Shown here: one piece after another, positions 1-64,000 of the stretch | Position numbering within the stretch: position 1 is the first letter of the stretch | How the letters are laid out: each line of letters opens with the position of its first letter | Source: an uncultured Planctomycetaceae bacterium | GTDB lineage: Bacteria > Planctomycetota > Phycisphaerae > SM23-33 | Assembly: GCA_964536835.1 (NCBI GenBank) | Contig: CAZIAZ010000003.1 | Coordinates: forward strand, 6,103 to 70,102 | Length of the DNA: 64,000 nucleotides | Direction: 5' to 3' | The notes under the pieces: model-generated | What the model was told of the DNA's origin: nothing | Databases searched by the model: none | What the model saw: the letters and a program-made list of their open reading frames with translations, nothing else | Translations under genes and position numbers: made by a program

Positions 1-1
1 T

Positions 2-982
2 GCCGGTTTCGGCCCTGGCGAATCAGCCGGCGACGCAGGCCGTTTTCGGCTGACCCCGCCGCATACCGCCTATCTTCGAATCGCCGAAGGTTGTGACAGA
101 AAATGCACTTTTTGCACGATTCCAGCCATTCGCGGGCCGATGCGTTCCAAACCGCTCGATATGGTGCTGGCTGAGGCGAGAGAGCTTATAGATTCCGGCG
201 CAATAGAGTTGAATATCATTGCGCAGGATACCACGGCCTGGGGTGAAGACCTCGGCGATGAATGGAATCTTTCGTTATTATTGGAAAATTTGGACAGGCT
301 TGACGGCGCAGGCTGGCTGCGGCTGATGTATACATATCCGCGGAATTTTGGCGACGAACTCATCGAGGCTATCGCGACTGCTGAACATGTCGTTCCGTAT
401 GTCGATATGCCGTTGCAGCATATTTCATCGTCGGTTCTCAAACGCATGGGCCGACGCATAGACCGCCCGGCTACCGAAGAACTGCTTCATAAACTGCGGG
501 AACGCATTGACGGGTTGGTGTTGCGAACGAGTTTGATTGTGGGTTTTCCTGGCGAGAGCGATGAAGAATACGGCGAATTGCTGGATTTCGTCAAAAAATT
601 CAGGTTTGACAACCTGGGCGTGTTTGAATTTTCGCCGGAGGAAGGTACGCCGGCTGCTAAACTGCCCGGCCAACTGCCCGACGATGTGGTGGCTGACCGT
701 GCCGATGAAATCATGGCTGTCCAACACGAAATCGTGCTGGAAAACAACAGGGCTATGGTCGGCCGGAAAGTAGATGTTCTTATCGACGGCGAGGCGGACG
801 ACCAGGCCTGCACCTTTGGCCGATATTACGGACAGGCTCCGGATATCGACGGTTTATGCCTGTTGAATGAACCGGCTGAACCGGGCCGGATTCTCTCGTG
901 CACCGTCACCGGCGTCGATGATTACGACTTGCAGGTGACGCCGTCAAGCCGCCGGCAGAAGGGCTGCAAGGTAAAAGGTTGA
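2..982 (+). CDS. rimO: Ribosomal protein S12 methylthiotransferase RimO, 5'-truncated at the window edge (radical-SAM MiaB/RimO family with C-terminal TRAM domain)
   Basis: The frame is open from position 2 and encodes AEGCDRKCTFCTIPAIRG, a CxxxCxxC radical-SAM cluster motif. Downstream AQDTTAWGED and LIVGFPGESDEEY resemble RimO more than MiaB. The ORF-track Met at 140 is internal. Confidence 0.75.
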   Translation, partial: AGFGPGESAGDAGRFRLTPPHTAYLRIAEGCDRKCTFCTIPAIRGPMRSKPLDMVLAEARELIDSGAIELNIIAQDTTAWGEDLGDEWNLSLLLENLDRLDGAGWLRLMYTYPRNFGDELIEAIATAEHVVPYVDMPLQHISSSVLKRMGRRIDRPATEELLHKLRERIDGLVLRTSLIVGFPGESDEEYGELLDFVKKFRFDNLGVFEFSPEEGTPAAKLPGQLPDDVVADRADEIMAVQHEIVLENNRAMVGRKVDVLIDGEADDQACTFGRYYGQAPDIDGLCLLNEPAEPGRILSCTVTGVDDYDLQVTPSSRRQKGCKVKG

Positions 983-1032
983 GGATTGTGCTGGTTTCTG
1001 ATATAATCACCTCTCATTTTTTGGAGAGAATC

Positions 1033-2154
1033 ATGCAGAATGTGCCTTTGTCTTCGCAGGATATAACTGAAGCGGAAATAACCGCCGTAGTCAACGTGCT
1101 CAAGAGCGACCGCCTGAGCATCGGGCCGCGTATTGAGGCGTTTGAAGCCTCCTGTGCTAAAGCCGGCGGCAGAAAATACGGCATAGCCGTCAATAGCGGC
1201 ACAAGCGGCCTGCACCTGTGCGTAAAGTCGCTGGGCCTCGGCGAAGGCGACGAAGTCATAACCACGCCGTTTTCGTTCGTCTCAACCACAAACTGCCTGC
1301 TTTTCGAACGGGCTACGCCGGTTTTCGTTGATATCGACCCTGTGAGTTATAACGTCGACCCTGCCGCGATTGAGGCTGCGATAACGCCGCGAACGAAGGC
1401 GATTCTGCCGGTGGAGGTTTTCGGCAATACTGCGCATTTTGACGAATATGAACGCATTGCCGAAAAGCACGGCCTGAAATTTATCGAAGACTGCTGCGAA
1501 GCGCTGGGCGCCGTGCTCGACGGCCGAAATGCCGGCAGTTTCGGCGATTGCGGCGTATTCGCGTTTTACCCCAACAAGCAGATAACCACCGGCGAAGGCG
1601 GCATGATTGTGACGGATGACGAAGAAATCCGCGACCTCTGCCGCAGTTATCGCAATCAGGGCCGCGCCACGGCGGCATGGCTTAGCCACGCCCGACTGGG
1701 TTATAATTATCGCATAAGCGAATTGACGGCAGCATTGGGCGAAGTGCAGGCTAGCCGCCTGGATGAAATTCTCGGCAAACGCCGCCGGGCCGCTGAAATG
1801 TATACCGAAGAACTCGCCTCGCTAGTCGGCGATATTCATCTGCCGCCGATGGTAAAAATTGAACTGCCCAGCTGGTTCGTTTACGTGATACGACTGGATG
1901 ACCGCTATCCCGCCGACGCACGCGACAAAGTCATGGACTTCCTCAAGCAGCACGGGATAGGCTGCAATAATTATTTTGTGCCGATTCACTATCAGCCGTA
2001 TATCCGCAAAATGCTCGGCACGAAACCAGGCGACTTCCCCGTAACCGAGCGCATCGCCGCACGAACAATCGCTCTGCCGTTCTTTTCAAACCTGTCGCAC
2101 GAACAGGTCTGCCGCGTTCGCGACGTATTGAAGGACGCACTGGCATCGCTTTGA
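1033..2154 (+). CDS. DegT/DnrJ/EryC1/StrS-family PLP-dependent sugar aminotransferase
   Basis: GGAGAGAATC precedes the ATG at 1033. Typical family motifs are present (SGTSGLHL, FSFVSTTN, YPNKQITTGEGGMIV, LGYNYRISEL). The stop overlaps the next gene (ATGA). Confidence 0.85.
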   Translation: MQNVPLSSQDITEAEITAVVNVLKSDRLSIGPRIEAFEASCAKAGGRKYGIAVNSGTSGLHLCVKSLGLGEGDEVITTPFSFVSTTNCLLFERATPVFVDIDPVSYNVDPAAIEAAITPRTKAILPVEVFGNTAHFDEYERIAEKHGLKFIEDCCEALGAVLDGRNAGSFGDCGVFAFYPNKQITTGEGGMIVTDDEEIRDLCRSYRNQGRATAAWLSHARLGYNYRISELTAALGEVQASRLDEILGKRRRAAEMYTEELASLVGDIHLPPMVKIELPSWFVYVIRLDDRYPADARDKVMDFLKQHGIGCNNYFVPIHYQPYIRKMLGTKPGDFPVTERIAARTIALPFFSNLSHEQVCRVRDVLKDALASL

Positions 2155-4250
2155 TGAATCCTATAATGCGTACATACTGGACAGCCAAAGGGGTCGGCTG
2201 GGACAATCTGCCTCGCCGGATTCTTCAGTTATTGCGCGTAAGGAGCGGTTGGCTGGCGGCTAAACTCAAGCCTGAAAATTTTACCGATAGCGCTTACGCC
2301 GGCGAACTTTTAAAACCCGTCGACTGGCGAAATGTCGCCAGCCGAATGCCGTTCAAAATACCATCGCGGGAAACGTTGGGAAAAATCGTGACAGACCACC
2401 TCTGGCGATTTCGCGTCGAACGTATCGCTGAAAAAGCCCATAGCCGCGAGTTCATGTATTTCAGCAACTGGTTTGCAAAACCTCGCGATTTCAACCATGA
2501 CCCCGTCAATGACGTGCATTGGCCTGTCGGCGAACACTGGCTCAGGGGCGATACGCTCGGCGGAACGGACATAAAACTGTTGTGGGAGCCGAACCGTTTT
2601 TCCGTTGGATATTTTCTCGGCCGACATTACGTCCGCAGCGGCGACGAATCCGTCGCCGAGCTTTTCTGGCGGCTGGTGGATGATTGGGTGGAGCAGAATC
2701 CGCCTGAGCTTACAAGAAACTGGTCGTGCGGGCAGGAGGCTGCGTTCCGCATGATGGCGATATTATTCGGCACGGTCTGCACGTTGGATTCCCAGGCTGC
2801 CAGGCCGGAACGTCTTAATCGTGTCGCCATGCTTGCGTGGCAGACCGCCAGGCATATTGCAGTCAACATCAACTATGCCCGCAGTCAGGGCAACAATCAC
2901 GCGATTTCCGAGGCTCTCTGGCTGATAACGGCAGGCGTTGTATTTGGCGAAAATTTCGCGCCGGCCAGTCGGTGGCTGAGCGACGGATTGGATATCATGT
3001 GCCGGGAAATCCGGCGTCAGGTTATGGATGACGGTTCTTATGCTCAGCATTCGATGAACTATCACCGATTGGTGATGGACGACTTGCTCTGGACATTCGG
3101 AATTCTAAGAGCAGGCGGCATAGTCGTGCCGGATGTCATGCGTGAAAAGTTTGAAAAACTCACCTGCTGGATTGAAGAGATGGCCGATGAAAATACCGGC
3201 AGAGTTCCGAATTACGGGCCTAACGACGGAGCGAAAGTGCTGCCGCTGAGCTGTTGCGATTATGTGGATTATCGGCCGACTATTCAGGCTGCGTGGTATG
3301 AGGTTTTCGGCAAAAGCCGTTATCACGCCGGCTGTTGGAATGAGAAAAAACTCTGGCTGTACGGCGAGGAATCGTTGGATGCTCCGAAGAGCGACGTGAA
3401 AAAAACTGCGGCGTTCAACGCTGCCTCCGGCGGTTATTACGTCATGCGGGGCCGAACGAGCATGGCGTTTACACGCTGTCATACGTATACGCGCAGGCCC
3501 AATCAGAACGACATGCTGCATGTCGACCTTTGGCATGAAGGCAAAAACATCCTGCGTGACGCAGGCAGTTTCAGCTACAACGCGCCAGAGCCGTGGAGCG
3601 GATATTTTTCATCGACGGCTGCCCATAATACTGTCACCGTAAACGGCGAAAATCAGATGGTCAGAGGGCCGCGGCATTTGTGGTTTCGCTGGACGAAATC
3701 AAGGCTGTTGGAATGGTTTGTGTCGGACGACGGCAGTATAGGATTTTTCAGCGGCGAACATTACGGTTACAGCCGTTTCGGAGCGACTCATCGGCGCAGT
3801 ATATTGCGGATTGGCGACGGTTATGTTATTCTGGACGAAATTATCGGCCGCCGGAAAGAAATGAAGACGGAACTTAACTGGAGGCTGATTTCCGACGACT
3901 GGCAGGCAGGCTTTACGGGCGGTGGCCTTCGGGTCGTCTGCCCCGAAGCAACGATAACGGTTTTCGCGGAAACGGGTTTTGACGTCTCTTTTGACGAATC
4001 GGGAGATGCCGGCCCATCAGGTTGGGAGTCGCTGTATTACGGCCAGAAATCGCCGTGCCCGTATATTCGCGTTGCCGGCAGTTCGAAAGCCGGCACGACA
4101 AAATTCGTTACGATAGTGTCCACCGGCAGTACGGAAATGTTCCCGGCGATGCTCGACGCCATGAAAACCGATGCAGCCGTAGCCATGCGTCATATCACGG
4201 AAAAATTCGTGGATGACGTGCGGCATTTGACAGGCATGGAGATGAATTAG
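2151..4250 (+). CDS. Heparinase II/III-like family protein (polysaccharide lyase/epimerase-like fold) in a biosynthetic context
   Basis: A 699-aa ORF with an alpha/alpha toroid-like N-terminus and a C-terminal beta-sandwich. NHAISEALWL and the following HxxxxxYHRL-type region match heparinase II/III-like proteins. It is translationally coupled to the flanking glycosylation genes. Confidence 0.55.
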   Translation: MMNPIMRTYWTAKGVGWDNLPRRILQLLRVRSGWLAAKLKPENFTDSAYAGELLKPVDWRNVASRMPFKIPSRETLGKIVTDHLWRFRVERIAEKAHSREFMYFSNWFAKPRDFNHDPVNDVHWPVGEHWLRGDTLGGTDIKLLWEPNRFSVGYFLGRHYVRSGDESVAELFWRLVDDWVEQNPPELTRNWSCGQEAAFRMMAILFGTVCTLDSQAARPERLNRVAMLAWQTARHIAVNINYARSQGNNHAISEALWLITAGVVFGENFAPASRWLSDGLDIMCREIRRQVMDDGSYAQHSMNYHRLVMDDLLWTFGILRAGGIVVPDVMREKFEKLTCWIEEMADENTGRVPNYGPNDGAKVLPLSCCDYVDYRPTIQAAWYEVFGKSRYHAGCWNEKKLWLYGEESLDAPKSDVKKTAAFNAASGGYYVMRGRTSMAFTRCHTYTRRPNQNDMLHVDLWHEGKNILRDAGSFSYNAPEPWSGYFSSTAAHNTVTVNGENQMVRGPRHLWFRWTKSRLLEWFVSDDGSIGFFSGEHYGYSRFGATHRRSILRIGDGYVILDEIIGRRKEMKTELNWRLISDDWQAGFTGGGLRVVCPEATITVFAETGFDVSFDESGDAGPSGWESLYYGQKSPCPYIRVAGSSKAGTTKFVTIVSTGSTEMFPAMLDAMKTDAAVAMRHITEKFVDDVRHLTGMEMN

Positions 4251-5480
4251 ATGAAAATTTTAATAGTACATCAATATTTTCTCGGCAAGGACGACGCCGG
4301 CGGCAGCCGCTGGAATCAGTTTGCCAAATATTGGGCCCAAGCCGGCCATGAAGTGACGATACTGGCCGGCATGGTGCATTATGCGTCTGGCAAAAAATCC
4401 GAACAATACAAAGGTAAATTCATCGTAACCGAAGACATCATGCCCGGCGTACGCTGCATACGCTGCCATGTGAGCGAGTCGTACAACAGGAGTTTCATGG
4501 GCAGGGCGTGGGCGTATATGAGTTTCACATTCTCTTCGCTTGTAGCAGGCTTTTTTAAAACACACAAACCCGATATCGTCATCGCCACCAGTCCGCCGCT
4601 GACGGTCGAGCCGACGATGAAAATTCTGGCGGCGGCTTACCGTGTGCCGTGCGTTTTTGAAGTCCGCGACCTTTGGCCGGAAAGTGCTATCGACACCGGC
4701 GTGCTTACGTCAAAGCCGCTGATAAAAATGGCGTATTACATGGAATCACAGGCGTATAAGGCGGCCAGGTGGATAAACGTCCTTACGCCGGCGTTCGTCG
4801 ATGCACTTGTCGAAAAGAAAAACGTTCCCCGCGAAAAAATAAGCATGATACCCAATGGCGCCGATTTGGACATCATGCGGCCTGAACCCAAAGACGCCGG
4901 CTTGCAGAGTGAATTGGGAATAGACGGCCGGTTCGTCATAAGCTATTTCGGCGCGCACGGCCGAGCCAACAAGGTCGGCCAGCTGCTGGATGTGGCTGAA
5001 CGGATAAAAAATTCCATGCCGGATGTCCTTTTCATGCTCGTCGGCGACGGCATGGAAAAGGCTATGCTGAAGGAAGACGCTGCAAAAAGAAATCTCGACA
5101 ACGTCATATTTGTGAACTCGGTCGGCAAAGAGAAAGTCAAGGATTACATAAACGTCTCTGACATCTGCACAGCGGTCTTGATGAAAAACGACACGTTCAA
5201 AACCGTTTATCCAAACAAGGTGTTCGATTACATGAGCTGTGCCAAGCCGATAATAATCGGTATCGACGGCGTTGCCAGAAAACTGGTCGAGGACGCGAAA
5301 GCCGGCCTCTTTGCCGAGCCGGAAAATCCCGACGCCTTCATAGACGCGATACGGAAAATAAAAGACAATTCCGAATTGCGGGACGCGATGGGCAAATCGG
5401 GCCTGGAGTATGTTCGGCAGAACTATGACCGCAAGGTGCTTGCCGAGAAATATATCGACATCCTTCAGAAATTGGTATGA
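4251..5480 (+). CDS. Glycosyltransferase family 4 (WbuB-like)
   Basis: The N-terminus has the MKILIVHQYF...GG motif. The C-terminal GT-B region carries an EX7E-like motif (FAEPENPDAFIDAIRKI). It is adjacent to sugar-modifying genes. Confidence 0.8.
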   Translation: MKILIVHQYFLGKDDAGGSRWNQFAKYWAQAGHEVTILAGMVHYASGKKSEQYKGKFIVTEDIMPGVRCIRCHVSESYNRSFMGRAWAYMSFTFSSLVAGFFKTHKPDIVIATSPPLTVEPTMKILAAAYRVPCVFEVRDLWPESAIDTGVLTSKPLIKMAYYMESQAYKAARWINVLTPAFVDALVEKKNVPREKISMIPNGADLDIMRPEPKDAGLQSELGIDGRFVISYFGAHGRANKVGQLLDVAERIKNSMPDVLFMLVGDGMEKAMLKEDAAKRNLDNVIFVNSVGKEKVKDYINVSDICTAVLMKNDTFKTVYPNKVFDYMSCAKPIIIGIDGVARKLVEDAKAGLFAEPENPDAFIDAIRKIKDNSELRDAMGKSGLEYVRQNYDRKVLAEKYIDILQKLV

Positions 5481-5495
5481 AAGAATGAGGCGACG

Positions 5496-6449
5496 ATGGC
5501 TCAAAATGCGAGCGAAATAGAGTTCCCTGAATTGAAACTATCCGGCGCAAGCGTGTCGCAGCATTGCGAAGCGTTGCGTGAAATCGGGAAACTGCCGTTC
5601 TGGTGGTATATCGGAGCGTCGGGGATTTTTGGGAATTATTCGCTGCCGTTCAGCGATTCAAACGGCAACTGGTGGTATCAGGTCAAGCCCGGCCTCTGTT
5701 GGCCGGCTGACTGTTTTGCCGCGATAGACGCCGATTCGGCCTGTCCGCAACTGACGAAAACATTTTTGGGTTATCAGCACGTTGTTGCCGGTGAGCCGCA
5801 GGCTGACAGCCACCTGGTAATCAATGCCATACTCGACCTTTCCGCATATGGTACGGAATCCATTAACGCCAAACGGCGCAATGCCATACGCAAAGGCTTT
5901 CGTTCCTGCATTTTGACGGTGGAAACCGGTCCTGACGACGAAACTCTCGACGGCTGCCGTCTCGCCTGGAATGACCTGACGCGGCGTACCGGCTGGAAAC
6001 ATGCACAAAATCCCGACGAATTCAATGAATCGTGGCGGCTGCTGGCGAAATGCCCCGGCACAAGCATAATCGTGGCACGCGACAGCGAAAACGGACAGGT
6101 CGCCGGTTTTCTGGTAACGAAAATAATCGGCGACACCGCATATGTGGACACAATCGCGTCGCGGACGGATATGCTGTCCGTAAATCCGAACGATGCCGTC
6201 ATGTACGCATTTCTGATGAACGCAAAAAATCTGCCAGGTGTAACGAAAGCCCACTATGCCATAAAATCCAATGTTACCATGTTGGAAAAATTCAAGACCG
6301 GCTTGGGTTTTGTGCCGAATCCGTTTCCAGCCAGAACGGTTTTTCGGCCTGGCGTTGGTTTGGCATTAAAACTTCTGAAACCGAAGCATTACAATCGTAT
6401 GATGGGCATTTTTGAAAATGAAAACAGGAACGAGGCGGAAAATGAATAG
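5496..6449 (+). CDS. FemAB-like / GNAT-fold acyltransferase-family protein (putative)
   Basis: A 317-aa ORF. The KRRNAIRKG motif resembles the FemAB/Acetyltransf_6 signature. It is paralogous in type to the ORF at 48930-49988. No stronger family call can be made from sequence alone. Confidence 0.4.
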   Translation: MAQNASEIEFPELKLSGASVSQHCEALREIGKLPFWWYIGASGIFGNYSLPFSDSNGNWWYQVKPGLCWPADCFAAIDADSACPQLTKTFLGYQHVVAGEPQADSHLVINAILDLSAYGTESINAKRRNAIRKGFRSCILTVETGPDDETLDGCRLAWNDLTRRTGWKHAQNPDEFNESWRLLAKCPGTSIIVARDSENGQVAGFLVTKIIGDTAYVDTIASRTDMLSVNPNDAVMYAFLMNAKNLPGVTKAHYAIKSNVTMLEKFKTGLGFVPNPFPARTVFRPGVGLALKLLKPKHYNRMMGIFENENRNEAENE

Positions 6450-7545
6450 CATAAAAATTATCGTAGTTGCCGGCGCCAGGCCGAATTTCATGAAAATTGC
6501 CCCGATTATGGAAAGCTTCGATGCGTCTGACCGTATTGAACCGGTACTCGTTCATACCGGCCAGCATTACGATGAAAAAATGAGCGACCTGTTTTTCCGC
6601 CAGCTCGGCATTCCTTCGCCGGATGTGAATCTTGGAGTCGGCAGCGGGTCGCACGCGGTACAGACGGCTGAGATTATGAAATCATTTGAGCCCGTTCTGA
6701 TATCGCAGCAGCCGGCTGCTGTACTGGTAGTTGGCGACGTCAATTCCACGATTGCCTGCGGCTACGTTGCCGCCAAGATGGGCATAAAACTCATCCACGT
6801 CGAAGCCGGCCTTCGCAGCTTCGACCGTGCCATGCCGGAGGAAATCAATCGCGTTCTGACCGACGCCATCAGCGACATTCTGTTTTGTACGGAAAAGTCC
6901 GGCGTGGAAAATCTCAAAAAAGAAGGCGTAACGGCCTCTCGGATTTTCATGGTCGGCAACGTTATGATTGACACGCTTCTTAAAAATTTGGAGAAGGCTA
7001 AACAAAGCCCGATTATGCAGCAGCTCAACCTGAAACCAGGGTCTTACGCCACCATGACCATGCATCGGCCCAGCAACGTTGACAATCCCGACGTGCTCGT
7101 CGGCCTGCTTGACGCCATTGAAGTCATCCAGCGTGACATCCCGATAATTTTCCCGATTCATCCGCGAACGCGGAATAACATCGTCAAGTTCAAGTTTGCC
7201 GACCGAATGAAAAATATGCCTAACCTGCGGTTCATTGAGCCGCTGGGTTATCTGGATTTTCTGCTGCTTAATGCGAATGCCGCCTGCGTGTTGACCGACT
7301 CCGGCGGCTTGCAGGAGGAGACGACCGTTTTGGGGACGCCCTGCATTACCATGCGGGAAAATACCGAACGGCCAATAACGTGTGAAGTCGGCACGAATCA
7401 GATTGTCGGCACGGATACGGATGCCATCATTGCCGCCTGGACGCGAGTACAGAATGGGGAATATGACAAACGCGGCATTCCGGAAATGTGGGACGGCAAA
7501 GCCGCCGACCGCATAACGCAAATTTTGCTGGACATACTGGGCTGA
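6442..7545 (+). CDS. wecB: UDP-N-acetylglucosamine 2-epimerase (non-hydrolysing)
   Basis: GGAGGCGGAAA precedes the ATG at 6442. MNSIKIIVVAGARPNFMKIAP, HTGQHYD and the DSGGLQEE motif are diagnostic. The stop is at 7545. Confidence 0.85.
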   Translation: MNSIKIIVVAGARPNFMKIAPIMESFDASDRIEPVLVHTGQHYDEKMSDLFFRQLGIPSPDVNLGVGSGSHAVQTAEIMKSFEPVLISQQPAAVLVVGDVNSTIACGYVAAKMGIKLIHVEAGLRSFDRAMPEEINRVLTDAISDILFCTEKSGVENLKKEGVTASRIFMVGNVMIDTLLKNLEKAKQSPIMQQLNLKPGSYATMTMHRPSNVDNPDVLVGLLDAIEVIQRDIPIIFPIHPRTRNNIVKFKFADRMKNMPNLRFIEPLGYLDFLLLNANAACVLTDSGGLQEETTVLGTPCITMRENTERPITCEVGTNQIVGTDTDAIIAAWTRVQNGEYDKRGIPEMWDGKAADRITQILLDILG

Positions 7546-7748
7546 TTTACATATAATCCCGCCCGATAATTTTGGAATTCGCATGTGACGGTATTTTTGC
7601 AATGAAAATCCGCCTCTGCGAAAGATGCTTTCAAAAAGCGAAAGGTATTCTTCCGTTTTAATTCAAAGCTATCCCCCAATTATGGCCGGAGCATCTCAAA
7701 TTCAAGATGTTCTGTTTTTGTGGGTAGCTTTTAGAGCGTGCTCTAGGG

Positions 7749-8285
7749 ATGTACAGGATGAACCGGGCGTTTATTGGAAAAATCCTTTTTTGCCACATTG
7801 TTATCGGTGCGTTTTGCGCTGATGCTGCACTATGCGCTTCCGTAAGCGACGCTGATTGTGGGAATCATTCGGATATGCATGTAAAATACGGCGATTGCGA
7901 TAATGCCGCGCGATATTTATGTGTGGAGAATGCAAAAAATACCGATGCGGATTATCAGTGCGCAGTATATTGCAGTTGCGAAGCGGCTTTAAGTGCCAAA
8001 TTTCAGCAGACATATTTCCCCGGGACTTTTAAGCAGTCTTATGCCCCTGGCAATGAATGCGTCTGGTTTACGACGATAGCTGAAACCCGCGACAGCCGGT
8101 TAAGCGATTATCTTCAGCCGCAAAGTTCCGAACACCAAAACGTATATGCTTCCAGCAACAGTATATTTGACGGTTTCTTGTCCATGCAAGACGGCATTCT
8201 GGTGTTGCTCATTTCACTTCTCGGCCTGGGCGGATACGTATTCGAACGTATCACCGTCAGCCGCCGCCGTTCCATTTATCAGTAA
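7749..8285 (+). CDS. Hypothetical Cys-rich secreted protein with a C-terminal TM helix and Arg cluster
   Basis: A 178-aa ORF in an AT-richer island. It has an N-terminal signal-like hydrophobic stretch and 12 Cys. The C-terminus is ILVLLISLLGLGGYVFERITVSRRRSIYQ. Confidence 0.4.
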   Translation: MYRMNRAFIGKILFCHIVIGAFCADAALCASVSDADCGNHSDMHVKYGDCDNAARYLCVENAKNTDADYQCAVYCSCEAALSAKFQQTYFPGTFKQSYAPGNECVWFTTIAETRDSRLSDYLQPQSSEHQNVYASSNSIFDGFLSMQDGILVLLISLLGLGGYVFERITVSRRRSIYQ

Positions 8286-8320
8286 TGAATTCGTTTGCAG
8301 TTTTTTCCATTATGCAGCCG

Positions 8321-10627
8321 TCAGATTTTATAATTTTTGAAAAAATCCTTAAAAGGGTTATTTGAATCGTTTTCATGTCGCGATGGTTTTTTATTATCAC
8401 GGCGTTCCTGTGGGTTGGTGTTGTCGTGATGTTTGGCGGCTGGACTTGTGCGTTGCGTTCTGCCTTCTCCCGACGTGTCGGGCTTGGAACGCATTGAGAG
8501 GCCTATTCGTTTGCGGTCGATATCTATGCTCGTCACGGTCACTTCGACTTTTTGATGAACTTTTACCACGTCGGACGGTTTTTCCACGAACCTGTCGGCC
8601 AGTTCGCTTATGTGTACCAGTCCGTCCTGATGCACGCCGATATCCACGAATGCGCCGAAGTTTGTTACGTTGGTGACAACGCCAGGAAGTTTTTGGCCGA
8701 TTTTAAGGTCGGTCATTTCCTTGATGCCGTCGGCGAAGGAGAAGAGCTGGAACGGCTCTCTCGGGTCACGGCCGGGTTTAGCGAGTTCCTGCAAAATGTC
8801 GTTGAGAGTCGGCAGGCCGATGCTGTCTGTGACGTATTTTTTAAGGTCAATCTTTTTACGAAGTTCGTCGTTGGCCATCAGGTCGCCTACCGTGCAGCCG
8901 AGGTCAGCGGCTATCCGTTCCACTATCGGATAACTTTCCGGATGGACGGCAGACGCGTCCAGCGGATTATTGCCGCTGCGTATGCGTAAAAAGCCGGCCG
9001 CCTGTTCGAACGTTTTAGGGCCCATGCCTGCGACTTTCAGAATCTCTCGCCGGTCGGTGAACGGGCCGTTTTCATTTCGCGTTTCCACGATAGCTGCCGC
9101 GATTTTTTCGCTTAAGCCGGCGACGTGCGACAACAACTGCTTGCTTGCCGTGTTTATTTCCACGCCAACGGAATTTACGCAGCTTGTAACGACGTCGTCC
9201 AGCGAGTTTTTGAGTTTTTTCTGGTCTACGTCGTGCTGATATTGGCCGACGCCGATTGATTTCGGGTCTATTTTGACCAGTTCCGCCAACGGGTCCATCA
9301 GCCGCCTGCCTATCGAAACGCTGCCGCGCACGGTTACGTCCTTGTCAGGAAATTCGTCGCGTGCGACTTCCGATGCCGAATAGACGCTCGCGCCTGATTC
9401 ATTGACCATGACCACCGGCAGAGGCCGTCCGAAATCTATTTTGTCGCAGAATGCCTTTGTTTCCCTGCCCGCCGTGCCGTTGCCGATTGCGATAGCCTGT
9501 ATCCGGAATTTTTCCGCCAGCACGCGAATCTTCATTTCCGCTTCGTCTTCCTTATGCAGGTAGATTACGTCGTCGAACAGCAATTTGCCCTGCGGGTCGA
9601 GACATACCAGCTTGCAGCCGGTACGGAAGCCCGGGTCGAGCGCGAGTACCGATTGCTGTCCCAGCGGCGATGCCAGCAGCAGTTCGCGTATGTTATCCGC
9701 GAAAACCCTGATAGCCTCTTCCTCGGCTCGATTTTTCATTTCAAGTCGCATTTCCGTTTCCATCGACAATGACAACAGCCGTTTAAAACTGTCTTCCGCC
9801 GCAGCCTGTACCTGCATGGCCGCGGCGCTGTTGCCTTTTACGAACATGCGAAACAGTATGTCGATTGCCTGCTGTTCGTCCGGCTGAATATGGAAGGTAA
9901 GGAAACCTTCTTTTGCTCCGCGACGGATGGCGAGTATGCGGTGCGACGGCGCGCCGGCAGCCGGCTCGGCCCATTCGAAATAATCCGAATATTTTATGGC
10001 GTCTTCTTCCTTGCCCTTGAGCACTTTTGACGACATGACGGAATTTTTTTCGTAAAGTTTGCGAAGTTCTGCGCGGGCGGCGGCATTTTCCGAAATATTT
10101 TCTGCGATGATGTCGCGTGCGCCGGCTAATGCGGCGGCTACGTCGGGCACTTCACGGTCTTTTTCCGTCGATATATATTTCTGCGCCTCAGCTAGCGGGT
10201 CTGTGGCCGGATTCTGCTCGAGCAGCAGCAGGGCGAGTGGTTCAAGGCCTTTGTCTTTAGCCATCGTTCCGCGGGTGCGACGTTTGGGCTTATATGGAAG
10301 ATAGATATCCTCCAGAATGTTCATTGTTTCAGCAGCCTGGATTTTCGCTTCCAGCTCGCCGGTCAGTTTGCCCTGTTCTTGTATGGATTTAAGAATAGCC
10401 TGGCGACGTTTGTCCAGCTCCTGCAACTGGTCGAGACGGTCGCGGATGGCGATGATGTTTACTTCGTCAAGGCCGCCCGTGCGCTCCTTGCGATAGCGGG
10501 CGATGAACGGCACTGTGCCGCCTTCGGCGAAAAGTTCGGCGACAGACTGCACTTGCGACGGATTTATAGACTGCTCCAGGGCTATCTTGCGGAAATAATT
10601 GGCCAGTTCGAGAACTTCCATGGTCAT
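8321..10627 (-). CDS. tex: Transcription accessory protein Tex (YqgF/RuvC-like, HhH and S1 domains) with a basic C-terminal tail
   Basis: A 768-aa ORF. The N-terminus (IALEQSINPSQVQSVAELFAEGGTVPFIARYRKE) is the classic Tex start. The S1 domain (GQKLPGVVTNVTNFGAFVDIG) lies near the C-terminus. Confidence 0.9.
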   Translation of the reverse strand: MTMEVLELANYFRKIALEQSINPSQVQSVAELFAEGGTVPFIARYRKERTGGLDEVNIIAIRDRLDQLQELDKRRQAILKSIQEQGKLTGELEAKIQAAETMNILEDIYLPYKPKRRTRGTMAKDKGLEPLALLLLEQNPATDPLAEAQKYISTEKDREVPDVAAALAGARDIIAENISENAAARAELRKLYEKNSVMSSKVLKGKEEDAIKYSDYFEWAEPAAGAPSHRILAIRRGAKEGFLTFHIQPDEQQAIDILFRMFVKGNSAAAMQVQAAAEDSFKRLLSLSMETEMRLEMKNRAEEEAIRVFADNIRELLLASPLGQQSVLALDPGFRTGCKLVCLDPQGKLLFDDVIYLHKEDEAEMKIRVLAEKFRIQAIAIGNGTAGRETKAFCDKIDFGRPLPVVMVNESGASVYSASEVARDEFPDKDVTVRGSVSIGRRLMDPLAELVKIDPKSIGVGQYQHDVDQKKLKNSLDDVVTSCVNSVGVEINTASKQLLSHVAGLSEKIAAAIVETRNENGPFTDRREILKVAGMGPKTFEQAAGFLRIRSGNNPLDASAVHPESYPIVERIAADLGCTVGDLMANDELRKKIDLKKYVTDSIGLPTLNDILQELAKPGRDPREPFQLFSFADGIKEMTDLKIGQKLPGVVTNVTNFGAFVDIGVHQDGLVHISELADRFVEKPSDVVKVHQKVEVTVTSIDIDRKRIGLSMRSKPDTSGEGRTQRTSPAAKHHDNTNPQERRDNKKPSRHENDSNNPFKDFFKNYKI

Positions 10628-10761
10628 GATTCAACAAATCCTTTCATTGCAAACAGCATTAAAACGTACATTTATGAAGCGGAGATTTTACTTGTCTGCT
10701 GCCGCCGTTTCCAGTTTTTTTGCAAGTGGATATTTTGATTTTGAATGCGTAGAATATCAAA

Positions 10762-12288
10762 ATGGTTTTTGATTTTTTTGACAAAAAAGGGTTATGCGTG
10801 CTTGTTGGCGCCGGCGTCGGCGGGCGTGAGATGCTCACGGCTGACGGCGAATACTGGTTAGGCCGGGCCGACGTGGTGATTTACGACCGACTCGCCGATG
10901 ATTCACTGCTTGAACTCGTACGTAGTGATGCTGAAATGATTTACGTCGGCAAACAAGCCGGCGACCATACCATGCCGCAAGAGCAGATAAACGCTCTTCT
11001 GGTTAAATATACGCTGGAGGGCAGACTTGTCGTACGGCTGAAAGGCGGCGATTGTTTCATTTTTGGCCGCGGCGGCGAGGAACTTGACGCGCTGGAGGCA
11101 GCCGGCTGTCAGTATCGTGTTGTGCCCGGTATAACGGCGGCGATAGCTGCCGGTGCGTACGGCGGTATAAGCTTGACTGACCGGCGCTATGCGTCCGGCG
11201 TGGCGTTCGTCACCGGCCATGAAGACCCGGCCAAGCAGACCAGCTCTCTCAACTACACTGCGCTTGCGGGTATCGATACGGTAGTATTTTACATGGGAGT
11301 CGGTCATCTTGAGCCGATAACGACAGGACTGATTGCCGCTGGCAGGGCGGCAGATACGCCGGCGGCTGTCGTGCGGATGGCCGGGCGGCCGTCGCAGAAA
11401 ACCCTGATTGGCACACTTGGTGATATTTTTGGGAAAACCCGCGATGCCGGCGTTGAACCGCCGGCGGTACTTATCGTCGGGCAGGCTGCGGCGAAAGCAC
11501 GCGGCTGGTATGAAAAACTACCGTTAGCCGGCAAAACCGTATTAGTTACGCGGCCGCTAAAGCAGTCAGTCCCGCTCGCCGGCATGCTCCGCCGCAGCGG
11601 TGCGGAAGTTATCGAAACCCCAACTATCGAAATCGCTCCGCCTGAAAATTTCAGCCCGCTCGACGCGGCGATTGAACATTTGGCCAGTTACGATTGGCTG
11701 GTTTTTACCAGTCCGAATGGTGTGATTTTTTTTATGAGCCGTCTGGCGGTGGCTGGCTTGGATGCCAGGGCGTTGGCTGGTGTGAAAATAGCGGCTGTGG
11801 GGCCTGCCACAGCCGGGAAATTGGCTGACTTCGGTTTGCTGGCAGATTTGACGCCGAAATGCAATTATACGACGGCTGGCTTGGCGGCTGACCTGAAATT
11901 GCGATTAACTCCTGGAAATACTGTACTTCTGGCTCGCAGCGATATCGCTCCGCCGGATTTGAAAAACGCTCTTGAGCCGGCTGCGGCAAAAGTTGACGAA
12001 GTGTGCGCTTACTGTACGCGCTGCCCTGCCGAATTGCCGCCCGATGCGATAAATGCCCTGCGGCAGGGCCATGTTGATATTATCACATTCACATCGTCGT
12101 CGACTGCGGAAAATTTTGTGAAACTGTTGAAAAAAGCGGAACCTCAGGCCTTTTTGAGGATTATAAATAATATAAAAAAGGCTGCCATCGGCCCTGTTAC
12201 CGCCATGAAGTTGCAGGAGCTGGGTTTTCCGGCGGATGTCGTGGCTGCGGAATGTTCCGTGGCAGGATTGGTGGCGGCACTCGTATAA
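10762..12288 (+). CDS. cobA: Bifunctional uroporphyrinogen-III C-methyltransferase / uroporphyrinogen-III synthase (CobA/HemD fusion)
   Basis: The N-terminal half has SUMT motifs (LVGAGVGGREMLT, VVRLKGGD, RVVPGITAA). The C-terminal ~250 aa form a HemD-like fold (LVTRP...). Confidence 0.85.
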   Translation: MVFDFFDKKGLCVLVGAGVGGREMLTADGEYWLGRADVVIYDRLADDSLLELVRSDAEMIYVGKQAGDHTMPQEQINALLVKYTLEGRLVVRLKGGDCFIFGRGGEELDALEAAGCQYRVVPGITAAIAAGAYGGISLTDRRYASGVAFVTGHEDPAKQTSSLNYTALAGIDTVVFYMGVGHLEPITTGLIAAGRAADTPAAVVRMAGRPSQKTLIGTLGDIFGKTRDAGVEPPAVLIVGQAAAKARGWYEKLPLAGKTVLVTRPLKQSVPLAGMLRRSGAEVIETPTIEIAPPENFSPLDAAIEHLASYDWLVFTSPNGVIFFMSRLAVAGLDARALAGVKIAAVGPATAGKLADFGLLADLTPKCNYTTAGLAADLKLRLTPGNTVLLARSDIAPPDLKNALEPAAAKVDEVCAYCTRCPAELPPDAINALRQGHVDIITFTSSSTAENFVKLLKKAEPQAFLRIINNIKKAAIGPVTAMKLQELGFPADVVAAECSVAGLVAALV

Positions 12289-12467
12289 CTCGTATAATAT
12301 GGCTAATGTGTTGAATATGCCTTGACCACAGCCGTGCAGATTGCTAGAATCCGATGTTTTCACGTGTTGTAACGGAACGTCTGGCTAGGAGCCGGACGTT
12401 GGCGAGTAAACGGAATTCGATTTGGCCCAGGCTGATCCGGCACAACCACTTTTTAAGGAACACTATC

Positions 12468-14204
<1,737 letters not shown>

Positions 14205-14228
14205 GTCAATAATAGTAGGATAAAATAA

Positions 14229-14262
14229 AACCCGCGATATCAATGATATGGCGGGTTTTTTT
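14229..14262 (+). terminator. Rho-independent terminator after rpoD
   Basis: The sequence aaaCCCGCGATATcaatgATATGGCGGGttttttt forms a GC-clamped hairpin followed by a T7 run. Confidence 0.6.
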
Positions 14263-14301
14263 GTTGTCTGTATTTTTCTATAGCATATGGTTGGCGGGTT
14301 A

Positions 14302-14459
14302 GAGCATTGAAAGATTGAGAGTTCATATTTTTGCGCCAGTGGGTTTGTTCGTGGCAAGGAAGGAAAATGAGGCATACTTGGCAGTATTCTGAAGTTTTTC
14401 TGACGCAGCCACGGACAAAGCAAACCAGCAAAAAAGGAACTCTCAAGATTGAACTGCTC
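14302..14459. mobile_element. MITE-like non-autonomous element, copy 1 (158 bp, flanked by TA/TA)
   Basis: It is >99% identical to the copies at 23676-23833 and 30208-30365. The imperfect terminal inverted repeats are gagcattgaaagattgagagttc / gaactctcaagattgaactgctc. TA dinucleotides directly abut both ends, and the flanks beyond the TA are unrelated between copies. Confidence 0.7.
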
Positions 14460-14968
14460 TAGGGTGTCGGAGCGTCGTCATTATGTTTTGGATTTTTTCT
14501 GCCGGCTTCGTTTTGGAGTTCTGTAAATAGTTTATCGGTATTAGCCATAAGCCCCAATGCTTTTGCAGGAACTATTACGACCTCAAGGCTGCATGGGGAA
14601 TAAAGCGTAAAAGCATTTTCATCGTTGTCCAATTTGACACTGTAATCATATCTTCCGCCGGTAAGTTCCATTTGTGTCGAGTCGCCCATTTTTATCATTT
14701 TTTCCGGATTAAGCAGCTTGAAGAATTTTTTGGCGAAGCGACTGTCCTGCTGGTAATCTGCGGAAAATTGCAGTGAAGGGATTGAGTTCATGTCATAGAA
14801 TGTGAGATGAAGTTTGTCGCCCTGCTTTACGGCTATGACTTTCTGCCTGTAGTCGATGGTCTTGCTGACGCATTGAATTTCAATTTTGTCGTAATTTGCA
14901 GGGTCGAATTCCTTGCATCCGCCGACAGCCGCAGCAATGCACATAATTGTCATGAACAGATTTTTCAT
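14459..14968 (-). CDS. Putative lipoprotein (hypothetical)
   Basis: MKNLFMTIMCIAAAVGGC is a lipobox-type signal peptide. The internal Met at 14968 is preferred over the ORF start at 15022. Confidence 0.5.
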   Translation of the reverse strand: MKNLFMTIMCIAAAVGGCKEFDPANYDKIEIQCVSKTIDYRQKVIAVKQGDKLHLTFYDMNSIPSLQFSADYQQDSRFAKKFFKLLNPEKMIKMGDSTQMELTGGRYDYSVKLDNDENAFTLYSPCSLEVVIVPAKALGLMANTDKLFTELQNEAGRKNPKHNDDAPTP

Positions 14969-15052
14969 AGCCGCCTCTTTATTGTCCGAAACACTCTGAA
15001 TATGCGCCAGCCAAGCCGGCAAAAAATCAGACTCAGGTAATATCGGTAGTCG

Positions 15053-16928
<1,876 letters not shown>

Positions 16929-16940
16929 CTATGTTGTACA

Positions 16941-18206
16941 TTATAGGCGGTCTACGACGTTATCACCTATCTGGGGCGGGAAAACCTGACGGGACATGGC
17001 GCCGGCGGCAGTAGTGTCTCCGACGATGTCAATCCGCAGATAACCCACGAATTTATCCCGTCGATAAACAATCAGACGCATGCCGGCCTGAAGGCCATGC
17101 AGTGAACCCACATTTATTTTGATTATCTGGTCGTCTATGCTGGTTATTTTGCCGGCGATACGGTTTATTTCGATTTTTACAGGGTTGTTGTTGGAAGATT
17201 CTTCTTCGTCGTCGGAGGCTGACTGCGATTCATCGTCGGCTGAAGACGTTTTGTTTGCAGCAGGCGAAGTTGTGACAGGTTTGCGGGTGACGTATTCCAC
17301 GCGAGAGGCGGCTGCCGGATTGGCCATGGCTTCCTTGTAGGCTTTTATCTCCAGCTGTAGCCTGGCGATTTCCTTTTCCGACGACTGAAAGTTGTTACGT
17401 ATGACCTTGAGTTCCTCGCCTGTCTGTTCGTTCTTTTTTATCTGTTCGTTGAGCATTGTGTGGATACGTTTGTTCTTGTCGGCCAACGTATCCCGCTCCC
17501 GCGTAATGTCGCCGATTTTTTCCAGCATTTCCTTTGTCCGCTGCGGCTCATCTATGCGATAAAGCTTCAGCTGCAACGACAGGATATTGTTTTCCTGCTG
17601 GAGGATTTGGGCGGTTTTCGCCGGCTGGGTTGTGGCGACGGTTTTCAGACGTTCAAGGACGGCTTCTTCGTTTTTGACCGTAAGCTCGATTTCCTTGCGA
17701 CGGATTTCCGCTTCCATATCGCTTGCGTGCATTCTCGATTCGCGCAGGGCGTTGGTCAGGTTTGCATTGACTTGATGGCCTTTATTGAGTGCAGCCATCA
17801 GCCGTGAATTTTCCAGCTGAAGTTTAAGTATGATGTTTTGAAGTTTTTCTTCTTCGGTTCCGGATTCGTCGGCGGGCCTGGCGGCGGAAGAGGCTGACGA
17901 CGGCGATAGCGTTTTCTCCGCCTTATTTGTAGCCTGTGCCGGAGTTATATTTTTTGGCGTTGCCGGTTTTATTGACGGCGGCTCAGCTGGTTGAGTCTGT
18001 GATTTTTTAGGCGCATCGGCCGCTGATTTGTTGAATTCCGGCAGGCCTGCCGGAAGAGTTTCAATTGCCGCCGCCTCAAACGACGGGGCTGCGTCCTGAT
18101 TGTCGGAAGAGGTGTCGGCTGAGGCGCAAAAAACCTCGCCGGCCGTCGCTAGCAGAACAGCCCACAAAATTACACAAAACGTTCTGGTTGATTTTAGCTT
18201 CTTCAC
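16941..18206 (-). CDS. Secreted coiled-coil protein with a C-terminal small beta-domain (hypothetical)
   Basis: It has a signal peptide (MKKLKSTRTFCVILWAVLLATAGEVFCASA), a Ser/Ala/Pro-rich low-complexity region and a long heptad-rich region. The C-terminus is VGSLHGLQAGMRLIVYRRDKFVGYLRIDIVGD. Confidence 0.5.
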   Translation of the reverse strand: MKKLKSTRTFCVILWAVLLATAGEVFCASADTSSDNQDAAPSFEAAAIETLPAGLPEFNKSAADAPKKSQTQPAEPPSIKPATPKNITPAQATNKAEKTLSPSSASSAARPADESGTEEEKLQNIILKLQLENSRLMAALNKGHQVNANLTNALRESRMHASDMEAEIRRKEIELTVKNEEAVLERLKTVATTQPAKTAQILQQENNILSLQLKLYRIDEPQRTKEMLEKIGDITRERDTLADKNKRIHTMLNEQIKKNEQTGEELKVIRNNFQSSEKEIARLQLEIKAYKEAMANPAAASRVEYVTRKPVTTSPAANKTSSADDESQSASDDEEESSNNNPVKIEINRIAGKITSIDDQIIKINVGSLHGLQAGMRLIVYRRDKFVGYLRIDIVGDTTAAGAMSRQVFPPQIGDNVVDRL

Positions 18207-18278
18207 AACCCGACATGATAATTTATTTACAGCCTGCTACAAGCATTTTTTTATTATTATTGCCATAACCGCCGTCTT

Positions 18279-18932
18279 TTATGGCTGAAAATCCGGAATT
18301 CGGCATATGACGGTGAAGTCGTTTTCGAGGTATTTGTCCAGAATGTGTATTTCTGCGTCGCCGCATGCGGCGCGGACAGCCGCCATCGCGGCGGTCGGCT
18401 GATAGGCGTAATATCGGTCGTCTTTGATTTTATGACGGGCGTGGAGGCAGTTGAACACCAGCCATTTGCTGGCGAGTGCGGCCATTTTTTCGACGGCGTT
18501 TTGCATAAAACTTTCGTTATTGCCCAGATTCAGGTTAAATGCGCCGCTGCAGTAGACTACGTCGAACGGTTTGTCTGCCTTTAAAAAACTCAATGCCGCG
18601 TGAGCAGACATTGCAAAAATGTCAGCCGCGAAAAGTTCAAGTTCCGGCTTGTCTTGACGCGCACGGAGAAGCATTTCGGGCAGAACGTCGACGCCTGCGT
18701 AGCGACACAACGCAATTTTTCTGACGGCGAGATATTGGGCCAAATCGCCAAGCCCGCAGCCGACGTCCAACAGCGTCAGGCCGTTGAGCGGAACATTGTC
18801 GGCTAATATTGAAAAACGCAGCAGTTGCGTCTCGCCGGCAGCCCAGTCGAGCACGTCGTAATTTTTTCTGCATGATTTTATGCGCGGCAGATAATGATTA
18901 CGGATTTTATCTATTTTGTCATTCATTTTCAT
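18279..18932 (-). CDS. Class I SAM-dependent methyltransferase
   Basis: LLDVGCGLGDL is SAM-binding motif I. The 217-aa ORF is separated by 3 nt from the upstream ORF. Confidence 0.7.
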   Translation of the reverse strand: MKMNDKIDKIRNHYLPRIKSCRKNYDVLDWAAGETQLLRFSILADNVPLNGLTLLDVGCGLGDLAQYLAVRKIALCRYAGVDVLPEMLLRARQDKPELELFAADIFAMSAHAALSFLKADKPFDVVYCSGAFNLNLGNNESFMQNAVEKMAALASKWLVFNCLHARHKIKDDRYYAYQPTAAMAAVRAACGDAEIHILDKYLENDFTVICRIPDFQP

Positions 18933-18935
18933 AAT

Positions 18936-20588
18936 TCAGGTGGCGGCTGGACTTTCTTTGTAAATTTCGGCGTGGGAGATGACGTATTTATAAAAAGCCT
19001 CGCCTCCGAGTGCGATACACCACGGCAATATCGCTCCTCGTGAATCGTAAAAATCCATCGCCGCCGCCTGTGAATCCAGGTACAGACGGTTCAGCCAGCC
19101 GGCCAGCGTTTTGACACGCAATTTTTTTTCATTCTCCCACAAGCTGCGCATTTCAGGGCATTTGGGCTGTGTTTTCGCCAATTCGCGACGGCGGTTCTCA
19201 ATCACAGCCATTTCTGCATACTCGGCGGCAAATTGGGTTTTCATCCATGATTTTCGCCTGGTTTCATCTGCAAAATCTGTCAGCCGACTACGGGCGGCAG
19301 CTATCACTTCATTATATTCGGCGGCGAATTCCTTTGCCGGCATATCATCGCGTCCGAAAATTTCGGCCAGGTGCGTTGGGAGATTTATCATTACAGACTC
19401 ATCCAGTTTCGCCAGCCTGTCCAGCAGTTTGAATCGCACTCGCAGGACCGGCTTGAAATATTTTTGGGGCAATACTCCTTCCGTCGTCAGCAGCCGTTCA
19501 AATTCATATGCCGCCGGCATATACATCGAGCCGTGATACGGCAGCGCCAGGTACGAACCTGTTTGGCCTGCCCGTACCTGCAGTACGAGTAAAATCGCTT
19601 TGCCTGCTATGCACAATACGCCTGCGTGCTTCATTGCGACAAGCGGCAAGCCGGCAGACGCGTCGAACTCCATGTCGCCTGCCGTGATTCTACCATCCTG
19701 AAGCCGACACTCGCAGCGAACCAATCGGCCGTCCCTGCGGAAAATCAGATAAAACGGCAATTCGCCGGCTGTCATGTCAAGCGGATGTACGCCCACATCG
19801 GCAGTTGCAACCGCCTGATTATACAGGTTGCCGAGCCGCTCATAATCATTTATGAAAAGCTCAGCCAATTTCAGACGTTGCGGCGAACAGTCCAGAGAAA
19901 AAAAATCGCTCGCCTGCCGAATTCTTCGCTCGTGTGCCGGCGAAGAGCATTTGTCCGGAATAGTCAGCCATTCGCCCAGCCAGTCGGCGTAAAGCTCGGT
20001 CAGGCTGCCGGTTGACCGCCTGGAAACAAGACGCTCCAGCCTGGCCTGCTCGGCGGAAAACCACTCTTCGCTGCGACGGCGACATTGTTGCGACGGGAAT
20101 CGTTCAAGCGAATCGTTTTTTGCGCGATGAAACATCCACAAAATCGCATCGCGACACTGCCGCACAGTGATATCGCCTATTAACCTGTGATGCCGTCTGT
20201 CGCCGACAAAACTCGAACCGACCAGCATCCAATTATCGCTTGTGGAATATTTTTCAAAAAGTTCCTGCGGCGTAGTATTAAGGTCATGCGCTATTTGTTT
20301 GAGTCTGACGCCCGGCAGGTTTTCCCACCGGCGGATATCCACGGCGACCCTGCCGAGAAAATCGTTATAAAAAAGTGCAGCGCCCCAATCCGAGCCGCCG
20401 GTTGAATAGAATCGCTCCTGCACGATTTTAAGGCTGGTGTCATCGACGCCTGCGCCTTTTGCCGTAAAGGCGACGTCTATATCCTCGACGTAGTGTGTCG
20501 TGTTTATGCCTGCTGAGGCGAGGGCGTGTAATTTGGGTAACGTATCCCAGAGGCTGTGGGAGTTCTGGTCTATGCTCACTACGTTCAT
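18936..20588 (-). CDS. Conserved hypothetical protein (550 aa), family not recognised
   Basis: This long ORF has good coding statistics. Its start overlaps the dapF stop by 4 nt (ATGA), which suggests translational coupling. No recognisable motifs were found. Confidence 0.5.
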   Translation of the reverse strand: MNVVSIDQNSHSLWDTLPKLHALASAGINTTHYVEDIDVAFTAKGAGVDDTSLKIVQERFYSTGGSDWGAALFYNDFLGRVAVDIRRWENLPGVRLKQIAHDLNTTPQELFEKYSTSDNWMLVGSSFVGDRRHHRLIGDITVRQCRDAILWMFHRAKNDSLERFPSQQCRRRSEEWFSAEQARLERLVSRRSTGSLTELYADWLGEWLTIPDKCSSPAHERRIRQASDFFSLDCSPQRLKLAELFINDYERLGNLYNQAVATADVGVHPLDMTAGELPFYLIFRRDGRLVRCECRLQDGRITAGDMEFDASAGLPLVAMKHAGVLCIAGKAILLVLQVRAGQTGSYLALPYHGSMYMPAAYEFERLLTTEGVLPQKYFKPVLRVRFKLLDRLAKLDESVMINLPTHLAEIFGRDDMPAKEFAAEYNEVIAAARSRLTDFADETRRKSWMKTQFAAEYAEMAVIENRRRELAKTQPKCPEMRSLWENEKKLRVKTLAGWLNRLYLDSQAAAMDFYDSRGAILPWCIALGGEAFYKYVISHAEIYKESPAAT

Positions 20589-21496
20589 CGCGACTCCAGC
20601 GTCGAAAGCAGGAACACGTCGTTCAGTACGCCTGTATAAAGTACGCGGGCGCGGGATTCCAGGCAGCAGTCCACGATTGCGCCGGATTCGTCCCGCGTGA
20701 TGTAAACCCGCAAAATCTCTCCGCCGCGAGTACGCACTATGACCGGCGCAGTACCGTCATATATTTCCGGCGGCCAATCGTTTTTTAGGGCAGTGACGAT
20801 TGCACATGCGCTTGCGCCGGTGCCGCAGGCTAACGTCTCGTCTTCCACGCCGAACTCGAACGTCCGCATCGCTATTCTGCCGGGTGACAATATCTGCACG
20901 AAATTCGCATTCACGCCGCGCGGCTTGAACGCGGGATGATGTCGCAACTGATATCCCCAGCGGCGGACATTGACGGCTGACACGTTGTCGACGATTGTCA
21001 CCACGTGCGGAATGCCGGTTACGATGTAATCGCAGACGAACGTTTTTTTCTGGTCAGCCGATTCACACTCTATATTCAGGTTTGGCCGATGATTTTCCGG
21101 CGGCGATATGCACACGCGGACGTAATCGCGATCAATGCATTGGCCCTGTATTATGCCGGCTGGCGTGAGAATGTTTATCTGCCTGTCCGGCAGTATACCC
21201 TTCGCCACTACCCAGCGCGTGAAACAGGCTGACCCGTTGCCGCAGAGTTCGCAAAACGACCCGTCGCTTTCGAAATGGGCTGACGAAATCTCCGCCAGTC
21301 CGCCGGTATAGCCGTCTTTACAGGCGAATATCACGCCGTCCGCTCCCACACCCTTGTGGCGGTCGCATATGCCGCGCGCGAAGGCTGACGACAATTTCGA
21401 GTCGCTCAATATACTGTCGAATTGGCCGGAAAGATTGTCTATGCAGATAAAATCATTGCCGCATGCCGTCAGCTTGGTGAACTCTACTGATTCCAT
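20585..21496 (-). CDS. dapF: Diaminopimelate epimerase
   Basis: FTKLTACGNDFICID carries the N-terminal active-site Cys region, and a second catalytic Cys region (ACGTGASA) follows. The length is 303 aa. Confidence 0.85.
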   Translation of the reverse strand: MESVEFTKLTACGNDFICIDNLSGQFDSILSDSKLSSAFARGICDRHKGVGADGVIFACKDGYTGGLAEISSAHFESDGSFCELCGNGSACFTRWVVAKGILPDRQINILTPAGIIQGQCIDRDYVRVCISPPENHRPNLNIECESADQKKTFVCDYIVTGIPHVVTIVDNVSAVNVRRWGYQLRHHPAFKPRGVNANFVQILSPGRIAMRTFEFGVEDETLACGTGASACAIVTALKNDWPPEIYDGTAPVIVRTRGGEILRVYITRDESGAIVDCCLESRARVLYTGVLNDVFLLSTLESR

Positions 21497-21580
21497 AGTG
21501 AACCATTTTAGCCGCCCATTATCGCATTATCCAGTCTTCGTCGACTTTTAAAATCGATACCGGCTGCATCTGACGCATCG

Positions 21581-23512
21581 TCATTCGACTGCCGCTTCGC
21601 AATGCTGCTGGATTTCATTGCCGACGTCTTCCCATCGCACCCATAACTCGTCGAGCCGTTTTTTGCAGGCCTGGTAGTCAAGCGAGAGTTTTTCGACCAA
21701 CTGCATGTCGCCGGTGACGCTGGCTGATGATATTTCGTCATTCATTCCGGCAAGCCGGCGTTCGAGAGAATCGATATCCGTTTCGATATCAGAATGCTGT
21801 TTCTGAAGTTTCTGGAGCAGGTTATTGCGTTGGCGCGATTGTCGGTATTGTTCCTTCCGTTTTTCCTTGTCGGCCTGTCTGGATTTATTTTCCTGCTGCG
21901 GCGAAGTCGGATTGCCGGCTGAGTTTTTACAATAATCCAGGTATGCCTGCCAGCCGCCTGAAACTGTTTTGACCGTGCCGTCCGCAACTATCCAGATGTC
22001 GGTAGCAATTTTCTCTATAAGGTATCGGTCATGGCTGACGAAAAGCACACTACCTTCGAAGTCAGCCAGTGCCTGTTGGAGAGTTTCCACCGACGGCATA
22101 TCGAGGTGATTCGTCGGCTCGTCGAGCATCAGCAGGTTTGACTCCATCAGAAGCAGCCTGGCAAGAATGACGCGACTCCGCTGGCCGCCGGACAGTTCGG
22201 AGATTTTCCTGGCCGCCGCTTCGTCGCCGAGCTGCATCGCCCCCAGCGCATCCATCGCCTGCCTGCCGGTACAGCCCAGCGCCATTACCGCCTCCATTGC
22301 CGTCATGTCCTGCGCCAGTTCAGTATGAGCCTGCGAAAGATAACCCGGTACGACATTCGCCCCCAGCGTCACCTTGCCGCCGAGCAGTTCAAGCTCGCCA
22401 AGTATCGAACGTAGCAAAGTGGTTTTGCCGATGCCGTTAGCTCCGACGATGGCGACCCGACGGCCTTTGACGATTTCGAGTTTTTCGGCTTTCACCAGCG
22501 GCTGAGCCGGCGAATAACCCACGGCGATATCCTCAGCCCGCATGACTATGTCGCCGGTGGTTTTTCCGGTTCGGAGTTTGAGCGACATGGTTTCGGGGCT
22601 GACGGGTTTCTCGATTGCCTCTTCGGCGATGAACCGTTCAAGCCGCGTACGACGGCCTTGCGCTTCCTTCGTTCGTTGGCCGGCGATGTGGCGGTTGATG
22701 AAATCACGCGTCTCGGCGATGTATTCCTGCTGCTGCGTCCAGATTCGCATGCGTTCCTCGTAACGCTGCTGTCTCTTGGGCAGAAATTCGCTGTAACAGC
22801 CGCGATACGTCTCCACGCCGCCGCGGGCGACCTGCCATGTAGAGTTCGTCACCGAATCCAGGAAATAACGGTCATGACTGACGACGACAAGTACGCCCGC
22901 ATAATTTTTCAGCCAGTCTTCCAGCCATTGTGTCGCTTCGATGTCCAGATGATTCGTCGGCTCATCGAGCATGAGGAAGTCGGGATTTTTAAGCAGAAGT
23001 GCGGCTAGCGAGGCGCGGGTTCGTTGGCCGCCTGAGAGCTCGTCCAGCCGACGGCCTCTGAGTTCGTCAGGAAAATTCAGGCCCGACAGCGTCCGTTGAA
23101 CACGGCTGACGTGGTCGTATCCGCCCAAAACCTCAAACTGCGTCTGCAATTCGCCGAGCCGTTTCATGTCGTTTTCGTCATGCCGGCCAAGCCGCGCCGT
23201 TATCTCGTGAATCTCCCGCTCAATATCGTGCAGGGCGGCAAATGCGTCTTCTATGGCGTCGTCGACGGTTTTTCCAGGCGGCGCGGGCGGGTCCTGCGGC
23301 AGATACGCCGTCGTGAGGCCTCTGCTCATGTGAATGCTGCCGGAAACGGGCTCAAGCTGGCCGGCTAATATTTTCAGCAGCGTGCTTTTGCCTTCGCCGT
23401 TGGGGCCTACGAGTCCGACCTTGTCCGACTCGCCAAGGCGAAACGAAACGTCGCGCAGGATATACTCGGCGCCGAAGGACATGGAAACATGTTCTGCGAT
23501 TACTAGTGACAT
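21581..23512 (-). CDS. ABC-F family ATPase (tandem ABC domains, no TMD; Uup/EttA-like)
   Basis: Two Walker A motifs (GPNGEGKST and GANGIGKTT), two LSGGQ signatures and a coiled-coil C-terminal extension. Confidence 0.9.
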   Translation of the reverse strand: MSLVIAEHVSMSFGAEYILRDVSFRLGESDKVGLVGPNGEGKSTLLKILAGQLEPVSGSIHMSRGLTTAYLPQDPPAPPGKTVDDAIEDAFAALHDIEREIHEITARLGRHDENDMKRLGELQTQFEVLGGYDHVSRVQRTLSGLNFPDELRGRRLDELSGGQRTRASLAALLLKNPDFLMLDEPTNHLDIEATQWLEDWLKNYAGVLVVVSHDRYFLDSVTNSTWQVARGGVETYRGCYSEFLPKRQQRYEERMRIWTQQQEYIAETRDFINRHIAGQRTKEAQGRRTRLERFIAEEAIEKPVSPETMSLKLRTGKTTGDIVMRAEDIAVGYSPAQPLVKAEKLEIVKGRRVAIVGANGIGKTTLLRSILGELELLGGKVTLGANVVPGYLSQAHTELAQDMTAMEAVMALGCTGRQAMDALGAMQLGDEAAARKISELSGGQRSRVILARLLLMESNLLMLDEPTNHLDMPSVETLQQALADFEGSVLFVSHDRYLIEKIATDIWIVADGTVKTVSGGWQAYLDYCKNSAGNPTSPQQENKSRQADKEKRKEQYRQSRQRNNLLQKLQKQHSDIETDIDSLERRLAGMNDEISSASVTGDMQLVEKLSLDYQACKKRLDELWVRWEDVGNEIQQHCEAAVE

Positions 23513-23675
23513 CGGTCTTAAATCCGGAGATATACGGCTTTAACAGGGTTTATTACGGTTTATTTTTTGCATCGGCAGGCGGGCATATCCGCCGGCAGGC
23601 CATCACGGTATCGCTGCGAAACGGATGTGTCAATGTTTTTTGGGACAATTATAACGGCTGCGTGATTTTTCACTA

Positions 23676-23833
23676 GAGCATTGAAAGATTGAGAGTTCAT
23701 ATTTTTGCGCCAGTGGGTTTGTTCGTGGCAAGGAAGGAAAATGAGGCATACTTGGCAGTATTCTGAAGTTTTTCTGACGCAGCCACGGACAAAGCAAACC
23801 AGCAAAAAAGGAACTCTCAAGATTGAACTGCTC
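23676..23833. mobile_element. MITE-like element, copy 2 (158 bp, flanked by TA/TA)
   Basis: It is identical to copy 1 apart from its flanks. It sits in the divergent promoter region between the ABC-F gene and the htrA-like gene. Confidence 0.7.
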
Positions 23834-24058
23834 TAATCGTTATTTGGGCCGGCTGACACGGTTATTGCGCAGTCTGCCGCAAACTCTAATTTCTTGTTTG
23901 TAGAACGCTTATCGGGTAAAATACCGCAATGACAGGTTTTTTAATATGATATCTATTATGCTATGTTTTAATTCGCAGAGTTCTTTTTAAAGGAAGCCGG
24001 TATATATTTGGCCGGTACGCATGTTAAAAAAATGTATTTTTTCACAAGGAGCCGGCGT

Positions 24059-25423
24059 ATGTTGAAAAGATGTTTCATCGCGGCAGTTGGAATTTTTTTT
24101 GCCGCGATTGCTTCGGCAGGAACGCTTCCGATTAGCGGCGGCGTGGATTTCAGGACTGTCGTCAAGAGTGCCAAGGACAAGGTCTTTCCAGCCGTCGTTT
24201 ACATAAAATGCCTTATGGAAAACATGGAGTCCGGCAAGAAAGTTACGCATGAAGTTGCCGGCAGCGGCGTAATAATTTCCCCCAAAGGCGAAGTGCTGAC
24301 CAACTGGCACGTTGTTGACAAAGCCGTTGAAATCCGCTGCCTGCTCCTCGACGGCCGATATTTCGACGCCGACAAGATAGGCCAGGACAAAGACACCGAC
24401 CTTGCCCTCCTGCAACTCAAATACCCGAAAGAAAAGCCGCAGAAATTTATCTACGCCGAACTTGGCGATTCAGCCGGCATGCTTGAAGGTGATTTCGTGA
24501 TGGCGATGGGCGCGCCGTGGGGCCTTAATCGCTCGGTTACGATGGGCATAATCGCCTGCACCAAACGATACCTGCCCGATAACAGCGAGTACAGCTACTG
24601 GTTTCAGACCGATGCCGCAATCAGCCCCGGCAACAGCGGCGGCCCGCTGGTTGATACCGACGGCAAAGTCATCGGTATCAATACGCGCGGCATTATGGTC
24701 GGCGGCGATACAGGATTTACGATTCCATCCGATACAATCAAGCTGATAATTGCACGGCTGAGGGAATTCGGCGAAGCTAACTGGAGTTGGACGGGCTTGC
24801 AGCTTCAGCCGCTGAAAGATTTTAATAAAAATATCTACTTCGAAGGCACACAGGGAGTCATTGTCGCCGAAACCGACCCTGAAAGCCCGGCCCGACGCGG
24901 CGGAATCAAACAACGCGACAGAATTATCGAAATAAACGGCACGCCGGTGACGGCTGCATGGTCGGAGGACTTGCCTGAGATACGCAGGCTTATCGGGTTG
25001 CTGCCGAAAAACAAGGATGCCGTCTTCAAGGTCATCCGCGACGGCAAAACCCTGGATTTCAAAATCAAACCCAGGAAGAAAGGCAAAGTCGAGGGAGAAG
25101 AACTCGAATGCCCCAGATGGGACATCACAGTAAAGGCAATCAACCAGTTTGACAACCCTGACCTGTATTTCTATTGCAAACAGGGTGTGTTTGTATACGG
25201 CGTGAAATATCCGGGTAACGGCTCGGAAGCGGGACTGGGCCAGCAGGACATAATCCTCAAGATAGACGGCAAATCCGTAAAAACGCTTGAAGACGTCAGA
25301 AAAATTAACGAGCAGGCTATCAAGGATATCGACAAAAATCACCGTATGATATTTACCGTTCTGCGCAACGGCCTTATGCAGCAGATTGTAGTGGACTACG
25401 CCAGAGATTATGAGAAAGAATAA
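24059..25423 (+). CDS. HtrA/DegP-family periplasmic serine protease with PDZ domains
   Basis: AGGAG precedes the ATG at 24059 and a signal peptide follows. The catalytic triad context is H (TNWHVV), D (DLALLQL) and S (GNSGGPL). Two PDZ-like regions lie C-terminally. Confidence 0.85.
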   Translation: MLKRCFIAAVGIFFAAIASAGTLPISGGVDFRTVVKSAKDKVFPAVVYIKCLMENMESGKKVTHEVAGSGVIISPKGEVLTNWHVVDKAVEIRCLLLDGRYFDADKIGQDKDTDLALLQLKYPKEKPQKFIYAELGDSAGMLEGDFVMAMGAPWGLNRSVTMGIIACTKRYLPDNSEYSYWFQTDAAISPGNSGGPLVDTDGKVIGINTRGIMVGGDTGFTIPSDTIKLIIARLREFGEANWSWTGLQLQPLKDFNKNIYFEGTQGVIVAETDPESPARRGGIKQRDRIIEINGTPVTAAWSEDLPEIRRLIGLLPKNKDAVFKVIRDGKTLDFKIKPRKKGKVEGEELECPRWDITVKAINQFDNPDLYFYCKQGVFVYGVKYPGNGSEAGLGQQDIILKIDGKSVKTLEDVRKINEQAIKDIDKNHRMIFTVLRNGLMQQIVVDYARDYEKE

Positions 25424-25468
25424 AATTATTCAGAAATGCTCGAAAATACTCGAAAGGAATTTTTGATT

Positions 25469-27868
25469 ATGAGTATCGATATTATTATAAAAAATAATAA
25501 AACTAAAAAAATCGTCGGCTTGATGCTGGCTGTGTCGATATGCATGCTGCTTCTGAGCGGGTGCAAAAATGCGGACGATAAAAACAGGAAGTCGGAAGTC
25601 GACGAAAAACAGCTCGCCGCAATCAAAACCATTCGAAATGCCACCGTCATAGTGGAAATAGACCTTCAGTACGATAAGGGCGAATCGCCATATGCCGGCG
25701 GCGTGGATTGCGAGGATCTCGTCCAGCAGGAAAGGCCAGTCAGGATGGCTGGCGTGCTGGTCAGCGACACTGAAGCAATCACGCTCGACCCCATGATTGA
25801 AAAACGTTTCGTCAAACAGATTCGAGTCTGCACGCTTGATGAAAAAGTGGACGCTACTATTGATTCATACCTGAAAGAGCAGGGCGGAGCGGTTTTGAAA
25901 TTCGCCGGCAAACTCAAGGGCGTAACGCCGCTGGTTTTCGACGTAAACGCCAAGGACCGGCTTTACGTGTTATCCAGCCAGAGCGACCCGAACAATCCGG
26001 CGAAGGATTGGACTTTCAGCGGCTCGAAACTTGCCGTCTCGCCGATTCTGACCCTCGACAGTGAAAAGCCGTATAAATACATCGGTGCAAACGACCTGTT
26101 TCTCGTCGCCGATGCTGACGGCAAATCGGTCACGCTCGGCGCTCGACGCAAAACCATAATGCCGCTCGACGAGAAATGGAAAGTGGCGCCTGCGGATTTC
26201 CTAAAAATCTCCGCTGCCGACCTGCGGAAACTTCAGGATAAGCTCAAGGCTGAATTCGAGAAGAAAATCTTTCGCGTAGCCTTGAGTTTCCGCAGTCCCA
26301 GGAAAGACGTCAACGAGCGCATGGCTGCCCGTCTTGCGGAAAATGACGAAGAAGCCGATAAGACCGAACGCGATACGTTAGGCATTGCCATAGGTGAAAA
26401 TCGCGTGCTGGTGCTGGCCAAGTTGTCGCAGAAATCGACCGCCAGGCTGCAACGGGTGCGAGTCTATCCGTCAGGGAAGGAAATAGTCGCAAAATTCGAC
26501 AAAACACTTAAAAATTACGGCGCATTTATTGTCAAAACTGAAAAACCGCTGCCGGCAGTTCAAAAATTTCGCAAGGTCGACACCAACGACGTTCTTTACA
26601 GCCTGATGCTCGTAGCCATGCCGCGAGTGCAGGGCGAATCGGTATTGACGTATTACAACCATACGCGAATCAATTCGGATGAACTCGGCTGGCGTGATAA
26701 TATCTATCCGCACATATTTTCCGCCAACGAATCGGATTCGTTCGTATTTGACACTGACATGAATCTCATCGCCATGCCTATGGCGAATCGGCCTGAACCA
26801 GGCACGGAAGAGCGATGGAATCGCCGGCGAGAAACGTCGCTTACTTATGCGGCGCAGCTTTCGCAGATATGGGCAGACAAATTCGACGACGAGGACATCG
26901 ACAAATCAAACGTACCGCTTAGCGAAGAAGACGAATCCCGCCTTGCGTGGTTGGGTGTCGAACTTCAGCCGATGAATCAGGATCTTGCCCGTATAAACAA
27001 GGTTTCCGAACAAACCCAGGACGGATCGTTCGGCGCAATAGTTTCGTATATCTATCCTGATTCGCCGGCGGAGAAGGCAGGCCTTGAACTCGGCGATATT
27101 TTACTGCAACTCAAGGTCGTAGACCAGCCGCGGCCCGTAAAGGTCGAGGTCGGAACGTATACCTTCGGCAGCCGGCCTTTCCCGTGGAACGAGCTGGACC
27201 AGGTGCCGGAACAGTATTACGAATACATCCCCACTCCGTGGGTGCCGGCGGAAAACAAGTTCACGCGTGCCTTGACCGATATAGGTTTCGGCCGCAAGTT
27301 TACGCTGGAATATATTCACGACGGCAAAGTGTGCCACAGGGAATTCGTCGTTACGCAATCGCCTGAGCATTACGGCACAGCCAAGAAGTTCAAGTCAAAG
27401 GCACTGGGCCTTACCGTAAAGGATATGACCTTTGAAGTGCGAAGATATTTCCAGGTTCTGCCCGACCAGGCTGGCGGAGTGATTATATCCAATATCGAAC
27501 CTGGCTCGAAGGCTTCCGTGGCTGGCCTTAAACCGTATGAGATAATAACGCATGTTAACGATATGCCGGTAAGCGATGTGCCGCAGTTTAAAAAACTGCT
27601 CAAGACTACAGCAGGCGAACTCAAACTCGGCATAAAGCGCATGCAGAAAGGCAGAGTGGTCAAAATCCGAATGGCCGTCGGGCAACCGAACGCTGCCGCA
27701 AAAAAAACGACTGCACAACAAGCCCAGCCGACAACTCAGCCAGCTAATATGGAAAAATCTCAGATTAAAAAACCGGCAGCGCCGAAAAATGTGACGAATA
27801 AAACTGTAGAACAACCGGCAAAGTCAACCGTAGACACGCCGGCGGAAAAAGACATTTCGAATAAATGA
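25469..27868 (+). CDS. Large PDZ-domain lipoprotein (hypothetical)
   Basis: The lipobox signal is LLSGC. Two PDZ-like segments are present (YIYPDSPAEKAGLELGDILL and ISNIEPGSKASVAGLKPYEIITHVN). The C-terminus is low-complexity and Lys/Pro-rich. Confidence 0.6.
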   Translation: MSIDIIIKNNKTKKIVGLMLAVSICMLLLSGCKNADDKNRKSEVDEKQLAAIKTIRNATVIVEIDLQYDKGESPYAGGVDCEDLVQQERPVRMAGVLVSDTEAITLDPMIEKRFVKQIRVCTLDEKVDATIDSYLKEQGGAVLKFAGKLKGVTPLVFDVNAKDRLYVLSSQSDPNNPAKDWTFSGSKLAVSPILTLDSEKPYKYIGANDLFLVADADGKSVTLGARRKTIMPLDEKWKVAPADFLKISAADLRKLQDKLKAEFEKKIFRVALSFRSPRKDVNERMAARLAENDEEADKTERDTLGIAIGENRVLVLAKLSQKSTARLQRVRVYPSGKEIVAKFDKTLKNYGAFIVKTEKPLPAVQKFRKVDTNDVLYSLMLVAMPRVQGESVLTYYNHTRINSDELGWRDNIYPHIFSANESDSFVFDTDMNLIAMPMANRPEPGTEERWNRRRETSLTYAAQLSQIWADKFDDEDIDKSNVPLSEEDESRLAWLGVELQPMNQDLARINKVSEQTQDGSFGAIVSYIYPDSPAEKAGLELGDILLQLKVVDQPRPVKVEVGTYTFGSRPFPWNELDQVPEQYYEYIPTPWVPAENKFTRALTDIGFGRKFTLEYIHDGKVCHREFVVTQSPEHYGTAKKFKSKALGLTVKDMTFEVRRYFQVLPDQAGGVIISNIEPGSKASVAGLKPYEIITHVNDMPVSDVPQFKKLLKTTAGELKLGIKRMQKGRVVKIRMAVGQPNAAAKKTTAQQAQPTTQPANMEKSQIKKPAAPKNVTNKTVEQPAKSTVDTPAEKDISNK

Positions 27869-27951
27869 AATCGTGTAAAAATAGATGCCCAAACAACCTT
27901 CAGGGTACAGAGTGCCTGTGAGATGCTCCCTGTTTTGAAGGATAACTACCG

Positions 27952-28701
27952 GTGGCGATAATCAGAGTTCATTCGATAGAGACCATGAGTGGCCAGGACG
28001 GCCCTGGCGTGCGGTGCGTGATTTTTTTGCAAGGCTGTCCGTTACGATGCACTTATTGCCACAATCCGGACACATGGCCGGCGGCTGGCGGAAAAGAATA
28101 TTCGCCGCAACAGCTTTTTGACATCGTGTGCAAATATAAGCCGTATTTCAAAAATCGCGGCGGCGTCACATTCTCCGGCGGCGAACCGATGCTGCAGGCT
28201 CGCGACCTTGTGCCGCTGTTTCAATTATGCAGTGAAAATAACATTCATACCGCAATAGATACCAGCGGCGCGGTGCTTAATGAGAGCGTCGAAGAATGTG
28301 TAAAACTGGCGGACCTTGTTTTACTGGATATCAAGCATCTTCATTCCGACGAATTTCACACACTCACCGGCGGAAGACTCGAAAACCTGCTGCAGTTCGT
28401 TCAAATGCTCAGCCGCCATGCCAAACCTACCTGGATTCGACAGGTGATAGTGCCTGACTGGAATGACACCACTAAGGATATGGATGAATTGGCGGCATTT
28501 CTCGCCGACAAACCGTTTGTCCAAAAAGTCGAACTTCTGGGATATCACAAACTTGCAGACGCGAAATATCTTGAGCTCGGCATGACTCCACCCATGCCGG
28601 ATGTGCCGGCAATGATGGATATGCGGCTGGCCGAACTGCAAAAATATCTGAATGAAAAATTAGCTGGTTTGCGCATTAATAATCGCAGCAATGCCAGATA
28701 A
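27952..28701 (+). CDS. pflA: Glycyl-radical enzyme activating protein (pyruvate formate-lyase activase PflA-like, radical SAM)
   Basis: DGPGVRCVIFLQGCPLRCTYCHNPDTW and the 249-aa length closely parallel PflA. No glycyl-radical enzyme gene is adjacent. Confidence 0.75.
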   Translation: MAIIRVHSIETMSGQDGPGVRCVIFLQGCPLRCTYCHNPDTWPAAGGKEYSPQQLFDIVCKYKPYFKNRGGVTFSGGEPMLQARDLVPLFQLCSENNIHTAIDTSGAVLNESVEECVKLADLVLLDIKHLHSDEFHTLTGGRLENLLQFVQMLSRHAKPTWIRQVIVPDWNDTTKDMDELAAFLADKPFVQKVELLGYHKLADAKYLELGMTPPMPDVPAMMDMRLAELQKYLNEKLAGLRINNRSNAR

Positions 28702-28925
28702 CTTTTTTGTCGTCAATTTTCTATTTGACTACATTTTTGTAGTATCACTGCTTTCGTTACCATCTTTTATCATTAATGTTCTCTTTGATTTTATGTCGAT
28801 AAACATTGTGTAAAATCGATGTATTTTTATTTTTATGGTCTTTGGCATGGCGTGTGCACAGGGAATTCCGAGTTTAAGTTTGTAGCCTTGTTGGCTGCAC
28901 AATAAAGTATTCAGGAGAATATGAA

Positions 28926-29948
28926 ATGGCACGATTAGGAAAGACGGTTCTTAGCCTGGCAGTGTGCCTGGTTGGTGTATCATGGGCGTTGGCGGAGGAT
29001 GCCGCGCCGAAATCACAGTGGCTGTACGCGATGACTGATTCGGAAAAAACGCCTGAAGCTCAAACTATCGACACCATGGACGTAGCTGCGCCGGTCAGCG
29101 AAGAAGGCTGGAAAAAGCCCATTCCGGTTTCATTCAGTGTAGATTACACGCTGGTGAGTGATTATATATTCCGCGGCATTAATTTCAGTGAATATCCTGG
29201 CGAAGGCAGGGAAAAGCCGAATAACCAGATGACCGTAGGCACTGAACTTGATCTCGGATCGTTCGGCTATATTGGCGGTTCGGTCTGGTTTGAGTGGTTT
29301 GCCGGCCAGGAGCATCTTAACAGTGAAGGCGACTCGAAGAATCTCCAGGAAGTGGATTACACCGTTTATTACGGTTACAATATCGAATCAATCGGCGTCA
29401 ATCCTGAAATCGGGTTCATATGGTACGAATTTCCGCGTTGCGATGAAAACTGCGACAGTACGCAGGAACTGACCTTGAACCTGGCATTCGATGAGAGCGT
29501 ATGGCTGCGTGCCATGGGCATAAATATGAAGGAATCGATATTGAATCCCTATCTGTTCATGGCTTTTGATTTGAATCTTGCCGCCGGCGCAAGCTATTAT
29601 GAAACCGGCTTAAGCCATGATTTTGCACTGGCGGACTTAGGCTGTAGTGGTGTACCGGTATTTAAGGATATTACTCTTACTCCTAGCTGGTCGATGTCAT
29701 GGCAGCATAACTGGCTGAACAAGTTTTCGGTCGATTCGAGTGCCGGTTCACGTCGCAACTTCACCAGCATGAACAATATGCAGTGGGGCCTTGATTTGAC
29801 GTATAACATCAAAAATGCGTTCAATATACCCGACAAGTATTGCGGCGAGATGTATGTCAAAGGATTTATTTACTACAGCCAGGCTCTTCAGAATCAGTAT
29901 CTGAATGATGAATTCTGGGGCGGCATGAGCGTAGGTTACAGCTGGTAA
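28926..29948 (+). CDS. Putative outer-membrane beta-barrel protein (porin-like, hypothetical)
   Basis: It has a signal peptide and alternating amphipathic beta-strand patterning. The C-terminal aromatic residue (...SVGYSW) is typical of beta-barrel OMPs. It is preceded by an AT-rich promoter region. Confidence 0.5.
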   Translation: MARLGKTVLSLAVCLVGVSWALAEDAAPKSQWLYAMTDSEKTPEAQTIDTMDVAAPVSEEGWKKPIPVSFSVDYTLVSDYIFRGINFSEYPGEGREKPNNQMTVGTELDLGSFGYIGGSVWFEWFAGQEHLNSEGDSKNLQEVDYTVYYGYNIESIGVNPEIGFIWYEFPRCDENCDSTQELTLNLAFDESVWLRAMGINMKESILNPYLFMAFDLNLAAGASYYETGLSHDFALADLGCSGVPVFKDITLTPSWSMSWQHNWLNKFSVDSSAGSRRNFTSMNNMQWGLDLTYNIKNAFNIPDKYCGEMYVKGFIYYSQALQNQYLNDEFWGGMSVGYSW

Positions 29949-29997
29949 AACTAGAGATTACCCAGGGTTTACTCCCCGAACGCTTCATTCCTTTAGA

Positions 29998-30040
29998 CCG
30001 AAGTTCCGCACGGTTCAGCCGGGCGGAGCTTCGGTTTTTT
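29998..30040 (+). terminator. Rho-independent terminator after the OMP gene
   Basis: CCGAAGTTCCGC-acggttcagccgg-GCGGAGCTTCGG forms a hairpin followed by TTTTTT. Confidence 0.55.
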
Positions 30041-30207
30041 GGTAAAATAGTCGTGTTTTACGGATGCGACAATAAAATGCAATATGATGGACACACCTGG
30101 CTAACTGTTGTCTTGCCAGGCTGGAAAACGGCAGTCAGTCTTTCATCTATAGCGGTTCTTGTGAAAATCTTGGTGCATTTTAAACTTGCTCTGCATCATT
30201 TCTGCTA

Positions 30208-30365
30208 GAGCATTGAAAGATTGAGAGTTCATATTTTTGCGCCAGTGGGTTTGTTCGTGGCAAGGAAGGAAAATGAGGCATACTTGGCAGTATTCTGAAG
30301 TTTTTCTGACGCAGCCACGGACAAAGCAAACCAGCAAAAAAAGAACTCTCAAGATTGAACTGCTC
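30208..30365. mobile_element. MITE-like element, copy 3 (158 bp, flanked by TA/TA)
   Basis: It differs from copies 1 and 2 at a single position (A for G in the run aaaaaaGgaactc). It lies in the convergent 3' region between the OMP gene and lptD. Confidence 0.7.
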
Positions 30366-30382
30366 TAGCTGCAACTTCGTTC

Positions 30383-30440
30383 TGCTGCGTCAGGCTGCAT
30401 CGGAATACGGGCAGTATTCCTGCTTCGCCTTCCTTGCATA
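30383..30440. repeat. Family-B intergenic repeat, segment (gcgtcaggctgcatcg ... ctgcttcgccttccttgc), copy A
   Basis: It shares two blocks with 62976-63036. A related partial copy lies at 30704-30775 (ctggcggcgt...ttccttgccagc). Confidence 0.5.
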
Positions 30441-30770
30441 GCTCGTTTCGCCAACGCATAAAAGTGTCGTATCTCAAGTTTAACATGCTCTAAAGTGTTC
30501 CGATAGATGGGACTTTTATTATCAGGACTCGTTGCAAGTTTCCATCTTTGTATTATTTTTAAGAACTGCGATGCCTGTTATCGATTTACGCAAAAGCTGA
30601 ATGGCACAAAAAAACCCGACAAATGTTGTCAGGCTTTTTTTATATCTTTTATATGTAGACCTATCCCAAAAACCTTGGCTGGCTGCAATCGGCTCTTTTG
30701 CAGCCTGGCGGCGTTAGAAAAACGGCAGAATATCCTTAAATATGCTGCCATTTTTCTTCCTTGCCAGCCA

Positions 30771-30826
30771 GCAAAATTGCTCGATTTCGGCGACGCCCAT
30801 GTTTTTGGGATAGGTTCTAAATTTGC
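30771..30826. repeat. Family-B intergenic repeat, segment 3 (caaaattgctcgatttcggcgacgcccatgtttttgggataggttcta), copy A
   Basis: It matches 62783-62838 at roughly 47 of 50 positions. Its right arm pairs with ctatcccaaaaacc at 30661-30674 to form a ~150-bp hairpin. Confidence 0.55.
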
Positions 30827-30830
30827 GATG

Positions 30831-33800
30831 TCAGTTTTTATTGCTCTGGCTGAGCAGGTTATAGCGGCCGCCGCCCAGGCGAGCTTCCGGTATGCCTTCC
30901 GGCCACAGCATCAACATGACCGTGACTGCATCTTCACCGGTTTCCCTGTTATCGTATGAGAAATCCACGCCGACGTTCCACCGCGGGAAGCGACGAACTA
31001 TCATGAAGCTTGTGCCGAGATTGTTTCCGTCGTCGAATTTGAAGTCATACTGTTCCATCGCACGTATGGAATACTTTTTGTTGATGACGTAATCAAATCC
31101 GACAGTGCCGACGGCGGCTTCGAGTTCCTGAATATATCGGAAACCGGCGAAGTAGCTCAGCCGCGGGTCTCGCTGTATGGCTATGCCGACGTTTGCGATA
31201 TCCAGCCGGCCTTCTTCTATGTCGTATTTGGCGTCAGCCATCAAAACCGTCCGGTCGGATATATTCCACGAATAATCGAATCCGACGTATCTGCGTGCTA
31301 TGGAATCTTCCGGCCTGTCGAAGTAGAAAGTTCCATTGCCTGGTGTGTATTCGGCATTTTTATCGAACCATGCGAAGTCGATGTTCAGCCTCATCCAGTC
31401 GACCGTTCGTTCCTGGCCTGGAGCGCCGCGTTTGGTTTCCAAACGCTGCTTCAACGACAGCAGTACGCCTGTGGTGTCGTTGATATTTTCGATGCCTTCG
31501 TCGAGCTGGTACAGGTCTTCCTGACTTGGGCCGCCGGCGGCACTGGTATAAAATACGACTTCAGGTGTTATGACGTGGCGCAGGCGGTTGACGTCGAACA
31601 GCCGGCTCTTGGCGTTGTTGTAGACCCGCCAGAACGACATGTTCGACCGCACGCCGGCCTGTATGTATGGCCGTGTGCCGCCGGATTCTGACGGCAGCGT
31701 GTCGCTCCAGCCCGTGACCCGGCCGACCAGGTACGGTGCTACGTTAAGAGGGCCGTAGGGCGTATCGACGCGCAACGGAAGCGAAACTTCCTGCCTCGTA
31801 TCGCCGCGGAACATCGTATTTGACGAATCCTGGTTGGCGTATTCGGCGCCGTCGCTGGTTGTCGGACTTTCGCTTGAATATGCCCAGCGTTTGCCGCCGA
31901 CGCGGTTTTCGCTATAAAAAGTCATGGTGTCGTCGAGTATCGGCTGGCCGATGAGGAATGCTGCGACTTCAGGCAGAGATTCCGTCTGACTGAGGAAATC
32001 GTTCAGCCTCGCATTGACCAGGCCCGTTATGGCCCAGTTGTCACGCTGCTTCTTGACGTAAACAAGGTTTTCCTGCTCTTTGCCGGTGTAATATTCGTCG
32101 GCGAAATATTCCTGCAGGTAGTTTGAGTCGCTCAGATAGCTGAACTCAGCCGAAATTTCCCAGTCTTTGGGCAGATATTCCTTGTGACGCATCAGGATAC
32201 GGCCGCGCATGTCGTGTTCGACCAACTGCTTGTTGTCCTGTCCGAATTCGTCATATTTGTTTGTGTCGTAAGTGCCGTAAAGAAGGCCATAACCGCTGAA
32301 CTGGCGATTGCCTTCCTGCTGGGCGTAATCGTAATCCACGCCGAGCACTGCGCCTTTTTCATAACCGCTTACTGTTAGCATGGCATCGAGCCATTTCGGC
32401 TTGACGATGCCCAGCAGGCGGAACAGAAACCACTTGGATTCCGCACCGAATCCCAGGTTGCCCTCATGGCCGACGGCTACGCTTCGCAGGGCTGTGTGTT
32501 CCTGTTCGAATGTGGACTGGCCCGGCGGCAGGAAGAATATCGGCACGCCGCGCACTTCAAACGTGCTGTTGTCATAATCTACTGCGTAACGGTTGGCGCT
32601 TAGCCTTTCGCCGTTGTCGTCATAGACCGTCTCGTCGCGGAATTTTACGTTCTTTGAATTAATGCTGTATTCAGGCGTTTTGAAGTCGCTGGTGGATACT
32701 ATGGCGTTGTTGAACGCTATTTCACGGGGGCCGAGCATGCGGGCTTCGGTTGCACGGATGTATATCGGTATGTTCCGCTGTTCCTGGATGGTGCGGAATA
32801 CCGGCTTGAGTACCAGTGCCTTCTGTTCTATGAAATCGTAATATGCGGTTTTGCCCATAAGCTTGCGTTCGCCGCGCGATATGATTACGTCGCCGTCGAG
32901 ATAAACGCCGGTGACGGTTTCATTGTCATTTACGCCTGCGCCTACCAGTTTTGGGGCATATGGAACTTTTTCGTCGGATTCAGGGCCTACAGCCTTTGTC
33001 TGCGTAAAAACCACAGCCGACTGCGCCTGGAGTTCGATATGCTGATAACTTTTCGGCGGCCCCTGGGAAATGTAAACGGGGCCCTTGGAAACGATGATTC
33101 TTTTATTGGGGTCTTCGGGGTCTTTGAGAACTTCGATTCCCTTGGTTGCTTCGAAGTTTACCGATGCCGGCGGAGTCGCTTCCTTGCCTTCCTTTACGCC
33201 GGCCATCTCCACGGAAATCGGCGACGGCTCGCCGCCCGTTGTCTGGCCAGCCTTTGATGCCGGTGCGGTTTCCGCCGCAAGTTTTGATGGTTTTTCACCC
33301 GTTACGGCCAGGGGGATTTCGGCAGCTTTTTCGGCATTTTGTTCCGTCCGTTCTGCGGCTGGCGTTTCATTCGCCTCCGGCTGAGCGGATTTACGTACCA
33401 CGAGCGATTTTTCTTCTATTTTCATGCCCTGGCTGCTTGCGCGTTTTTTGGCTGCAGCGAGCATCTGGAGTTCTTCAATACGGGTTTGGCGGGCCTTCCT
33501 GTAAAGGCCGGAATTCAGAAGCGATTTGTTCGACGTGACGGCTGTACTCTTGGCTGTTACAAGGCCTTCTATGTGTACGCGAACCAGCATCATTTCGTCG
33601 GTAGTGGACGAGTCGATGTCGTCAATTCTCGCATTGCCGTTGACGTAAATCGTTATGTCGTGTCGTGCGGCGGCGGTTTTGCCCAACGTGTTTATCCACA
33701 CAACTCCCTGGTTGCCGGAAATAACCCGTCGGCCCACTTCGAACCGGAAATCGCCATTTACGACGGCAACCTGCTCATTGCCGTCGGTAAAAAAGTTTAT

Positions 33801-33977
33801 CTGTCGGCCGTCTATAGTTGCGTCGTCCTGCAGATATTCATTGGCAACGGGGGCAGCTGCAAAAAGGCTGCCGAGCCCGACTCCCAGCGCGAAACAGAAA
33901 ACCGCACAGCGCTTCGCCAGCGTTGTAACTGTTGTCATGTTATCACTCGCTCTGTTAATTAAATTGGTACCTGGCAT
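30831..33977 (-). CDS. lptD: LptD-like LPS-assembly outer-membrane protein (OstA N-terminal domain plus large C-terminal beta-barrel), unusually long
   Basis: A signal peptide is followed by an OstA/LptA-like N-terminal beta-jellyroll (VVNGDFRFEVGRRVISGNQGVVWIN). A ~180-aa Ala/Glu/Lys-rich low-complexity insert precedes a long beta-rich C-terminus. Confidence 0.55.
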   Translation of the reverse strand: MPGTNLINRASDNMTTVTTLAKRCAVFCFALGVGLGSLFAAAPVANEYLQDDATIDGRQINFFTDGNEQVAVVNGDFRFEVGRRVISGNQGVVWINTLGKTAAARHDITIYVNGNARIDDIDSSTTDEMMLVRVHIEGLVTAKSTAVTSNKSLLNSGLYRKARQTRIEELQMLAAAKKRASSQGMKIEEKSLVVRKSAQPEANETPAAERTEQNAEKAAEIPLAVTGEKPSKLAAETAPASKAGQTTGGEPSPISVEMAGVKEGKEATPPASVNFEATKGIEVLKDPEDPNKRIIVSKGPVYISQGPPKSYQHIELQAQSAVVFTQTKAVGPESDEKVPYAPKLVGAGVNDNETVTGVYLDGDVIISRGERKLMGKTAYYDFIEQKALVLKPVFRTIQEQRNIPIYIRATEARMLGPREIAFNNAIVSTSDFKTPEYSINSKNVKFRDETVYDDNGERLSANRYAVDYDNSTFEVRGVPIFFLPPGQSTFEQEHTALRSVAVGHEGNLGFGAESKWFLFRLLGIVKPKWLDAMLTVSGYEKGAVLGVDYDYAQQEGNRQFSGYGLLYGTYDTNKYDEFGQDNKQLVEHDMRGRILMRHKEYLPKDWEISAEFSYLSDSNYLQEYFADEYYTGKEQENLVYVKKQRDNWAITGLVNARLNDFLSQTESLPEVAAFLIGQPILDDTMTFYSENRVGGKRWAYSSESPTTSDGAEYANQDSSNTMFRGDTRQEVSLPLRVDTPYGPLNVAPYLVGRVTGWSDTLPSESGGTRPYIQAGVRSNMSFWRVYNNAKSRLFDVNRLRHVITPEVVFYTSAAGGPSQEDLYQLDEGIENINDTTGVLLSLKQRLETKRGAPGQERTVDWMRLNIDFAWFDKNAEYTPGNGTFYFDRPEDSIARRYVGFDYSWNISDRTVLMADAKYDIEEGRLDIANVGIAIQRDPRLSYFAGFRYIQELEAAVGTVGFDYVINKKYSIRAMEQYDFKFDDGNNLGTSFMIVRRFPRWNVGVDFSYDNRETGEDAVTVMLMLWPEGIPEARLGGGRYNLLSQSNKN

Positions 33978-34122
33978 TAACTACAATAACGAACATGGTA
34001 TCTTAACTTATGAGAAAGGCCAAGTAAATTCAAAAAACCGACGCCGGCCAACTTTTCCACACCCCAATAAAACACTAACAGAAGGTGTCGTCGTAAAAAT
34101 TATCAACAGGCATGGAAGCTGA

Positions 34123-35484
34123 TTAATCTTCATGGCCCGTCATAGCGGAAAGCTCACTGATTACGTAGCGGTATTTGCCCGATTTCGGAAGAGGGATGTC
34201 TTTGCAATATTCCACGGCGGCAATGCCGTCCGGGCCGAGGCGTTCGAGCATTTTTCGGCGGATTCTTTCGCCGGCGTCCCGGCTGAACTGTTCGTCGGTC
34301 ACGAGCATGATTTTTACGCTTCCGTCAGCCGCCTGCCGTACCTGGAATTTTACGACGCCTGGTTCGACTCTTATCATTGCGTGTACGGCTGAGCTGTGGA
34401 TTCGTCTGCCGTGCGGCGTTATTAGGAAGTCGTTGCATCTGCCCTGCACGACCTGCATGAGTTCCAGGCCGCGGCCGCAGCGGCATACGCCGGCTCGTAG
34501 CTGGCCGACGTCTTCCGTGCGATAGCGGATGAACGGCATGGCGTAATTGTCGAGCTGCGTTACGACTATTTCGCCGTCCTCGCCGGCAGTTGCAGCAGTG
34601 CCGTCGTTTCGCAAAATTTCCACAATCACGTTTTCACTCGTTATATGCATGCCGCCGTATGGGCATTGATGTGCGATAAATCCGGCTTCACGGCTGCCGT
34701 AGCCGTCGGCTACCGGCACGCCGCCGAAGGCGCGGCTGATAACTTCGCGCTGGTGTTCATATAAAACCTCAGCCGTCGAAAAAACGACTTTTACGCCGAT
34801 ATCGTCCAGCCGCAAACCAGCCCCTTCCGCCAGCATGCAAAGCAGATGCATCGAACTTGGATAGCCGAACACGCACGATGGCCTGAACCGCTTGAGTTTC
34901 TGAACGTATGCCGCGATGTTCTCTTCGCACAAATCGTAAGCCGCAAACAGCCGTTCGTTTATCAGCCAGTCCCGGAAATGTTTTAAACGGTCATTGCGGG
35001 AAAGTTCGATGGGTGAGTTCCACACGTAGGCTTCCCGCATGCCGTGGGAAATGCCGAACCATTCATGGCTGCGGATGCGGGCTGCTTTGTCCCAGGCCTG
35101 GCGGCGCCTGTCCATGTAAAAAATCAGCGGATAGCCCGACGACCCGCCGGTGCTCGATTTTATCACTCCGCCGCGAACGGTGCGATTCGTCAACTCCTCT
35201 CGATGCGAATTGAGCGTGAGCTTGTCCATGAGCGGCAGACGGCGGATGTCGTCCAGTGATGCGGGCCGCCACGATTTGTCCACGCCGGCGAATTTTGCAT
35301 AATATTCCGTATGTTCCAGCGCTGCGCCGACAAGCGAGCGGAGTTTTTCGAGCTGAATGTCACGAAGCTTCTGCGTCGTTAGCCATTGCGTTTTTTCCAT
35401 CTGCCGCGCAATACCGAACGTATTACGCCTCAGCGAGAATTCGAGAAGCGGCGATATGACTCTGCCGGCGATGAACGGTGTCAT
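34123..35484 (-). CDS. Phenylacetate-CoA ligase-like adenylate-forming enzyme (PaaK/CapK/F390-synthetase family)
   Basis: A 453-aa ORF with an SSGTTG-like motif (SSTGGSSGYP). It is the last gene of the polysaccharide operon, and its start overlaps the upstream GT gene by 4 nt. Confidence 0.7.
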   Translation of the reverse strand: MTPFIAGRVISPLLEFSLRRNTFGIARQMEKTQWLTTQKLRDIQLEKLRSLVGAALEHTEYYAKFAGVDKSWRPASLDDIRRLPLMDKLTLNSHREELTNRTVRGGVIKSSTGGSSGYPLIFYMDRRRQAWDKAARIRSHEWFGISHGMREAYVWNSPIELSRNDRLKHFRDWLINERLFAAYDLCEENIAAYVQKLKRFRPSCVFGYPSSMHLLCMLAEGAGLRLDDIGVKVVFSTAEVLYEHQREVISRAFGGVPVADGYGSREAGFIAHQCPYGGMHITSENVIVEILRNDGTAATAGEDGEIVVTQLDNYAMPFIRYRTEDVGQLRAGVCRCGRGLELMQVVQGRCNDFLITPHGRRIHSSAVHAMIRVEPGVVKFQVRQAADGSVKIMLVTDEQFSRDAGERIRRKMLERLGPDGIAAVEYCKDIPLPKSGKYRYVISELSAMTGHED

Positions 35485-37715
35485 TTTCCGGCTCCGAGCA
35501 GATTGTCGTATATTTTTATAAGGTCGTTCGTGACGACTTCGACCGAATATCTTTCAGCGACCCGTTGTCTGGCGCTGTTGGCCATATTTCGTCGCATTGC
35601 GGTGTCCTGCGAGAGTTTCAACATCGCTGCGGCGAGCGCGTTTACGTCGCCAGGCGCAACAAGGAGGCCGTCCGTGCCGTTACGCACTACCGACGGTATA
35701 TCGCCGACTGCCGTGGTGACGACGACGAGGCCGGCAGCCATGGCTTCGAGTATGGCCATTGGCTGGGCTTCGTTGTAACTCGGCAGGACGAAACCTTCAG
35801 CCGTCGTTATCGCTTCATATTTCGGATTGCCGCTGAGCAGGCCGGTGAGTGTCGCCTGTTTTTGAATGCCGAGTTCGTCAATCATATTCTGCAACTGTTT
35901 CATCTGGCCCTGTTGCGTTTCAATGCCGGCGATGTTTGCGCAGAGCGCGTTGCCGCCGTCGCGGGTGACGGCTAGTGCTTTTATAAGGTCGGCTGCACCT
36001 TTTCGGCGGCTGTAATTGCCCAGGAAAAGGAATTTCCCGCTGCCGCCGTCTGCGGTTTTTTCTGGGATTTTTACCCCGTTATGCACGACCAGCCATTTGA
36101 TGTTTTCGTCCGGCTGCAAGGCTGAATATTTCGACCTGAGCGTTTCGCCTAGCGTTATTACGCCGTCGGCGCGGCTGAGAATTTTTCCGGCTCGTCGCTT
36201 CATCATCCAGCCGAGTTCGCCCATAAACGAATCGAATCTTGCGCCGTGGATATGCAACAGAACTTTTGCGCCTGCTTGGCCGGCTGCCGCCGCCAGCCAC
36301 GCATCGCGCCAAAAGCTCATGCCGCTGCACGTGTGAATGTGACAGATGCAATTCTCCATCCGCCGTATATTTTTCAACATCTGCCGCCTGAGATTCCTTT
36401 GTGCGGCGAGGCCTCTGAAAATGGAACGATGCTGCGGCGTAAGTTTGCCGCTGTTTATGCCTCGCACGGTCATGCGATGTTCAAGCCCCTCGATGAGGGA
36501 TTCCGACACGCTTGTCATGCCGCCTTCGAGCGGCAGTGCCGGACTGACCATGACCACCCCATATTCGCAGTGTCGCGATATTTTCTGAAAATAGTCCATG
36601 TATGCACGCGTCATTACGGATGACGAATATTTTTCGAGCACTTTGCGTCTGCCGGCGAGGCCGACTTTTCGTCGCAGTTCCGAATCGACGCACATCAGTT
36701 CGATTGAGGCGGCGAGCATTTCCGGCTTAGCCGGCGGACAGAGCAGGCCGCAGTCGTCGCCGATTACCCGTGAAATGCCGCCGACGGCCGTCGCCACCGA
36801 AGGCAGGCCGGCAGACATGGCCTCCAGCAGAACCATCGGCAGACCTTCGCTGCGGCTGGACATGACAAATACGTCTGCCGCCGAATAATACGTGTCGATG
36901 TCCGCTTTCCCACCGACGAATTTCACCGTCTGGCCTAGGTTGGCATCGGCGAGCATGGCCTGCAACTGGCTGTAATACTTCTCATCCGCGATATTGCCTG
37001 CAACGATGAAACGTAATTTTTTTGGCAGATTTCGGCGGCTGAGGATTTGGGCTGCGGCGATGAGATCTTCGTAACCCTTTTCCGGTTTCACGTTACCGAC
37101 CGACAGCAGCATCATGTCGTCATTGTCTATGCCGAGTTCTTTTCTGAGGGCTGCGCCGCCGTCCCTGTTCACCCTTGCCGGTTCAATACCGTTTTCGATT
37201 ATTTTGACAATCGGCCGCAGTTGCAGGAGTTTCACATACGCACCGGCAACATCTCTGGAAACCGCAGTTACGCCGTCTACCTGCCGGCTGGCCCATAATT
37301 CATCGAATCTCGCGTGATTGCGGCCGCCAAGAAGGCCGTGACACGTCATTATTAACCGGCCGGCAAGCCCTTTGTTGGCCGCGCTGACGTAAACCAGCGA
37401 AGCTCGGTCATGTACGTTTATTACGTCGGGCCTGAAATTTTTCAGAAAACGCCTTATTCGAAGAATTGCGCGCATATCGAACCTGCGGCTGGAATCGATT
37501 TCCACGACGCATATGCCGCGGCTGGCGAGTTCCAGCCCCAGCGTGCCTGTGCGGCGAAGCGTGATGACCGCCACTTCACAGCCGCTGGCGGCCAGCCCCG
37601 ATGCCAGAAGAGCCACGACCCTCTCCTTGCCGCCTGAACACAATGTATCCACGACTAGAACCGCGCGAAGCGCGGCTTGCGAGCCGTCAGGCCGGCAGCG
37701 GATAAAGTCCGACAT
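35481..37715 (-). CDS. Tandem (fused) GT4 glycosyltransferase with two GT-B modules
   Basis: A 744-aa ORF. Both halves carry GT4 C-terminal motifs (SRSEGLPMVLLEAMSAGLP and PSYNEAQPMAILEAMAAGLVVV). The exact start is uncertain because it overlaps the upstream gene. Confidence 0.7.
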   Translation of the reverse strand: MSDFIRCRPDGSQAALRAVLVVDTLCSGGKERVVALLASGLAASGCEVAVITLRRTGTLGLELASRGICVVEIDSSRRFDMRAILRIRRFLKNFRPDVINVHDRASLVYVSAANKGLAGRLIMTCHGLLGGRNHARFDELWASRQVDGVTAVSRDVAGAYVKLLQLRPIVKIIENGIEPARVNRDGGAALRKELGIDNDDMMLLSVGNVKPEKGYEDLIAAAQILSRRNLPKKLRFIVAGNIADEKYYSQLQAMLADANLGQTVKFVGGKADIDTYYSAADVFVMSSRSEGLPMVLLEAMSAGLPSVATAVGGISRVIGDDCGLLCPPAKPEMLAASIELMCVDSELRRKVGLAGRRKVLEKYSSSVMTRAYMDYFQKISRHCEYGVVMVSPALPLEGGMTSVSESLIEGLEHRMTVRGINSGKLTPQHRSIFRGLAAQRNLRRQMLKNIRRMENCICHIHTCSGMSFWRDAWLAAAAGQAGAKVLLHIHGARFDSFMGELGWMMKRRAGKILSRADGVITLGETLRSKYSALQPDENIKWLVVHNGVKIPEKTADGGSGKFLFLGNYSRRKGAADLIKALAVTRDGGNALCANIAGIETQQGQMKQLQNMIDELGIQKQATLTGLLSGNPKYEAITTAEGFVLPSYNEAQPMAILEAMAAGLVVVTTAVGDIPSVVRNGTDGLLVAPGDVNALAAAMLKLSQDTAMRRNMANSARQRVAERYSVEVVTNDLIKIYDNLLGAGK

Positions 37716-39096
37716 TTTTCTTCTCCTTTTGTCTCATATCGCCCGTAGAAAGCGGATTCGCCGCCAGCGACAGTTCATTTTGCGTGACCCACCACAATGC
37801 CGTCGTCAGGACGCATATGGCGTAAACGTATTCGAAGCCGACCTGGCTGAGAAATGTGGCGCCGACGCAAAATGCGGCGACGGTGGCTTCTATCATTGCG
37901 GCGTAATGCCACGCCCAGCTGTTTTTGCCGTCCGGCAGACCCTTTTCCGTGAGTTTTCGTATCTTTCGCGTCATCAACAGTACGGATGTAAGCATCATTA
38001 CATAGAAAAACAGTCCTACGTAACCCGACCCTGCCATGGTGGTGAACCACACGCTGTGGGCTACGTGCGGATGGTCTTCTTCGTGAACCTGGTATTTGGG
38101 ATACTGTTTGATGAAAGGCGTCTGGCCGAGGCCTATGCCGAAGAGCGGATTTCTGTCAGCCATCTTTCTGGCGACCTGCCACGCCCATATGCGGCCCATA
38201 GCCGATTCATCCTGTTTGTACGACTTGATAGTCATATACCGCTCCAGCGTAGCCTGCGGTATTATCACGAGTGCTATCACCCCCAGCACGAGTGTGCCGA
38301 GAATCATTTTGATAAAGCCGAATTTTCGCCATAGCGTGATGGCGACGGCTATGCTCATGGCCAGCATGCCGCCGCGGCTTGCGCCGGAAATAATCGCCGG
38401 TATCGCCAGCAGTGCGGTGATTTTCAACCCTCGGCTGGCCCACTTGTGCTGAACTTCATACGATGCGAAAAGCAGCATCGGTATGCCCATCGCGATGAAA
38501 AGAGCCGTGTCGTTGTTGTCCATGCCCAGCGGGCCGCCGTTATGCGTTACGCCGCCGCCGCGAAGAAGAAACAGGCCCAGCCGGATGGCGTATATGCCCG
38601 GACACATCGCCAGAAGAATGACCATCTGCTTTAACTGCTCCTTTGTGCGGACAAGGCCGGTAATGAGCATCAGGGCGATGGCGATTTTCGTGAATTTCAG
38701 GACGAATTCCATTGCGGCTTGGCGGTTGGGCGAGAGATAACCGCATATCGTCATCCATATCCAGAACAGCAGAAACCACACAGCCGGCCCCTTGGGCCGC
38801 CACCACGGCAGAGGCGTTGTGAGCGTTCGCACAAGCATGCAGACCGCCGTGGCGAGCACGAAACGGTTTTCCTGTACCGATGAAGACCATACGAGCGACT
38901 GAGGTTTCATGAGGCTCAGCCAGCAATACGCCAGCAGCCCGTAATACGCATCCATCAGCGCAACAGGTATGCAACCCCAGCCAAGAAGTGTCATGAGTAT
39001 GTCGCGTATACCCATTTTTAAAATCCGCAAAGAAAATTCATTATTCCGTTTCAGAAATCCATACCGGCCAGGCCGGCGGAATCTACTGGCCTTCAT
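37687..39096 (-). CDS. O-antigen ligase / Wzy-like polymerase-family integral membrane protein
   Basis: The protein has about 10 predicted TM helices and a periplasmic loop of the WaaL/Wzy type. The start is probably internal (MGIRDIL...). Confidence 0.6.
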   Translation of the reverse strand: MKASRFRRPGRYGFLKRNNEFSLRILKMGIRDILMTLLGWGCIPVALMDAYYGLLAYCWLSLMKPQSLVWSSSVQENRFVLATAVCMLVRTLTTPLPWWRPKGPAVWFLLFWIWMTICGYLSPNRQAAMEFVLKFTKIAIALMLITGLVRTKEQLKQMVILLAMCPGIYAIRLGLFLLRGGGVTHNGGPLGMDNNDTALFIAMGIPMLLFASYEVQHKWASRGLKITALLAIPAIISGASRGGMLAMSIAVAITLWRKFGFIKMILGTLVLGVIALVIIPQATLERYMTIKSYKQDESAMGRIWAWQVARKMADRNPLFGIGLGQTPFIKQYPKYQVHEEDHPHVAHSVWFTTMAGSGYVGLFFYVMMLTSVLLMTRKIRKLTEKGLPDGKNSWAWHYAAMIEATVAAFCVGATFLSQVGFEYVYAICVLTTALWWVTQNELSLAANPLSTGDMRQKEKKNVGLYPLPA

Positions 39097-40264
39097 CCAG
39101 CAGGGCTGAGTATTTTTCTGGACATACCGCCTCCCTCAGCCGTGCCGCCACCATATGCCAGTTAAACGCTCTGCTTGCAAGCAGAGCTCTCGCCGACAGC
39201 TTCTGCCTGAGTGTGTCATTATACAGCAACTCCAGTATCGCCTGCGAGAGTTCTTTGGGATTTTCCCGCACTAATATGTCTTCGCCGTCTCTTACGTCAA
39301 TGCCTTCGACGGCCATGGGCGTCGCCGCCACAGCCGTGCCGCTGGCCCATGCCTCCAGGAGTTTGTTCTTTATTCCAGTGCCGGAGACCATCGGCAGACA
39401 TACCGCGTCGGCAGACCATAAAAAAGGTCTGACGTCGTCGACCGTGCCGGTTACCTGTACGTTGTAACCGTCTAACGCTAGTACATCTTCAACAGGATTT
39501 GCGCCTACGAGCTGTATCTGTACTTCGGGACATTTTTCGACAATGTACGGCAATATTTTTTTCACCAGGTATTCCGCAGCGAGGATATTGTTGATATTGT
39601 CCATTACGCCCAGAAACACCACTTTCGGCCGGCTTGGGGATTTTACGTATCCTGAGGGCCGTGCAAAATATTCAGCATCCACACCGTTCGACGAGACCAT
39701 GACCTCCGTCGCAGGGTTGCGCTCCTTGAAACTTGTGGCGTCATAATCCGAAACCAGTGTGAACATGTCAATCTTTTCGAGGAACATCTGTTCGTATCGC
39801 GGATAACGGGCGATGAAATTGACCTGTTGGAAAAATCGCTTGACGTTCATGCTGGTTATGTTCCGGCGGCGATATTCCAGAATCGGGTCGTCTATGAGGT
39901 CAGCCAGGACGTAGGGTGATTTTCTGGCTTCAGGTGAATATTGCAGAGTGCCCGGCCCGGCCAGCACTGTTACGTCGTAATACGGCGAATGGAAATCGAC
40001 AGCCTTGGCCAATGACTGTTCGAATATGAAAGGACTCATCATATAACGGCCGGGGCCTTTATCTTTCCGCTGACTGGAGTCAGTTGGGAGAAAAATCGCG
40101 CCGCTCTGTTCGAACATGCCGGCGAATTCCGTCTCAGGCGGAAAACTCGTCACCGCCACGGTATCGCCGAGTTGACATAACTCTTTTGCGATATTGAACA
40201 ATCTCAGCCACAGGCCGTTCGCAAGAGGCCATGGATACCGTGTTGTAACAAACATCCAACGCAT
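39083..40264 (-). CDS. GT4 glycosyltransferase
   Basis: A GT-B fold with a C-terminal EX7E-like region. The N-terminus is RWMFVTTRYPWPLANG. Confidence 0.75.
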   Translation of the reverse strand: MRWMFVTTRYPWPLANGLWLRLFNIAKELCQLGDTVAVTSFPPETEFAGMFEQSGAIFLPTDSSQRKDKGPGRYMMSPFIFEQSLAKAVDFHSPYYDVTVLAGPGTLQYSPEARKSPYVLADLIDDPILEYRRRNITSMNVKRFFQQVNFIARYPRYEQMFLEKIDMFTLVSDYDATSFKERNPATEVMVSSNGVDAEYFARPSGYVKSPSRPKVVFLGVMDNINNILAAEYLVKKILPYIVEKCPEVQIQLVGANPVEDVLALDGYNVQVTGTVDDVRPFLWSADAVCLPMVSGTGIKNKLLEAWASGTAVAATPMAVEGIDVRDGEDILVRENPKELSQAILELLYNDTLRQKLSARALLASRAFNWHMVAARLREAVCPEKYSALLDEGQ

Positions 40265-40275
40265 ATAGAATCAAC

Positions 40276-41424
40276 CTATTGCAGACGGTTCTGTTTTCTG
40301 CCGCACCTGTCCATGACACGGCCGGCTGTTTCTATTATCATGCCACTGTCTATGACGTCCATGCAGTTGGGCTTGATATCGCACGTGCGTCTGTAACACG
40401 GGCCGCATGGATGTGTGGAAACAATTTTTTCGCCGAGGCCGTAAAGTTCTATCTCCTGGGGGCACGTCGGGCCGAAGAGAACCACCAGCGGTATCCGGCG
40501 GGCAATTGCCACGTGCATGGCCAGCGTATCGCCGGTTATCAGCATGTCGCAACAGCTTATCAGTGCGACGAATTGTTTTTCTGAATTGTCGGATTGCGTT
40601 CTGAAGGCTTTGCCGCCCAGATGGTCGGCTATCCATTCCTTGTCCGTCTCTTCATCCGGGCCGCCCAGCAGGACTACCTGCCAGCCGATGTTTATCATGC
40701 GCCTGGCGATTTCGACCCACTTTTCCCGCGACGGAGCCTTGTTCGCGAATGTGCGGGATGAGCCCACGTTAAGCGCAATGACCGGCATGCCCGTGGTGCG
40801 GACAGTTACGAGCGTCTCGCGAGCCTGCCGTACGTCCTCTTCGCTGCAATACAGTTCATAAGGCGTATGGTCGTAATCAAGGCCGATGGCTTCATGTATG
40901 AGCTGAGGGTAGCTTTTGACGTTTTTGCGGAATTTAAGGTCGTCATCCACGCCGAGGCGGAAATAATATTCAGCCTCCTTGTTGGCGTATGTGGCCGTGC
41001 CGTACTCGCCTAGTATCATGCCGCGTTTGTCAGGCGAGTTGAGGGCATTGCAGAGGGCGGCTGGCTGGCGTTCTTTGTCGAGTGATAAAACCATGTCGAA
41101 TTTTTCGTAAAAAAGCGGAAACACGTTTTCGGCGTTGAACTCGAACAGACGGTCTATCATCGGATGGCCCTGGAGTATGCGTACGCCGTTGTCGCGGGAA
41201 ACCCATGTTATCTGAGAGTCAGGATATTTTTTTCTGAGCGTCGGCAGAAGACATGCCGTGCGAACCACGTCGCCCAGTGCGCCCAGCTTGATAATCAGTA
41301 TGCGTCTGCCGACCGGAGCGTAATGTTCGCAAGTGCAGACGGTTCGGAACTTGCAGGGCCTGTCGCCTATGAAATGCCGGCAATCGAATCTCAATTTATT
41401 TTTATCTGTCATCAATACTCGCAA
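40276..41424 (-). CDS. GT9 heptosyltransferase-family glycosyltransferase with an N-terminal Cys-rich extension
   Basis: The core ILIIKLGALGDVV...GPTCP is GT9 (ADP-heptose:LPS heptosyltransferase-like). The N-terminus is CRHFIGDRPCKFRTVCTCEHY. Confidence 0.7.
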   Translation of the reverse strand: MRVLMTDKNKLRFDCRHFIGDRPCKFRTVCTCEHYAPVGRRILIIKLGALGDVVRTACLLPTLRKKYPDSQITWVSRDNGVRILQGHPMIDRLFEFNAENVFPLFYEKFDMVLSLDKERQPAALCNALNSPDKRGMILGEYGTATYANKEAEYYFRLGVDDDLKFRKNVKSYPQLIHEAIGLDYDHTPYELYCSEEDVRQARETLVTVRTTGMPVIALNVGSSRTFANKAPSREKWVEIARRMINIGWQVVLLGGPDEETDKEWIADHLGGKAFRTQSDNSEKQFVALISCCDMLITGDTLAMHVAIARRIPLVVLFGPTCPQEIELYGLGEKIVSTHPCGPCYRRTCDIKPNCMDVIDSGMIIETAGRVMDRCGRKQNRLQ

Positions 41425-41427
41425 TCG

Positions 41428-42549
41428 TCATTTCATTACCAGCGTTTCGACGGCGGTAACGTAATTTTCGACGCACCTGTTCCACGTGAACTCTTTTACC
41501 CGCGAAAGGCCTCTGTCGACGAGAGATTCCCGCAGGCTGGCATCGGCCATAATTCTTCTCATGGCATGTGTTATGGCGTCGGTATCCTGCGGGTCCACGA
41601 AGACAGCGGCATCGCCGGCAACTTCCGGCAGCGACGTGGCATTGCCGGCCAGTACCGGCGTACGGCAGGTGAATGCGTCCAGTATCGGCAAACCGAAGCC
41701 TTCATACAGCGATACGTAACAAAGGGCATCTGCGGCACTGAGGAGCGCAGATATATCCTCCTCCGGTGCGAAACCATGCAGAATGCAACTTTGCCGAATC
41801 CTGTAATCGTCGAGCAGCACGGAGAATTCCTGCATGGCCGGCTTGTTAAGGCCGACTATCAGCAGGCTGAATTCGTTTCTCAACTCAGCCGGCAGATTCT
41901 TCCATGCCTCGATGATTCGATGCGTATTTTTTCGTCCGTCGCGTGCACCGAACGACAGGAAAAAACGTCTGCCAGCCGGCAGTGCGTATTTTTCGCGAAT
42001 TTTAGTCAGTTCGGCGGCGTCTTCGATGAACCGGCAGCCGGTGTCCGGCGCCCAGTGATTCACTACAATTTTATCGGCAAAATCGCCGAATTCGTTGAGT
42101 ATCTGCTGCCTGGAAAATTCGCTCGGCGTAAAAACCAGTCGGGCCCGCTTAATGCCGCGAGCTACGTTTTTCCGCCACCATTTCGCGTATCTCCTGTCGG
42201 GACAGTGCATTGGAATGATATCGTGTACGGTCAGAATCATCGGAATCATCGGCAGATACGGAGAAACGTTAGCCGGGCAGTGCAGTACGTCGGCATTTAT
42301 CGCCCTGGCGAGCAGCGGCAGACGTACGTGCAGCCACACATTCCAGCGATCGCCGATGATTTCACCGGTTTTTTGTCGAATATTCGCAATACCTTCAAAA
42401 GGATTCGGCTCATGCCTGTCGCGATGAATCATGACGAATTCCCACGATGGCCGTGCCTTTGCCGCATACAAGTAAAGGTCTATAAGATTTTTTCCAGTCC
42501 CCCGACGATTTGCCGCAAAAATCGTCCTGGCATCGAGGGCTATTCTCAT
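41428..42549 (-). CDS. GT4 glycosyltransferase
   Basis: MRIALDARTI is the N-terminus. The GT4 C-terminal motif is SLYEGFGLPILDAFTCRTPV. Confidence 0.8.
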   Translation of the reverse strand: MRIALDARTIFAANRRGTGKNLIDLYLYAAKARPSWEFVMIHRDRHEPNPFEGIANIRQKTGEIIGDRWNVWLHVRLPLLARAINADVLHCPANVSPYLPMIPMILTVHDIIPMHCPDRRYAKWWRKNVARGIKRARLVFTPSEFSRQQILNEFGDFADKIVVNHWAPDTGCRFIEDAAELTKIREKYALPAGRRFFLSFGARDGRKNTHRIIEAWKNLPAELRNEFSLLIVGLNKPAMQEFSVLLDDYRIRQSCILHGFAPEEDISALLSAADALCYVSLYEGFGLPILDAFTCRTPVLAGNATSLPEVAGDAAVFVDPQDTDAITHAMRRIMADASLRESLVDRGLSRVKEFTWNRCVENYVTAVETLVMK

Positions 42550-43709
42550 CTAAATGCTCCTTCGACTGCGTTTACGTAATTGTTCCAATTAAGTATAATA
42601 TGTTCTCTTTTTTGTGCTGATTTGCCCATTTCGGGGAGTTTTTCTCTGTTTTCAATGGCTATGCGCATAGCGTTGTATAGCCCGTCGGGGTTCTCAAGGT
42701 CGTATAACCAGCCTTGTCTTTTGTCGTTAATCATGTATTCCATTGAGCTTGTGACTTTGGGCCAATGATTTTCAGGGCCTAATACCGGCAGGGCAAAACT
42801 CATTGCCTCGCTGCATACGAAAGGTAATGCATCGTACCATGCGGCGTGTATGAACAGATCCGCTGCGCCGTACAGCTCCGGCATGTCGTCTCGTTGTCCC
42901 AGGAATTGAACTCTTTTTTCAAGTCCGAGTTTCGCTGTTTTTTTTAGCAGTTCCGCTTTTTGTGGGCCGTCGCCGGCAATCCACAGCCATACGTCATCGC
43001 GTTTCAGCCTGGCGAGCGACTCTATAATCCAACCCACATTTTTGTTGGCATCGAGACTGCCGGCGCAGAGCATCAGGAAAGCGTTTTGCGGGGTGGAGAG
43101 TTTTTCGCGCATTTCACTGCGGGTAGCGCGGGGCAGGCGACCGGCGTGTACGCTGCCGTGAGGACATATGACAGCCTTGTCTTCGTCGAAAGAGGCCAGC
43201 GACATTGCGTCCTTCAGCATTACTGGACTTTGAAAAATGATTCTGTCGCTGTTCAGGAGAGCTTTTCTTTCCTGAAAACCTATCGAATATCTGTCCAGCC
43301 GTGCCCAGAAATCCGGCTGCGGATTCGTGAATTTAAGACAGTGCATCAGCAGGCACGGAAACAGGAATACCCGCCTTACGTCGGGCCAGACTTTTTGGGC
43401 GGCATTCATCATATAAACGGATACGCCGACGAATACGTCCGGTTTTTCATGCCGGGCCAGCACTTTGGCTATGCGCGAGCTTCGGCCGATTGACGGTACG
43501 CGCCAGAATTTTCCCGATGGCGCATAAAAATATTCCACGGGTATGGATTCGTATTCATCGCAGCCGGTTTTATCCGCACTGTCTGCGCGCGACAGCATGG
43601 CCACGTGGTAGCCGCGGGATTTCAATGCGACTGCGATATTTTTAGCTACGGTCGCTCCGCCTCCCCCGTTGCGAAGATCGGTATAACATGCCACTATAAT
43701 CTTCATCAA
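42546..43709 (-). CDS. GT4 glycosyltransferase
   Basis: MKIIVACYTDLRNGGGGATV is the N-terminus. The C-terminal region is a GT-B fold. Confidence 0.8.
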   Translation of the reverse strand: MMKIIVACYTDLRNGGGGATVAKNIAVALKSRGYHVAMLSRADSADKTGCDEYESIPVEYFYAPSGKFWRVPSIGRSSRIAKVLARHEKPDVFVGVSVYMMNAAQKVWPDVRRVFLFPCLLMHCLKFTNPQPDFWARLDRYSIGFQERKALLNSDRIIFQSPVMLKDAMSLASFDEDKAVICPHGSVHAGRLPRATRSEMREKLSTPQNAFLMLCAGSLDANKNVGWIIESLARLKRDDVWLWIAGDGPQKAELLKKTAKLGLEKRVQFLGQRDDMPELYGAADLFIHAAWYDALPFVCSEAMSFALPVLGPENHWPKVTSSMEYMINDKRQGWLYDLENPDGLYNAMRIAIENREKLPEMGKSAQKREHIILNWNNYVNAVEGAFR

Positions 43710-43741
43710 CGTCCTCTGCTAGAAGATACAGTCTCTTCGGG

Positions 43742-44986
43742 TCAACCTCCGGTATCTGTTATATCGTCAAGAATGCTGCACAACTTTAACGTCAGCGATG
43801 TTGCCTCGAACTGGTTCAGGGCATCTTCGCTGACCTCCGCGACAAGCCGGCCTTCCTTCCATAAATTGAATGATTCGAGCAGCAGTTCCGCCATTTCCGC
43901 CGGCTTGCGAGACGAAATGAATCTGCAATTACAGATTTTTTTGACGATATCCGCATTGCAGCTTTTTTTGGGCATTGTGCCGATGATGGGCCGCCGCATG
44001 GCGAGATATTCGTAAGTTTTGGAACATATGATAATGTCGGTGTTTCCGTTGACCGGCACTTCCAGCCAGAATGCGTCGGCGGCTGCGACCATTTTTAATG
44101 CGTTGCATTGCGGAACTCGCGGGAAAAGTTCCACGCCTGAAATGTCTTTTTCGTCGCCTTGATAGCCGACCCAGCGGAAGATGAAGCGATGCGCAAAATC
44201 GGCGTCAAGTTCGCGGGCTATTCGTATTGCACTGAAAAGTTCGGCGTGGTTTTCATAACTCTGACCCATCATGGCGACCATGAATCTGCCGTCGTTGCGT
44301 GGCTGAGCCGTCGGGATATCTTCGTCGTGAAAACCGTTCTGTATGCAGGTTATTTTTGCCGCGTCCAGTGGATATCGCTGTCGGAGTTTTTCTGCCGCCA
44401 GCGGCGTTATGGGCGTAACGGCGGCGGCATGGTGAATCGCCGACGCTTCGATTCTGCGGGCAATCATATTCCGCAGCCCCTTGTATTCGTATAAAAAATT
44501 GTTCGTCCACTCATCGCGCATATCCAGGATTACGGGTACTTTGGCATCTCTGGCGAGTCTTTCGGCGATGCAGAGGTAAGTCTGCGGCGACGAGGTGACC
44601 CACACGGCGTCGATGTTGCCGGAGCGGATGAGTCGTCGGGCTTCTTTTACGAGCGGCCAATACCATCGGTTTACGAAAGTGTGCGGGTCAGGGAAAGAAA
44701 AATATCGTCGCGTCCGCCACAGCAGGCCGGCCTGCACCTTCTTTCTCAGCGATTCCGGATAGAGCGGTCGCGTCATTATGCCGAGTAAATTTTCGTCGCA
44801 GGGTTTTATGCGGGTCACGTCAAACTCGTCGTCAGAGATTTTTTCGTCGGTTTTTCCCTTGTCTGACGTGAGAATCTCGGCTCGCCAGCCGAAATCTTTG
44901 AGATGTTGGGCGAAACGCAATGGCCGCAGGGCGCCGACGGCGGTGTCGGGTCGGAAATAGTGGCATATCATCATCAGCGTCTTCAT
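43742..44986 (-). CDS. Glycosyltransferase (GT-B fold, GT4-like)
   Basis: The start at MKTLMMICHYF gives a 4-nt overlap with the wzx stop. It has the Rossmann-like duplication typical of GT-B enzymes. Confidence 0.6.
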   Translation of the reverse strand: MKTLMMICHYFRPDTAVGALRPLRFAQHLKDFGWRAEILTSDKGKTDEKISDDEFDVTRIKPCDENLLGIMTRPLYPESLRKKVQAGLLWRTRRYFSFPDPHTFVNRWYWPLVKEARRLIRSGNIDAVWVTSSPQTYLCIAERLARDAKVPVILDMRDEWTNNFLYEYKGLRNMIARRIEASAIHHAAAVTPITPLAAEKLRQRYPLDAAKITCIQNGFHDEDIPTAQPRNDGRFMVAMMGQSYENHAELFSAIRIARELDADFAHRFIFRWVGYQGDEKDISGVELFPRVPQCNALKMVAAADAFWLEVPVNGNTDIIICSKTYEYLAMRRPIIGTMPKKSCNADIVKKICNCRFISSRKPAEMAELLLESFNLWKEGRLVAEVSEDALNQFEATSLTLKLCSILDDITDTGG

Positions 44987-46554
44987 TGCGGTTTCCTTTT
45001 GTTTTTCCACGGCAGTATGGAGCTGAGTTCCGTGACGAGTATTTCCCGCTCATGCGTATTGAATCCGAGAAACCACGAAATCAGCATTGCGCCGACGGTA
45101 TAGAACAGTAGGCCGAACCCGAATCTCAGCCAGCCGTCCCAGAATGCGCCGAAATATTTTGCACTGTCGATAGCCAGGCTTTTCGCCGCGTAACCGAATA
45201 TCAGCATGCCAGCCAGCGAGAGCAGCCACCGTAGAACATTCGTCGTGAAAAATCTGCGAATCGACCCATGCACCCACCTGTGCAGGAGAATCGCTATGAT
45301 TACGTTGAATATGACCATCGGCACAAGCGTTCCCAACGCCACGCCTTCTATTCCCATACCGCACAGGAGAATGAAAATCAGCGTGAGTATGAGGTTCATG
45401 CCAGCCTGCAGCAGCGTTATGAGTGCACCGACTTTGATATGGCCCAGCCCGCTTATGATGCTGCCGCCGATTCGTACGGCCATGGCGGTATATTGCGGCA
45501 CTACCAGCAGCACTAGCACCCACTTGCTCTGCCAGAATTTCTCGCCCCAGAACAGGGCCATGAATTTGGGCCCGAAAAACATCAGGCCGGTAAAGAACGG
45601 TATCGCAAAAAACATCGTAAGTTTCGAGCCCCATTTCAGCATCAGTTGAAGCGAGGCGAAATCATTGCGGCTGGACATCTTGATGGTGCGAGGCGTGAGC
45701 ACTTCGGTAACCTGGCCGACGAAATTGCGGCTGTGGTCAATAAGCGTCAGCGGTATGCTGTAGAGCGTGACGAATACCGCCGAGTGCATAGTTGCGCCTA
45801 TTACGATGATGTCGGTGAAATATAGCAGCTTCGTGGCGATAGCCGACAGAAACGCCCAGAAACTGAAGCCGAAAAGTTCTTTGAATCGCAACATGTTCGC
45901 CAGCGACGGCCGTACGTAAAGCGGCGGATAGACCCTGTGGCCGATGACGAAAAACACCGTCACTGCGACGAGATTGGAAATCACCTGCACCATGGCCAGC
46001 TGTACGATGCCGCCGCCGTTTTTCATGACTATCACAGTGCCCGCCGCCCTAACTCCGAGCACGACCAGGTTCGTGACGTTGAACAGGTCGAAGCGTTCCT
46101 GGCTGATGACCGCCAGCGAATACGGAGACGCCAGAAATCCCAGCCACAGATTTGCGCCCGTCAGGAGCATTGCATAGAAACAGCCGTCGGCAAGGCTTTG
46201 CGGCACGCTGCGTTGAAACAGCCAGCAGAAATTTTCGCCTATGAACCATGATGCCACGAATATCGGAATGCCCAGAAACACAAAAAAAGTCATCGACGTG
46301 CTTATCACTTCGTTGACTTTTCGCGTCTCGCCCTTGCCCTGGTAAAAATTTATGAATCGGCCGAGGCCGTTACGCAGGCCTATGTCCGCCAGACCCATGT
46401 AACCCGTGACGGAAACAATCAGCGACCATACGCCGAAAAGTTCCTCGCCGAGTGACCGAACCACCAGCCGCGAAAGGTACATCAATATGATGAAATTCGC
46501 GGCGTAGCCGACCCAGCTTGCGGAAAGATTTTTGAGATGCCGTCCTGAACCCAT
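44983..46554 (-). CDS. wzx: Wzx-type oligosaccharide flippase (MOP/polysaccharide biosynthesis protein family)
   Basis: A 523-aa ORF with about 12-14 TM helices. Its N-terminal region is typical of the family (LARNSGW...-type). Confidence 0.75.
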   Translation of the reverse strand: MGSGRHLKNLSASWVGYAANFIILMYLSRLVVRSLGEELFGVWSLIVSVTGYMGLADIGLRNGLGRFINFYQGKGETRKVNEVISTSMTFFVFLGIPIFVASWFIGENFCWLFQRSVPQSLADGCFYAMLLTGANLWLGFLASPYSLAVISQERFDLFNVTNLVVLGVRAAGTVIVMKNGGGIVQLAMVQVISNLVAVTVFFVIGHRVYPPLYVRPSLANMLRFKELFGFSFWAFLSAIATKLLYFTDIIVIGATMHSAVFVTLYSIPLTLIDHSRNFVGQVTEVLTPRTIKMSSRNDFASLQLMLKWGSKLTMFFAIPFFTGLMFFGPKFMALFWGEKFWQSKWVLVLLVVPQYTAMAVRIGGSIISGLGHIKVGALITLLQAGMNLILTLIFILLCGMGIEGVALGTLVPMVIFNVIIAILLHRWVHGSIRRFFTTNVLRWLLSLAGMLIFGYAAKSLAIDSAKYFGAFWDGWLRFGFGLLFYTVGAMLISWFLGFNTHEREILVTELSSILPWKNKRKPQ

Positions 46555-47715
46555 TTACTTTCCGCCTTTCATGAGATGTTCGCAGATGAGTTCGATTTTT
46601 GCCGGCCATGTTTCGTCAATCATCGCCCGTGAATATTTTTGGCGCATCGCCGGCGAATCTTTTATCGCGGCGTCGATAGCCCGTTCAAATTCATCCGCGC
46701 CGCTCGCGAGCCGCACAAGGCCTTTTTCTGCGTATCGTCTGACTTCGGGCATGGGCGACGAAACCACCGGCAGGCCGGCTGCGAGGTATTCGCGAAGTTT
46801 TATAGGATTGGCGGCTGCGGTGAGCTCGTTCATTTGGAACGGTATTATGCCCACGTCGAAAGCGCGGCAGTATGCAGGCAGCTCTTTATAGCTTTTTCTG
46901 CCGAGGAAATGCATGTTGTGAAATTTTCGATATTCGTCAATATTCATATTGGCGTCGCCAATCAGCACAAACTGCCACTCAGTGCGGCGGCTGGCGATAA
47001 TCGCCAGCATTTTAATATCGACCCAGTCCCGCAGAAGGCCGAAAAACCCTATTCGCGGCTGCGGTATCTCTGCAACGTCGTGCGGCAGCGGCAGTGGGGC
47101 GTCGTCGTTTGCCGCCGCGGCGAAATGACTGTAATCGACGCCGTGTGGAACAAGCAGCGTATTGGGATTGTCTTTTATCCTGTCGTCGTAAAGATTCTGC
47201 GATGTGGCGACGACAAGGTCGCTACGGCGGCATAATGCCTGTTCGTCGCGTCTGACCTGGTTCGGGTCGTAGCCGGTAAAATGCGCAAAATCATCGACGC
47301 AATAATAGATGACCTTTTCCGGATGGAGCGAGTCGATGCAATATGCCACATCCGGCGCGAAAGACCACACATGGAGCGGCCTGCCGGCTGCGATTTGATG
47401 TACGGCGCGGCGTATCTGCCATCCGAGCAGTATCCGGTTGATTTTTTTTGCAGCCTTGCTGGCTGGAAACGGCAGAACCAGCGGCGTCAGAACGAAAAGA
47501 TTTTTTCGCATTTCCTTGATGCCGCCGAAAACCTGCGAAAGTTTTTTGAGGATGTAGCGTGCATCGTCAGCCGTCGCCGACGGCGTGCGGGAAGCGTGAT
47601 AGTTTACCCATAGTACCACGTTGTGTTCAGCCAGGATATGCGCCACGTGATGTTTGCTCGTCGGCGGGGCATCGTAACCGCTGGCGAAACAGACTATGAC
47701 TCGGTTTTCTATCAT
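46555..47715 (-). CDS. GT4 glycosyltransferase
   Basis: The true start is the ATG at 47715, which overlaps the upstream stop (ATGA). MIENRVIVCFASGYD... follows. It has a GT-B fold. Confidence 0.7.
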   Translation of the reverse strand: MIENRVIVCFASGYDAPPTSKHHVAHILAEHNVVLWVNYHASRTPSATADDARYILKKLSQVFGGIKEMRKNLFVLTPLVLPFPASKAAKKINRILLGWQIRRAVHQIAAGRPLHVWSFAPDVAYCIDSLHPEKVIYYCVDDFAHFTGYDPNQVRRDEQALCRRSDLVVATSQNLYDDRIKDNPNTLLVPHGVDYSHFAAAANDDAPLPLPHDVAEIPQPRIGFFGLLRDWVDIKMLAIIASRRTEWQFVLIGDANMNIDEYRKFHNMHFLGRKSYKELPAYCRAFDVGIIPFQMNELTAAANPIKLREYLAAGLPVVSSPMPEVRRYAEKGLVRLASGADEFERAIDAAIKDSPAMRQKYSRAMIDETWPAKIELICEHLMKGGK

Positions 47716-48896
47716 TCGACATCCTTGAGGCAGAGCGAGACAAAATCCTTCAGCCTCGCATGCCACGAATACTTCTCCAGAACGCACTGCCGGGCGGCAT
47801 AGCCCAGCATGTTTCGAACGTCTGCCTCCGAAAGTAAATATAACAATTTTTCGACCCATTGACCAGACGTTTCTGCAAGTTCCACGTCTTGGCCCTGCGT
47901 CACGTCCAGGCCGCTCATGGCTTGCGGGCTCACCACCACCGCCTTAGCCATGGACATTGCTTCAAGCACCTTGTTCTGTATGCCACGGCCGATATGCAGC
48001 GGACAGACGGATACTGCTGCCGCCTGAATGTACGGCCTTACGTCTACGACGTTGCCTGTGACCCGCACGCCTTCCATCATCGCCATGTCCCGCACGTTTT
48101 TTGAGGGATTTCGGCCGACGATGACGAAAATGGCGTTGTCGAATTTTTCGCGGATGCAGGGCAGGACTTCGGTTGCGAACCATTCGACGGCTTCGGCGTT
48201 GGGCCGGTAGTCCATCGAGCCGGTGAAGACCATTGCGTGTTCGCCCAGTCCCGTAATCGGCGACAGAAGCGACGGGTTGAAAAAATCTGCGTCCACGCCG
48301 TTGGCTGCCACGTGCAGATTGGGAATGCCGTCGCCTAGAATCTCAGCCTCTTCCCGCGATACCATCACCACGTCGTTACATTGCTCTACGCATTTTCTTT
48401 CCAGCCGCGCGACTCTGGATGATTCGATATTGAAAATCTTTTTCAGCGGCCAGGCTGTCCTGCATGCGTAGTCGGCCCACTTGGCCGAGTCGGCATCCAC
48501 AATGTCCATGATGCGTCTGGCGGCGTCGGCTTTCATTAGCAGGTTCAATACCGACGATGAATATCCCACGGCGACGTCGAACCGGCCGAGCCGTCTTATT
48601 TTCCGGCCCGCCATGCAGGATGAAAAATATCCTTCCGATACGCTCCTGCCCATGATGAAGGAACACGCGCCGCGGACGAGTGCGCTGCGACGGACTATGG
48701 GGAAGGTTTCAACGGCTGAACAGTATTCAGCGAGTTTTTTTGCGCTGGCGTAATCGTCGGCTCCTGCGCTGCCGGCGATTACGGTTACGTCAGAACCGTT
48801 TCGGGCCAGCTCGCATATTTCGTTGAACGCACGCACGCGTTCGCCCTTGTCGGGCGGGTACGGCATTCGATGCGCTATGTACAGCAGTCTCTTCAT
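47712..48896 (-). CDS. GT4 glycosyltransferase resembling the PEP-CTERM/EpsH1-system-associated sugar transferase family
   Basis: The N-terminus is RLLYIAHRMPYPPDKGERVRAFNEICELA. The YPP-KG-type start is characteristic of that family and is recalled from memory, not searched. Confidence 0.7.
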   Translation of the reverse strand: MKRLLYIAHRMPYPPDKGERVRAFNEICELARNGSDVTVIAGSAGADDYASAKKLAEYCSAVETFPIVRRSALVRGACSFIMGRSVSEGYFSSCMAGRKIRRLGRFDVAVGYSSSVLNLLMKADAARRIMDIVDADSAKWADYACRTAWPLKKIFNIESSRVARLERKCVEQCNDVVMVSREEAEILGDGIPNLHVAANGVDADFFNPSLLSPITGLGEHAMVFTGSMDYRPNAEAVEWFATEVLPCIREKFDNAIFVIVGRNPSKNVRDMAMMEGVRVTGNVVDVRPYIQAAAVSVCPLHIGRGIQNKVLEAMSMAKAVVVSPQAMSGLDVTQGQDVELAETSGQWVEKLLYLLSEADVRNMLGYAARQCVLEKYSWHARLKDFVSLCLKDVE

Positions 48897-48929
48897 GGTT
48901 CGTTACCGTCTTGTCGGTTGGCGGCCTGT

Positions 48930-49988
48930 TTATGGTATCCATCTGGTGACGATGCCGCCGGCTATTCGCGTGGCGAAGAGCGGCATGTGTCGCCAGATTT
49001 TGATGGCTAATGAAAAACCGCTGTTGCCCGGACTCAGATTGGGCAGTGTCGTCGAGCGGTTCAACGCTATCTGGTAATGCAGTTGCGATGGCTCGAAACC
49101 CATATGTCGTTTGAATGCGTAAGGGCCGGAGTTGTTTCGGCGGGTACGGTTGAAGTCGAACTGTCGCAGGCCCTGTTTGACGGCGTATTCCATAAGCGAA
49201 ACGTACATTACGTTGTTTGCTCCGAGTTTCATGCCGCGCGGCAGTGAGCCGGAGAAGTAGGCTACCATCGTGTCGCGGAATATGAACGACACGACGCCGG
49301 CTAGCATTTTATCGCCTTCGAAAACGCCCAGCGTCACGCAGTTTTTGCCGTAATTGTTTTTCAACTCACGCCAGAGAGACCTGCTGTAATTCGGCGAACC
49401 CAGCCGTCGCAGCGTATAAGCGTACAAGTCGTATACGTCGTCCATGAGTTCGTCGCCGATGCGCGGCTGAAGGATTTTGAGGCCGTTGCGTGTCGCCGCC
49501 CGCGCCTTTTTGGGCAGACCTTTGAGTACGTCGTCAGGGTCAGCCGGCAGCGATTTTATAAACGTATCGTAGCGGGCTATTACCGGTAAATCGAGATGCG
49601 AGGGCGATACGTTGCGAAGTTCGAGATATGCCGCACCGTGTTCGACGCTGATTTCGCGGGCTTTTTCGAAGAGCAGCCTTTCCGTGTCTTCGTCGTCGGC
49701 TAAAATGCCGCCGTATGTCGCATATGGAATTGAAACGAGAATTTTGCCTTCAAAAATGCTTTTTACTAAAAACAGCGGAAGAACGCCGGCTAAACTGCCG
49801 TCGCTTTTTTTTGCCGCCAGATGCAGCGGCGCATGACGGTAGGTCTTTTGGACTGCGAGCGACCACGCCGGCTGGTGAAAAACAGTCCCGTCCCGATGCG
49901 CGAGAACGTAATCGTCCCAGGCGGCGATGTCGTCGTCTCGCAAAAAATCCGCACAGCCGTCTGGTTGACCGTTCAAATGAGTGCTCAC
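48930..49988 (-). CDS. FemAB-family (GNAT-fold) protein of the type associated with EPS/PEP-CTERM loci
   Basis: A 352-aa ORF with two GNAT-like halves. The LKGLPKKARAATRNGLK motif is similar to FemAB. Confidence 0.55.
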   Translation of the reverse strand: MSTHLNGQPDGCADFLRDDDIAAWDDYVLAHRDGTVFHQPAWSLAVQKTYRHAPLHLAAKKSDGSLAGVLPLFLVKSIFEGKILVSIPYATYGGILADDEDTERLLFEKAREISVEHGAAYLELRNVSPSHLDLPVIARYDTFIKSLPADPDDVLKGLPKKARAATRNGLKILQPRIGDELMDDVYDLYAYTLRRLGSPNYSRSLWRELKNNYGKNCVTLGVFEGDKMLAGVVSFIFRDTMVAYFSGSLPRGMKLGANNVMYVSLMEYAVKQGLRQFDFNRTRRNNSGPYAFKRHMGFEPSQLHYQIALNRSTTLPNLSPGNSGFSLAIKIWRHMPLFATRIAGGIVTRWIP

Positions 49989-49992
49989 TATT

Positions 49993-51924
49993 TCAATATC
50001 TGTATACGTTGCCTGGAAGAAAGTGTCGCCTGTCCGTCAGCACAAGGCCGGCGAGTTTGACGTTGGCGGCGTTTAGTAGTCGTATGGATTTTAGTACCGA
50101 CTCCCGCTTGGTGCGGTTCATGCGTACTACAAGCAGTGCTTCGCCGGTTGCCAGGCCGAGCATGCCAACGTCGGAAAAGCTGTTTATCGGCGGCGTGTCT
50201 ATAATCACGTAATCGTACAGTCGCCGCAGGTCGGTCACGAATTCCATTAGGTCGGGCCCTCCGACGAGTTCGCCGACTTCGTTCGGATGAGCCTTGCCGG
50301 CGGGAATGAAAAACATGTTCGGATAAGCCGTCGGTTGGGTTACGTCCTTTATGGTGGCTGCCCCGCGCAACACTTCAGCTGCGCCAGGGGAACGGCGGCC
50401 TTTGAGGTAGCGTGATATCGCACCTTTGCGAAGGTCGCAGTCGACGACTATTGTCTTGTAATCCAGCCGCTCTATCATGACCAGCGCCAGGTTCAGACAC
50501 GTCAGCGTTTTGCCGTCGCCGGTTTCAGGTGAAGTTATGAGATAGCAGAACCGCTCGTCCGTTGCCGTCGCAAGCAGGGAGGTACGCAACGCGCGAAACT
50601 CCTCGGTAATCGGGCCGCCGCGATCCTTATGCGCAATGAGCAGGTCGGACATGTGAAGCTTGTTGTCTATCTGGTCTATTGAACGTTGTTTGGCGGTCGG
50701 CCTGGCTGCCGACATGGCCGACAGGACGCCCTGCGGCGTTATGTGATCCTGGGACAACTCATATATGGGCGTACGCTGCGGTGTTTTTACCGGTTCGGGC
50801 GGAGTGACGATGTGATAACCGGGCTGAAAATCCACGGTTTCATCGTCTTCCGGCGACGATTCCTGCAGCGAAGGCTTATCGCCGAGTGAAGGCAGATCGC
50901 TCTGGGCGATATCCTTCGATGCGCGGTCGAGTTCTTCTTCAATATCCTTGAGATTTATGACTTCATCGCTCGACGGCGGCGGAGTAGTTTTGTCCATGTG
51001 AACGAAGACCGGCTCGGAGGCGGCGGTATCGTCCGTGGTAGCGGCGGCAGGTTGCGGCGTTAAGGGGTGTTCTTCCTGCGGCGGCTTAGCCTCAGTCGGC
51101 GGAGCGCCGAAATCCCACAAAGAGGCTTCCTTGAGAACGTCCGTCATTAACTCGTGACTTATCTCTGTGACTTTACGGGTATAACCGGTAAGCAGTGCGT
51201 TATCGCAAAGCACGTTTATAAGGCGAGGAATGCCCTGGGTGGCGAAATATATGTCCTCTTTAGCCTGGGCTGAAAATTTTGCCAGGCAGCCTTCGCCGGA
51301 CGCTATTTTTAAACGATAATCTATATATGCCGAAACATCATCCCTGGACATGTGGCCAAGGTTATACGTCAATACTATTCTCTGGCGGAACGATTCCCAC
51401 TGCGGTTCGAGCATACGGTTGCGAAGCTCCGGCTGGCCGACCAGGATTATCTGCAACAGCCGCTGGCCGTTACGCTCCCAGTTCGCCAATAATCGTATTT
51501 CTCGCAACGTGTCATCCGGCAGATCCTGTGCTTCATCCAGCAGCAGCGCCACGAGACGGCCTCGCTGATGCGCCCTGGCCAGATGTCTTTCTATGTTTTC
51601 GAGAAGCGATATCTTGTCCTGGGTCGGGTCTATCCTCATGCCCAGCTGCACGGCAAGGCCGCGCACGAGCTGTTTGCCGGATTGCGGCGGATTCTGCATG
51701 TTGACGGCTATGCAGTTGCCGGCCAGACGGCTTATCAGCATGTTGACAAGAAAAGTTTTGCCCGTGCCGACGTCGCCGGTTATCAGGACCATGCCTTTGT
51801 GGCTCTGGACGGTGTATATCATGTTGGCCAGAGTCTCGGAGTGAACCGCGCTTTCATAAAAGAACCGCTCGTCGCACGTCAGTGCGAACGGGAATTCTTT
51901 CAGCCTGTAAAATTCCAGATACAT
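49993..51924 (-). CDS. Fusion protein: ExeA/GspA-like AAA ATPase (N-terminal) plus bacterial tyrosine (BY) kinase catalytic domain (C-terminal)
   Basis: The N-terminus is FPFALTCDERFFYESAVHSETL...ITGDVGTGKTF (ExeA-type). A Pro-rich linker follows. The C-terminus has a Walker A' (SPETGDGKT), VVDCDLRKG, a Walker B (DYVIIDTPP) and ends ...GNVYRY. Confidence 0.75.
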   Translation of the reverse strand: MYLEFYRLKEFPFALTCDERFFYESAVHSETLANMIYTVQSHKGMVLITGDVGTGKTFLVNMLISRLAGNCIAVNMQNPPQSGKQLVRGLAVQLGMRIDPTQDKISLLENIERHLARAHQRGRLVALLLDEAQDLPDDTLREIRLLANWERNGQRLLQIILVGQPELRNRMLEPQWESFRQRIVLTYNLGHMSRDDVSAYIDYRLKIASGEGCLAKFSAQAKEDIYFATQGIPRLINVLCDNALLTGYTRKVTEISHELMTDVLKEASLWDFGAPPTEAKPPQEEHPLTPQPAAATTDDTAASEPVFVHMDKTTPPPSSDEVINLKDIEEELDRASKDIAQSDLPSLGDKPSLQESSPEDDETVDFQPGYHIVTPPEPVKTPQRTPIYELSQDHITPQGVLSAMSAARPTAKQRSIDQIDNKLHMSDLLIAHKDRGGPITEEFRALRTSLLATATDERFCYLITSPETGDGKTLTCLNLALVMIERLDYKTIVVDCDLRKGAISRYLKGRRSPGAAEVLRGAATIKDVTQPTAYPNMFFIPAGKAHPNEVGELVGGPDLMEFVTDLRRLYDYVIIDTPPINSFSDVGMLGLATGEALLVVRMNRTKRESVLKSIRLLNAANVKLAGLVLTDRRHFLPGNVYRY

Positions 51925-51935
51925 CTGCGAAAGCC

Positions 51936-53606
51936 TCAGTTCATTGTCTTTTCAATTTTGTGTTGTATGAATTCTATCGGCGACGAATTCCATCGTGCGT
52001 ATTCATCCGGCTCCTGCAGCCACAAAACGGTGCTGTACGTGGAGACGGCGATGGCGGCAAGCAGTACAAGGGCGACTGCCGGCTCAATCAGCCATGTAGA
52101 GAATTTTCTGCGAGCCTTGACCGACGGCGGTATTATTTCGCTTATCACGCCGTAGACCGGCAGATTGAATATGCGAGCAGCCTCTTCAGGCGTTGAAACG
52201 GTACGGTCAAGTTTGTATAACAGGAAAATTACGGCCATGCCGAATGCAATGCCGCCGACGAATGCGAAAGCGAAAATCATGAGTATGTTCGGCGACGACG
52301 GGCCCAGCGGCACTTCCGCGCGGTTTATTTCGCTCAGCAGCGTGCGACGCTTGGAAACCTCGGCAGCCAGGATGTCCTTGACGTTTTTGACCTGCCGGTC
52401 CCAGTAATCGTAATCGTTGCGTTTGGACTGCCAGTCTTCCATTAGCTGGCCGTAAATCTTTTTGCCCTCGACGTAGCTTTCCTGGGCGGCTTCGAAGCCC
52501 TTGAGCTGCGTTGTGGCGAGAGTCAGGTTCGCCTTTATCTGTTCTATTTCTTCCTGTTTGCCGGCTGCCATCGCCGCGAATGACTGCAAACCCACACCCT
52601 GCGAATAAATTTTCTGTACCACGATTTCCGCCGGCGTACGCTTTATGCGGTCTTCCATCATCTTTATGCTGGCCTGGAGGGATTTGACGACGGGATGCTC
52701 GTCGGTCATGTGATCCAGAACCCTGGCGGTCTCAAGCTGGTTGCGATAATTCTGCAAATCCTTGTCCATCTGCGCCAGTTCGGGATTGGGGCCGTAAATG
52801 ACCTGCGAGGGCGAGTTGTTCGAATCGCTCTCTTCACGAGCCTTCATGAGTTTGGCGTATTCTTTCTGGGCGAGCATGAGCTGGCTTTCCAGGGCGGCTT
52901 TTTTGGCTTTGGTCTCCTGGATGTGTTGAAGTATGACAATCGGCGTGCCCATGGTAATGCCGACGTTTTTCTGCTCAAAGTCGCCGCGTTTTTCGTTGAT
53001 GATGGAGTAATCTTTTTCAGCCTGCTGTTTGCGGCTTATGAGATAGTCGAGGCTGTCCTGCAATCGGGTGCGGATGCTCTGGCTGATGTTGTTTATATAG
53101 ATTTTGATAAGTTCGTTGGGAACTTTGGCGGCTAGAAGGGGGTCGGTGGCTTTATATGCGACGATGACGTAGTCGACGTTCTGCGAGCGGACCTCGAATT
53201 CGATGGAAATGTTTTTCTTCATGTTGTCGATGAGCTGCTGACGTTCACGACGGCCTTTGTTGGTAAGTTGGCCGGTGTCGTATTCCCGTTCCAGCGGCTT
53301 TATAAGGCCGTCGGCTTCGAGTTCGTCGACAAGCTGTTCCATCGCGCTTTGCGTAATAAAATCCTGCGGGAGAGTCTTTTTGATTGTATCGAACGATTCG
53401 CTGCTTTTATCGTTGGTTTGCTGCGTGGCCACGTCACTGCGGCGTTCGAATACGGCACTGGAGGTGTATTTTTTCGGCATTACCCGCTGGGCGACCTGCA
53501 GGGCTATGATGCAGAAAAGCGCTGCGCAGAGCAGACATACCCTGCGGTATTTCATGAATACCCGCAGAATTTCGTTAAACGAAATGGATGTCGTCTGTTC
53601 CGGCAT
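51936..53606 (-). CDS. Polysaccharide chain-length determinant protein (Wzz/GumC-like)
   Basis: It has an N-terminal TM, a long periplasmic coiled-coil region and a C-terminal TM (MIFAFAFVGGIAFGMAVIFLL). Confidence 0.75.
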   Translation of the reverse strand: MPEQTTSISFNEILRVFMKYRRVCLLCAALFCIIALQVAQRVMPKKYTSSAVFERRSDVATQQTNDKSSESFDTIKKTLPQDFITQSAMEQLVDELEADGLIKPLEREYDTGQLTNKGRRERQQLIDNMKKNISIEFEVRSQNVDYVIVAYKATDPLLAAKVPNELIKIYINNISQSIRTRLQDSLDYLISRKQQAEKDYSIINEKRGDFEQKNVGITMGTPIVILQHIQETKAKKAALESQLMLAQKEYAKLMKAREESDSNNSPSQVIYGPNPELAQMDKDLQNYRNQLETARVLDHMTDEHPVVKSLQASIKMMEDRIKRTPAEIVVQKIYSQGVGLQSFAAMAAGKQEEIEQIKANLTLATTQLKGFEAAQESYVEGKKIYGQLMEDWQSKRNDYDYWDRQVKNVKDILAAEVSKRRTLLSEINRAEVPLGPSSPNILMIFAFAFVGGIAFGMAVIFLLYKLDRTVSTPEEAARIFNLPVYGVISEIIPPSVKARRKFSTWLIEPAVALVLLAAIAVSTYSTVLWLQEPDEYARWNSSPIEFIQHKIEKTMN

Positions 53607-53620
53607 ATATCACCGCGTGT

Positions 53621-54478
53621 TTATTGGCCTCCGCCGCCTCCGCCGCTGACCCATACGCCGTTGTCGTATGACGGGTCAAAGATGGCTCGAATGTCCCATA
53701 TGCCCTGCCTGGTTGCATCGAGCGGCGAAACAGCGTTCCATATCTTCCTGCCGACTGCTATGCACGGGTCGGGCTGAACGTAGACGACGTCGTTGGGCAT
53801 CAGGATGATGTTGTTCGACATGTCGCCGTATTTCGCCATCGCCATGATGTTTATTACCATTTTCTTTCTCGGCGACATTGGCCGTTCCCTGCGGACGCCT
53901 CTGTAATAATATCCCTTATCGTATTCGCTGCCCTGCTCCACTCCGCCGGACTGCGGCGAGTCGCCGCGTACGATTATTATACGCTCAGACCATGACTCCG
54001 GCGTCAGGCCGGCTTGCGCGACGGCGTCGAGGACGGTATCGCGACCGGTCCACTTTTTTGGGCCGGGATTTTTAACCTCACCCATGACGTAGTATCGCTG
54101 GGAGTCAAAACGCATGACGTCGACGTTAACAGTGGCTTCGGAGTAGTATTTCTCCGCAGCCCGCAGAATGTCACGCTCTATTTCATGCACGGTTTTGCCG
54201 GCGACGAATATTTCGCCGATGAGCGGCACATTTATCTTGCCGTCGGGCATGACGAGTATCTGCATGCCGCGCTTGCCCAGTTCCGGCCGAAATTCCCGCA
54301 TGTTGTCGGAACTGATGAGCAGCAGGTCGGGCGGATATACGCGATATTCAGGCGTAGCCACAGGGGTACGCGGCTCCGGCAGAAATTTGTTGACGGATTT
54401 CGCGTTATAACAGCCCGCTGCGAATGACAGCATTACACAAATCGCAATCGCAGCCAGATTTTTACAAGCAACACGCAT
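53621..54478 (-). CDS. Wza-like polysaccharide export outer-membrane lipoprotein (Poly_export plus SLBB)
   Basis: The start is at the MRVACKNLAAIAICVMLSFAAGC lipobox. The YRVYPPDLLLIS...MPDGKINVPLIGEIFVAGKTVHEIE pattern is Poly_export. This is the first gene of the operon. Confidence 0.8.
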   Translation of the reverse strand: MRVACKNLAAIAICVMLSFAAGCYNAKSVNKFLPEPRTPVATPEYRVYPPDLLLISSDNMREFRPELGKRGMQILVMPDGKINVPLIGEIFVAGKTVHEIERDILRAAEKYYSEATVNVDVMRFDSQRYYVMGEVKNPGPKKWTGRDTVLDAVAQAGLTPESWSERIIIVRGDSPQSGGVEQGSEYDKGYYYRGVRRERPMSPRKKMVINIMAMAKYGDMSNNIILMPNDVVYVQPDPCIAVGRKIWNAVSPLDATRQGIWDIRAIFDPSYDNGVWVSGGGGGGQ

Positions 54479-54691
54479 CAAATTGTCGTAAACTCCATAT
54501 CCGCATATCCTTACGCAATTACACCAACCGTGTTTCAGGGCTGACAGTCTTGCAAAAATATCCTCCGTGTGCCCAAAGCACATGGATACACTTAATCCGT
54601 ATCGGCATTTTCAGACAATAAAGCTCAGCCTTTTTGACGTTTTTATCCCAAAAAAAATTCATTAATAGCCGGAATACTTTTTCATAAGCAC

Positions 54692-54721
54692 TTGACATTT
54701 CATACCATGCGGCGATAGCAT
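54692..54721 (+). promoter_or_regulatory. Candidate sigma-70 promoter for the PAS-PP2C gene (TTGACA-18-TAGCAT)
   Basis: A TTGACA at 54692 and a TAGCAT at 54716 are separated by 18 nt. The site is about 185 nt upstream of the ATG at 54905. This is a sequence match only. Confidence 0.25.
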
Positions 54722-54904
54722 TAATGTGGAGCGGCTGAGCATCCGAGGATGTGTGATTTTAACCGCCGTTGATGAATCATATAAAAACAAGACGAATGCG
54801 TCCGTGGATTTAAACATATATCCGCAAAGTTGTGGACGGTCAGGCTTTCGGCGTTGACGTCAGAAAATTCCGGCAGCCTGGCAATCCGGAGGTTTTGGAA
54901 TAAG

Positions 54905-57001
54905 ATGCCCGGAATCATCATCATTGCATGTTTTGCGATTATTATAGGCCTTTTATCGGCTGCGCTGGCGGTTGTCAGGAAAAGGCTTCTTGCAGCCAGG
55001 CTGGACCTGGAGGCTGAATCGGACGCCAGGCAGGATTCAGACGTGATGATGCGACAGGTGGAATCGCAGTATCACGCCTTGCTGGAAGGCATAACCGAAG
55101 GGGTCGTAATCGTCGATTCCGGACATCGTATAAAGATGATAAACCAGACCATGTGTGACATATTCGTCACTGACCCCAAGGGCATTTTTGAGCAAAAATG
55201 TTTTGAGCATCTGTGCGGCTCGGAAAAACCGTGCGAAAATTGCCCTGGAATCTGGTCGATAGCATCCGGCAAGCCTGCCGTTTCCACTCTTGAAATGCAT
55301 CGCGCGGACGGTTCAAAGCTGGTCGCCAGAATACACTCAATGCCCGTCAAGGATAAAAACGGCGACTTGACCATGTTCATGCTGATTGTGGAAGATATAA
55401 CCAATCGACACGACTGGGAGACGTCAATCAGGCAGAACGAAAGGCGGTACAGAACGCTTTTCAGGGAATTGGGCGAAGGGTTCATGTATATAAAGTCCGA
55501 AAACTCTTCAAATGAGCAATCTGCCGTCAGTTTCAAAATATTGGATATGAACCCGGCCATGGAAGAGTTACTCGGCTCAAATCGAGCCGACATGATAGAC
55601 GCAGAAATAACACAGACGCCGCTAGGGAAGATACAGGAGTTCATGGAGCACATGAAAGCCGTTGATTCGCTCGGCAGTTCGGCTCAGGATGAAATTTATC
55701 TGCCGGAACTCGATAAATACATCGCCTACCGGATATTTAGGCCTTCGAGCATGCGTATTGCGGTAATATGCCGTGAAACTACGGAATATCGGCTCGCCGA
55801 GCAGCAACTCTCGGAGGCACAGGAACGTGAACTCGAATTCGGCACCCGTATTCAGCAGACGATGCTCAAAGGCCGGCGGCCTGAGCACCTCTGCGGCGTA
55901 GAGGTGGCCGTACACACCATTCCGTCATATAAAATCGACGGCGATTTTCACGACTTCATTACATATGACTCCAAACATTTTGACGTGATAATAGGAGACG
56001 TCATGGGCAAGGGCGGCTCGGCTGCACTGCTGGGGGCTGCCGCCAAGCTCGAATTCGTACGGGATATAGGCGCACTGCTTTCGGCGTCCGGCAATACCGA
56101 ACTTTCCACGCCGGAGGAAATCGTCAACAAGGTCCACGCCCATATCTGCGAAAACCTGATGGAACTCAGCAGTTTCGTGTCGGCGTGTTACGCCAGGTTC
56201 AACCTCGATAAAAAACGGCTGGACTACGTCGACTGCGGCCATACCGCCGTCGCGCACCACCGCAGCGCTGTCGGGGAGTTCAGCCTTCTTCACGGCGATA
56301 ATATGCCGCTCGGCTTTTCGGATGCGGAAGTTTATGCCCAGCATTCCGTAATTTTCAACGACGGCGATGTGTTCGTGTTTTATTCCGACGGCCTTATTCA
56401 GGCGACGGATGCCGCCGGCAATGTCTTCGGCGAGGAACGGCTAAAACATCATATCACCATGAACGCGCAGATGTCAGCCGAAATCGTCTGCCAGAAACTC
56501 ATCGAAGCCGTAAAAACCTTCACCGGCAAACCCAGCCAACTTGACGATCTGACCTGCATAGTTGTAAAAATAATCAGCCCAAAAGAAAACAATGTTCTTA
56601 TCCGCAAGGACATGAATTTGCGGCAGAAGCTGGTTGACCTTGTCGGGCTGAGGAATTTCATCCGCGCATGCTGTCAGGAGTCGCCGCTGACGCTTGACGA
56701 GGAATTCATTTCCCGCATTGAATTGGCGGCTAACGAAACCGCCAGCAATATCATATTCAATTCCGGAGAATCTGACGCTGCGATAACGGTTATTTTCAGC
56801 ATTTACGATTCGCAGGCTGTGGTGGATATCGTACATTCGGGGCAGATGCTCCCCGAAAAAGAAAGTACCTCGCCGGCGCTCGACGGAAGTGATGAGTCGG
56901 GATTCAGCCTGTTCCTCATAAGAAATTGCGTCGATAAGGTGGAATATGACAGGACTCCAGACGGGTTAAACAGAGTCAGATTGATAAAGTATATCGCGTA
57001 A
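54905..57001 (+). CDS. Membrane-anchored PAS-domain sensor phosphatase (PP2C/SpoIIE) fused to an RsbW-like HATPase_c domain
   Basis: The domain order is an N-terminal TM (IIIIACFAIIIGLLSAALAVV), two PAS-like regions, a PP2C core (DFHDF...GDVMGKGGSAALL...DDLTCIVVK) and a C-terminal GHKL-like region. Confidence 0.75.
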   Translation: MPGIIIIACFAIIIGLLSAALAVVRKRLLAARLDLEAESDARQDSDVMMRQVESQYHALLEGITEGVVIVDSGHRIKMINQTMCDIFVTDPKGIFEQKCFEHLCGSEKPCENCPGIWSIASGKPAVSTLEMHRADGSKLVARIHSMPVKDKNGDLTMFMLIVEDITNRHDWETSIRQNERRYRTLFRELGEGFMYIKSENSSNEQSAVSFKILDMNPAMEELLGSNRADMIDAEITQTPLGKIQEFMEHMKAVDSLGSSAQDEIYLPELDKYIAYRIFRPSSMRIAVICRETTEYRLAEQQLSEAQERELEFGTRIQQTMLKGRRPEHLCGVEVAVHTIPSYKIDGDFHDFITYDSKHFDVIIGDVMGKGGSAALLGAAAKLEFVRDIGALLSASGNTELSTPEEIVNKVHAHICENLMELSSFVSACYARFNLDKKRLDYVDCGHTAVAHHRSAVGEFSLLHGDNMPLGFSDAEVYAQHSVIFNDGDVFVFYSDGLIQATDAAGNVFGEERLKHHITMNAQMSAEIVCQKLIEAVKTFTGKPSQLDDLTCIVVKIISPKENNVLIRKDMNLRQKLVDLVGLRNFIRACCQESPLTLDEEFISRIELAANETASNIIFNSGESDAAITVIFSIYDSQAVVDIVHSGQMLPEKESTSPALDGSDESGFSLFLIRNCVDKVEYDRTPDGLNRVRLIKYIA

Positions 57002-57384
57002 ACTGTTTTCCTTGCTGCTGTCGATATATAATGGTGTGGTATGTAGAAAATGTTACTCAAAGTGACCGATTGACGATATTTGGTTCGGTAAATACTGGTT
57101 TTACACAAAGTTACACAAATTGTCAATTTGACAAAAATAGGTTGACAAATGATTGCCGTTAAATCAGAACCAAATGTAAAACAAGTATTTATCTTTACGC
57201 CTGGTACTCTGAAAGCCGTTAAATCGGTCAGTTTGAAAATGTTCTTTGTGATTCTACGGTTTTTTTAAAATAAAAAAAGCCGCAGATGAAGGCATCCGCC
57301 GCCAGGCGGACAGGCGATAGCCTGATAAATACGATGCTACGGTTTTAAGCCATAGAATTTTTACTTTGTGGATAAGGAAAAGAT

Positions 57385-57723
57385 ATGAAGCTAAACACTG
57401 AAATAAAAGGTGACGTAGCTATCGTCAGGATTGACGGGGATCATCTTGACGCCAGCACCCACGCCAAATTCGTGCAACAGCTCAAACCTGTTACGGACCA
57501 GTATTCAAAAATCATATTTGACATCGGCAGCCTTGAATTTATAGATTCATCTGGCATAGGCGTCATACTCGGCACGATGCGACGTGCCCGTGCAACTGGC
57601 GGCGACGTCAAACTTGCATGTCCGACGGAGGCAGTGACGTCGATATTCAATCTCGTGAGGATGAGCAGGCTGATAAATATCGTTCCGACCATAGATGAAG
57701 CCGTCGCCGGTTTTGGCCAATGA
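57385..57723 (+). CDS. STAS-domain anti-sigma-factor antagonist (SpoIIAA/RsbV-like)
   Basis: A 112-aa ORF. A conserved Ser context is present (FIDSSGIGVILG). AAGGAAAAGATATG provides an RBS. Confidence 0.8.
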   Translation: MKLNTEIKGDVAIVRIDGDHLDASTHAKFVQQLKPVTDQYSKIIFDIGSLEFIDSSGIGVILGTMRRARATGGDVKLACPTEAVTSIFNLVRMSRLINIVPTIDEAVAGFGQ

Positions 57724-57746
57724 CAATCTTGTATTTGACTCGATAT

Positions 57747-58304
57747 TCAGGAATTTTTGGTTTTTTTGATGGCTTGGCGAAGTAATGAGGCATAGGAACG
57801 GGGTTCATGGCCTTCGATTTGCAAGAGTTTGCGAGTCTTTTCCAGTTCGGCTTCGTCGGGGCCTTCGATTTCCACGAAAAATCCGAGCCTGTCGAGTTCG
57901 TCCAGTTCAATCCTGCAACAGCCCAGACGATAGCTGGTGCGTTTTTTGACCACTTCGAAAGTTTTTTCATAGCCTAACGAATTGAGAATTTTCCCGACAG
58001 CCGCCGGCGAGGAGACCGCCGTTTCATATTCAGGCCTTACTTTGGCCCAAACATCTTCGCGGGGGCCTTTCCATGTTAAAAAATATTCGTCGTCAGCCGC
58101 CCCGTCCAGATGCACCACATGCCGTAGTCGCAGACAACTGTCGCCGTTCATGACGCATCCGTCGGGCGTATCGTAAAAATCGTCCTTTTGGGTGACGTGG
58201 CAGAGGAATTCCGCGCCCAGCCCGGCTAGTCGGGCCTTGATTTTATCATGCGAATCGACGGGGATTTTAAGCTCTTTTTCTTTCATGCCACTAAAGTATG
58301 GCAT
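57747..58304 (-). CDS. CYTH-domain protein (class IV adenylyl cyclase / triphosphatase family)
   Basis: ELKIPV is an ExExK-like motif. The 185-aa length and beta-strand pattern fit the CyaB/ThTPase family. Confidence 0.7.
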   Translation of the reverse strand: MPYFSGMKEKELKIPVDSHDKIKARLAGLGAEFLCHVTQKDDFYDTPDGCVMNGDSCLRLRHVVHLDGAADDEYFLTWKGPREDVWAKVRPEYETAVSSPAAVGKILNSLGYEKTFEVVKKRTSYRLGCCRIELDELDRLGFFVEIEGPDEAELEKTRKLLQIEGHEPRSYASLLRQAIKKTKNS

Positions 58305-58365
58305 GTCGGCCGCTATTTTTCAAATTACATGGGGGCTTTTTTTGAAAAAATCCTTAAAAATTTTC

Positions 58366-58394
58366 TTGTCAAACTGGCGGATAGAGTGTATTAT
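58366..58394 (+). promoter_or_regulatory. Sigma-70-type promoter upstream of rpmH (TTGTCA-17-TATTAT)
   Basis: A near-consensus -35 and -10 lie at 58366 and 58389 with 17-bp spacing, about 100 nt upstream of the rpmH ATG. Confidence 0.5.
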
Positions 58395-58494
58395 CCCTGC
58401 CCCTCCGGCAAGTTCAGGCTTGATGGAGAGTTAGCGGTGATTTTAGAAGTGTTTTGAAAGTTTTTAAAGTAAAAATAAGAGGCTGAGGTGTAAA

Positions 58495-58629
58495 ATGCAT
58501 TATCCGCATCGTATTTCAAGGCGTAAAAGAGTCCGCAAATTCGGATTTTTGGCTCGCATGCGTTCCAGCAACGGCAGAAGCATCATCAATCGCAGGCGCG
58601 CACGTAAACGTCAGGCTACCATACTCTAA
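58495..58629 (+). CDS. rpmH: 50S ribosomal protein L34
   Basis: The 44-aa product MHYPHRISRRKRVRKFGFLARMRSSNGRSIINRRRARKRQATIL matches the L34 signature (R..GF.ARM....GR.....RR.KGR). GAGGTG provides an RBS. It is absent from the ORF track because it is shorter than 60 aa. Confidence 0.85.
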   Translation: MHYPHRISRRKRVRKFGFLARMRSSNGRSIINRRRARKRQATIL

Positions 58630-58680
58630 TCTGACCGTTTAAAATCGTTTAAGCGATTTTAAAAAATTTAAGAAATTACA

Positions 58681-58724
58681 AGCGTAGTGCAGCAGAAAAT
58701 TTTCTGCGCTACGCTTTTTGTTTG
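58681..58724 (+). terminator. Rho-independent terminator after rpmH
   Basis: AGCGTAGtgcagcagaaaattttctgcgCTACGCT forms a hairpin followed by TTTTGTTTG. Confidence 0.5.
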
Positions 58725-58889
58725 CGCACGATGAAATTTTTATAAAAATTTCCTGCAATTTTTCTGTAGGGCGTTTTTGCGTAATATAACGTCCTGATTT
58801 TCAACACCTTCCAGCCTTCCGCCGGCGGCGAAGGCTAGCGACCTACTTTTTAAAATAAACTACATTTTGGGGGTTGATTTTTTCGTATA

Positions 58890-58905
58890 ACACAATATAT
58901 TGGGT
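58890..58905 (+). promoter_or_regulatory. Candidate NrdR box upstream of nrdD
   Basis: ACACAATATATTGGGT matches the NrdR consensus acaCwAtATaTwGtgt at 15 of 16 positions. It lies about 230 nt upstream of the nrdD start. A 12-bp perfect palindrome CTGTTGCAACAG lies at 58910-58921. Confidence 0.45.
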
Positions 58906-59120
58906 TTCACTGTTGCAACAGGGTCTTTCTTGCCGATATTTAAGTATGAGCAATCCGGACTTTGTCGTGACATTTGGAGGCGAAGCGCATATTATGGTTG
59001 AAATCGAAAAGCGATATCGGATCCTCATCGGGTCACATTGATATTTTTCATACGATTTATTTATATTTTTAATAATAACGGTGGTAGTGTCCTCCTGCGG
59101 GAGGTGAAAAGGAGTCAGCG

Positions 59121-61217
59121 ATGTTCGAACGGATTCGAAAGCGTGACGGAAGTGTCGCCGGATTTTTGCCCGAAAAAATTTCAAGAGCCATTTTCAAGGC
59201 GGCTCAGGCTTGTGGGGGCAATGATTACGTCAAGGCTGAACAGTTATGCGGCCAGGTGCTGAAAATCGCTGAAGGGAAGTTCGGCTCTGACGCCGTACCT
59301 GAAGTTGAGAAAATTCAGGATATAATTGAAAAAGTTCTTATAGAGAACGGCCATGCCCAGACAGCCAAGGCGTTCATCCTCTACCGTGAAAAACGCAAAG
59401 GCGCCCGCCAGTTCAACGCCCTCGTAGGCGCCACGATAGACATGTTTAACAATTATCTACAGGATCGCGACTGGCAGGCAAAGGAAAACGCCAATACGCA
59501 GAAATCGATTAACGGGTTGAATAATTACGTTCGCGAGTTTTTTACCAAAAATTACTGGCTGTACGAAGTTTATCCTCGTGAAGTTCGTGAAGCCCACGAA
59601 ACCGGTGCAGCCCACATTCATGACCTTGGATTTCTTGGCGCGTATTGTGCCGGCTGGGATTTGCGTCAGCTTCTGATAGACGGGTTTGGCGGCGTTCCGG
59701 GCAAGTGCGAATCACGGCCAGCCCGCCATCTTCGCAGCTTTCTGGGCCAGATAATCAACTCCACCTTTACCACCCAGGGCGAATGTGCCGGCGCTCAGGC
59801 ATGGAGCAGTTTTGATACGTATTGCGCCCCCTTTATCCGGTATGACAGACTCACATATACGCAGGTGAAGCAGGCGCTGCAGGAATTCGTGTTCAATATC
59901 AACGTGCCTACCCGCGTTGGTTTTCAGTGCCCGTTCAGCAATCTTACGTTTGACCTGAAGCCGCCGGCGACTCTTCGCGACCAGGCGGTAATCGTCGGCG
60001 GAGAGATAAAACCGGACAAATACGGCGATTTCCAGGCTGAGATGGACATTTTCAACAAAGCCTTCTGCGAAGTCATGATGGAAGGCGATTCCAAAGGCAG
60101 GGTCTTTACCTTCCCCGTGCCGACGATAAACGTCACGCGCGATTTCGACTGGGATTCGCCGTCGGTCAATTCATTTATGGACGCGACGGCCAAATACGGC
60201 ATTCCGTACTTTGCCAATTACGTCAATTCCGACCTTGACCCTGAAGACGCCGTCAGCATGTGTTGCCGGCTGCGTTTGGATACCCGCGAATTGCGCAAAC
60301 GCGGCGGCGGCCTTTTCGGCAGCAATCCCATGACGGGTTCTATCGGCGTTTTTACCATCAATCTGCCGCGCATAGGTTATACGACGAAAACAAAAGAGGC
60401 ATTTCTGGCTCGCGTGACCGAGCTTATGCACGTCGGCAAAACGCAACTCGAAATCAAGCGGCGTATCGTCGAGGAGCAGACGGAGAACGGCCTTTATCCG
60501 TATTCGCAGTTCTACCTGAGGAACATCAAGCTCCGTACCGGCGAATACTGGACGAATCATTTCAACACCATCGGCTTGATTGGCATGAACGAAGCGATGC
60601 TCAATTTTATGGGCTGCGGCGTCGTGAGCCAGAAGGGTTTGGAGTTCGCGCTGGAAATCATGCAGCACATGCGCGATGAGCTGGCGAAGATACAGGAAGA
60701 GACCGGCCATATTTATAACCTTGAAGCCACTCCCGCCGAAGGTACGAGCTATCGCCTGGCCAAGCTAGACAGGGAACGATATCCTGAAATCATAACTGCC
60801 GGCGATGAAGTGCCTTACTATACAAATTCGTCTCAGCCGCCGGTCGGCTATACGGAAGATATTTTTGAAGTTCTGGAAAATCAGGATGAATTGCAGTCGA
60901 TGTATACCGGCGGAACGGTGCTGCATCTGTATCTCGGCCAGAAAGTTGAGAGTCCTGAGCTCTGCAAACGGCTGATACAGAAAATCTTCAAAAAATACAA
61001 ACTGCCGTATATATCGATTACGCCTACGTTCAGCATATGCAACCAGCACGGCTATATTGCGGGCGAGCATTACCATTGTCCGTATTGCGATTCAAAAACC
61101 GAGGTCTGGTCGCGCGTTACGGGCTATCTCCGGCCGATAGAAAATTATAACAAGGGCAAAAAAGCAGAGTATCTTGAACGTAAAAAATATGTAATGCCCA
61201 AGCTGGTTGAAGTGTGA
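59121..61217 (+). CDS. nrdD: Anaerobic ribonucleoside-triphosphate reductase (class III)
   Basis: An ATP-cone N-terminus is followed by the large catalytic core. The C-terminus has a Zn-ribbon (CPYCDS...C) and a glycyl-radical region (RVTGYLRP). AAGGAG provides an RBS. Confidence 0.9.
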   Translation: MFERIRKRDGSVAGFLPEKISRAIFKAAQACGGNDYVKAEQLCGQVLKIAEGKFGSDAVPEVEKIQDIIEKVLIENGHAQTAKAFILYREKRKGARQFNALVGATIDMFNNYLQDRDWQAKENANTQKSINGLNNYVREFFTKNYWLYEVYPREVREAHETGAAHIHDLGFLGAYCAGWDLRQLLIDGFGGVPGKCESRPARHLRSFLGQIINSTFTTQGECAGAQAWSSFDTYCAPFIRYDRLTYTQVKQALQEFVFNINVPTRVGFQCPFSNLTFDLKPPATLRDQAVIVGGEIKPDKYGDFQAEMDIFNKAFCEVMMEGDSKGRVFTFPVPTINVTRDFDWDSPSVNSFMDATAKYGIPYFANYVNSDLDPEDAVSMCCRLRLDTRELRKRGGGLFGSNPMTGSIGVFTINLPRIGYTTKTKEAFLARVTELMHVGKTQLEIKRRIVEEQTENGLYPYSQFYLRNIKLRTGEYWTNHFNTIGLIGMNEAMLNFMGCGVVSQKGLEFALEIMQHMRDELAKIQEETGHIYNLEATPAEGTSYRLAKLDRERYPEIITAGDEVPYYTNSSQPPVGYTEDIFEVLENQDELQSMYTGGTVLHLYLGQKVESPELCKRLIQKIFKKYKLPYISITPTFSICNQHGYIAGEHYHCPYCDSKTEVWSRVTGYLRPIENYNKGKKAEYLERKKYVMPKLVEV

Positions 61218-61301
61218 TGAATTCGGCAGCCGGATGCGGTAGTAGGGGTATATGGTTTCCGTGAGTTTTATTATTGTTTATAGCCGTTATGTGAATGATA
61301 T

Positions 61302-62072
61302 ATGAGAATAGCAGGGATAGAAAAAAGTTCGTTTGTGGATTATCCTGGCAGGCTGGCGACGGTGCTGTTTACGCCGGGCTGTAATCTTGACTGTTTTTAC
61401 TGTCATAACCGGCATTTGCTGGCTGCTCTTGACGAAGAAAAATTTTACGCTCCGCAGGATATTCTGAATTTTCTCAGGTCGCGGCAGGGGCTTATTGACG
61501 CAGTTGTGATATCCGGCGGCGAGCCCACTCTTCAAAACGACCTGTTCGAATTCATGTATCAGATTCGTCAGATGCGTTTTGAAATCAAGCTGGATACCAA
61601 CGGTTTGCGGCCCTGGATTGTCAAATCGCTCATTACGCACAAACTTGTCGATTTCATAGCGATGGACATAAAAGCGCCGCTGCATAAATATTTTCGCATA
61701 GTCAACAGTGATGTGCCGCAGGAAATTCTGCGGGAAAGCATAGACCTGATAATGTCCAGCAATGTCGAATATGAATTCCGCACGACGGTAGCCCCCATGC
61801 TTACCATGTCGGACATTCTGGATATTGCCACTATGATAAAAGGCGCTAAGCGCTACGCTCTTCAGCAATATCGTCAGCCAGGAACAGCCGTGGATATGTT
61901 TGGAGTGGTGAGATATCCTGACCCGCATCCGGTGAGTTTTCTGCATCAGGCGCATGAGCTTATAGCCAAATTTGTTCAGCATTGCGAAATTCGTGGCCTT
62001 GGCGGCGATCAGCCCAAACCGGTGACGTTGGCGTATGAACCTTCAGCCATAGACGAGCCGGTCAATTTTTAG
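61302..62072 (+). CDS. nrdG: Anaerobic ribonucleotide reductase activating protein (radical SAM)
   Basis: CNLDCFYCHN is the radical-SAM cluster motif. It lies immediately downstream of nrdD. The 256-aa length is long for NrdG. Its 3' end overlaps the convergent lectin-domain gene by 11 nt. Confidence 0.7.
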   Translation: MRIAGIEKSSFVDYPGRLATVLFTPGCNLDCFYCHNRHLLAALDEEKFYAPQDILNFLRSRQGLIDAVVISGGEPTLQNDLFEFMYQIRQMRFEIKLDTNGLRPWIVKSLITHKLVDFIAMDIKAPLHKYFRIVNSDVPQEILRESIDLIMSSNVEYEFRTTVAPMLTMSDILDIATMIKGAKRYALQQYRQPGTAVDMFGVVRYPDPHPVSFLHQAHELIAKFVQHCEIRGLGGDQPKPVTLAYEPSAIDEPVNF

Positions 62073-62715
62073 GTGGCATTTTTTCAGTTGGTTTTCCGGC
62101 CGGTGTTTGCGTGTCATATTCGACGACGAAAGAGATGACGTTGTTCTGATTGATGTCGTTCCATTGGCCGCCGCAGCCGATTCCTCCTCTAAGCGGCCAT
62201 TTTTCAGCCGCGATTGCTACTGCGTTTTGAGATGAGTTGTAATTGTCGGGCTCATGTCCCAATTTGCCGGCGCCCCAGTTGACGTACATCGAATCTACAG
62301 CATGGCCGGCGTGGCCGCCCGTCCAGAATTTTTGAGCAGATATTTTAGTGGAACTCGCCCAGTAGAATTCACCTTCGCTGGCCATGTCGTTGCCGCCCAG
62401 CCAAGCATAACAGGCTCCGCCGCCGTCTCGTGCGGCACTGCCGATGCCGCCGAGATAACCAGCCTTGTCAAATACTTTGTGTATTACAGAATATATGGCG
62501 GCATTTTCAGCGGCTGAATTCACGTTTGACAAATAACCTCTGGCGATGCCTATGGAAGTGGATGCCGCAAATTTTCTGGCGTCGTCCCATGTCCGCATGT
62601 CTTTTCCGAAATACAGCCTGTATGTATGGCCGCCGTATGTGAACGATTGATATTCTGCCCGAACCGGCGCAATAATTACGACACTGCACGCAATCAGGAT
62701 GATGATTATTTTCAT
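62062..62715 (-). CDS. Secreted C-type lectin-like domain (CTLD) protein
   Basis: The signal peptide is MKIIIILIACSVVIIAPVRA. CTLD landmarks are present: YRLYFGKDMRTWDDARKFA, AWLGGND...EGEFYW and a C-terminal CGGQWNDINQNNVISFVVEY (WND motif). Confidence 0.6.
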   Translation of the reverse strand: MKIIIILIACSVVIIAPVRAEYQSFTYGGHTYRLYFGKDMRTWDDARKFAASTSIGIARGYLSNVNSAAENAAIYSVIHKVFDKAGYLGGIGSAARDGGGACYAWLGGNDMASEGEFYWASSTKISAQKFWTGGHAGHAVDSMYVNWGAGKLGHEPDNYNSSQNAVAIAAEKWPLRGGIGCGGQWNDINQNNVISFVVEYDTQTPAGKPTEKMPPKN

Positions 62716-62782
62716 ATTCGCACCTTCATAAAACATTTTATAATATAAATTATAGCAGTCTGGGGAGGTTTTTGGGACTGTT

Positions 62783-62838
62783 CCGCAAAATTGCTCGATT
62801 TAGGCAACGCCCATGTTTTGGGGATAGGTTCTAGAATC
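62783..62838. repeat. Family-B intergenic repeat, segment 3, copy B
   Basis: The sequence caaaattgctcgatttaggcaacgcccatgttttggggataggttcta matches 30771-30826. Confidence 0.55.
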
Positions 62839-62928
62839 ACTAAGATTATATCAAAAAAGAGAATATCCTTTTGGCGGTTTTGCACGGTAATCGTACGTCT
62901 TTTTAGAAGTGATAGTTTTAGGTCGTTT

Positions 62929-63086
62929 AGAGCTTCTAACAAAATGATATTGCATTCGGCTTGTTGGTTGAATGTCTGGCGGCGTCAGGCTGCATCGCAA
63001 GCCCTATAAGGCTATCTGCTTCGCCTTCCTTGCCAGCCAATCAACCAACTACGCCTCGGTGCGACATCTCATTTTGTTAGAAGCTC
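62929..63086. repeat. Long palindromic element (19-bp perfect terminal inverted repeat enclosing family-B segments 1 and 2)
   Basis: AGAGCTTCTAACAAAATGA at 62929-62947 is the exact reverse complement of TCATTTTGTTAGAAGCTCT at 63068-63086. Nested inner inverted repeats occur (cttgttggttga / tcaaccaactac, and ctggc...gccag). The region shares the gcgtcaggctgcatcg and ctgcttcgccttccttgcc blocks with 30383-30440. Confidence 0.6.
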
Positions 63087-63179
63087 TTAATTAAGAGCGA
63101 TTTCACGCTCCATCTTAAACAGCGGTTCATGTACGTTCAGATTCACATTTTTCTTTAAATATTCAACGAAGTGGCATTA

Positions 63180-63746
63180 TTAACGATTGTGTCCATCAAG
63201 AGCATTTTGATGTTCGTTCCAGTATTCCATTGCGAAGAAAAGGCCGGCGTAGACTTTCAGGTCGACGACATGGCCGTGGGCTATCTTGTCATTCAGCCAT
63301 GTTCGAACATGGGCTAGCGGCACTTCGTAAACTTTAATGTTCTCGCCTTCTTCCGGATTGCCGCCGCCGTTGCCGACTTTTTTCAAGCCGGTCGCGAGAA
63401 GCATATGCACTTCCAGGGTGTTTGAGCCGGCGTTGGGGGCAGCTTTTATCGCAATGGTGATGTTTTTGGCGTCGTAGCCGGTTTCCTCGATAAGTTCGCG
63501 ACGAGCCGCCTCTATTATGTTTTCGTCTTTGATGTGTTCCTTGTCGCCTACCAACCCTGCCGGTATTTCAAAAACCTGCTTGTCAGCCGGCACACGGTAT
63601 TGCTCGATAAGTACCATCCTGCCGTCGTCGGTTACGGGGATAATCAAAACGACGTCGGAAAACCCCACCGGCTCTACATACTCCCAGCCTTTAGCCTTGA
63701 CCATACGATAATATTTACCCTCGCCCAATACTTCCTTGCTATGCAT
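63180..63746 (-). CDS. NUDIX hydrolase (ADP-ribose pyrophosphatase-like)
   Basis: The Nudix box is GDKEHIKDENIIEAARRELIEETG (GX5EX7REUXEEXGU). The length is 188 aa. Confidence 0.8.
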   Translation of the reverse strand: MHSKEVLGEGKYYRMVKAKGWEYVEPVGFSDVVLIIPVTDDGRMVLIEQYRVPADKQVFEIPAGLVGDKEHIKDENIIEAARRELIEETGYDAKNITIAIKAAPNAGSNTLEVHMLLATGLKKVGNGGGNPEEGENIKVYEVPLAHVRTWLNDKIAHGHVVDLKVYAGLFFAMEYWNEHQNALDGHNR

Positions 63747-64000
63747 TTATTATCACTCCATTGAATTCTTGCTGACGGCAGGGCGAAAAACTTGTATTTT
63801 TACGCCATTATTATTAAAATACCCCGCTTGATGTCTGGTTTCAAGAGTAATCAGCCTCAATATGGCCGTACAGCCGTAAAACAATGTGATTTTTATAATC
63901 CATCTCCAATGAATTGTCGCTGGCTGTGATTTTTTTAATGGATTTTGTCGGCGACATAGGCTGTACCCCGAATGAAAAATGTGAAAAACCAAAGTTTCCT

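Follow-up and report, generated by a model that had tools for sequence, protein, structure and literature searches.

The minus strand of the window (i.e., the whole 64-kb stretch of DNA that was analysed) carries, at positions 34123–54583, a tightly packed array of 15 ORFs for the synthesis and export of an exopolysaccharide (EPS). Overlaps of 4 nt were found at the stp1/GT, Wzx/GT4, GT4a/GT4b and tandem-GT4/CapK junctions, and the remaining junctions comprise one of 0 nt, overlaps of 14 and 29 nt, and gaps of 3–35 nt, the 29-nt overlap (Wzy/tandem-GT4) being also kept in the locus of a sister species (L146). The close packing described in the first-pass annotation was therefore reproduced, while its count of 16 genes has to be corrected to 15, which is also the total of its own list. 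Each of its family assignments was recovered with Pfam or NCBIfam, as was the overall content of a Wzx/Wzy-dependent EPS operon, namely an outer-membrane export protein (OPX), a co-polymerase (PCP), a BY-kinase, Wzx, a Wzy_C protein and many glycosyltransferases. Start codons were revised according to public gene calls for Wza (285 aa), the TuaH-like glycosyltransferase (386 aa) and the GT4 protein called next (414 aa). The same genes are found, identical, in independent NCBI, ENA and JGI assemblies, and the operon is real and stable. Note that public annotation already applies XrtA/PEP-CTERM family names to these genes.

The operon, of which all genes described below lie on the minus strand, opens with an OPX/Wza-type outer-membrane polysaccharide export protein (53621..54478; PF02563 54.9 bits, SLBB_2 37.6 bits), for which TIGR03027 pepcterm_export remained under its cut-off (62.8 bits). 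Its ORF reaches 54583, and the start is most likely an internal Met, leading to a protein of 285 aa ending at 54478, with an N-terminus (MRVACKNLAAIAICVMLSFAAGC) that resembles a lipoprotein signal peptide. It is followed by a PCP/Wzz-like polysaccharide co-polymerase of 556 aa that has no kinase domain (51936..53606), the best match of which is TIGR03007 (XrtA system chain length determinant; 94.4 bits vs. a cut-off of 278.9), the Pfam Wzz family scoring slightly below cut-off (23 bits). The third gene (49993..51924) encodes a fusion of 643 aa, in which an ExeA/GspA-like AAA_22 ATPase (residues 1–266; TIGR03015 239.2 bits vs. a cut-off of 324.5) is joined by a Pro/Thr/Glu-rich linker of ~160 aa to a BY-kinase (residues ~430–630; TIGR01007 112.8 bits, above the cut-off of 108.05, and TIGR03018 123.7 bits, below cut-off). 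The kinase domain matches CapB, BceF, Wzc and VpsO in the PDB (58–89 bits), and is probably active, with legible Walker motifs (A, A′ and B) and YRY at the C-terminus. The identical fusion ORF is present in the independent JGI assembly, and ATPase-kinase fusions also occur in two related loci (L015 and L018) and in other phyla.

Downstream of the fusion lies a FemAB-family (GNAT-fold) protein of the XrtA/PEP-CTERM-associated subfamily (48930..49988; TIGR03019 299.2 bits, cut-off 260.35; PF13480 50.8 bits), to which aminoacyl-tRNA-dependent peptide synthases in the PDB are weakly similar (9wqy, E = 2.5e-4). The next gene encodes an stp1-type GT4 with an N-terminal YPPDKG motif (47712..48896; TIGR03087 370.4 bits, cut-off 316.65), named in GenBank ‘TIGR03087 family PEP-CTERM/XrtA system glycosyltransferase’. 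Then come the TuaH-like GT-B glycosyltransferase (46555..47715; PF13692 and PF00534, with NF047676 TuaH at 89.6 bits, below cut-off), a Wzx-type flippase of 523 aa with ~10 predicted TM segments (44983..46554; PF13440 Polysacc_synt_3 36.6 bits, cut-off 23) and the 414-aa GT4-family protein, recognisable as GT4 by its N-terminal domain alone (43742..44986; PF13579 55.7 bits, PF13439 46.2 bits). Two further GT4 glycosyltransferases (42546..43709 and 41428..42549; PF00534 97.3 and 111 bits, respectively) precede a GT9 heptosyltransferase-family enzyme with Cys-rich N- and C-terminal extensions (40276..41424; PF01075 90.5 bits, TIGR02193 and TIGR02195 both under cut-off) and a second, divergent stp1-like GT4 (39083..40264), which matches TIGR03087 in its C-terminal half only (165.8 bits, below cut-off). 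The sole polymerase or ligase candidate of the operon is a Wzy_C-family membrane protein (37687..39096; PF04932 70.1 bits; TIGR03097 219 bits, cut-off 188.1). The operon is completed by a tandem double GT4 of 744 aa (35481..37715; PF00534 and PF13439 twice each; TIGR03088 stp2 238.5 bits, below cut-off) and, as last gene, a CapK/PaaK-like adenylate-forming ligase (34123..35484; NF045666 123.9 bits, below cut-off, and PF27533 CapK_C in public annotation), the PDB matches of which are PaaK-like ligases (~89 bits). According to Pfam and NCBIfam, there are thus six GT4-type proteins besides stp1, including the tandem, and nine glycosyltransferase domains in all (stp1, the stp1-like protein, four other GT4-type proteins, the tandem GT4 and GT9). 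A terminator-like hairpin with a T-run, found by consensus scan only at 34036..34049 on the same strand, 74 nt past the CapK stop, would be the probable end of the operon, on weak evidence.

Three accessory families of exosortase loci, as proposed in the first-pass annotation, are present above their curated cut-offs (TIGR03019, TIGR03087 and TIGR03097), and four others (TIGR03015, TIGR03018, TIGR03007 and TIGR03027) are top or near-top NCBIfam matches that all remain under cut-off. Cut-offs are likewise passed by the BY-kinase model TIGR01007 and by the Poly_export, Wzx, Wzy_C, GT4 and GT9 families. The reported lack of an exosortase, a PEP-CTERM protein and a priming transferase also held, since family scans of all large ORFs, C-terminal sorting-tail regexes, tblastn/phmmer searches with seed proteins and a 9-sequence exosortase HMM all agreed. 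Over the 64 kb and a further ~12 kb of flanking sequence, the searches gave no phosphoglycosyl transferase, no exosortase or EpsI, no PEP-CTERM tail, and no amidotransferase or PrsT. The pathway as seen within these ~76 kb is incomplete for priming, which is unremarkable in a Wzx/Wzy cluster; O-antigen clusters of E. coli depend on a distant wecA.

The operon follows the OPX, PCP, BY-kinase and Wzx/Wzy logic known from the group 1 capsule/colanic acid systems of E. coli (Wza-Wzb-Wzc) and from the split CapA/CapB of Firmicutes. As in CapA/CapB, PCP and kinase are separate proteins; when compared to Wza-Wzb-Wzc, there is no Wzb-type phosphatase, the tyrosine cluster is only YRY and an ExeA-like ATPase is joined to the kinase. 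The closer comparison is with the XrtA/PEP-CTERM (EpsH-type) EPS loci of Proteobacteria and Desulfobacterota (Haft et al. 2006, PMC1569441), here those of N. vulgaris Hildenborough pDV (DVU_RS16060-16155) and Vibrio alfacsensis pYa108. These share with the window homologous Wza, PCP, TIGR03015-type ATPase, Wzx and many GT4 genes, as well as FemAB (35% identity for both the Vibrio and the Nitratidesulfovibrio proteins), stp1 (31%) and a TIGR03097-type Wzy_C protein, and the partial order in pDV (Wza-PCP-kinase-ATPase-...-FemAB) is similar. However, their BY-kinase is a separate gene, and the window lacks their TIGR03013 priming transferase, TIGR03016 outer-membrane protein, TIGR03006 deacetylase, exosortase, EpsI or TIGR03108 amidotransferase, PrsK/R/T regulators and neighbouring PEP-CTERM genes.

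Among Planctomycetota, 46 other GTDB species have the core module Wza-PCP-(ATPase)-kinase-FemAB-stp1, and a related set of 47 loci was compared (L008–L053, from GTDB species genomes, and L006). As in the window, the core order continues to the TuaH-like glycosyltransferase, homologues of which come after stp1 in 22 of the 47 loci, and PCP is placed between Wza and the kinase in 39; FemAB proteins are 35–61% identical. In contrast to the fusion in the window, ATPase and kinase are mostly separate genes, and in one sub-group the ATPase is divergent and located upstream of Wza; glycosyltransferase sets also differ among loci. PEP-CTERM genes adjoin Wza in 6–7 of the 47 loci, as confirmed by HMM in six, where eight ORFs beside Wza scored 17.8–28.2 bits against TIGR02595 (cut-off 16 bits). 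A small priming transferase (Bac_transf, 218 aa) lies beside Wza or within ~6 kb upstream in 7 of the 47 loci (six of the 46 other species). The nearest relatives, which like the window end at CapK, are L018, collinear with the window up to Wzy and sharing the ATPase-kinase fusion, the sister-species locus L146, which has the same 3′ half (CapK 82% identical), and L147 (60% identical), with the same CapK-terminated, exosortase-less layout; no exosortase or PEP-CTERM protein is in view in these three loci. L006 and L146 have an orthologue of the tandem GT4 (745–748 aa) in the corresponding place.

In other genomes, CapK homologues adjoin a TIGR03108-like amidotransferase, FemAB-stp1 or an exosortase. 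In four planctomycete-like metagenome contigs (L066, L068, L073 and L078), CapK is 54–56% identical to that of the window and 71–76% identical to CapK on labelled Planctomycetota contigs with the FemAB module, with GT4 genes upstream. There, unlike in the window, CapK is preceded by a TIGR03108-like amidotransferase (814.7 bits vs. a cut-off of 816.9), and behind it come a true exosortase with fused EpsI (TIGR02602 110–128 bits, cut-off 105.55; TIGR02914 55–67 bits, cut-off 42.8) and a giant PrsT-like TPR protein; the TIGR03015-like ATPase of L068 has the same score (238.9 bits) as the window's domain. Since PEP-CTERM genes lie beside the module and an exosortase-EpsI fusion lies directly 3′ of a CapK homologue in relatives, the sorting association is real in Planctomycetota. 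The earlier alternative, in which either the missing genes are encoded elsewhere or the locus is a divergent variant, is therefore narrowed: the link to sorting stands for the phylum, and the nearest relatives are themselves exosortase-less.

Altogether, the locus is a reduced form of a known kind that normally adds an exosortase. We suggest, with a probability of roughly 0.8, that in this uncultured member of the Phycisphaerae (Planctomycetota), known from a MAG, the array would act as one operon, making and exporting a complex heteropolysaccharide, extracellular or capsular, by the Wzx/Wzy-dependent route. It would stand in the planctomycete branch of the EPS gene set that goes with XrtA-type exosortase/PEP-CTERM systems, in a reduced layout of which the CapK-like gene is the last. 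Exosortase-EpsI, amidotransferase, deacetylase, PrsT-like TPR protein and PEP-CTERM genes are not linked to it, nor is a priming transferase; the gene for priming, and those for sorting if there are any, would lie apart from it. Undecaprenyl phosphate would be primed by a phosphoglycosyl transferase encoded elsewhere, the counterpart in relatives being the PglC-like Bac_transf beside Wza, and, from family membership, the nine glycosyltransferase domains may assemble a large branched repeat unit. More speculatively, the FemAB-like protein, with its aminoacyl-transferase fold, and the CapK/PaaK-like adenylating enzyme might attach an amino-acid or acyl substituent, both roles being guesses from fold or family alone. 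The unit would then be flipped across the inner membrane by Wzx and polymerised by the single Wzy_C/TIGR03097 protein, PCP and the kinase fused to the ExeA-like ATPase would control polymerisation and export, and the polymer would cross the outer membrane via the Wza-like protein. It seems somewhat probable that the genome encodes, at another place, an exosortase and PEP-CTERM substrates for which this polymer serves as matrix.

A possible, though clearly less probable, explanation is that the lineage has no exosortase/PEP-CTERM system and that FemAB, stp1, TIGR03097, the TIGR03015-like ATPase and CapK serve polysaccharide synthesis and export only. The absence of sorting genes from the window, its extra flank and the three nearest relatives is consistent with such an autonomous system, as is the observation that only EpsH itself is limited to PEP-CTERM-positive genomes, the EPS-type families having homologues elsewhere (Haft 2006, PMC1569441). 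However, the view covers ~76 kb of a multi-megabase genome, the same module stands beside PEP-CTERM genes (next to Wza) and an exosortase-EpsI fusion (after CapK) in other Planctomycetota, and an EpsH homologue is accompanied by 12 PEP-CTERM proteins in Rhodopirellula (PMC1569441).

TIGR03097 is titled ‘putative O-glycosylation ligase, exosortase A system-associated’, and the single Wzy_C protein could act as a ligase or oligosaccharyltransferase instead of a polymerase. Together with the GT9 enzyme and an LptD-like gene immediately downstream of CapK, this would fit an LPS O-antigen/core or protein O-glycosylation cluster, in which a WaaL- or PglL-like ligase would load lipid A-core or surface proteins with an oligosaccharide carried on undecaprenyl. 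We consider this unlikely, since the operon opens with OPX, PCP and BY-kinase, the hallmarks of capsule/EPS export in Wza-Wzc systems and not of O-antigen ligation, while the terminator-like site sets the LptD-like gene apart from CapK, and conservation of this neighbour does not extend to L146 or L147. That a formerly complete XrtA-type locus is decaying here and no longer functions, as might be suggested by the lack of components present in fuller planctomycete and proteobacterial loci (priming transferase, deacetylase, amidotransferase, exosortase), is highly improbable: none of the 15 ORFs is broken, their coupling is tight and several independent assemblies have them in identical form, the catalytic motifs of ATPase and kinase are intact, and the layout is conserved at 40–82% protein identity in L018, L146 and L147, therefore pointing to purifying selection.

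The divergent neighbour of the operon (54905..57001, plus strand) encodes a PAS - PP2C (SpoIIE) phosphatase - HATPase_c_2 protein (PF07228 120.4 bits; PAS_9, HATPase_c_2), and a STAS gene lies at 57385–57723, according to the gene calls of L056. The collinear L018 has, upstream of Wza, a homologue of the PP2C protein (43% identity), and both neighbours may tentatively be linked to the EPS operon.

The minus-strand array at 34123-54583 is a member of the XrtA-type exopolysaccharide (EPS) family, in a reduced form of its planctomycete branch, and not a new kind of system. The first-pass annotation had described an operon of 16 genes; the operon array stands, but the count does not, since 15 ORFs were found and its own list also totals 15. 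Scans with NCBIfam and Pfam at curated cut-offs reproduced every family assignment that it had made. Indeed, the array encodes Wza (PF02563, 54.9 bits, above the cut-off of 28), a Wzz-like co-polymerase (PCP), a 643-aa ATPase-kinase fusion, a FemAB-family protein (TIGR03019, 299.2 bits, above 260.35), an stp1 glycosyltransferase (GT) with a YPPDKG motif (TIGR03087, 370.4 bits, above 316.65), a TuaH-like GT (NF047676, 89.6 bits, below cut-off), Wzx (PF13440, 36.6 bits, above 23), four further GT4-type proteins, one of them a 744-aa tandem (PF00534, PF13439 and PF13579, above cut-offs), a GT9 enzyme (PF01075, 90.5 bits, above 22), a second stp1-like GT (TIGR03087, 165.8 bits, below cut-off), a Wzy_C protein (TIGR03097, 219 bits, above 188.1; PF04932, 70.1 against 31.7) and a PaaK/CapK-like ligase (CapK; NF045666, 123.9 bits, below cut-off). 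TIGR03019, TIGR03087 and TIGR03097, three accessory families of exosortase loci, thus all score above their curated cut-offs. Among the XrtA-specific models of export and control proteins, TIGR03007 is the top match for the PCP, yet lies below its cut-off (94.4 vs 278.85 bits), as does TIGR03015 for the ATPase half of the fusion (239.2 vs 324.5), and the second-ranked matches of TIGR03027 to the export protein (62.8 vs 180) and of TIGR03018 to the kinase (123.7 vs 230.65) are also sub-threshold. The proposed Wzx/Wzy-dependent EPS set is likewise present, with Wzx, Wzy_C, OPX and BY-kinase above cut-offs and encoded together with the PCP, which was assigned from sub-threshold TIGR03007 and Wzz matches and its conserved position. 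An LPS O-antigen/WaaL cluster, in which Wzy_C would act as a lipid A-core ligase and capsule-type export genes would be missing, is unlikely to describe the locus, as OPX, PCP and BY-kinase head the operon. Note that the GT9 enzyme (40276-41424, minus strand) carries Cys-rich extensions (N-terminal C-x8-C-x5-C-x-C and, near the C-terminus, C-x2-C-x5-C-x5-C), which suggest a metal-binding site.

After start codons had been set to public gene calls, the junctions of the operon comprised four 4-nt overlaps, one 0-nt junction, overlaps of 14 and 29 nt and gaps of 3-35 nt, and the 29-nt overlap is kept in the sister locus L146. The start of Wza is most likely an internal Met giving a 285-aa protein with a lipoprotein-like signal peptide, as also called in public assemblies, and a terminator-like hairpin (consensus match only) lies 74 nt past the last stop codon. 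NCBI MAGs labelled 'Phycisphaerae bacterium', as well as ENA and JGI metagenomes, contain identical proteins; GenBank names stp1 'TIGR03087 family PEP-CTERM/XrtA system glycosyltransferase' and relatives of the FemAB protein 'FemAB family XrtA/PEP-CTERM system-associated protein'. The result for the window is mainly sound annotation, most names having already been given by public pipelines. Just downstream of the operon lies a gene for an LptD-like outer-membrane protein of 1048 aa (30831-33977, minus strand; PF04453, 25 bits), whose N-terminal region is long and of low complexity; this neighbour is not conserved in L146 or in another close relative, L147. Divergent from the operon, a PAS-PP2C(SpoIIE)-HATPase_c_2 fusion (54905-57001, plus strand) and a STAS protein (57385-57723, plus strand) form a partner-switching-type module. 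A 43% identical homologue of the PAS-PP2C protein is encoded upstream of Wza in the related locus L018, and we tentatively suggest that the two genes may regulate the EPS operon.

An assembly artefact was considered for the ATPase-kinase fusion and ruled out, since the identical 643-aa ORF is found in an independent JGI assembly and a 644-aa homologue is 85% identical. The fusion is thus real, and it is not unique, as it also occurs in L015, in L018 and in proteins labelled Myxococcales. The fusion argues that the TIGR03015-type ATPase functions together with the BY-kinase. The kinase half (TIGR01007, 112.8 bits, above 108.05) has intact Walker A, A' and B motifs, ends in YRY and matches the structures of CapB, BceF, Wzc and VpsO.

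The absence of an exosortase, a PEP-CTERM protein and a priming transferase from the window, stated in the first-pass annotation, was confirmed by the agreement of family scans, tail regex, seed searches and HMM. Indeed, NCBIfam/Pfam scans of all large ORFs in the 64-kb window (with TIGR03109 as the XrtA model) gave no match to exosortase (TIGR02602/PF09721). Two exosortase seeds likewise matched nothing there by tblastn/phmmer, and the seed proteins of two canonical XrtA loci gave chance matches only. An HMM built from nine exosortases and run over 1.85 Mb, including the six-frame window and flank loci, recovered only its own nine sequences. The PEP-CTERM tail regex found none in the window and 3/3 in the control locus pDV (the XrtA locus of N. 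vulgaris). In addition, the window contains no match to EpsI, the TIGR03108 amidotransferase, the TIGR03006 deacetylase, the TIGR03013 sugar transferase or PrsK/R/T, nor to a phosphoglycosyl transferase (PF02397 Bac_transf or PF00953, WecA-type). A Bac_transf remnant was rejected, as tblastn of the stretch separating Wza from the divergent gene gave chance matches only (E >= 0.9). Neither an exosortase nor a priming transferase was found hidden among the unassigned window ORFs or the multi-TM ORFs of 46 related loci; this search recovered only Wzx, MBOAT, transporters and cytochrome oxidase, and PF09721 matched two positive controls only. Flanks from other assemblies of the species (~10 kb right and ~2 kb left) contained nothing relevant. 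Apart from the operon, the larger ORFs of the window belong to housekeeping genes (RimO, Tex, CysG/HemD, RpoD, enolase, DapF, an ABC-F protein, two HtrA proteases, PflA, NrdD/NrdG, CyaB and a Nudix hydrolase), and two ORFs between the enolase and DapF genes (16941-18206, 421 aa, and 18936-20588, 550 aa, both minus strand) have no Pfam/NCBIfam match.

Comparison with the canonical XrtA loci pDV and pYa108 (Vibrio alfacsensis) showed what is shared and what is missing. Both carry homologues of the window's Wza, PCP, kinase and FemAB (35% identity) and, like the window, a TIGR03097-type or O-antigen-ligase-family protein; pDV further shares the ATPase and Wzx, and pYa108 shares stp1. In contrast, both loci encode a TIGR03013 priming transferase and an XrtA-system deacetylase that have no counterpart in the window, which also lacks their exosortase, accompanied by EpsI in pDV and by an amidotransferase in pYa108. 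Also missing from the window are the TIGR03016 outer-membrane protein, PrsT-/PrsR-like regulators and PEP-CTERM genes of pDV. Closer to the window, L146 (CapK 82% identical) has the same half with Wzx, Wzy, tandem GT4 and CapK, followed by unrelated genes; the locus of L147 (CapK 60% identical) ends with CapK, a deacetylase and WecB; and L018 is collinear with the window from Wza to Wzy, including the ATPase-kinase fusion and the upstream PAS/PP2C gene, and has neither a priming transferase nor a PEP-CTERM gene within 10 kb. Since this reduced layout is common to L146, L147 and L018, the trimmed architecture is conserved and not an accident of one assembly.

On the scale of the phylum, a scan by FemAB alignment over one genome per GTDB species yielded 46 loci, 45 of them labelled Planctomycetota, with FemAB identities of 35-61%. 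Counting these together with the locus L006 (47 in total), Wza was found in 38/47, PCP in 39/47, BY-kinase in 40/47, stp1 in 39/47 and the ATPase in 29/47, in the conserved core order Wza-PCP-(ATPase)-kinase-FemAB-stp1-(TuaH-like GT), and most absences of core genes result from loci truncated at contig ends. The XrtA-system parts missing from the window occur in part in planctomycete relatives. As an example, a 218-aa PglC-like Bac_transf protein adjoins Wza or lies up to ~6 kb upstream in 7/47 loci (L006, L021, L024, L025, L027, L029 and L031), and PEP-CTERM-tail genes stand just upstream of Wza in L014, L021, L023, L025, L027 and L031. These arrays comprise two to five paralogous genes (e.g., L014:73-3745 and L023:2-5104), and their tails share forms such as IPEP[LV]TM.G.FLGV..LGGY[LI][RK][KR]R. 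Eight of the nine PEP-CTERM-tail ORFs tested with TIGR02595 scored 17.8-28.2 bits (cut-off 16), and the tails of L013 were detected by pattern only. Because such arrays lie beside Wza, the tie between the EPS module and PEP-CTERM sorting holds inside Planctomycetota; a literature search on exosortase and PEP-CTERM in Phycisphaerae found nothing specific.

The view that exosortase is never linked to the module in Planctomycetota was withdrawn, since a CapK-centred scan placed the exosortase, when present, 3' of CapK, which is beyond the 10 kb covered on either side of FemAB. In metagenome contigs, CapK homologues adjoin a TIGR03108-like amidotransferase in at least 20 loci, FemAB-stp1 in 11 and an exosortase in 7. 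In four high-GC contigs with CapKs 54-56% identical to that of the window, an exosortase of 560-640 aa follows CapK, immediately in two and within ~5 kb in the other two (L066:8993-10912, L068:16517-18196, L073:9066-10802 and L078:3956-5641). All four score 110-128 bits on TIGR02602 (above 105.55) and are fused to an EpsI domain (TIGR02914, 55-67 bits, above 42.8). The closest subfamily of these planctomycete-like fusions is XrtD (223-235 bits, below 400), with XrtW and XrtA also below cut-off, and they may belong to an exosortase subfamily not yet described. A giant PrsT-like TPR protein (1000-1650 aa) comes next after each of them, and the upstream amidotransferase reaches 814.7 bits against a cut-off of 816.9. 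The four CapKs are 71-76% identical to P0281 and P0292, the CapKs of the contigs of L009 (JAUWNJ010000005.1, 143,844 bp, with the FemAB protein P0009) and L023 (JAUVZF010000018.1, 56,396 bp), both labelled Planctomycetota and carrying the FemAB module, from which we infer that in some Planctomycetota a single long operon extends from Wza to the exosortase. Note that these accessory genes are arranged differently in further metagenome contigs (L100, L111, L127, L132, L136, L138-L140 and L143-L145), where CapK, with ~45-49% identity to the window CapK, lies a short distance upstream of FemAB-stp1.

Altogether, Planctomycetota have the module in a conserved form of their own, which is linked to PEP-CTERM genes and exosortase in some cases and not in others, and the cautious interpretation offered earlier, an XrtA-type EPS set without a linked exosortase, is supported once the gene count is mended to 15. 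The missing genes may simply be located elsewhere in the genome; for the exosortase we put the probability of this at about 0.6, and the absence of a priming transferase is nothing unusual in clusters of this kind. The other explanation is that the window species and L146, and probably also L018 and L147, have lost the sorting arm altogether and kept an intact, selected XrtA-type EPS module. The reduced layout that these loci have in common fits such a loss, and the linkage of PEP-CTERM arrays and exosortases to the module in other planctomycetes shows the sorting arm retained in the phylum; we consider the loss rather unlikely. If true, it would be a natural experiment splitting the two halves of the PEP-CTERM system, in which the TIGR03019 FemAB protein, stp1, TIGR03097, the TIGR03015-type ATPase (fused here to the BY-kinase) and CapK would be polysaccharide-assembly and not protein-sorting factors. 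To our knowledge, the functions of the accessory proteins in exosortase loci (FemAB-like, stp1, 'O-glycosylation ligase', ExeA-like ATPase and CapK) have been proposed from co-occurrence only. The variants of the conserved module and the ATPase-tyrosine kinase fusion therefore offer comparative handles to separate the components of polymer assembly from those of protein sorting.

The gene content, order and family membership of the operon are shown directly, and can be read by the established logic of Wzx/Wzy and Wza-Wzc systems. An unlinked phosphoglycosyl transferase would prime undecaprenyl phosphate, nine GT domains would assemble a large repeat unit, Wzx would flip it and the single Wzy_C/TIGR03097 protein would polymerise it; the PCP and the ATPase-kinase fusion would regulate polymerisation and export, and Wza would export the polymer. 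More speculatively, FemAB, which has weak similarity only to aminoacyl-tRNA-dependent peptide synthases, and CapK, which resembles PaaK-like adenylating ligases, could attach an amino-acid or acyl substituent to the polymer.

Two further features of the window lie apart from the operon. The ORF at 7749-8285 (plus strand) encodes a secreted, Cys-rich orphan of 178 aa with a signal peptide, a C-terminal TM segment followed by RRR, and the conserved cytoplasmic tail GYVFERITVSRRRSIYQ. It was considered as a degenerate PEP-CTERM substrate and rejected, having no PEP motif and no TIGR02595 match; its sole homologue among 1.84 billion representatives (P0250, 31% identity) keeps the tail GY[IV]FERIT..RR, also without any PEP motif. 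In addition, a second, small sugar cluster at 979-7545 (plus strand) encodes a DegT/PseC-like aminotransferase, a 699-aa heparinase II/III-like protein, WecB, a WcaI/stp3-like GT4 (TIGR04063, 146 bits) and a 317-aa protein with a weak Acetyltransf_6 (FemAB-like) match. Since homologues of DegT and WecB lie in or beside the EPS operon of pDV and L147, the products of these genes may supply the main EPS operon or complement it.

Follow-up and report, generated by a model that had tools for sequence, protein, structure and literature searches.

Introduction

In many environmental EPS loci of the Wzx/Wzy type, those of the PEP-CTERM/XrtA type included, the BY-kinase is accompanied by a second ATPase (AAA_22, TIGR03015 type) whose role is poorly understood. 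The sole genetic study that we found on this second ATPase concerns the promonan cluster of Sphingomonas sp. LM7, which encodes Wza, the AAA+ ATPase PrmE, Wzz, and the CapB-family BY-kinase PrmG, and in which EPS genetically requires both PrmE and PrmG (PMC11340318). The outer-membrane barrel PrmC, the Wza protein PrmD, and PrmE are all required in this organism, and PrmE was described as an ATPase without an earlier link to polysaccharide assembly (PMC11340318).

The kinases and ATPases of such systems come in several arrangements. CapB of Staphylococcus aureus is a soluble P-loop BY-kinase that lacks an N-terminal AAA+ domain, ends in a multi-Tyr C-terminal cluster, and is activated by CapA, a separate PCP, through the latter's C-terminal tail; pairing a soluble CapB-type kinase with a PCP from its own gene is the standard split CapA/CapB arrangement. 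In Escherichia coli Wzc, the kinase is instead fused to the PCP transmembrane/periplasmic domain. An ExxRxxR motif provides the ring contacts in CapB and Wzc. ExeA, the namesake of the second ATPase's wider family, adds to its ATPase a TM helix and, in the periplasm, a peptidoglycan-binding domain (PF01471); its partners are ExeB and a secretin. No published description of an ATPase–kinase fusion was found in the literature on ExeA and tyrosine kinases, TIGR03015, the PEP-CTERM secretion ATPase, and BY-kinase architectures, and the original PEP-CTERM paper makes no mention of TIGR03015/TIGR03018-type families.

The locus described here lies in a 64-kb window (the whole stretch of DNA that was analyzed) and resembles the LM7 cluster: both are EPS operons of the Wzy-dependent kind that encode, besides Wza and Wzz, a soluble BY-kinase and an additional AAA+ ATPase, the likeness to PrmE being one of description. 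Whereas PrmE and PrmG are distinct polypeptides whose genes flank that of the PCP, the window presents a tightly linked gene pair that is now covalently joined.

One intact gene with two ATPase domains

The gene and its three parts are as follows.

49993–51924, minus strand: whole fused gene, 643 codons plus a stop codon at 49993–49995 (ORF list, translation)
51115–51924, minus strand: AAA+ ATPase domain, residues 1–270, AAA_22 and TIGR03015-like (Pfam, NCBIfam, AF2, Foldseek)
50650–51114, minus strand: acidic, Pro-rich linker, residues 271–425, predicted to be disordered (pLDDT, composition, dN/dS)
49996–50649, minus strand: BY-kinase domain of the CapB/CpsD P-loop type, residues 426–643 (TIGR01007, phmmer, Foldseek)

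A preliminary description of this DNA had proposed a single-polypeptide fusion of an ExeA/GspA-type ATPase with a BY-kinase domain, at coordinates that prove correct and that belong to the minus strand, which it did not give. The fusion is genuine and joins an ATPase of the ExeA family (AAA_22/TIGR03015-like) to a BY-kinase domain: translation of the minus strand reveals no internal stop in the 49993–51924 ORF, every motif quoted in that description is located in the translation, and Pfam and NCBIfam models match both halves. The full-length AF2 model consists of two confident domains, with block-mean pLDDT mostly above 90, and a disordered linker between them; it contains no confident inter-domain packing (pTM 0.56). 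A second 643-aa ORF at 21581–23512, considered as a paralogue, was rejected as an unrelated ABC-F protein (Pfam, NCBIfam).

The AAA+ half

The nucleotide-binding motifs of the N-terminal half are the following.

51754–51777, minus strand: AAA+ Walker A GDVGTGKT, residues 50–57 (G50, G53, G55, and K56 invariant in 58 homologues)
51529–51549, minus strand: AAA+ Walker B ALLLDEA, residues 126–132, with LLLDEA at 127–132 (D130 and E131 invariant in 58 homologues)

Pfam AAA_22 matches residues 41–171 (4.6e-27; 95.3 bits, cut-off 27), and TIGR03015 covers residues 1–266 (5e-71), aligned at full length to positions 1–265 of the model's 269, with a score of 239.2 bits that lies below the equivalog cut-off of 324.5. 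Modeled alone with AF2, this half reaches a mean pLDDT of 92, and its nearest folds in Foldseek are MuB, TnsC, and ORC/Cdc6. The same 58 homologues also hold Q181/R182 and P233/R234/N237 invariant, which are candidate arginine finger and sensor-2 residues.

With ExeA/GspA and MshM the protein shares the AAA_22 module, the N-terminal Y..F..L...PF pattern, the Walker A and B motifs, and the PRLIN motif; an EFPF motif occupies residues 10–13. The ExeA label thus stands as a family assignment and falls as an identity. In Pfam and NCBIfam searches of the window protein, the N-terminal half has neither a TM segment nor PF01471, and the same models find no ExeB/GspB partner or secretin nearby, the neighbors being EPS genes. 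As the C-terminal half is moreover a kinase, ExeA/GspA proper was rejected.

The kinase half and its tyrosine tail

The motifs of the C-terminal half, in the order of the protein, are these.

50584–50604, minus strand: ExxRxxR motif EEFRALR, residues 441–447, preceding the P-loop (motif scan)
50506–50529, minus strand: kinase Walker A PETGDGKT, residues 466–473, with GDGKT at 469–473 (G, K, and T invariant in the fused set)
50428–50454, minus strand: kinase Walker A′ TIVVDCDLR, residues 491–499, with VVDCDLR at 493–499 and DCDLR at 495–499 (motif scan)
50188–50211, minus strand: kinase Walker B YVIIDTPP, residues 572–579 (motif scan)
49996–50031, minus strand: C-terminal tail RRHFLPGNVYRY, with only two tyrosines, Y641 and Y643 (translation)

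TIGR01007 matches residues 441–630 with 112.8 bits, above its cut-off of 108.05. The best specific match is TIGR03018 over residues 430–622 (6e-36), yet its 123.7 bits fall below the equivalog cut-off of 230.65; Pfam AAA_31 is found at residues 469–599 (2e-9), and the Wzc model NF008568 aligns to the kinase part only (422–629). The closest structural reference is CapA1B1 (4jlv; phmmer 2e-24; Foldseek TM 0.83, rmsd 1.5 Å), with further matches to 3la6, 3cio, 6z0p, and 6u1q. Compared with S. aureus CapA/CapB (4jlv, 3bfv, 2ved), the kinase half retains the fold at 27–29% identity and shares Walker A, A′, and B as well as ExxRxxR. Its structure model also superposes on Wzc octamer subunits, and the kinase fold and octamer-forming motifs are held in common with E. 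coli Wzc/Etk (3la6, 7nhr, 9r62). The window kinase is, however, fused to a cytoplasmic AAA+ ATPase rather than to a PCP; identity as a Wzc-type PCP-2a was rejected because the PCP is a separate gene. Judged by their motifs, both nucleotide sites of the fused protein look catalytically competent. In two fused homologues (P0003 and P0004) Walker A′ reads DxN instead of DxD.

The short Tyr-containing tail reported earlier is present, and of its two tyrosines Y641 is nearly invariant among fusions. The last 14 residues hold one or two tyrosines in fused Phycisphaerae-type kinases and a mean of 3.6 in 157 standalone relatives, whose consensus tail is KYYIPNYLYRYS (Mann–Whitney p about 1e-5, with sequences counted regardless of kinship). 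Among homologues, a Tyr cluster is present in standalone sister kinases (3–5 tyrosines) and in distant myxobacterial-type fusions, which retain rich YGYGYG clusters. Tails eroded like those of the fusions also occur in the standalone kinases P0255 and P0210, neighbors of fused groups in the tree.

Operon context and the neighboring PCP

The fused gene is embedded in an export operon with the following members.

53621–54583, minus strand: OPX, a Wza-like polysaccharide export protein of the outer membrane, encoded by the operon's first gene (Poly_export 1e-14, SLBB_2; TIGR03027-like)
51936–53606, minus strand: PCP/chain-length determinant, probable partner of the kinase, 11-nt gap to the fused gene (TIGR03007 4.5e-27, Wzz)
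52119–52214, minus strand: PCP juxtamembrane cytoplasmic tail after TM2 (KLDRTVSTPEEAARIFNLPVYGVISEI...), candidate kinase-activating segment (sequence, TIGR01006)
48930–49988, minus strand: FemAB-family XrtA/PEP-CTERM-associated protein, starting 4 nt past the stop of the fused gene (TIGR03019, 299 bits above a cut-off of 260)
47712–48896, minus strand: TIGR03087 (stp1) PEP-CTERM/XrtA-system glycosyltransferase (370 bits above a cut-off of 317)

The separate Wzz-like gene noted earlier is borne out by its TIGR03007 and Wzz matches. In this PCP the segment LDRTVSTPEEAARIFNLPVYGVI follows TM2, and the C-terminal part of TIGR01006 (CpsC/CapA family) matches PCP positions 426–490 at 1e-8. A search of PDB sequences with the tail returned PslE as its best match, a marginal one (E 0.11), and did not retrieve CapA. 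On the family-model match and known motifs, the tail is a candidate counterpart of the CapA activator. The preliminary description had read the missing TM activator domain as a hint of a different mode of kinase regulation. This is not borne out, because a split kinase and separate PCP are the normal layout and the neighboring PCP carries what looks like the usual juxtamembrane tail.

Three XrtA/PEP-CTERM markers (TIGR03019, TIGR03087, and TIGR03097) score above their cut-offs in the window. Searches that included Pfam and NCBIfam models found no exosortase gene in any large ORF of the 64 kb, so the label of an XrtA system is uncertain.

Relatives and origin from adjacent genes

Three unfused loci in Phycisphaerae-type MAGs (L086; L087, GCA_004196275.1; and L088) encode kinases 58–62% identical to the window's kinase half. 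Their genes run from OPX and PCP to a 291-aa ATPase and, past a gap of 9 nt with GGAG, to a 275–280-aa kinase that starts with GTG; in two of the three, L086 and L088, FemAB and GTs follow. They share with the fused gene the operon position and all of the ATPase and kinase motifs, at tree distances of about 0.37–0.41 for the N-terminal half and the kinase. They differ in that their kinase starts with MANVWDAMKKH and ends in KYYIPNYLYRYS, a cluster of four to five tyrosines, whereas in the window protein ~155 linker residues separate the domains, the N-terminal kinase motif is not detectable, and the tail has two tyrosines. Since gene order is unchanged in these nearest unfused relatives, the sequence comparison indicates that the window gene arose by fusing two adjacent genes. 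The three pairs, together with Sphingomonas sp. LM7 (PMC11340318), also agree with the earlier statement that the ATPase and kinase are separate proteins in related and described loci.

The architecture is recurrent. A search for orthologues brought up 26 fused proteins, in every one of which the ATPase precedes the kinase; 14 of them represent 50%-identity clusters, and one fused homologue, P0005, has the same neighbors as the window gene. They fall into several separate groups of a rough NJ tree, on which Fitch parsimony counts at least four fusion/fission changes. Among the matches listed from GTDB species-representative genomes, none of 80 loci holds a single-ORF fusion, and the ATPase-to-kinase pair is adjacent in nine, the kinase-to-ATPase pair adjacent in four, and the two one gene apart in five; the unfused adjacent pairs span several phyla. 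Standalone ExeA-like ATPases predominate among the matches listed from a profile search with the fusion alignment. The fusion is therefore a real yet rare variant of a neighboring gene pair and, as fusions make up a small minority of the ATPase family, may be selectively near-neutral.

Proposed function and alternative explanations

An assembly or sequencing error, by which a lost stop or a compensated frameshift would have joined what are two genes in reality, is very improbable. It could draw on L089, a 1.9-kb metagenomic contig from a close relative (76% identical in nucleotides) in which the reading frame shifts within the linker and two genes are annotated, and on the uniform lack of single-ORF fusions among the 80 GTDB loci described above. 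Independent assemblies nevertheless have the same uninterrupted architecture: P0001 (locus L090) is a full-length homologue, 85% identical, and keeps the frame, its indels being in frame, and P0002 (partial, 100% identical) and P0003–P0006 (about 50%) are uninterrupted too. The linker has conserved blocks and a dN/dS of 0.105 against 0.045 for the domains (window vs. L090), which, together with the in-frame indels, shows that it is translated and under purifying selection. Its length also greatly exceeds that of the C-terminal ATPase tail and N-terminal kinase extension of unfused pairs combined, so that no simple read-through of the 9-nt gap would produce it. The artefact reading is thus largely refuted.

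We favor, with a probability of roughly 0.7, a soluble, cytoplasmic two-ATPase protein derived from the fusion of two neighboring genes, coupled in translation, within a Wzx/Wzy-type EPS operon of a Phycisphaerae-type planctomycete, and acting as a complex in the following way. The ancestral genes would have encoded a TIGR03015-like AAA+ ATPase (ExeA/GspA family, with an initiator/MuB/TnsC-like fold) and a CapB-type, TIGR03018-like BY-kinase. The kinase domain would dock on the cytoplasmic tail of the neighboring PCP and oligomerize through its ExxRxxR helix, as in CapB and Wzc, while the flexible linker would keep one AAA+ module per kinase subunit below the ring, locking at 1:1 what may be a two-protein complex in the relatives. 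The AAA+ module would most likely be an ATP-dependent oligomerization or assembly switch for the PCP–OPX export machine, not an unfoldase. That the ATPase and kinase act in one complex is suggested by Rosetta-stone evidence, as the fusion is recurrent and apparently selectively maintained, its order is constant, and it always lies by OPX and PCP genes; physical interaction of the two modules is accordingly probable in our judgment, and the earlier idea of a new scaffold for export-machinery assembly is reasonable. Current models of BY-kinase function are not overturned by the fusion.

Two other accounts assign the modules different tasks. The fused kinase might largely have given up multi-site Tyr autophosphorylation and become a nucleotide-dependent oligomerization module, with the ATP cycle of the AAA+ half controlling assembly and disassembly of the ring on the PCP. 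The sparse tyrosines of fused Phycisphaerae-type tails, the near-invariant Y641, and the DxN of P0003 and P0004 would fit, as would the lack of a phosphotyrosine phosphatase signature (LMW-PTP or PHP type) in a regex motif scan of the window, a weak negative given that such an enzyme could be encoded in another part of the genome. The Tyr count, however, disregards phylogeny, the eroded tail is shared by standalone P0255 and P0210, the myxobacterial-type fusions keep their clusters, and in the window protein ExxRxxR and every catalytic kinase motif are preserved, which leaves this account unlikely. Equally doubtful is its stronger form, a distinct regulatory solution in which an initiator-like AAA+ switch, covalently coupled to the kinase, takes the place of multi-site Tyr phosphorylation in cycling the PCP–kinase ring between assembled and disassembled states and the kinase half is a single-site or non-phosphorylating oligomerization module; if true, the widespread TIGR03015/PrmE-type ATPase would be a core, direct partner of BY-kinases. 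Somewhat less likely still is an ExeA-like assembly factor, in which the AAA+ half aids insertion or multimerization of an outer-membrane channel (the OPX or an associated beta-barrel) and the fusion to the kinase just provides a convenient tether. AAA_22 kinship to ExeA/GspA speaks for it, and in JGI numerous homologues bear the name general secretion pathway protein A; the ATPase, fused or unfused, consistently adjoins the OPX gene, in myxobacterial-type loci it lies beside a TIGR03016-like outer-membrane protein, and PrmC, PrmD, and PrmE share their requirement in Sphingomonas (PMC11340318). Yet the fused protein, having none of the membrane, periplasmic, or partner components of ExeA, would be unable to reach the periplasm alone, and the search of the window operon yielded no TIGR03016-like gene.

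The interdomain linker

The linker that would tether the AAA+ module in the favored two-ATPase complex is rich in Pro (14%) and Asp (10%), with Thr, Ser, Glu, and Ala at 8% each and a pI of 4.4. Its AF2 pLDDT is below 50 at residues 285–323 and 342–412, and one element lies between these stretches.

50905–50952, minus strand: predicted helix within the linker, LKDIEEELDRASKDIA, residues 325–340 (DSSP, pLDDT about 67–78; conserved in P0001 and L089)

This helix was considered as a remnant of the MANVWDAMKKH motif of standalone kinases, and the idea was dropped, as an HMM built from 116 standalone N-termini finds no kinase N-terminal motif in window-clade linkers. The same HMM does match internally in the distant fusions P0021, P0157, P0224, and P0137.

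The fused gene and its operon

From 54583 down to about 34123, every gene lies on the minus strand, and the ATPase–kinase gene is the third in this series.

Genes of the EPS operon (families assigned with Pfam and NCBIfam)
53621-54583, minus: Wza-like outer-membrane export protein (OPX; Poly_export + SLBB)
51936-53606, minus: Wzz-like chain-length determinant (PCP), TIGR03007-like
49993-51924, minus: fused ATPase–kinase gene
48930-49988, minus: FemAB-like protein, TIGR03019, score above cut-off
47712-48896, minus: TIGR03087 glycosyltransferase, score above cut-off
39083-47859, minus: six further glycosyltransferase (GT) genes and a Wzx-like flippase (44983-46554)
37687-39096, minus: TIGR03097 O-antigen-ligase-like protein, score above cut-off
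35481-37715, minus: double GT4 of 744 aa, two tandem domains, stp2/EpsE-like
34123-35484, minus: AMP-dependent ligase, last assigned gene of the operon

The gene at 49993-51924 is a single open reading frame of 643 codons, seen in both the ORF list and the translation, and no internal stop splits it. It follows the PCP stop by 11 nt, with GAGG ahead of it, and the FemAB-like gene starts with GTG 4 nt past its own stop; these short junctions on either side place it inside a tightly packed operon. Three marker families of the XrtA/PEP-CTERM system exceed their cut-offs in the window (TIGR03019, TIGR03087, and TIGR03097). None of the large ORFs in the 64-kb window encodes a detectable exosortase, and an exosortase association of this EPS locus is uncertain despite these markers. 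The double GT4 is another fusion within the same operon.

Authenticity and domain organization

The preliminary description proposed that an ATPase and a BY-kinase, elsewhere separate proteins, are joined here in one polypeptide, a proposal borne out by the uninterrupted frame, by unfused relatives, and by homologues that share the architecture. A homologue from an independent Logan assembly (P0001, locus L090) is 85% identical over the same architecture (644 aa), with linker indels that remain in frame; an incomplete protein (P0002), from a 'Phycisphaerae bacterium' MAG at NCBI, is 100% identical and covers the ATPase–kinase junction; and four homologues of ~50% identity (P0003 to P0006) are fused as well. 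Between the window and L090, codon comparison gives a linker dN/dS of 0.105 (pN 0.20, pS 0.71), from which we conclude that the linker is translated and constrained, and 0.045 and 0.043 for the two domains. Comparative sequence evidence thus indicates that the fusion is genuine.

A close relative on a 1.9-kb contig (JGI 3300010357; L089:1-1906), of 76% nucleotide identity, carries a frame shift within the linker, between ...RRT and PIYELSQ..., and gene calling there yields two products, of 331 and 263 aa. The shift is probably a sequencing error; it could be a natural fission.

Domain models support both halves. AAA_22 matches residues 41-171 (4.6e-27) and AAA_31 residues 469-599 (2e-9) in Pfam. 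Among NCBIfam models, TIGR03015, the 'XrtA/PEP-CTERM system-associated ATPase', aligns end to end over 1-266 at 239 bits (equivalog cut-off 324.5), and TIGR03018, the 'XrtA-associated tyrosine autokinase', covers 430-622 at 124 bits, also under its cut-off (230.65); the match to the general BY-kinase model TIGR01007 exceeds its cut-off, at 112.8 bits against 108.05. All motifs initially quoted are found: GDVGTGKT (residues 50-57), LLLDEA (127-132), EEFRALR (441-447), GDGKT (469-473), VVDCDLR (493-499), YVIIDTPP (572-579), and the C-terminal tail RRHFLPGNVYRY.

In an AF2 model of the full-length protein, built on a 103-sequence alignment, two domains are predicted with confidence (block-mean pLDDT mostly >90 over 1-270 and about 425-630). 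Most of the residues between them are disordered (pLDDT <50 at 285-323 and 342-412), apart from a short helix at 325-340; with a pI of 4.4 the linker is acidic, and it is enriched in Pro, Asp, Ser, Thr, and Glu. The C-terminal half superposes on CapA1B1 (4jlv; TM 0.83, rmsd 1.5 A) and on the kinase domains of the Wzc octamer, Etk, BceF, and VpsO, the same proteins being matched in sequence searches. The N-terminal half, modeled alone at pLDDT 92, has no solved-structure relative detectable by sequence search; its nearest folds are MuB, TnsC, and ORC/Cdc6, which are AAA+ ATP-dependent oligomerizing switches or loaders rather than unfoldases. Invariant in 58 homologues are Walker A, the Walker B DE, Q181/R182, and P233/R234/N237, the last two groups being candidates for the arginine finger and sensor 2. 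Given the intact, conserved motifs and confidently predicted folds, both nucleotide sites look functional.

Origin and recurrence

In three Phycisphaerae-type loci (L086, L087 from GCA_004196275.1, and L088), the order is OPX, PCP (549-587 aa), a 291-aa AAA_22 ATPase, and kinase, the last two separated by 9 nt that include GGAG, with GTG as the kinase start. FemAB follows the kinase in L086 and L088, with further GT genes beyond, and the separate ATPases and kinases match TIGR03015 and TIGR03018 in the same way as the two halves of the fused gene. Around the fused homologue P0005 the neighbors are the same. This shared order indicates that the window gene is a fusion of the adjacent ATPase–kinase pair.

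Among the best 150 matches of an exhaustive search that covered 1.8 billion representatives, 14 fusions stand for 50%-identity clusters; these belong to the 26 fused proteins retrieved, all in ATPase-to-kinase order (26/26). On a neighbor-joining tree of kinase domains, the fusions form several groups interspersed with standalone kinases; at least four changes are required by Fitch parsimony on this rough tree, which carries no support values. Distant, myxobacterial-type fusions (P0023, P0026, P0039, P0055, P0215, and others; 26-30% full-length identity) adjoin an OPX gene, with a TIGR03016-like outer-membrane protein in one locus. Single-ORF fusions are absent from the 80 loci fetched from collections with one genome per species; the genes are adjacent as ATPase-to-kinase in nine (Planctomycetaceae, Acidobacteriota, Myxococcota, Krumholzibacteriia, and others), adjacent as kinase-to-ATPase in four, and one gene apart, the classical proteobacterial XrtA order, in five. 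These counts indicate that the pair is widely linked and that fusion is a rare condition derived from the ATPase-to-kinase arrangement.

Standalone planctomycetal BY-kinases have in common a conserved N-terminal motif, (M/V)ANVWDAMKKH (L086:8001-8843, L087:8001-8828, L088:4157-4993, and 116 standalone kinases). A motif of this type is absent from the window clade and is kept in four distant fusions (P0021, P0157, P0224, and P0137), where the former kinase N-terminus, ..VYDALRRAE.., lies mid-protein. Other architectures include two tandem AAA_22 (ExeA-like) modules within the same family (P0022 and P0132), and same-clade kinases with N-terminal extensions of 200-860 residues and no recognizable domain (P0134, 1082 aa; P0153, P0149, and P0150).

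Kinase regulation and comparison with known systems

The Tyr-containing tail is short, as noted at the outset. The last 14 residues contain only 1-2 Tyr in 12 fused Phycisphaerae-type kinases (consensus K(H/F)FIPxxLYRxL) versus a mean of 3.6 in 157 standalone relatives (consensus KYYIPNYLYRYS; Mann-Whitney p about 1e-5, in a test that ignores phylogeny). The eroded tail also occurs in two standalone kinases close to the fused groups, and myxobacterial-type fusions retain rich YGYGYG clusters with a degenerate ExxRxxR. With these substantial caveats, the Tyr-poor tails leave room for a reading, which we consider unlikely, in which AAA+ cycling takes over part of the role of multi-site phosphorylation in the fused Phycisphaerae-type clade. 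The kinase Walker A' of P0003 and P0004 reads VDFNLR, with Asn in place of the second Asp, a hint of lowered catalytic competence in some fused kinases.

Two parts of the initial interpretation did not hold. The N-terminal half, albeit an AAA_22 protein, is not ExeA proper, as it differs in having no transmembrane (TM) helix, PG-binding domain, or ExeB or secretin partner. Nor is the missing TM activator domain unusual: CapB-type split kinases with a separate PCP are the standard arrangement, and the adjacent PCP has the expected tail. In this PCP, an N-terminal TM helix precedes a long coiled-coil region in the periplasm; TM2 lies at about 440-463 and is followed by 'KLDRTVSTPEEAARIFNLPVYGVISEI' and another hydrophobic helix; the C-terminal part of TIGR01006 (CpsC/CapA family) matches TM2 plus tail at 1e-8. 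In CapA/CapB, the juxtamembrane tail activates the split BY-kinase. By analogy, and with a PDB sequence match that is marginal (PslE, E 0.11), the PCP tail is a likely kinase activator.

We found no published description of this fusion architecture in the literature searched, and databases already include such proteins under generic names ('polysaccharide biosynthesis tyrosine autokinase', 'capsular exopolysaccharide synthesis family protein'). Each module and their genomic linkage are of known kinds; what is new is the fusion. The only experimental anchor found is Sphingomonas sp. LM7, whose operon encodes an OM barrel, Wza, an AAA+ ATPase (PrmE), Wzz, and a CapB kinase, and whose EPS requires PrmE and kinase alike; its authors called the ATPase 'not previously associated with polysaccharide assembly' (PMC11340318). 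Membership of PrmE in the AAA_22 family is putative. The fusion serves as Rosetta-stone evidence for direct cooperation between the BY-kinase and the enigmatic second ATPase of these EPS systems, and it brings that question within reach of experiment.

Judged from sequence, the protein is soluble, with two ATPase modules whose sites are both intact; the tether is flexible yet constrained, and the association with OPX and PCP genes is constant. In the mechanism we propose, the kinase half would dock on the PCP tail and form a CapB/Wzc-like ring via its ExxRxxR helix, while the AAA+ half, present once for each kinase subunit, would make or regulate an ATP-dependent oligomer under that ring. Fusion would lock a 1:1 complex that relatives may assemble from two translationally coupled proteins.

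Neighboring genes

A second ORF of exactly 643 aa (21581-23512, minus) encodes an ABC-F protein (Uup/EttA-like) unrelated to the fused gene. Past the operon's last assigned gene lies a 1048-aa ORF (30831-33977, minus) with no Pfam or NCBIfam match. Divergent to the operon, 54830-57001 (plus) encodes a 723-aa protein with PAS, SpoIIE/PP2C phosphatase, and HATPase_c_2 (anti-sigma-kinase-like) domains, a candidate regulator of the EPS operon, and near both is a gene for a class IV (CYTH) adenylate cyclase (57747-58304, minus).
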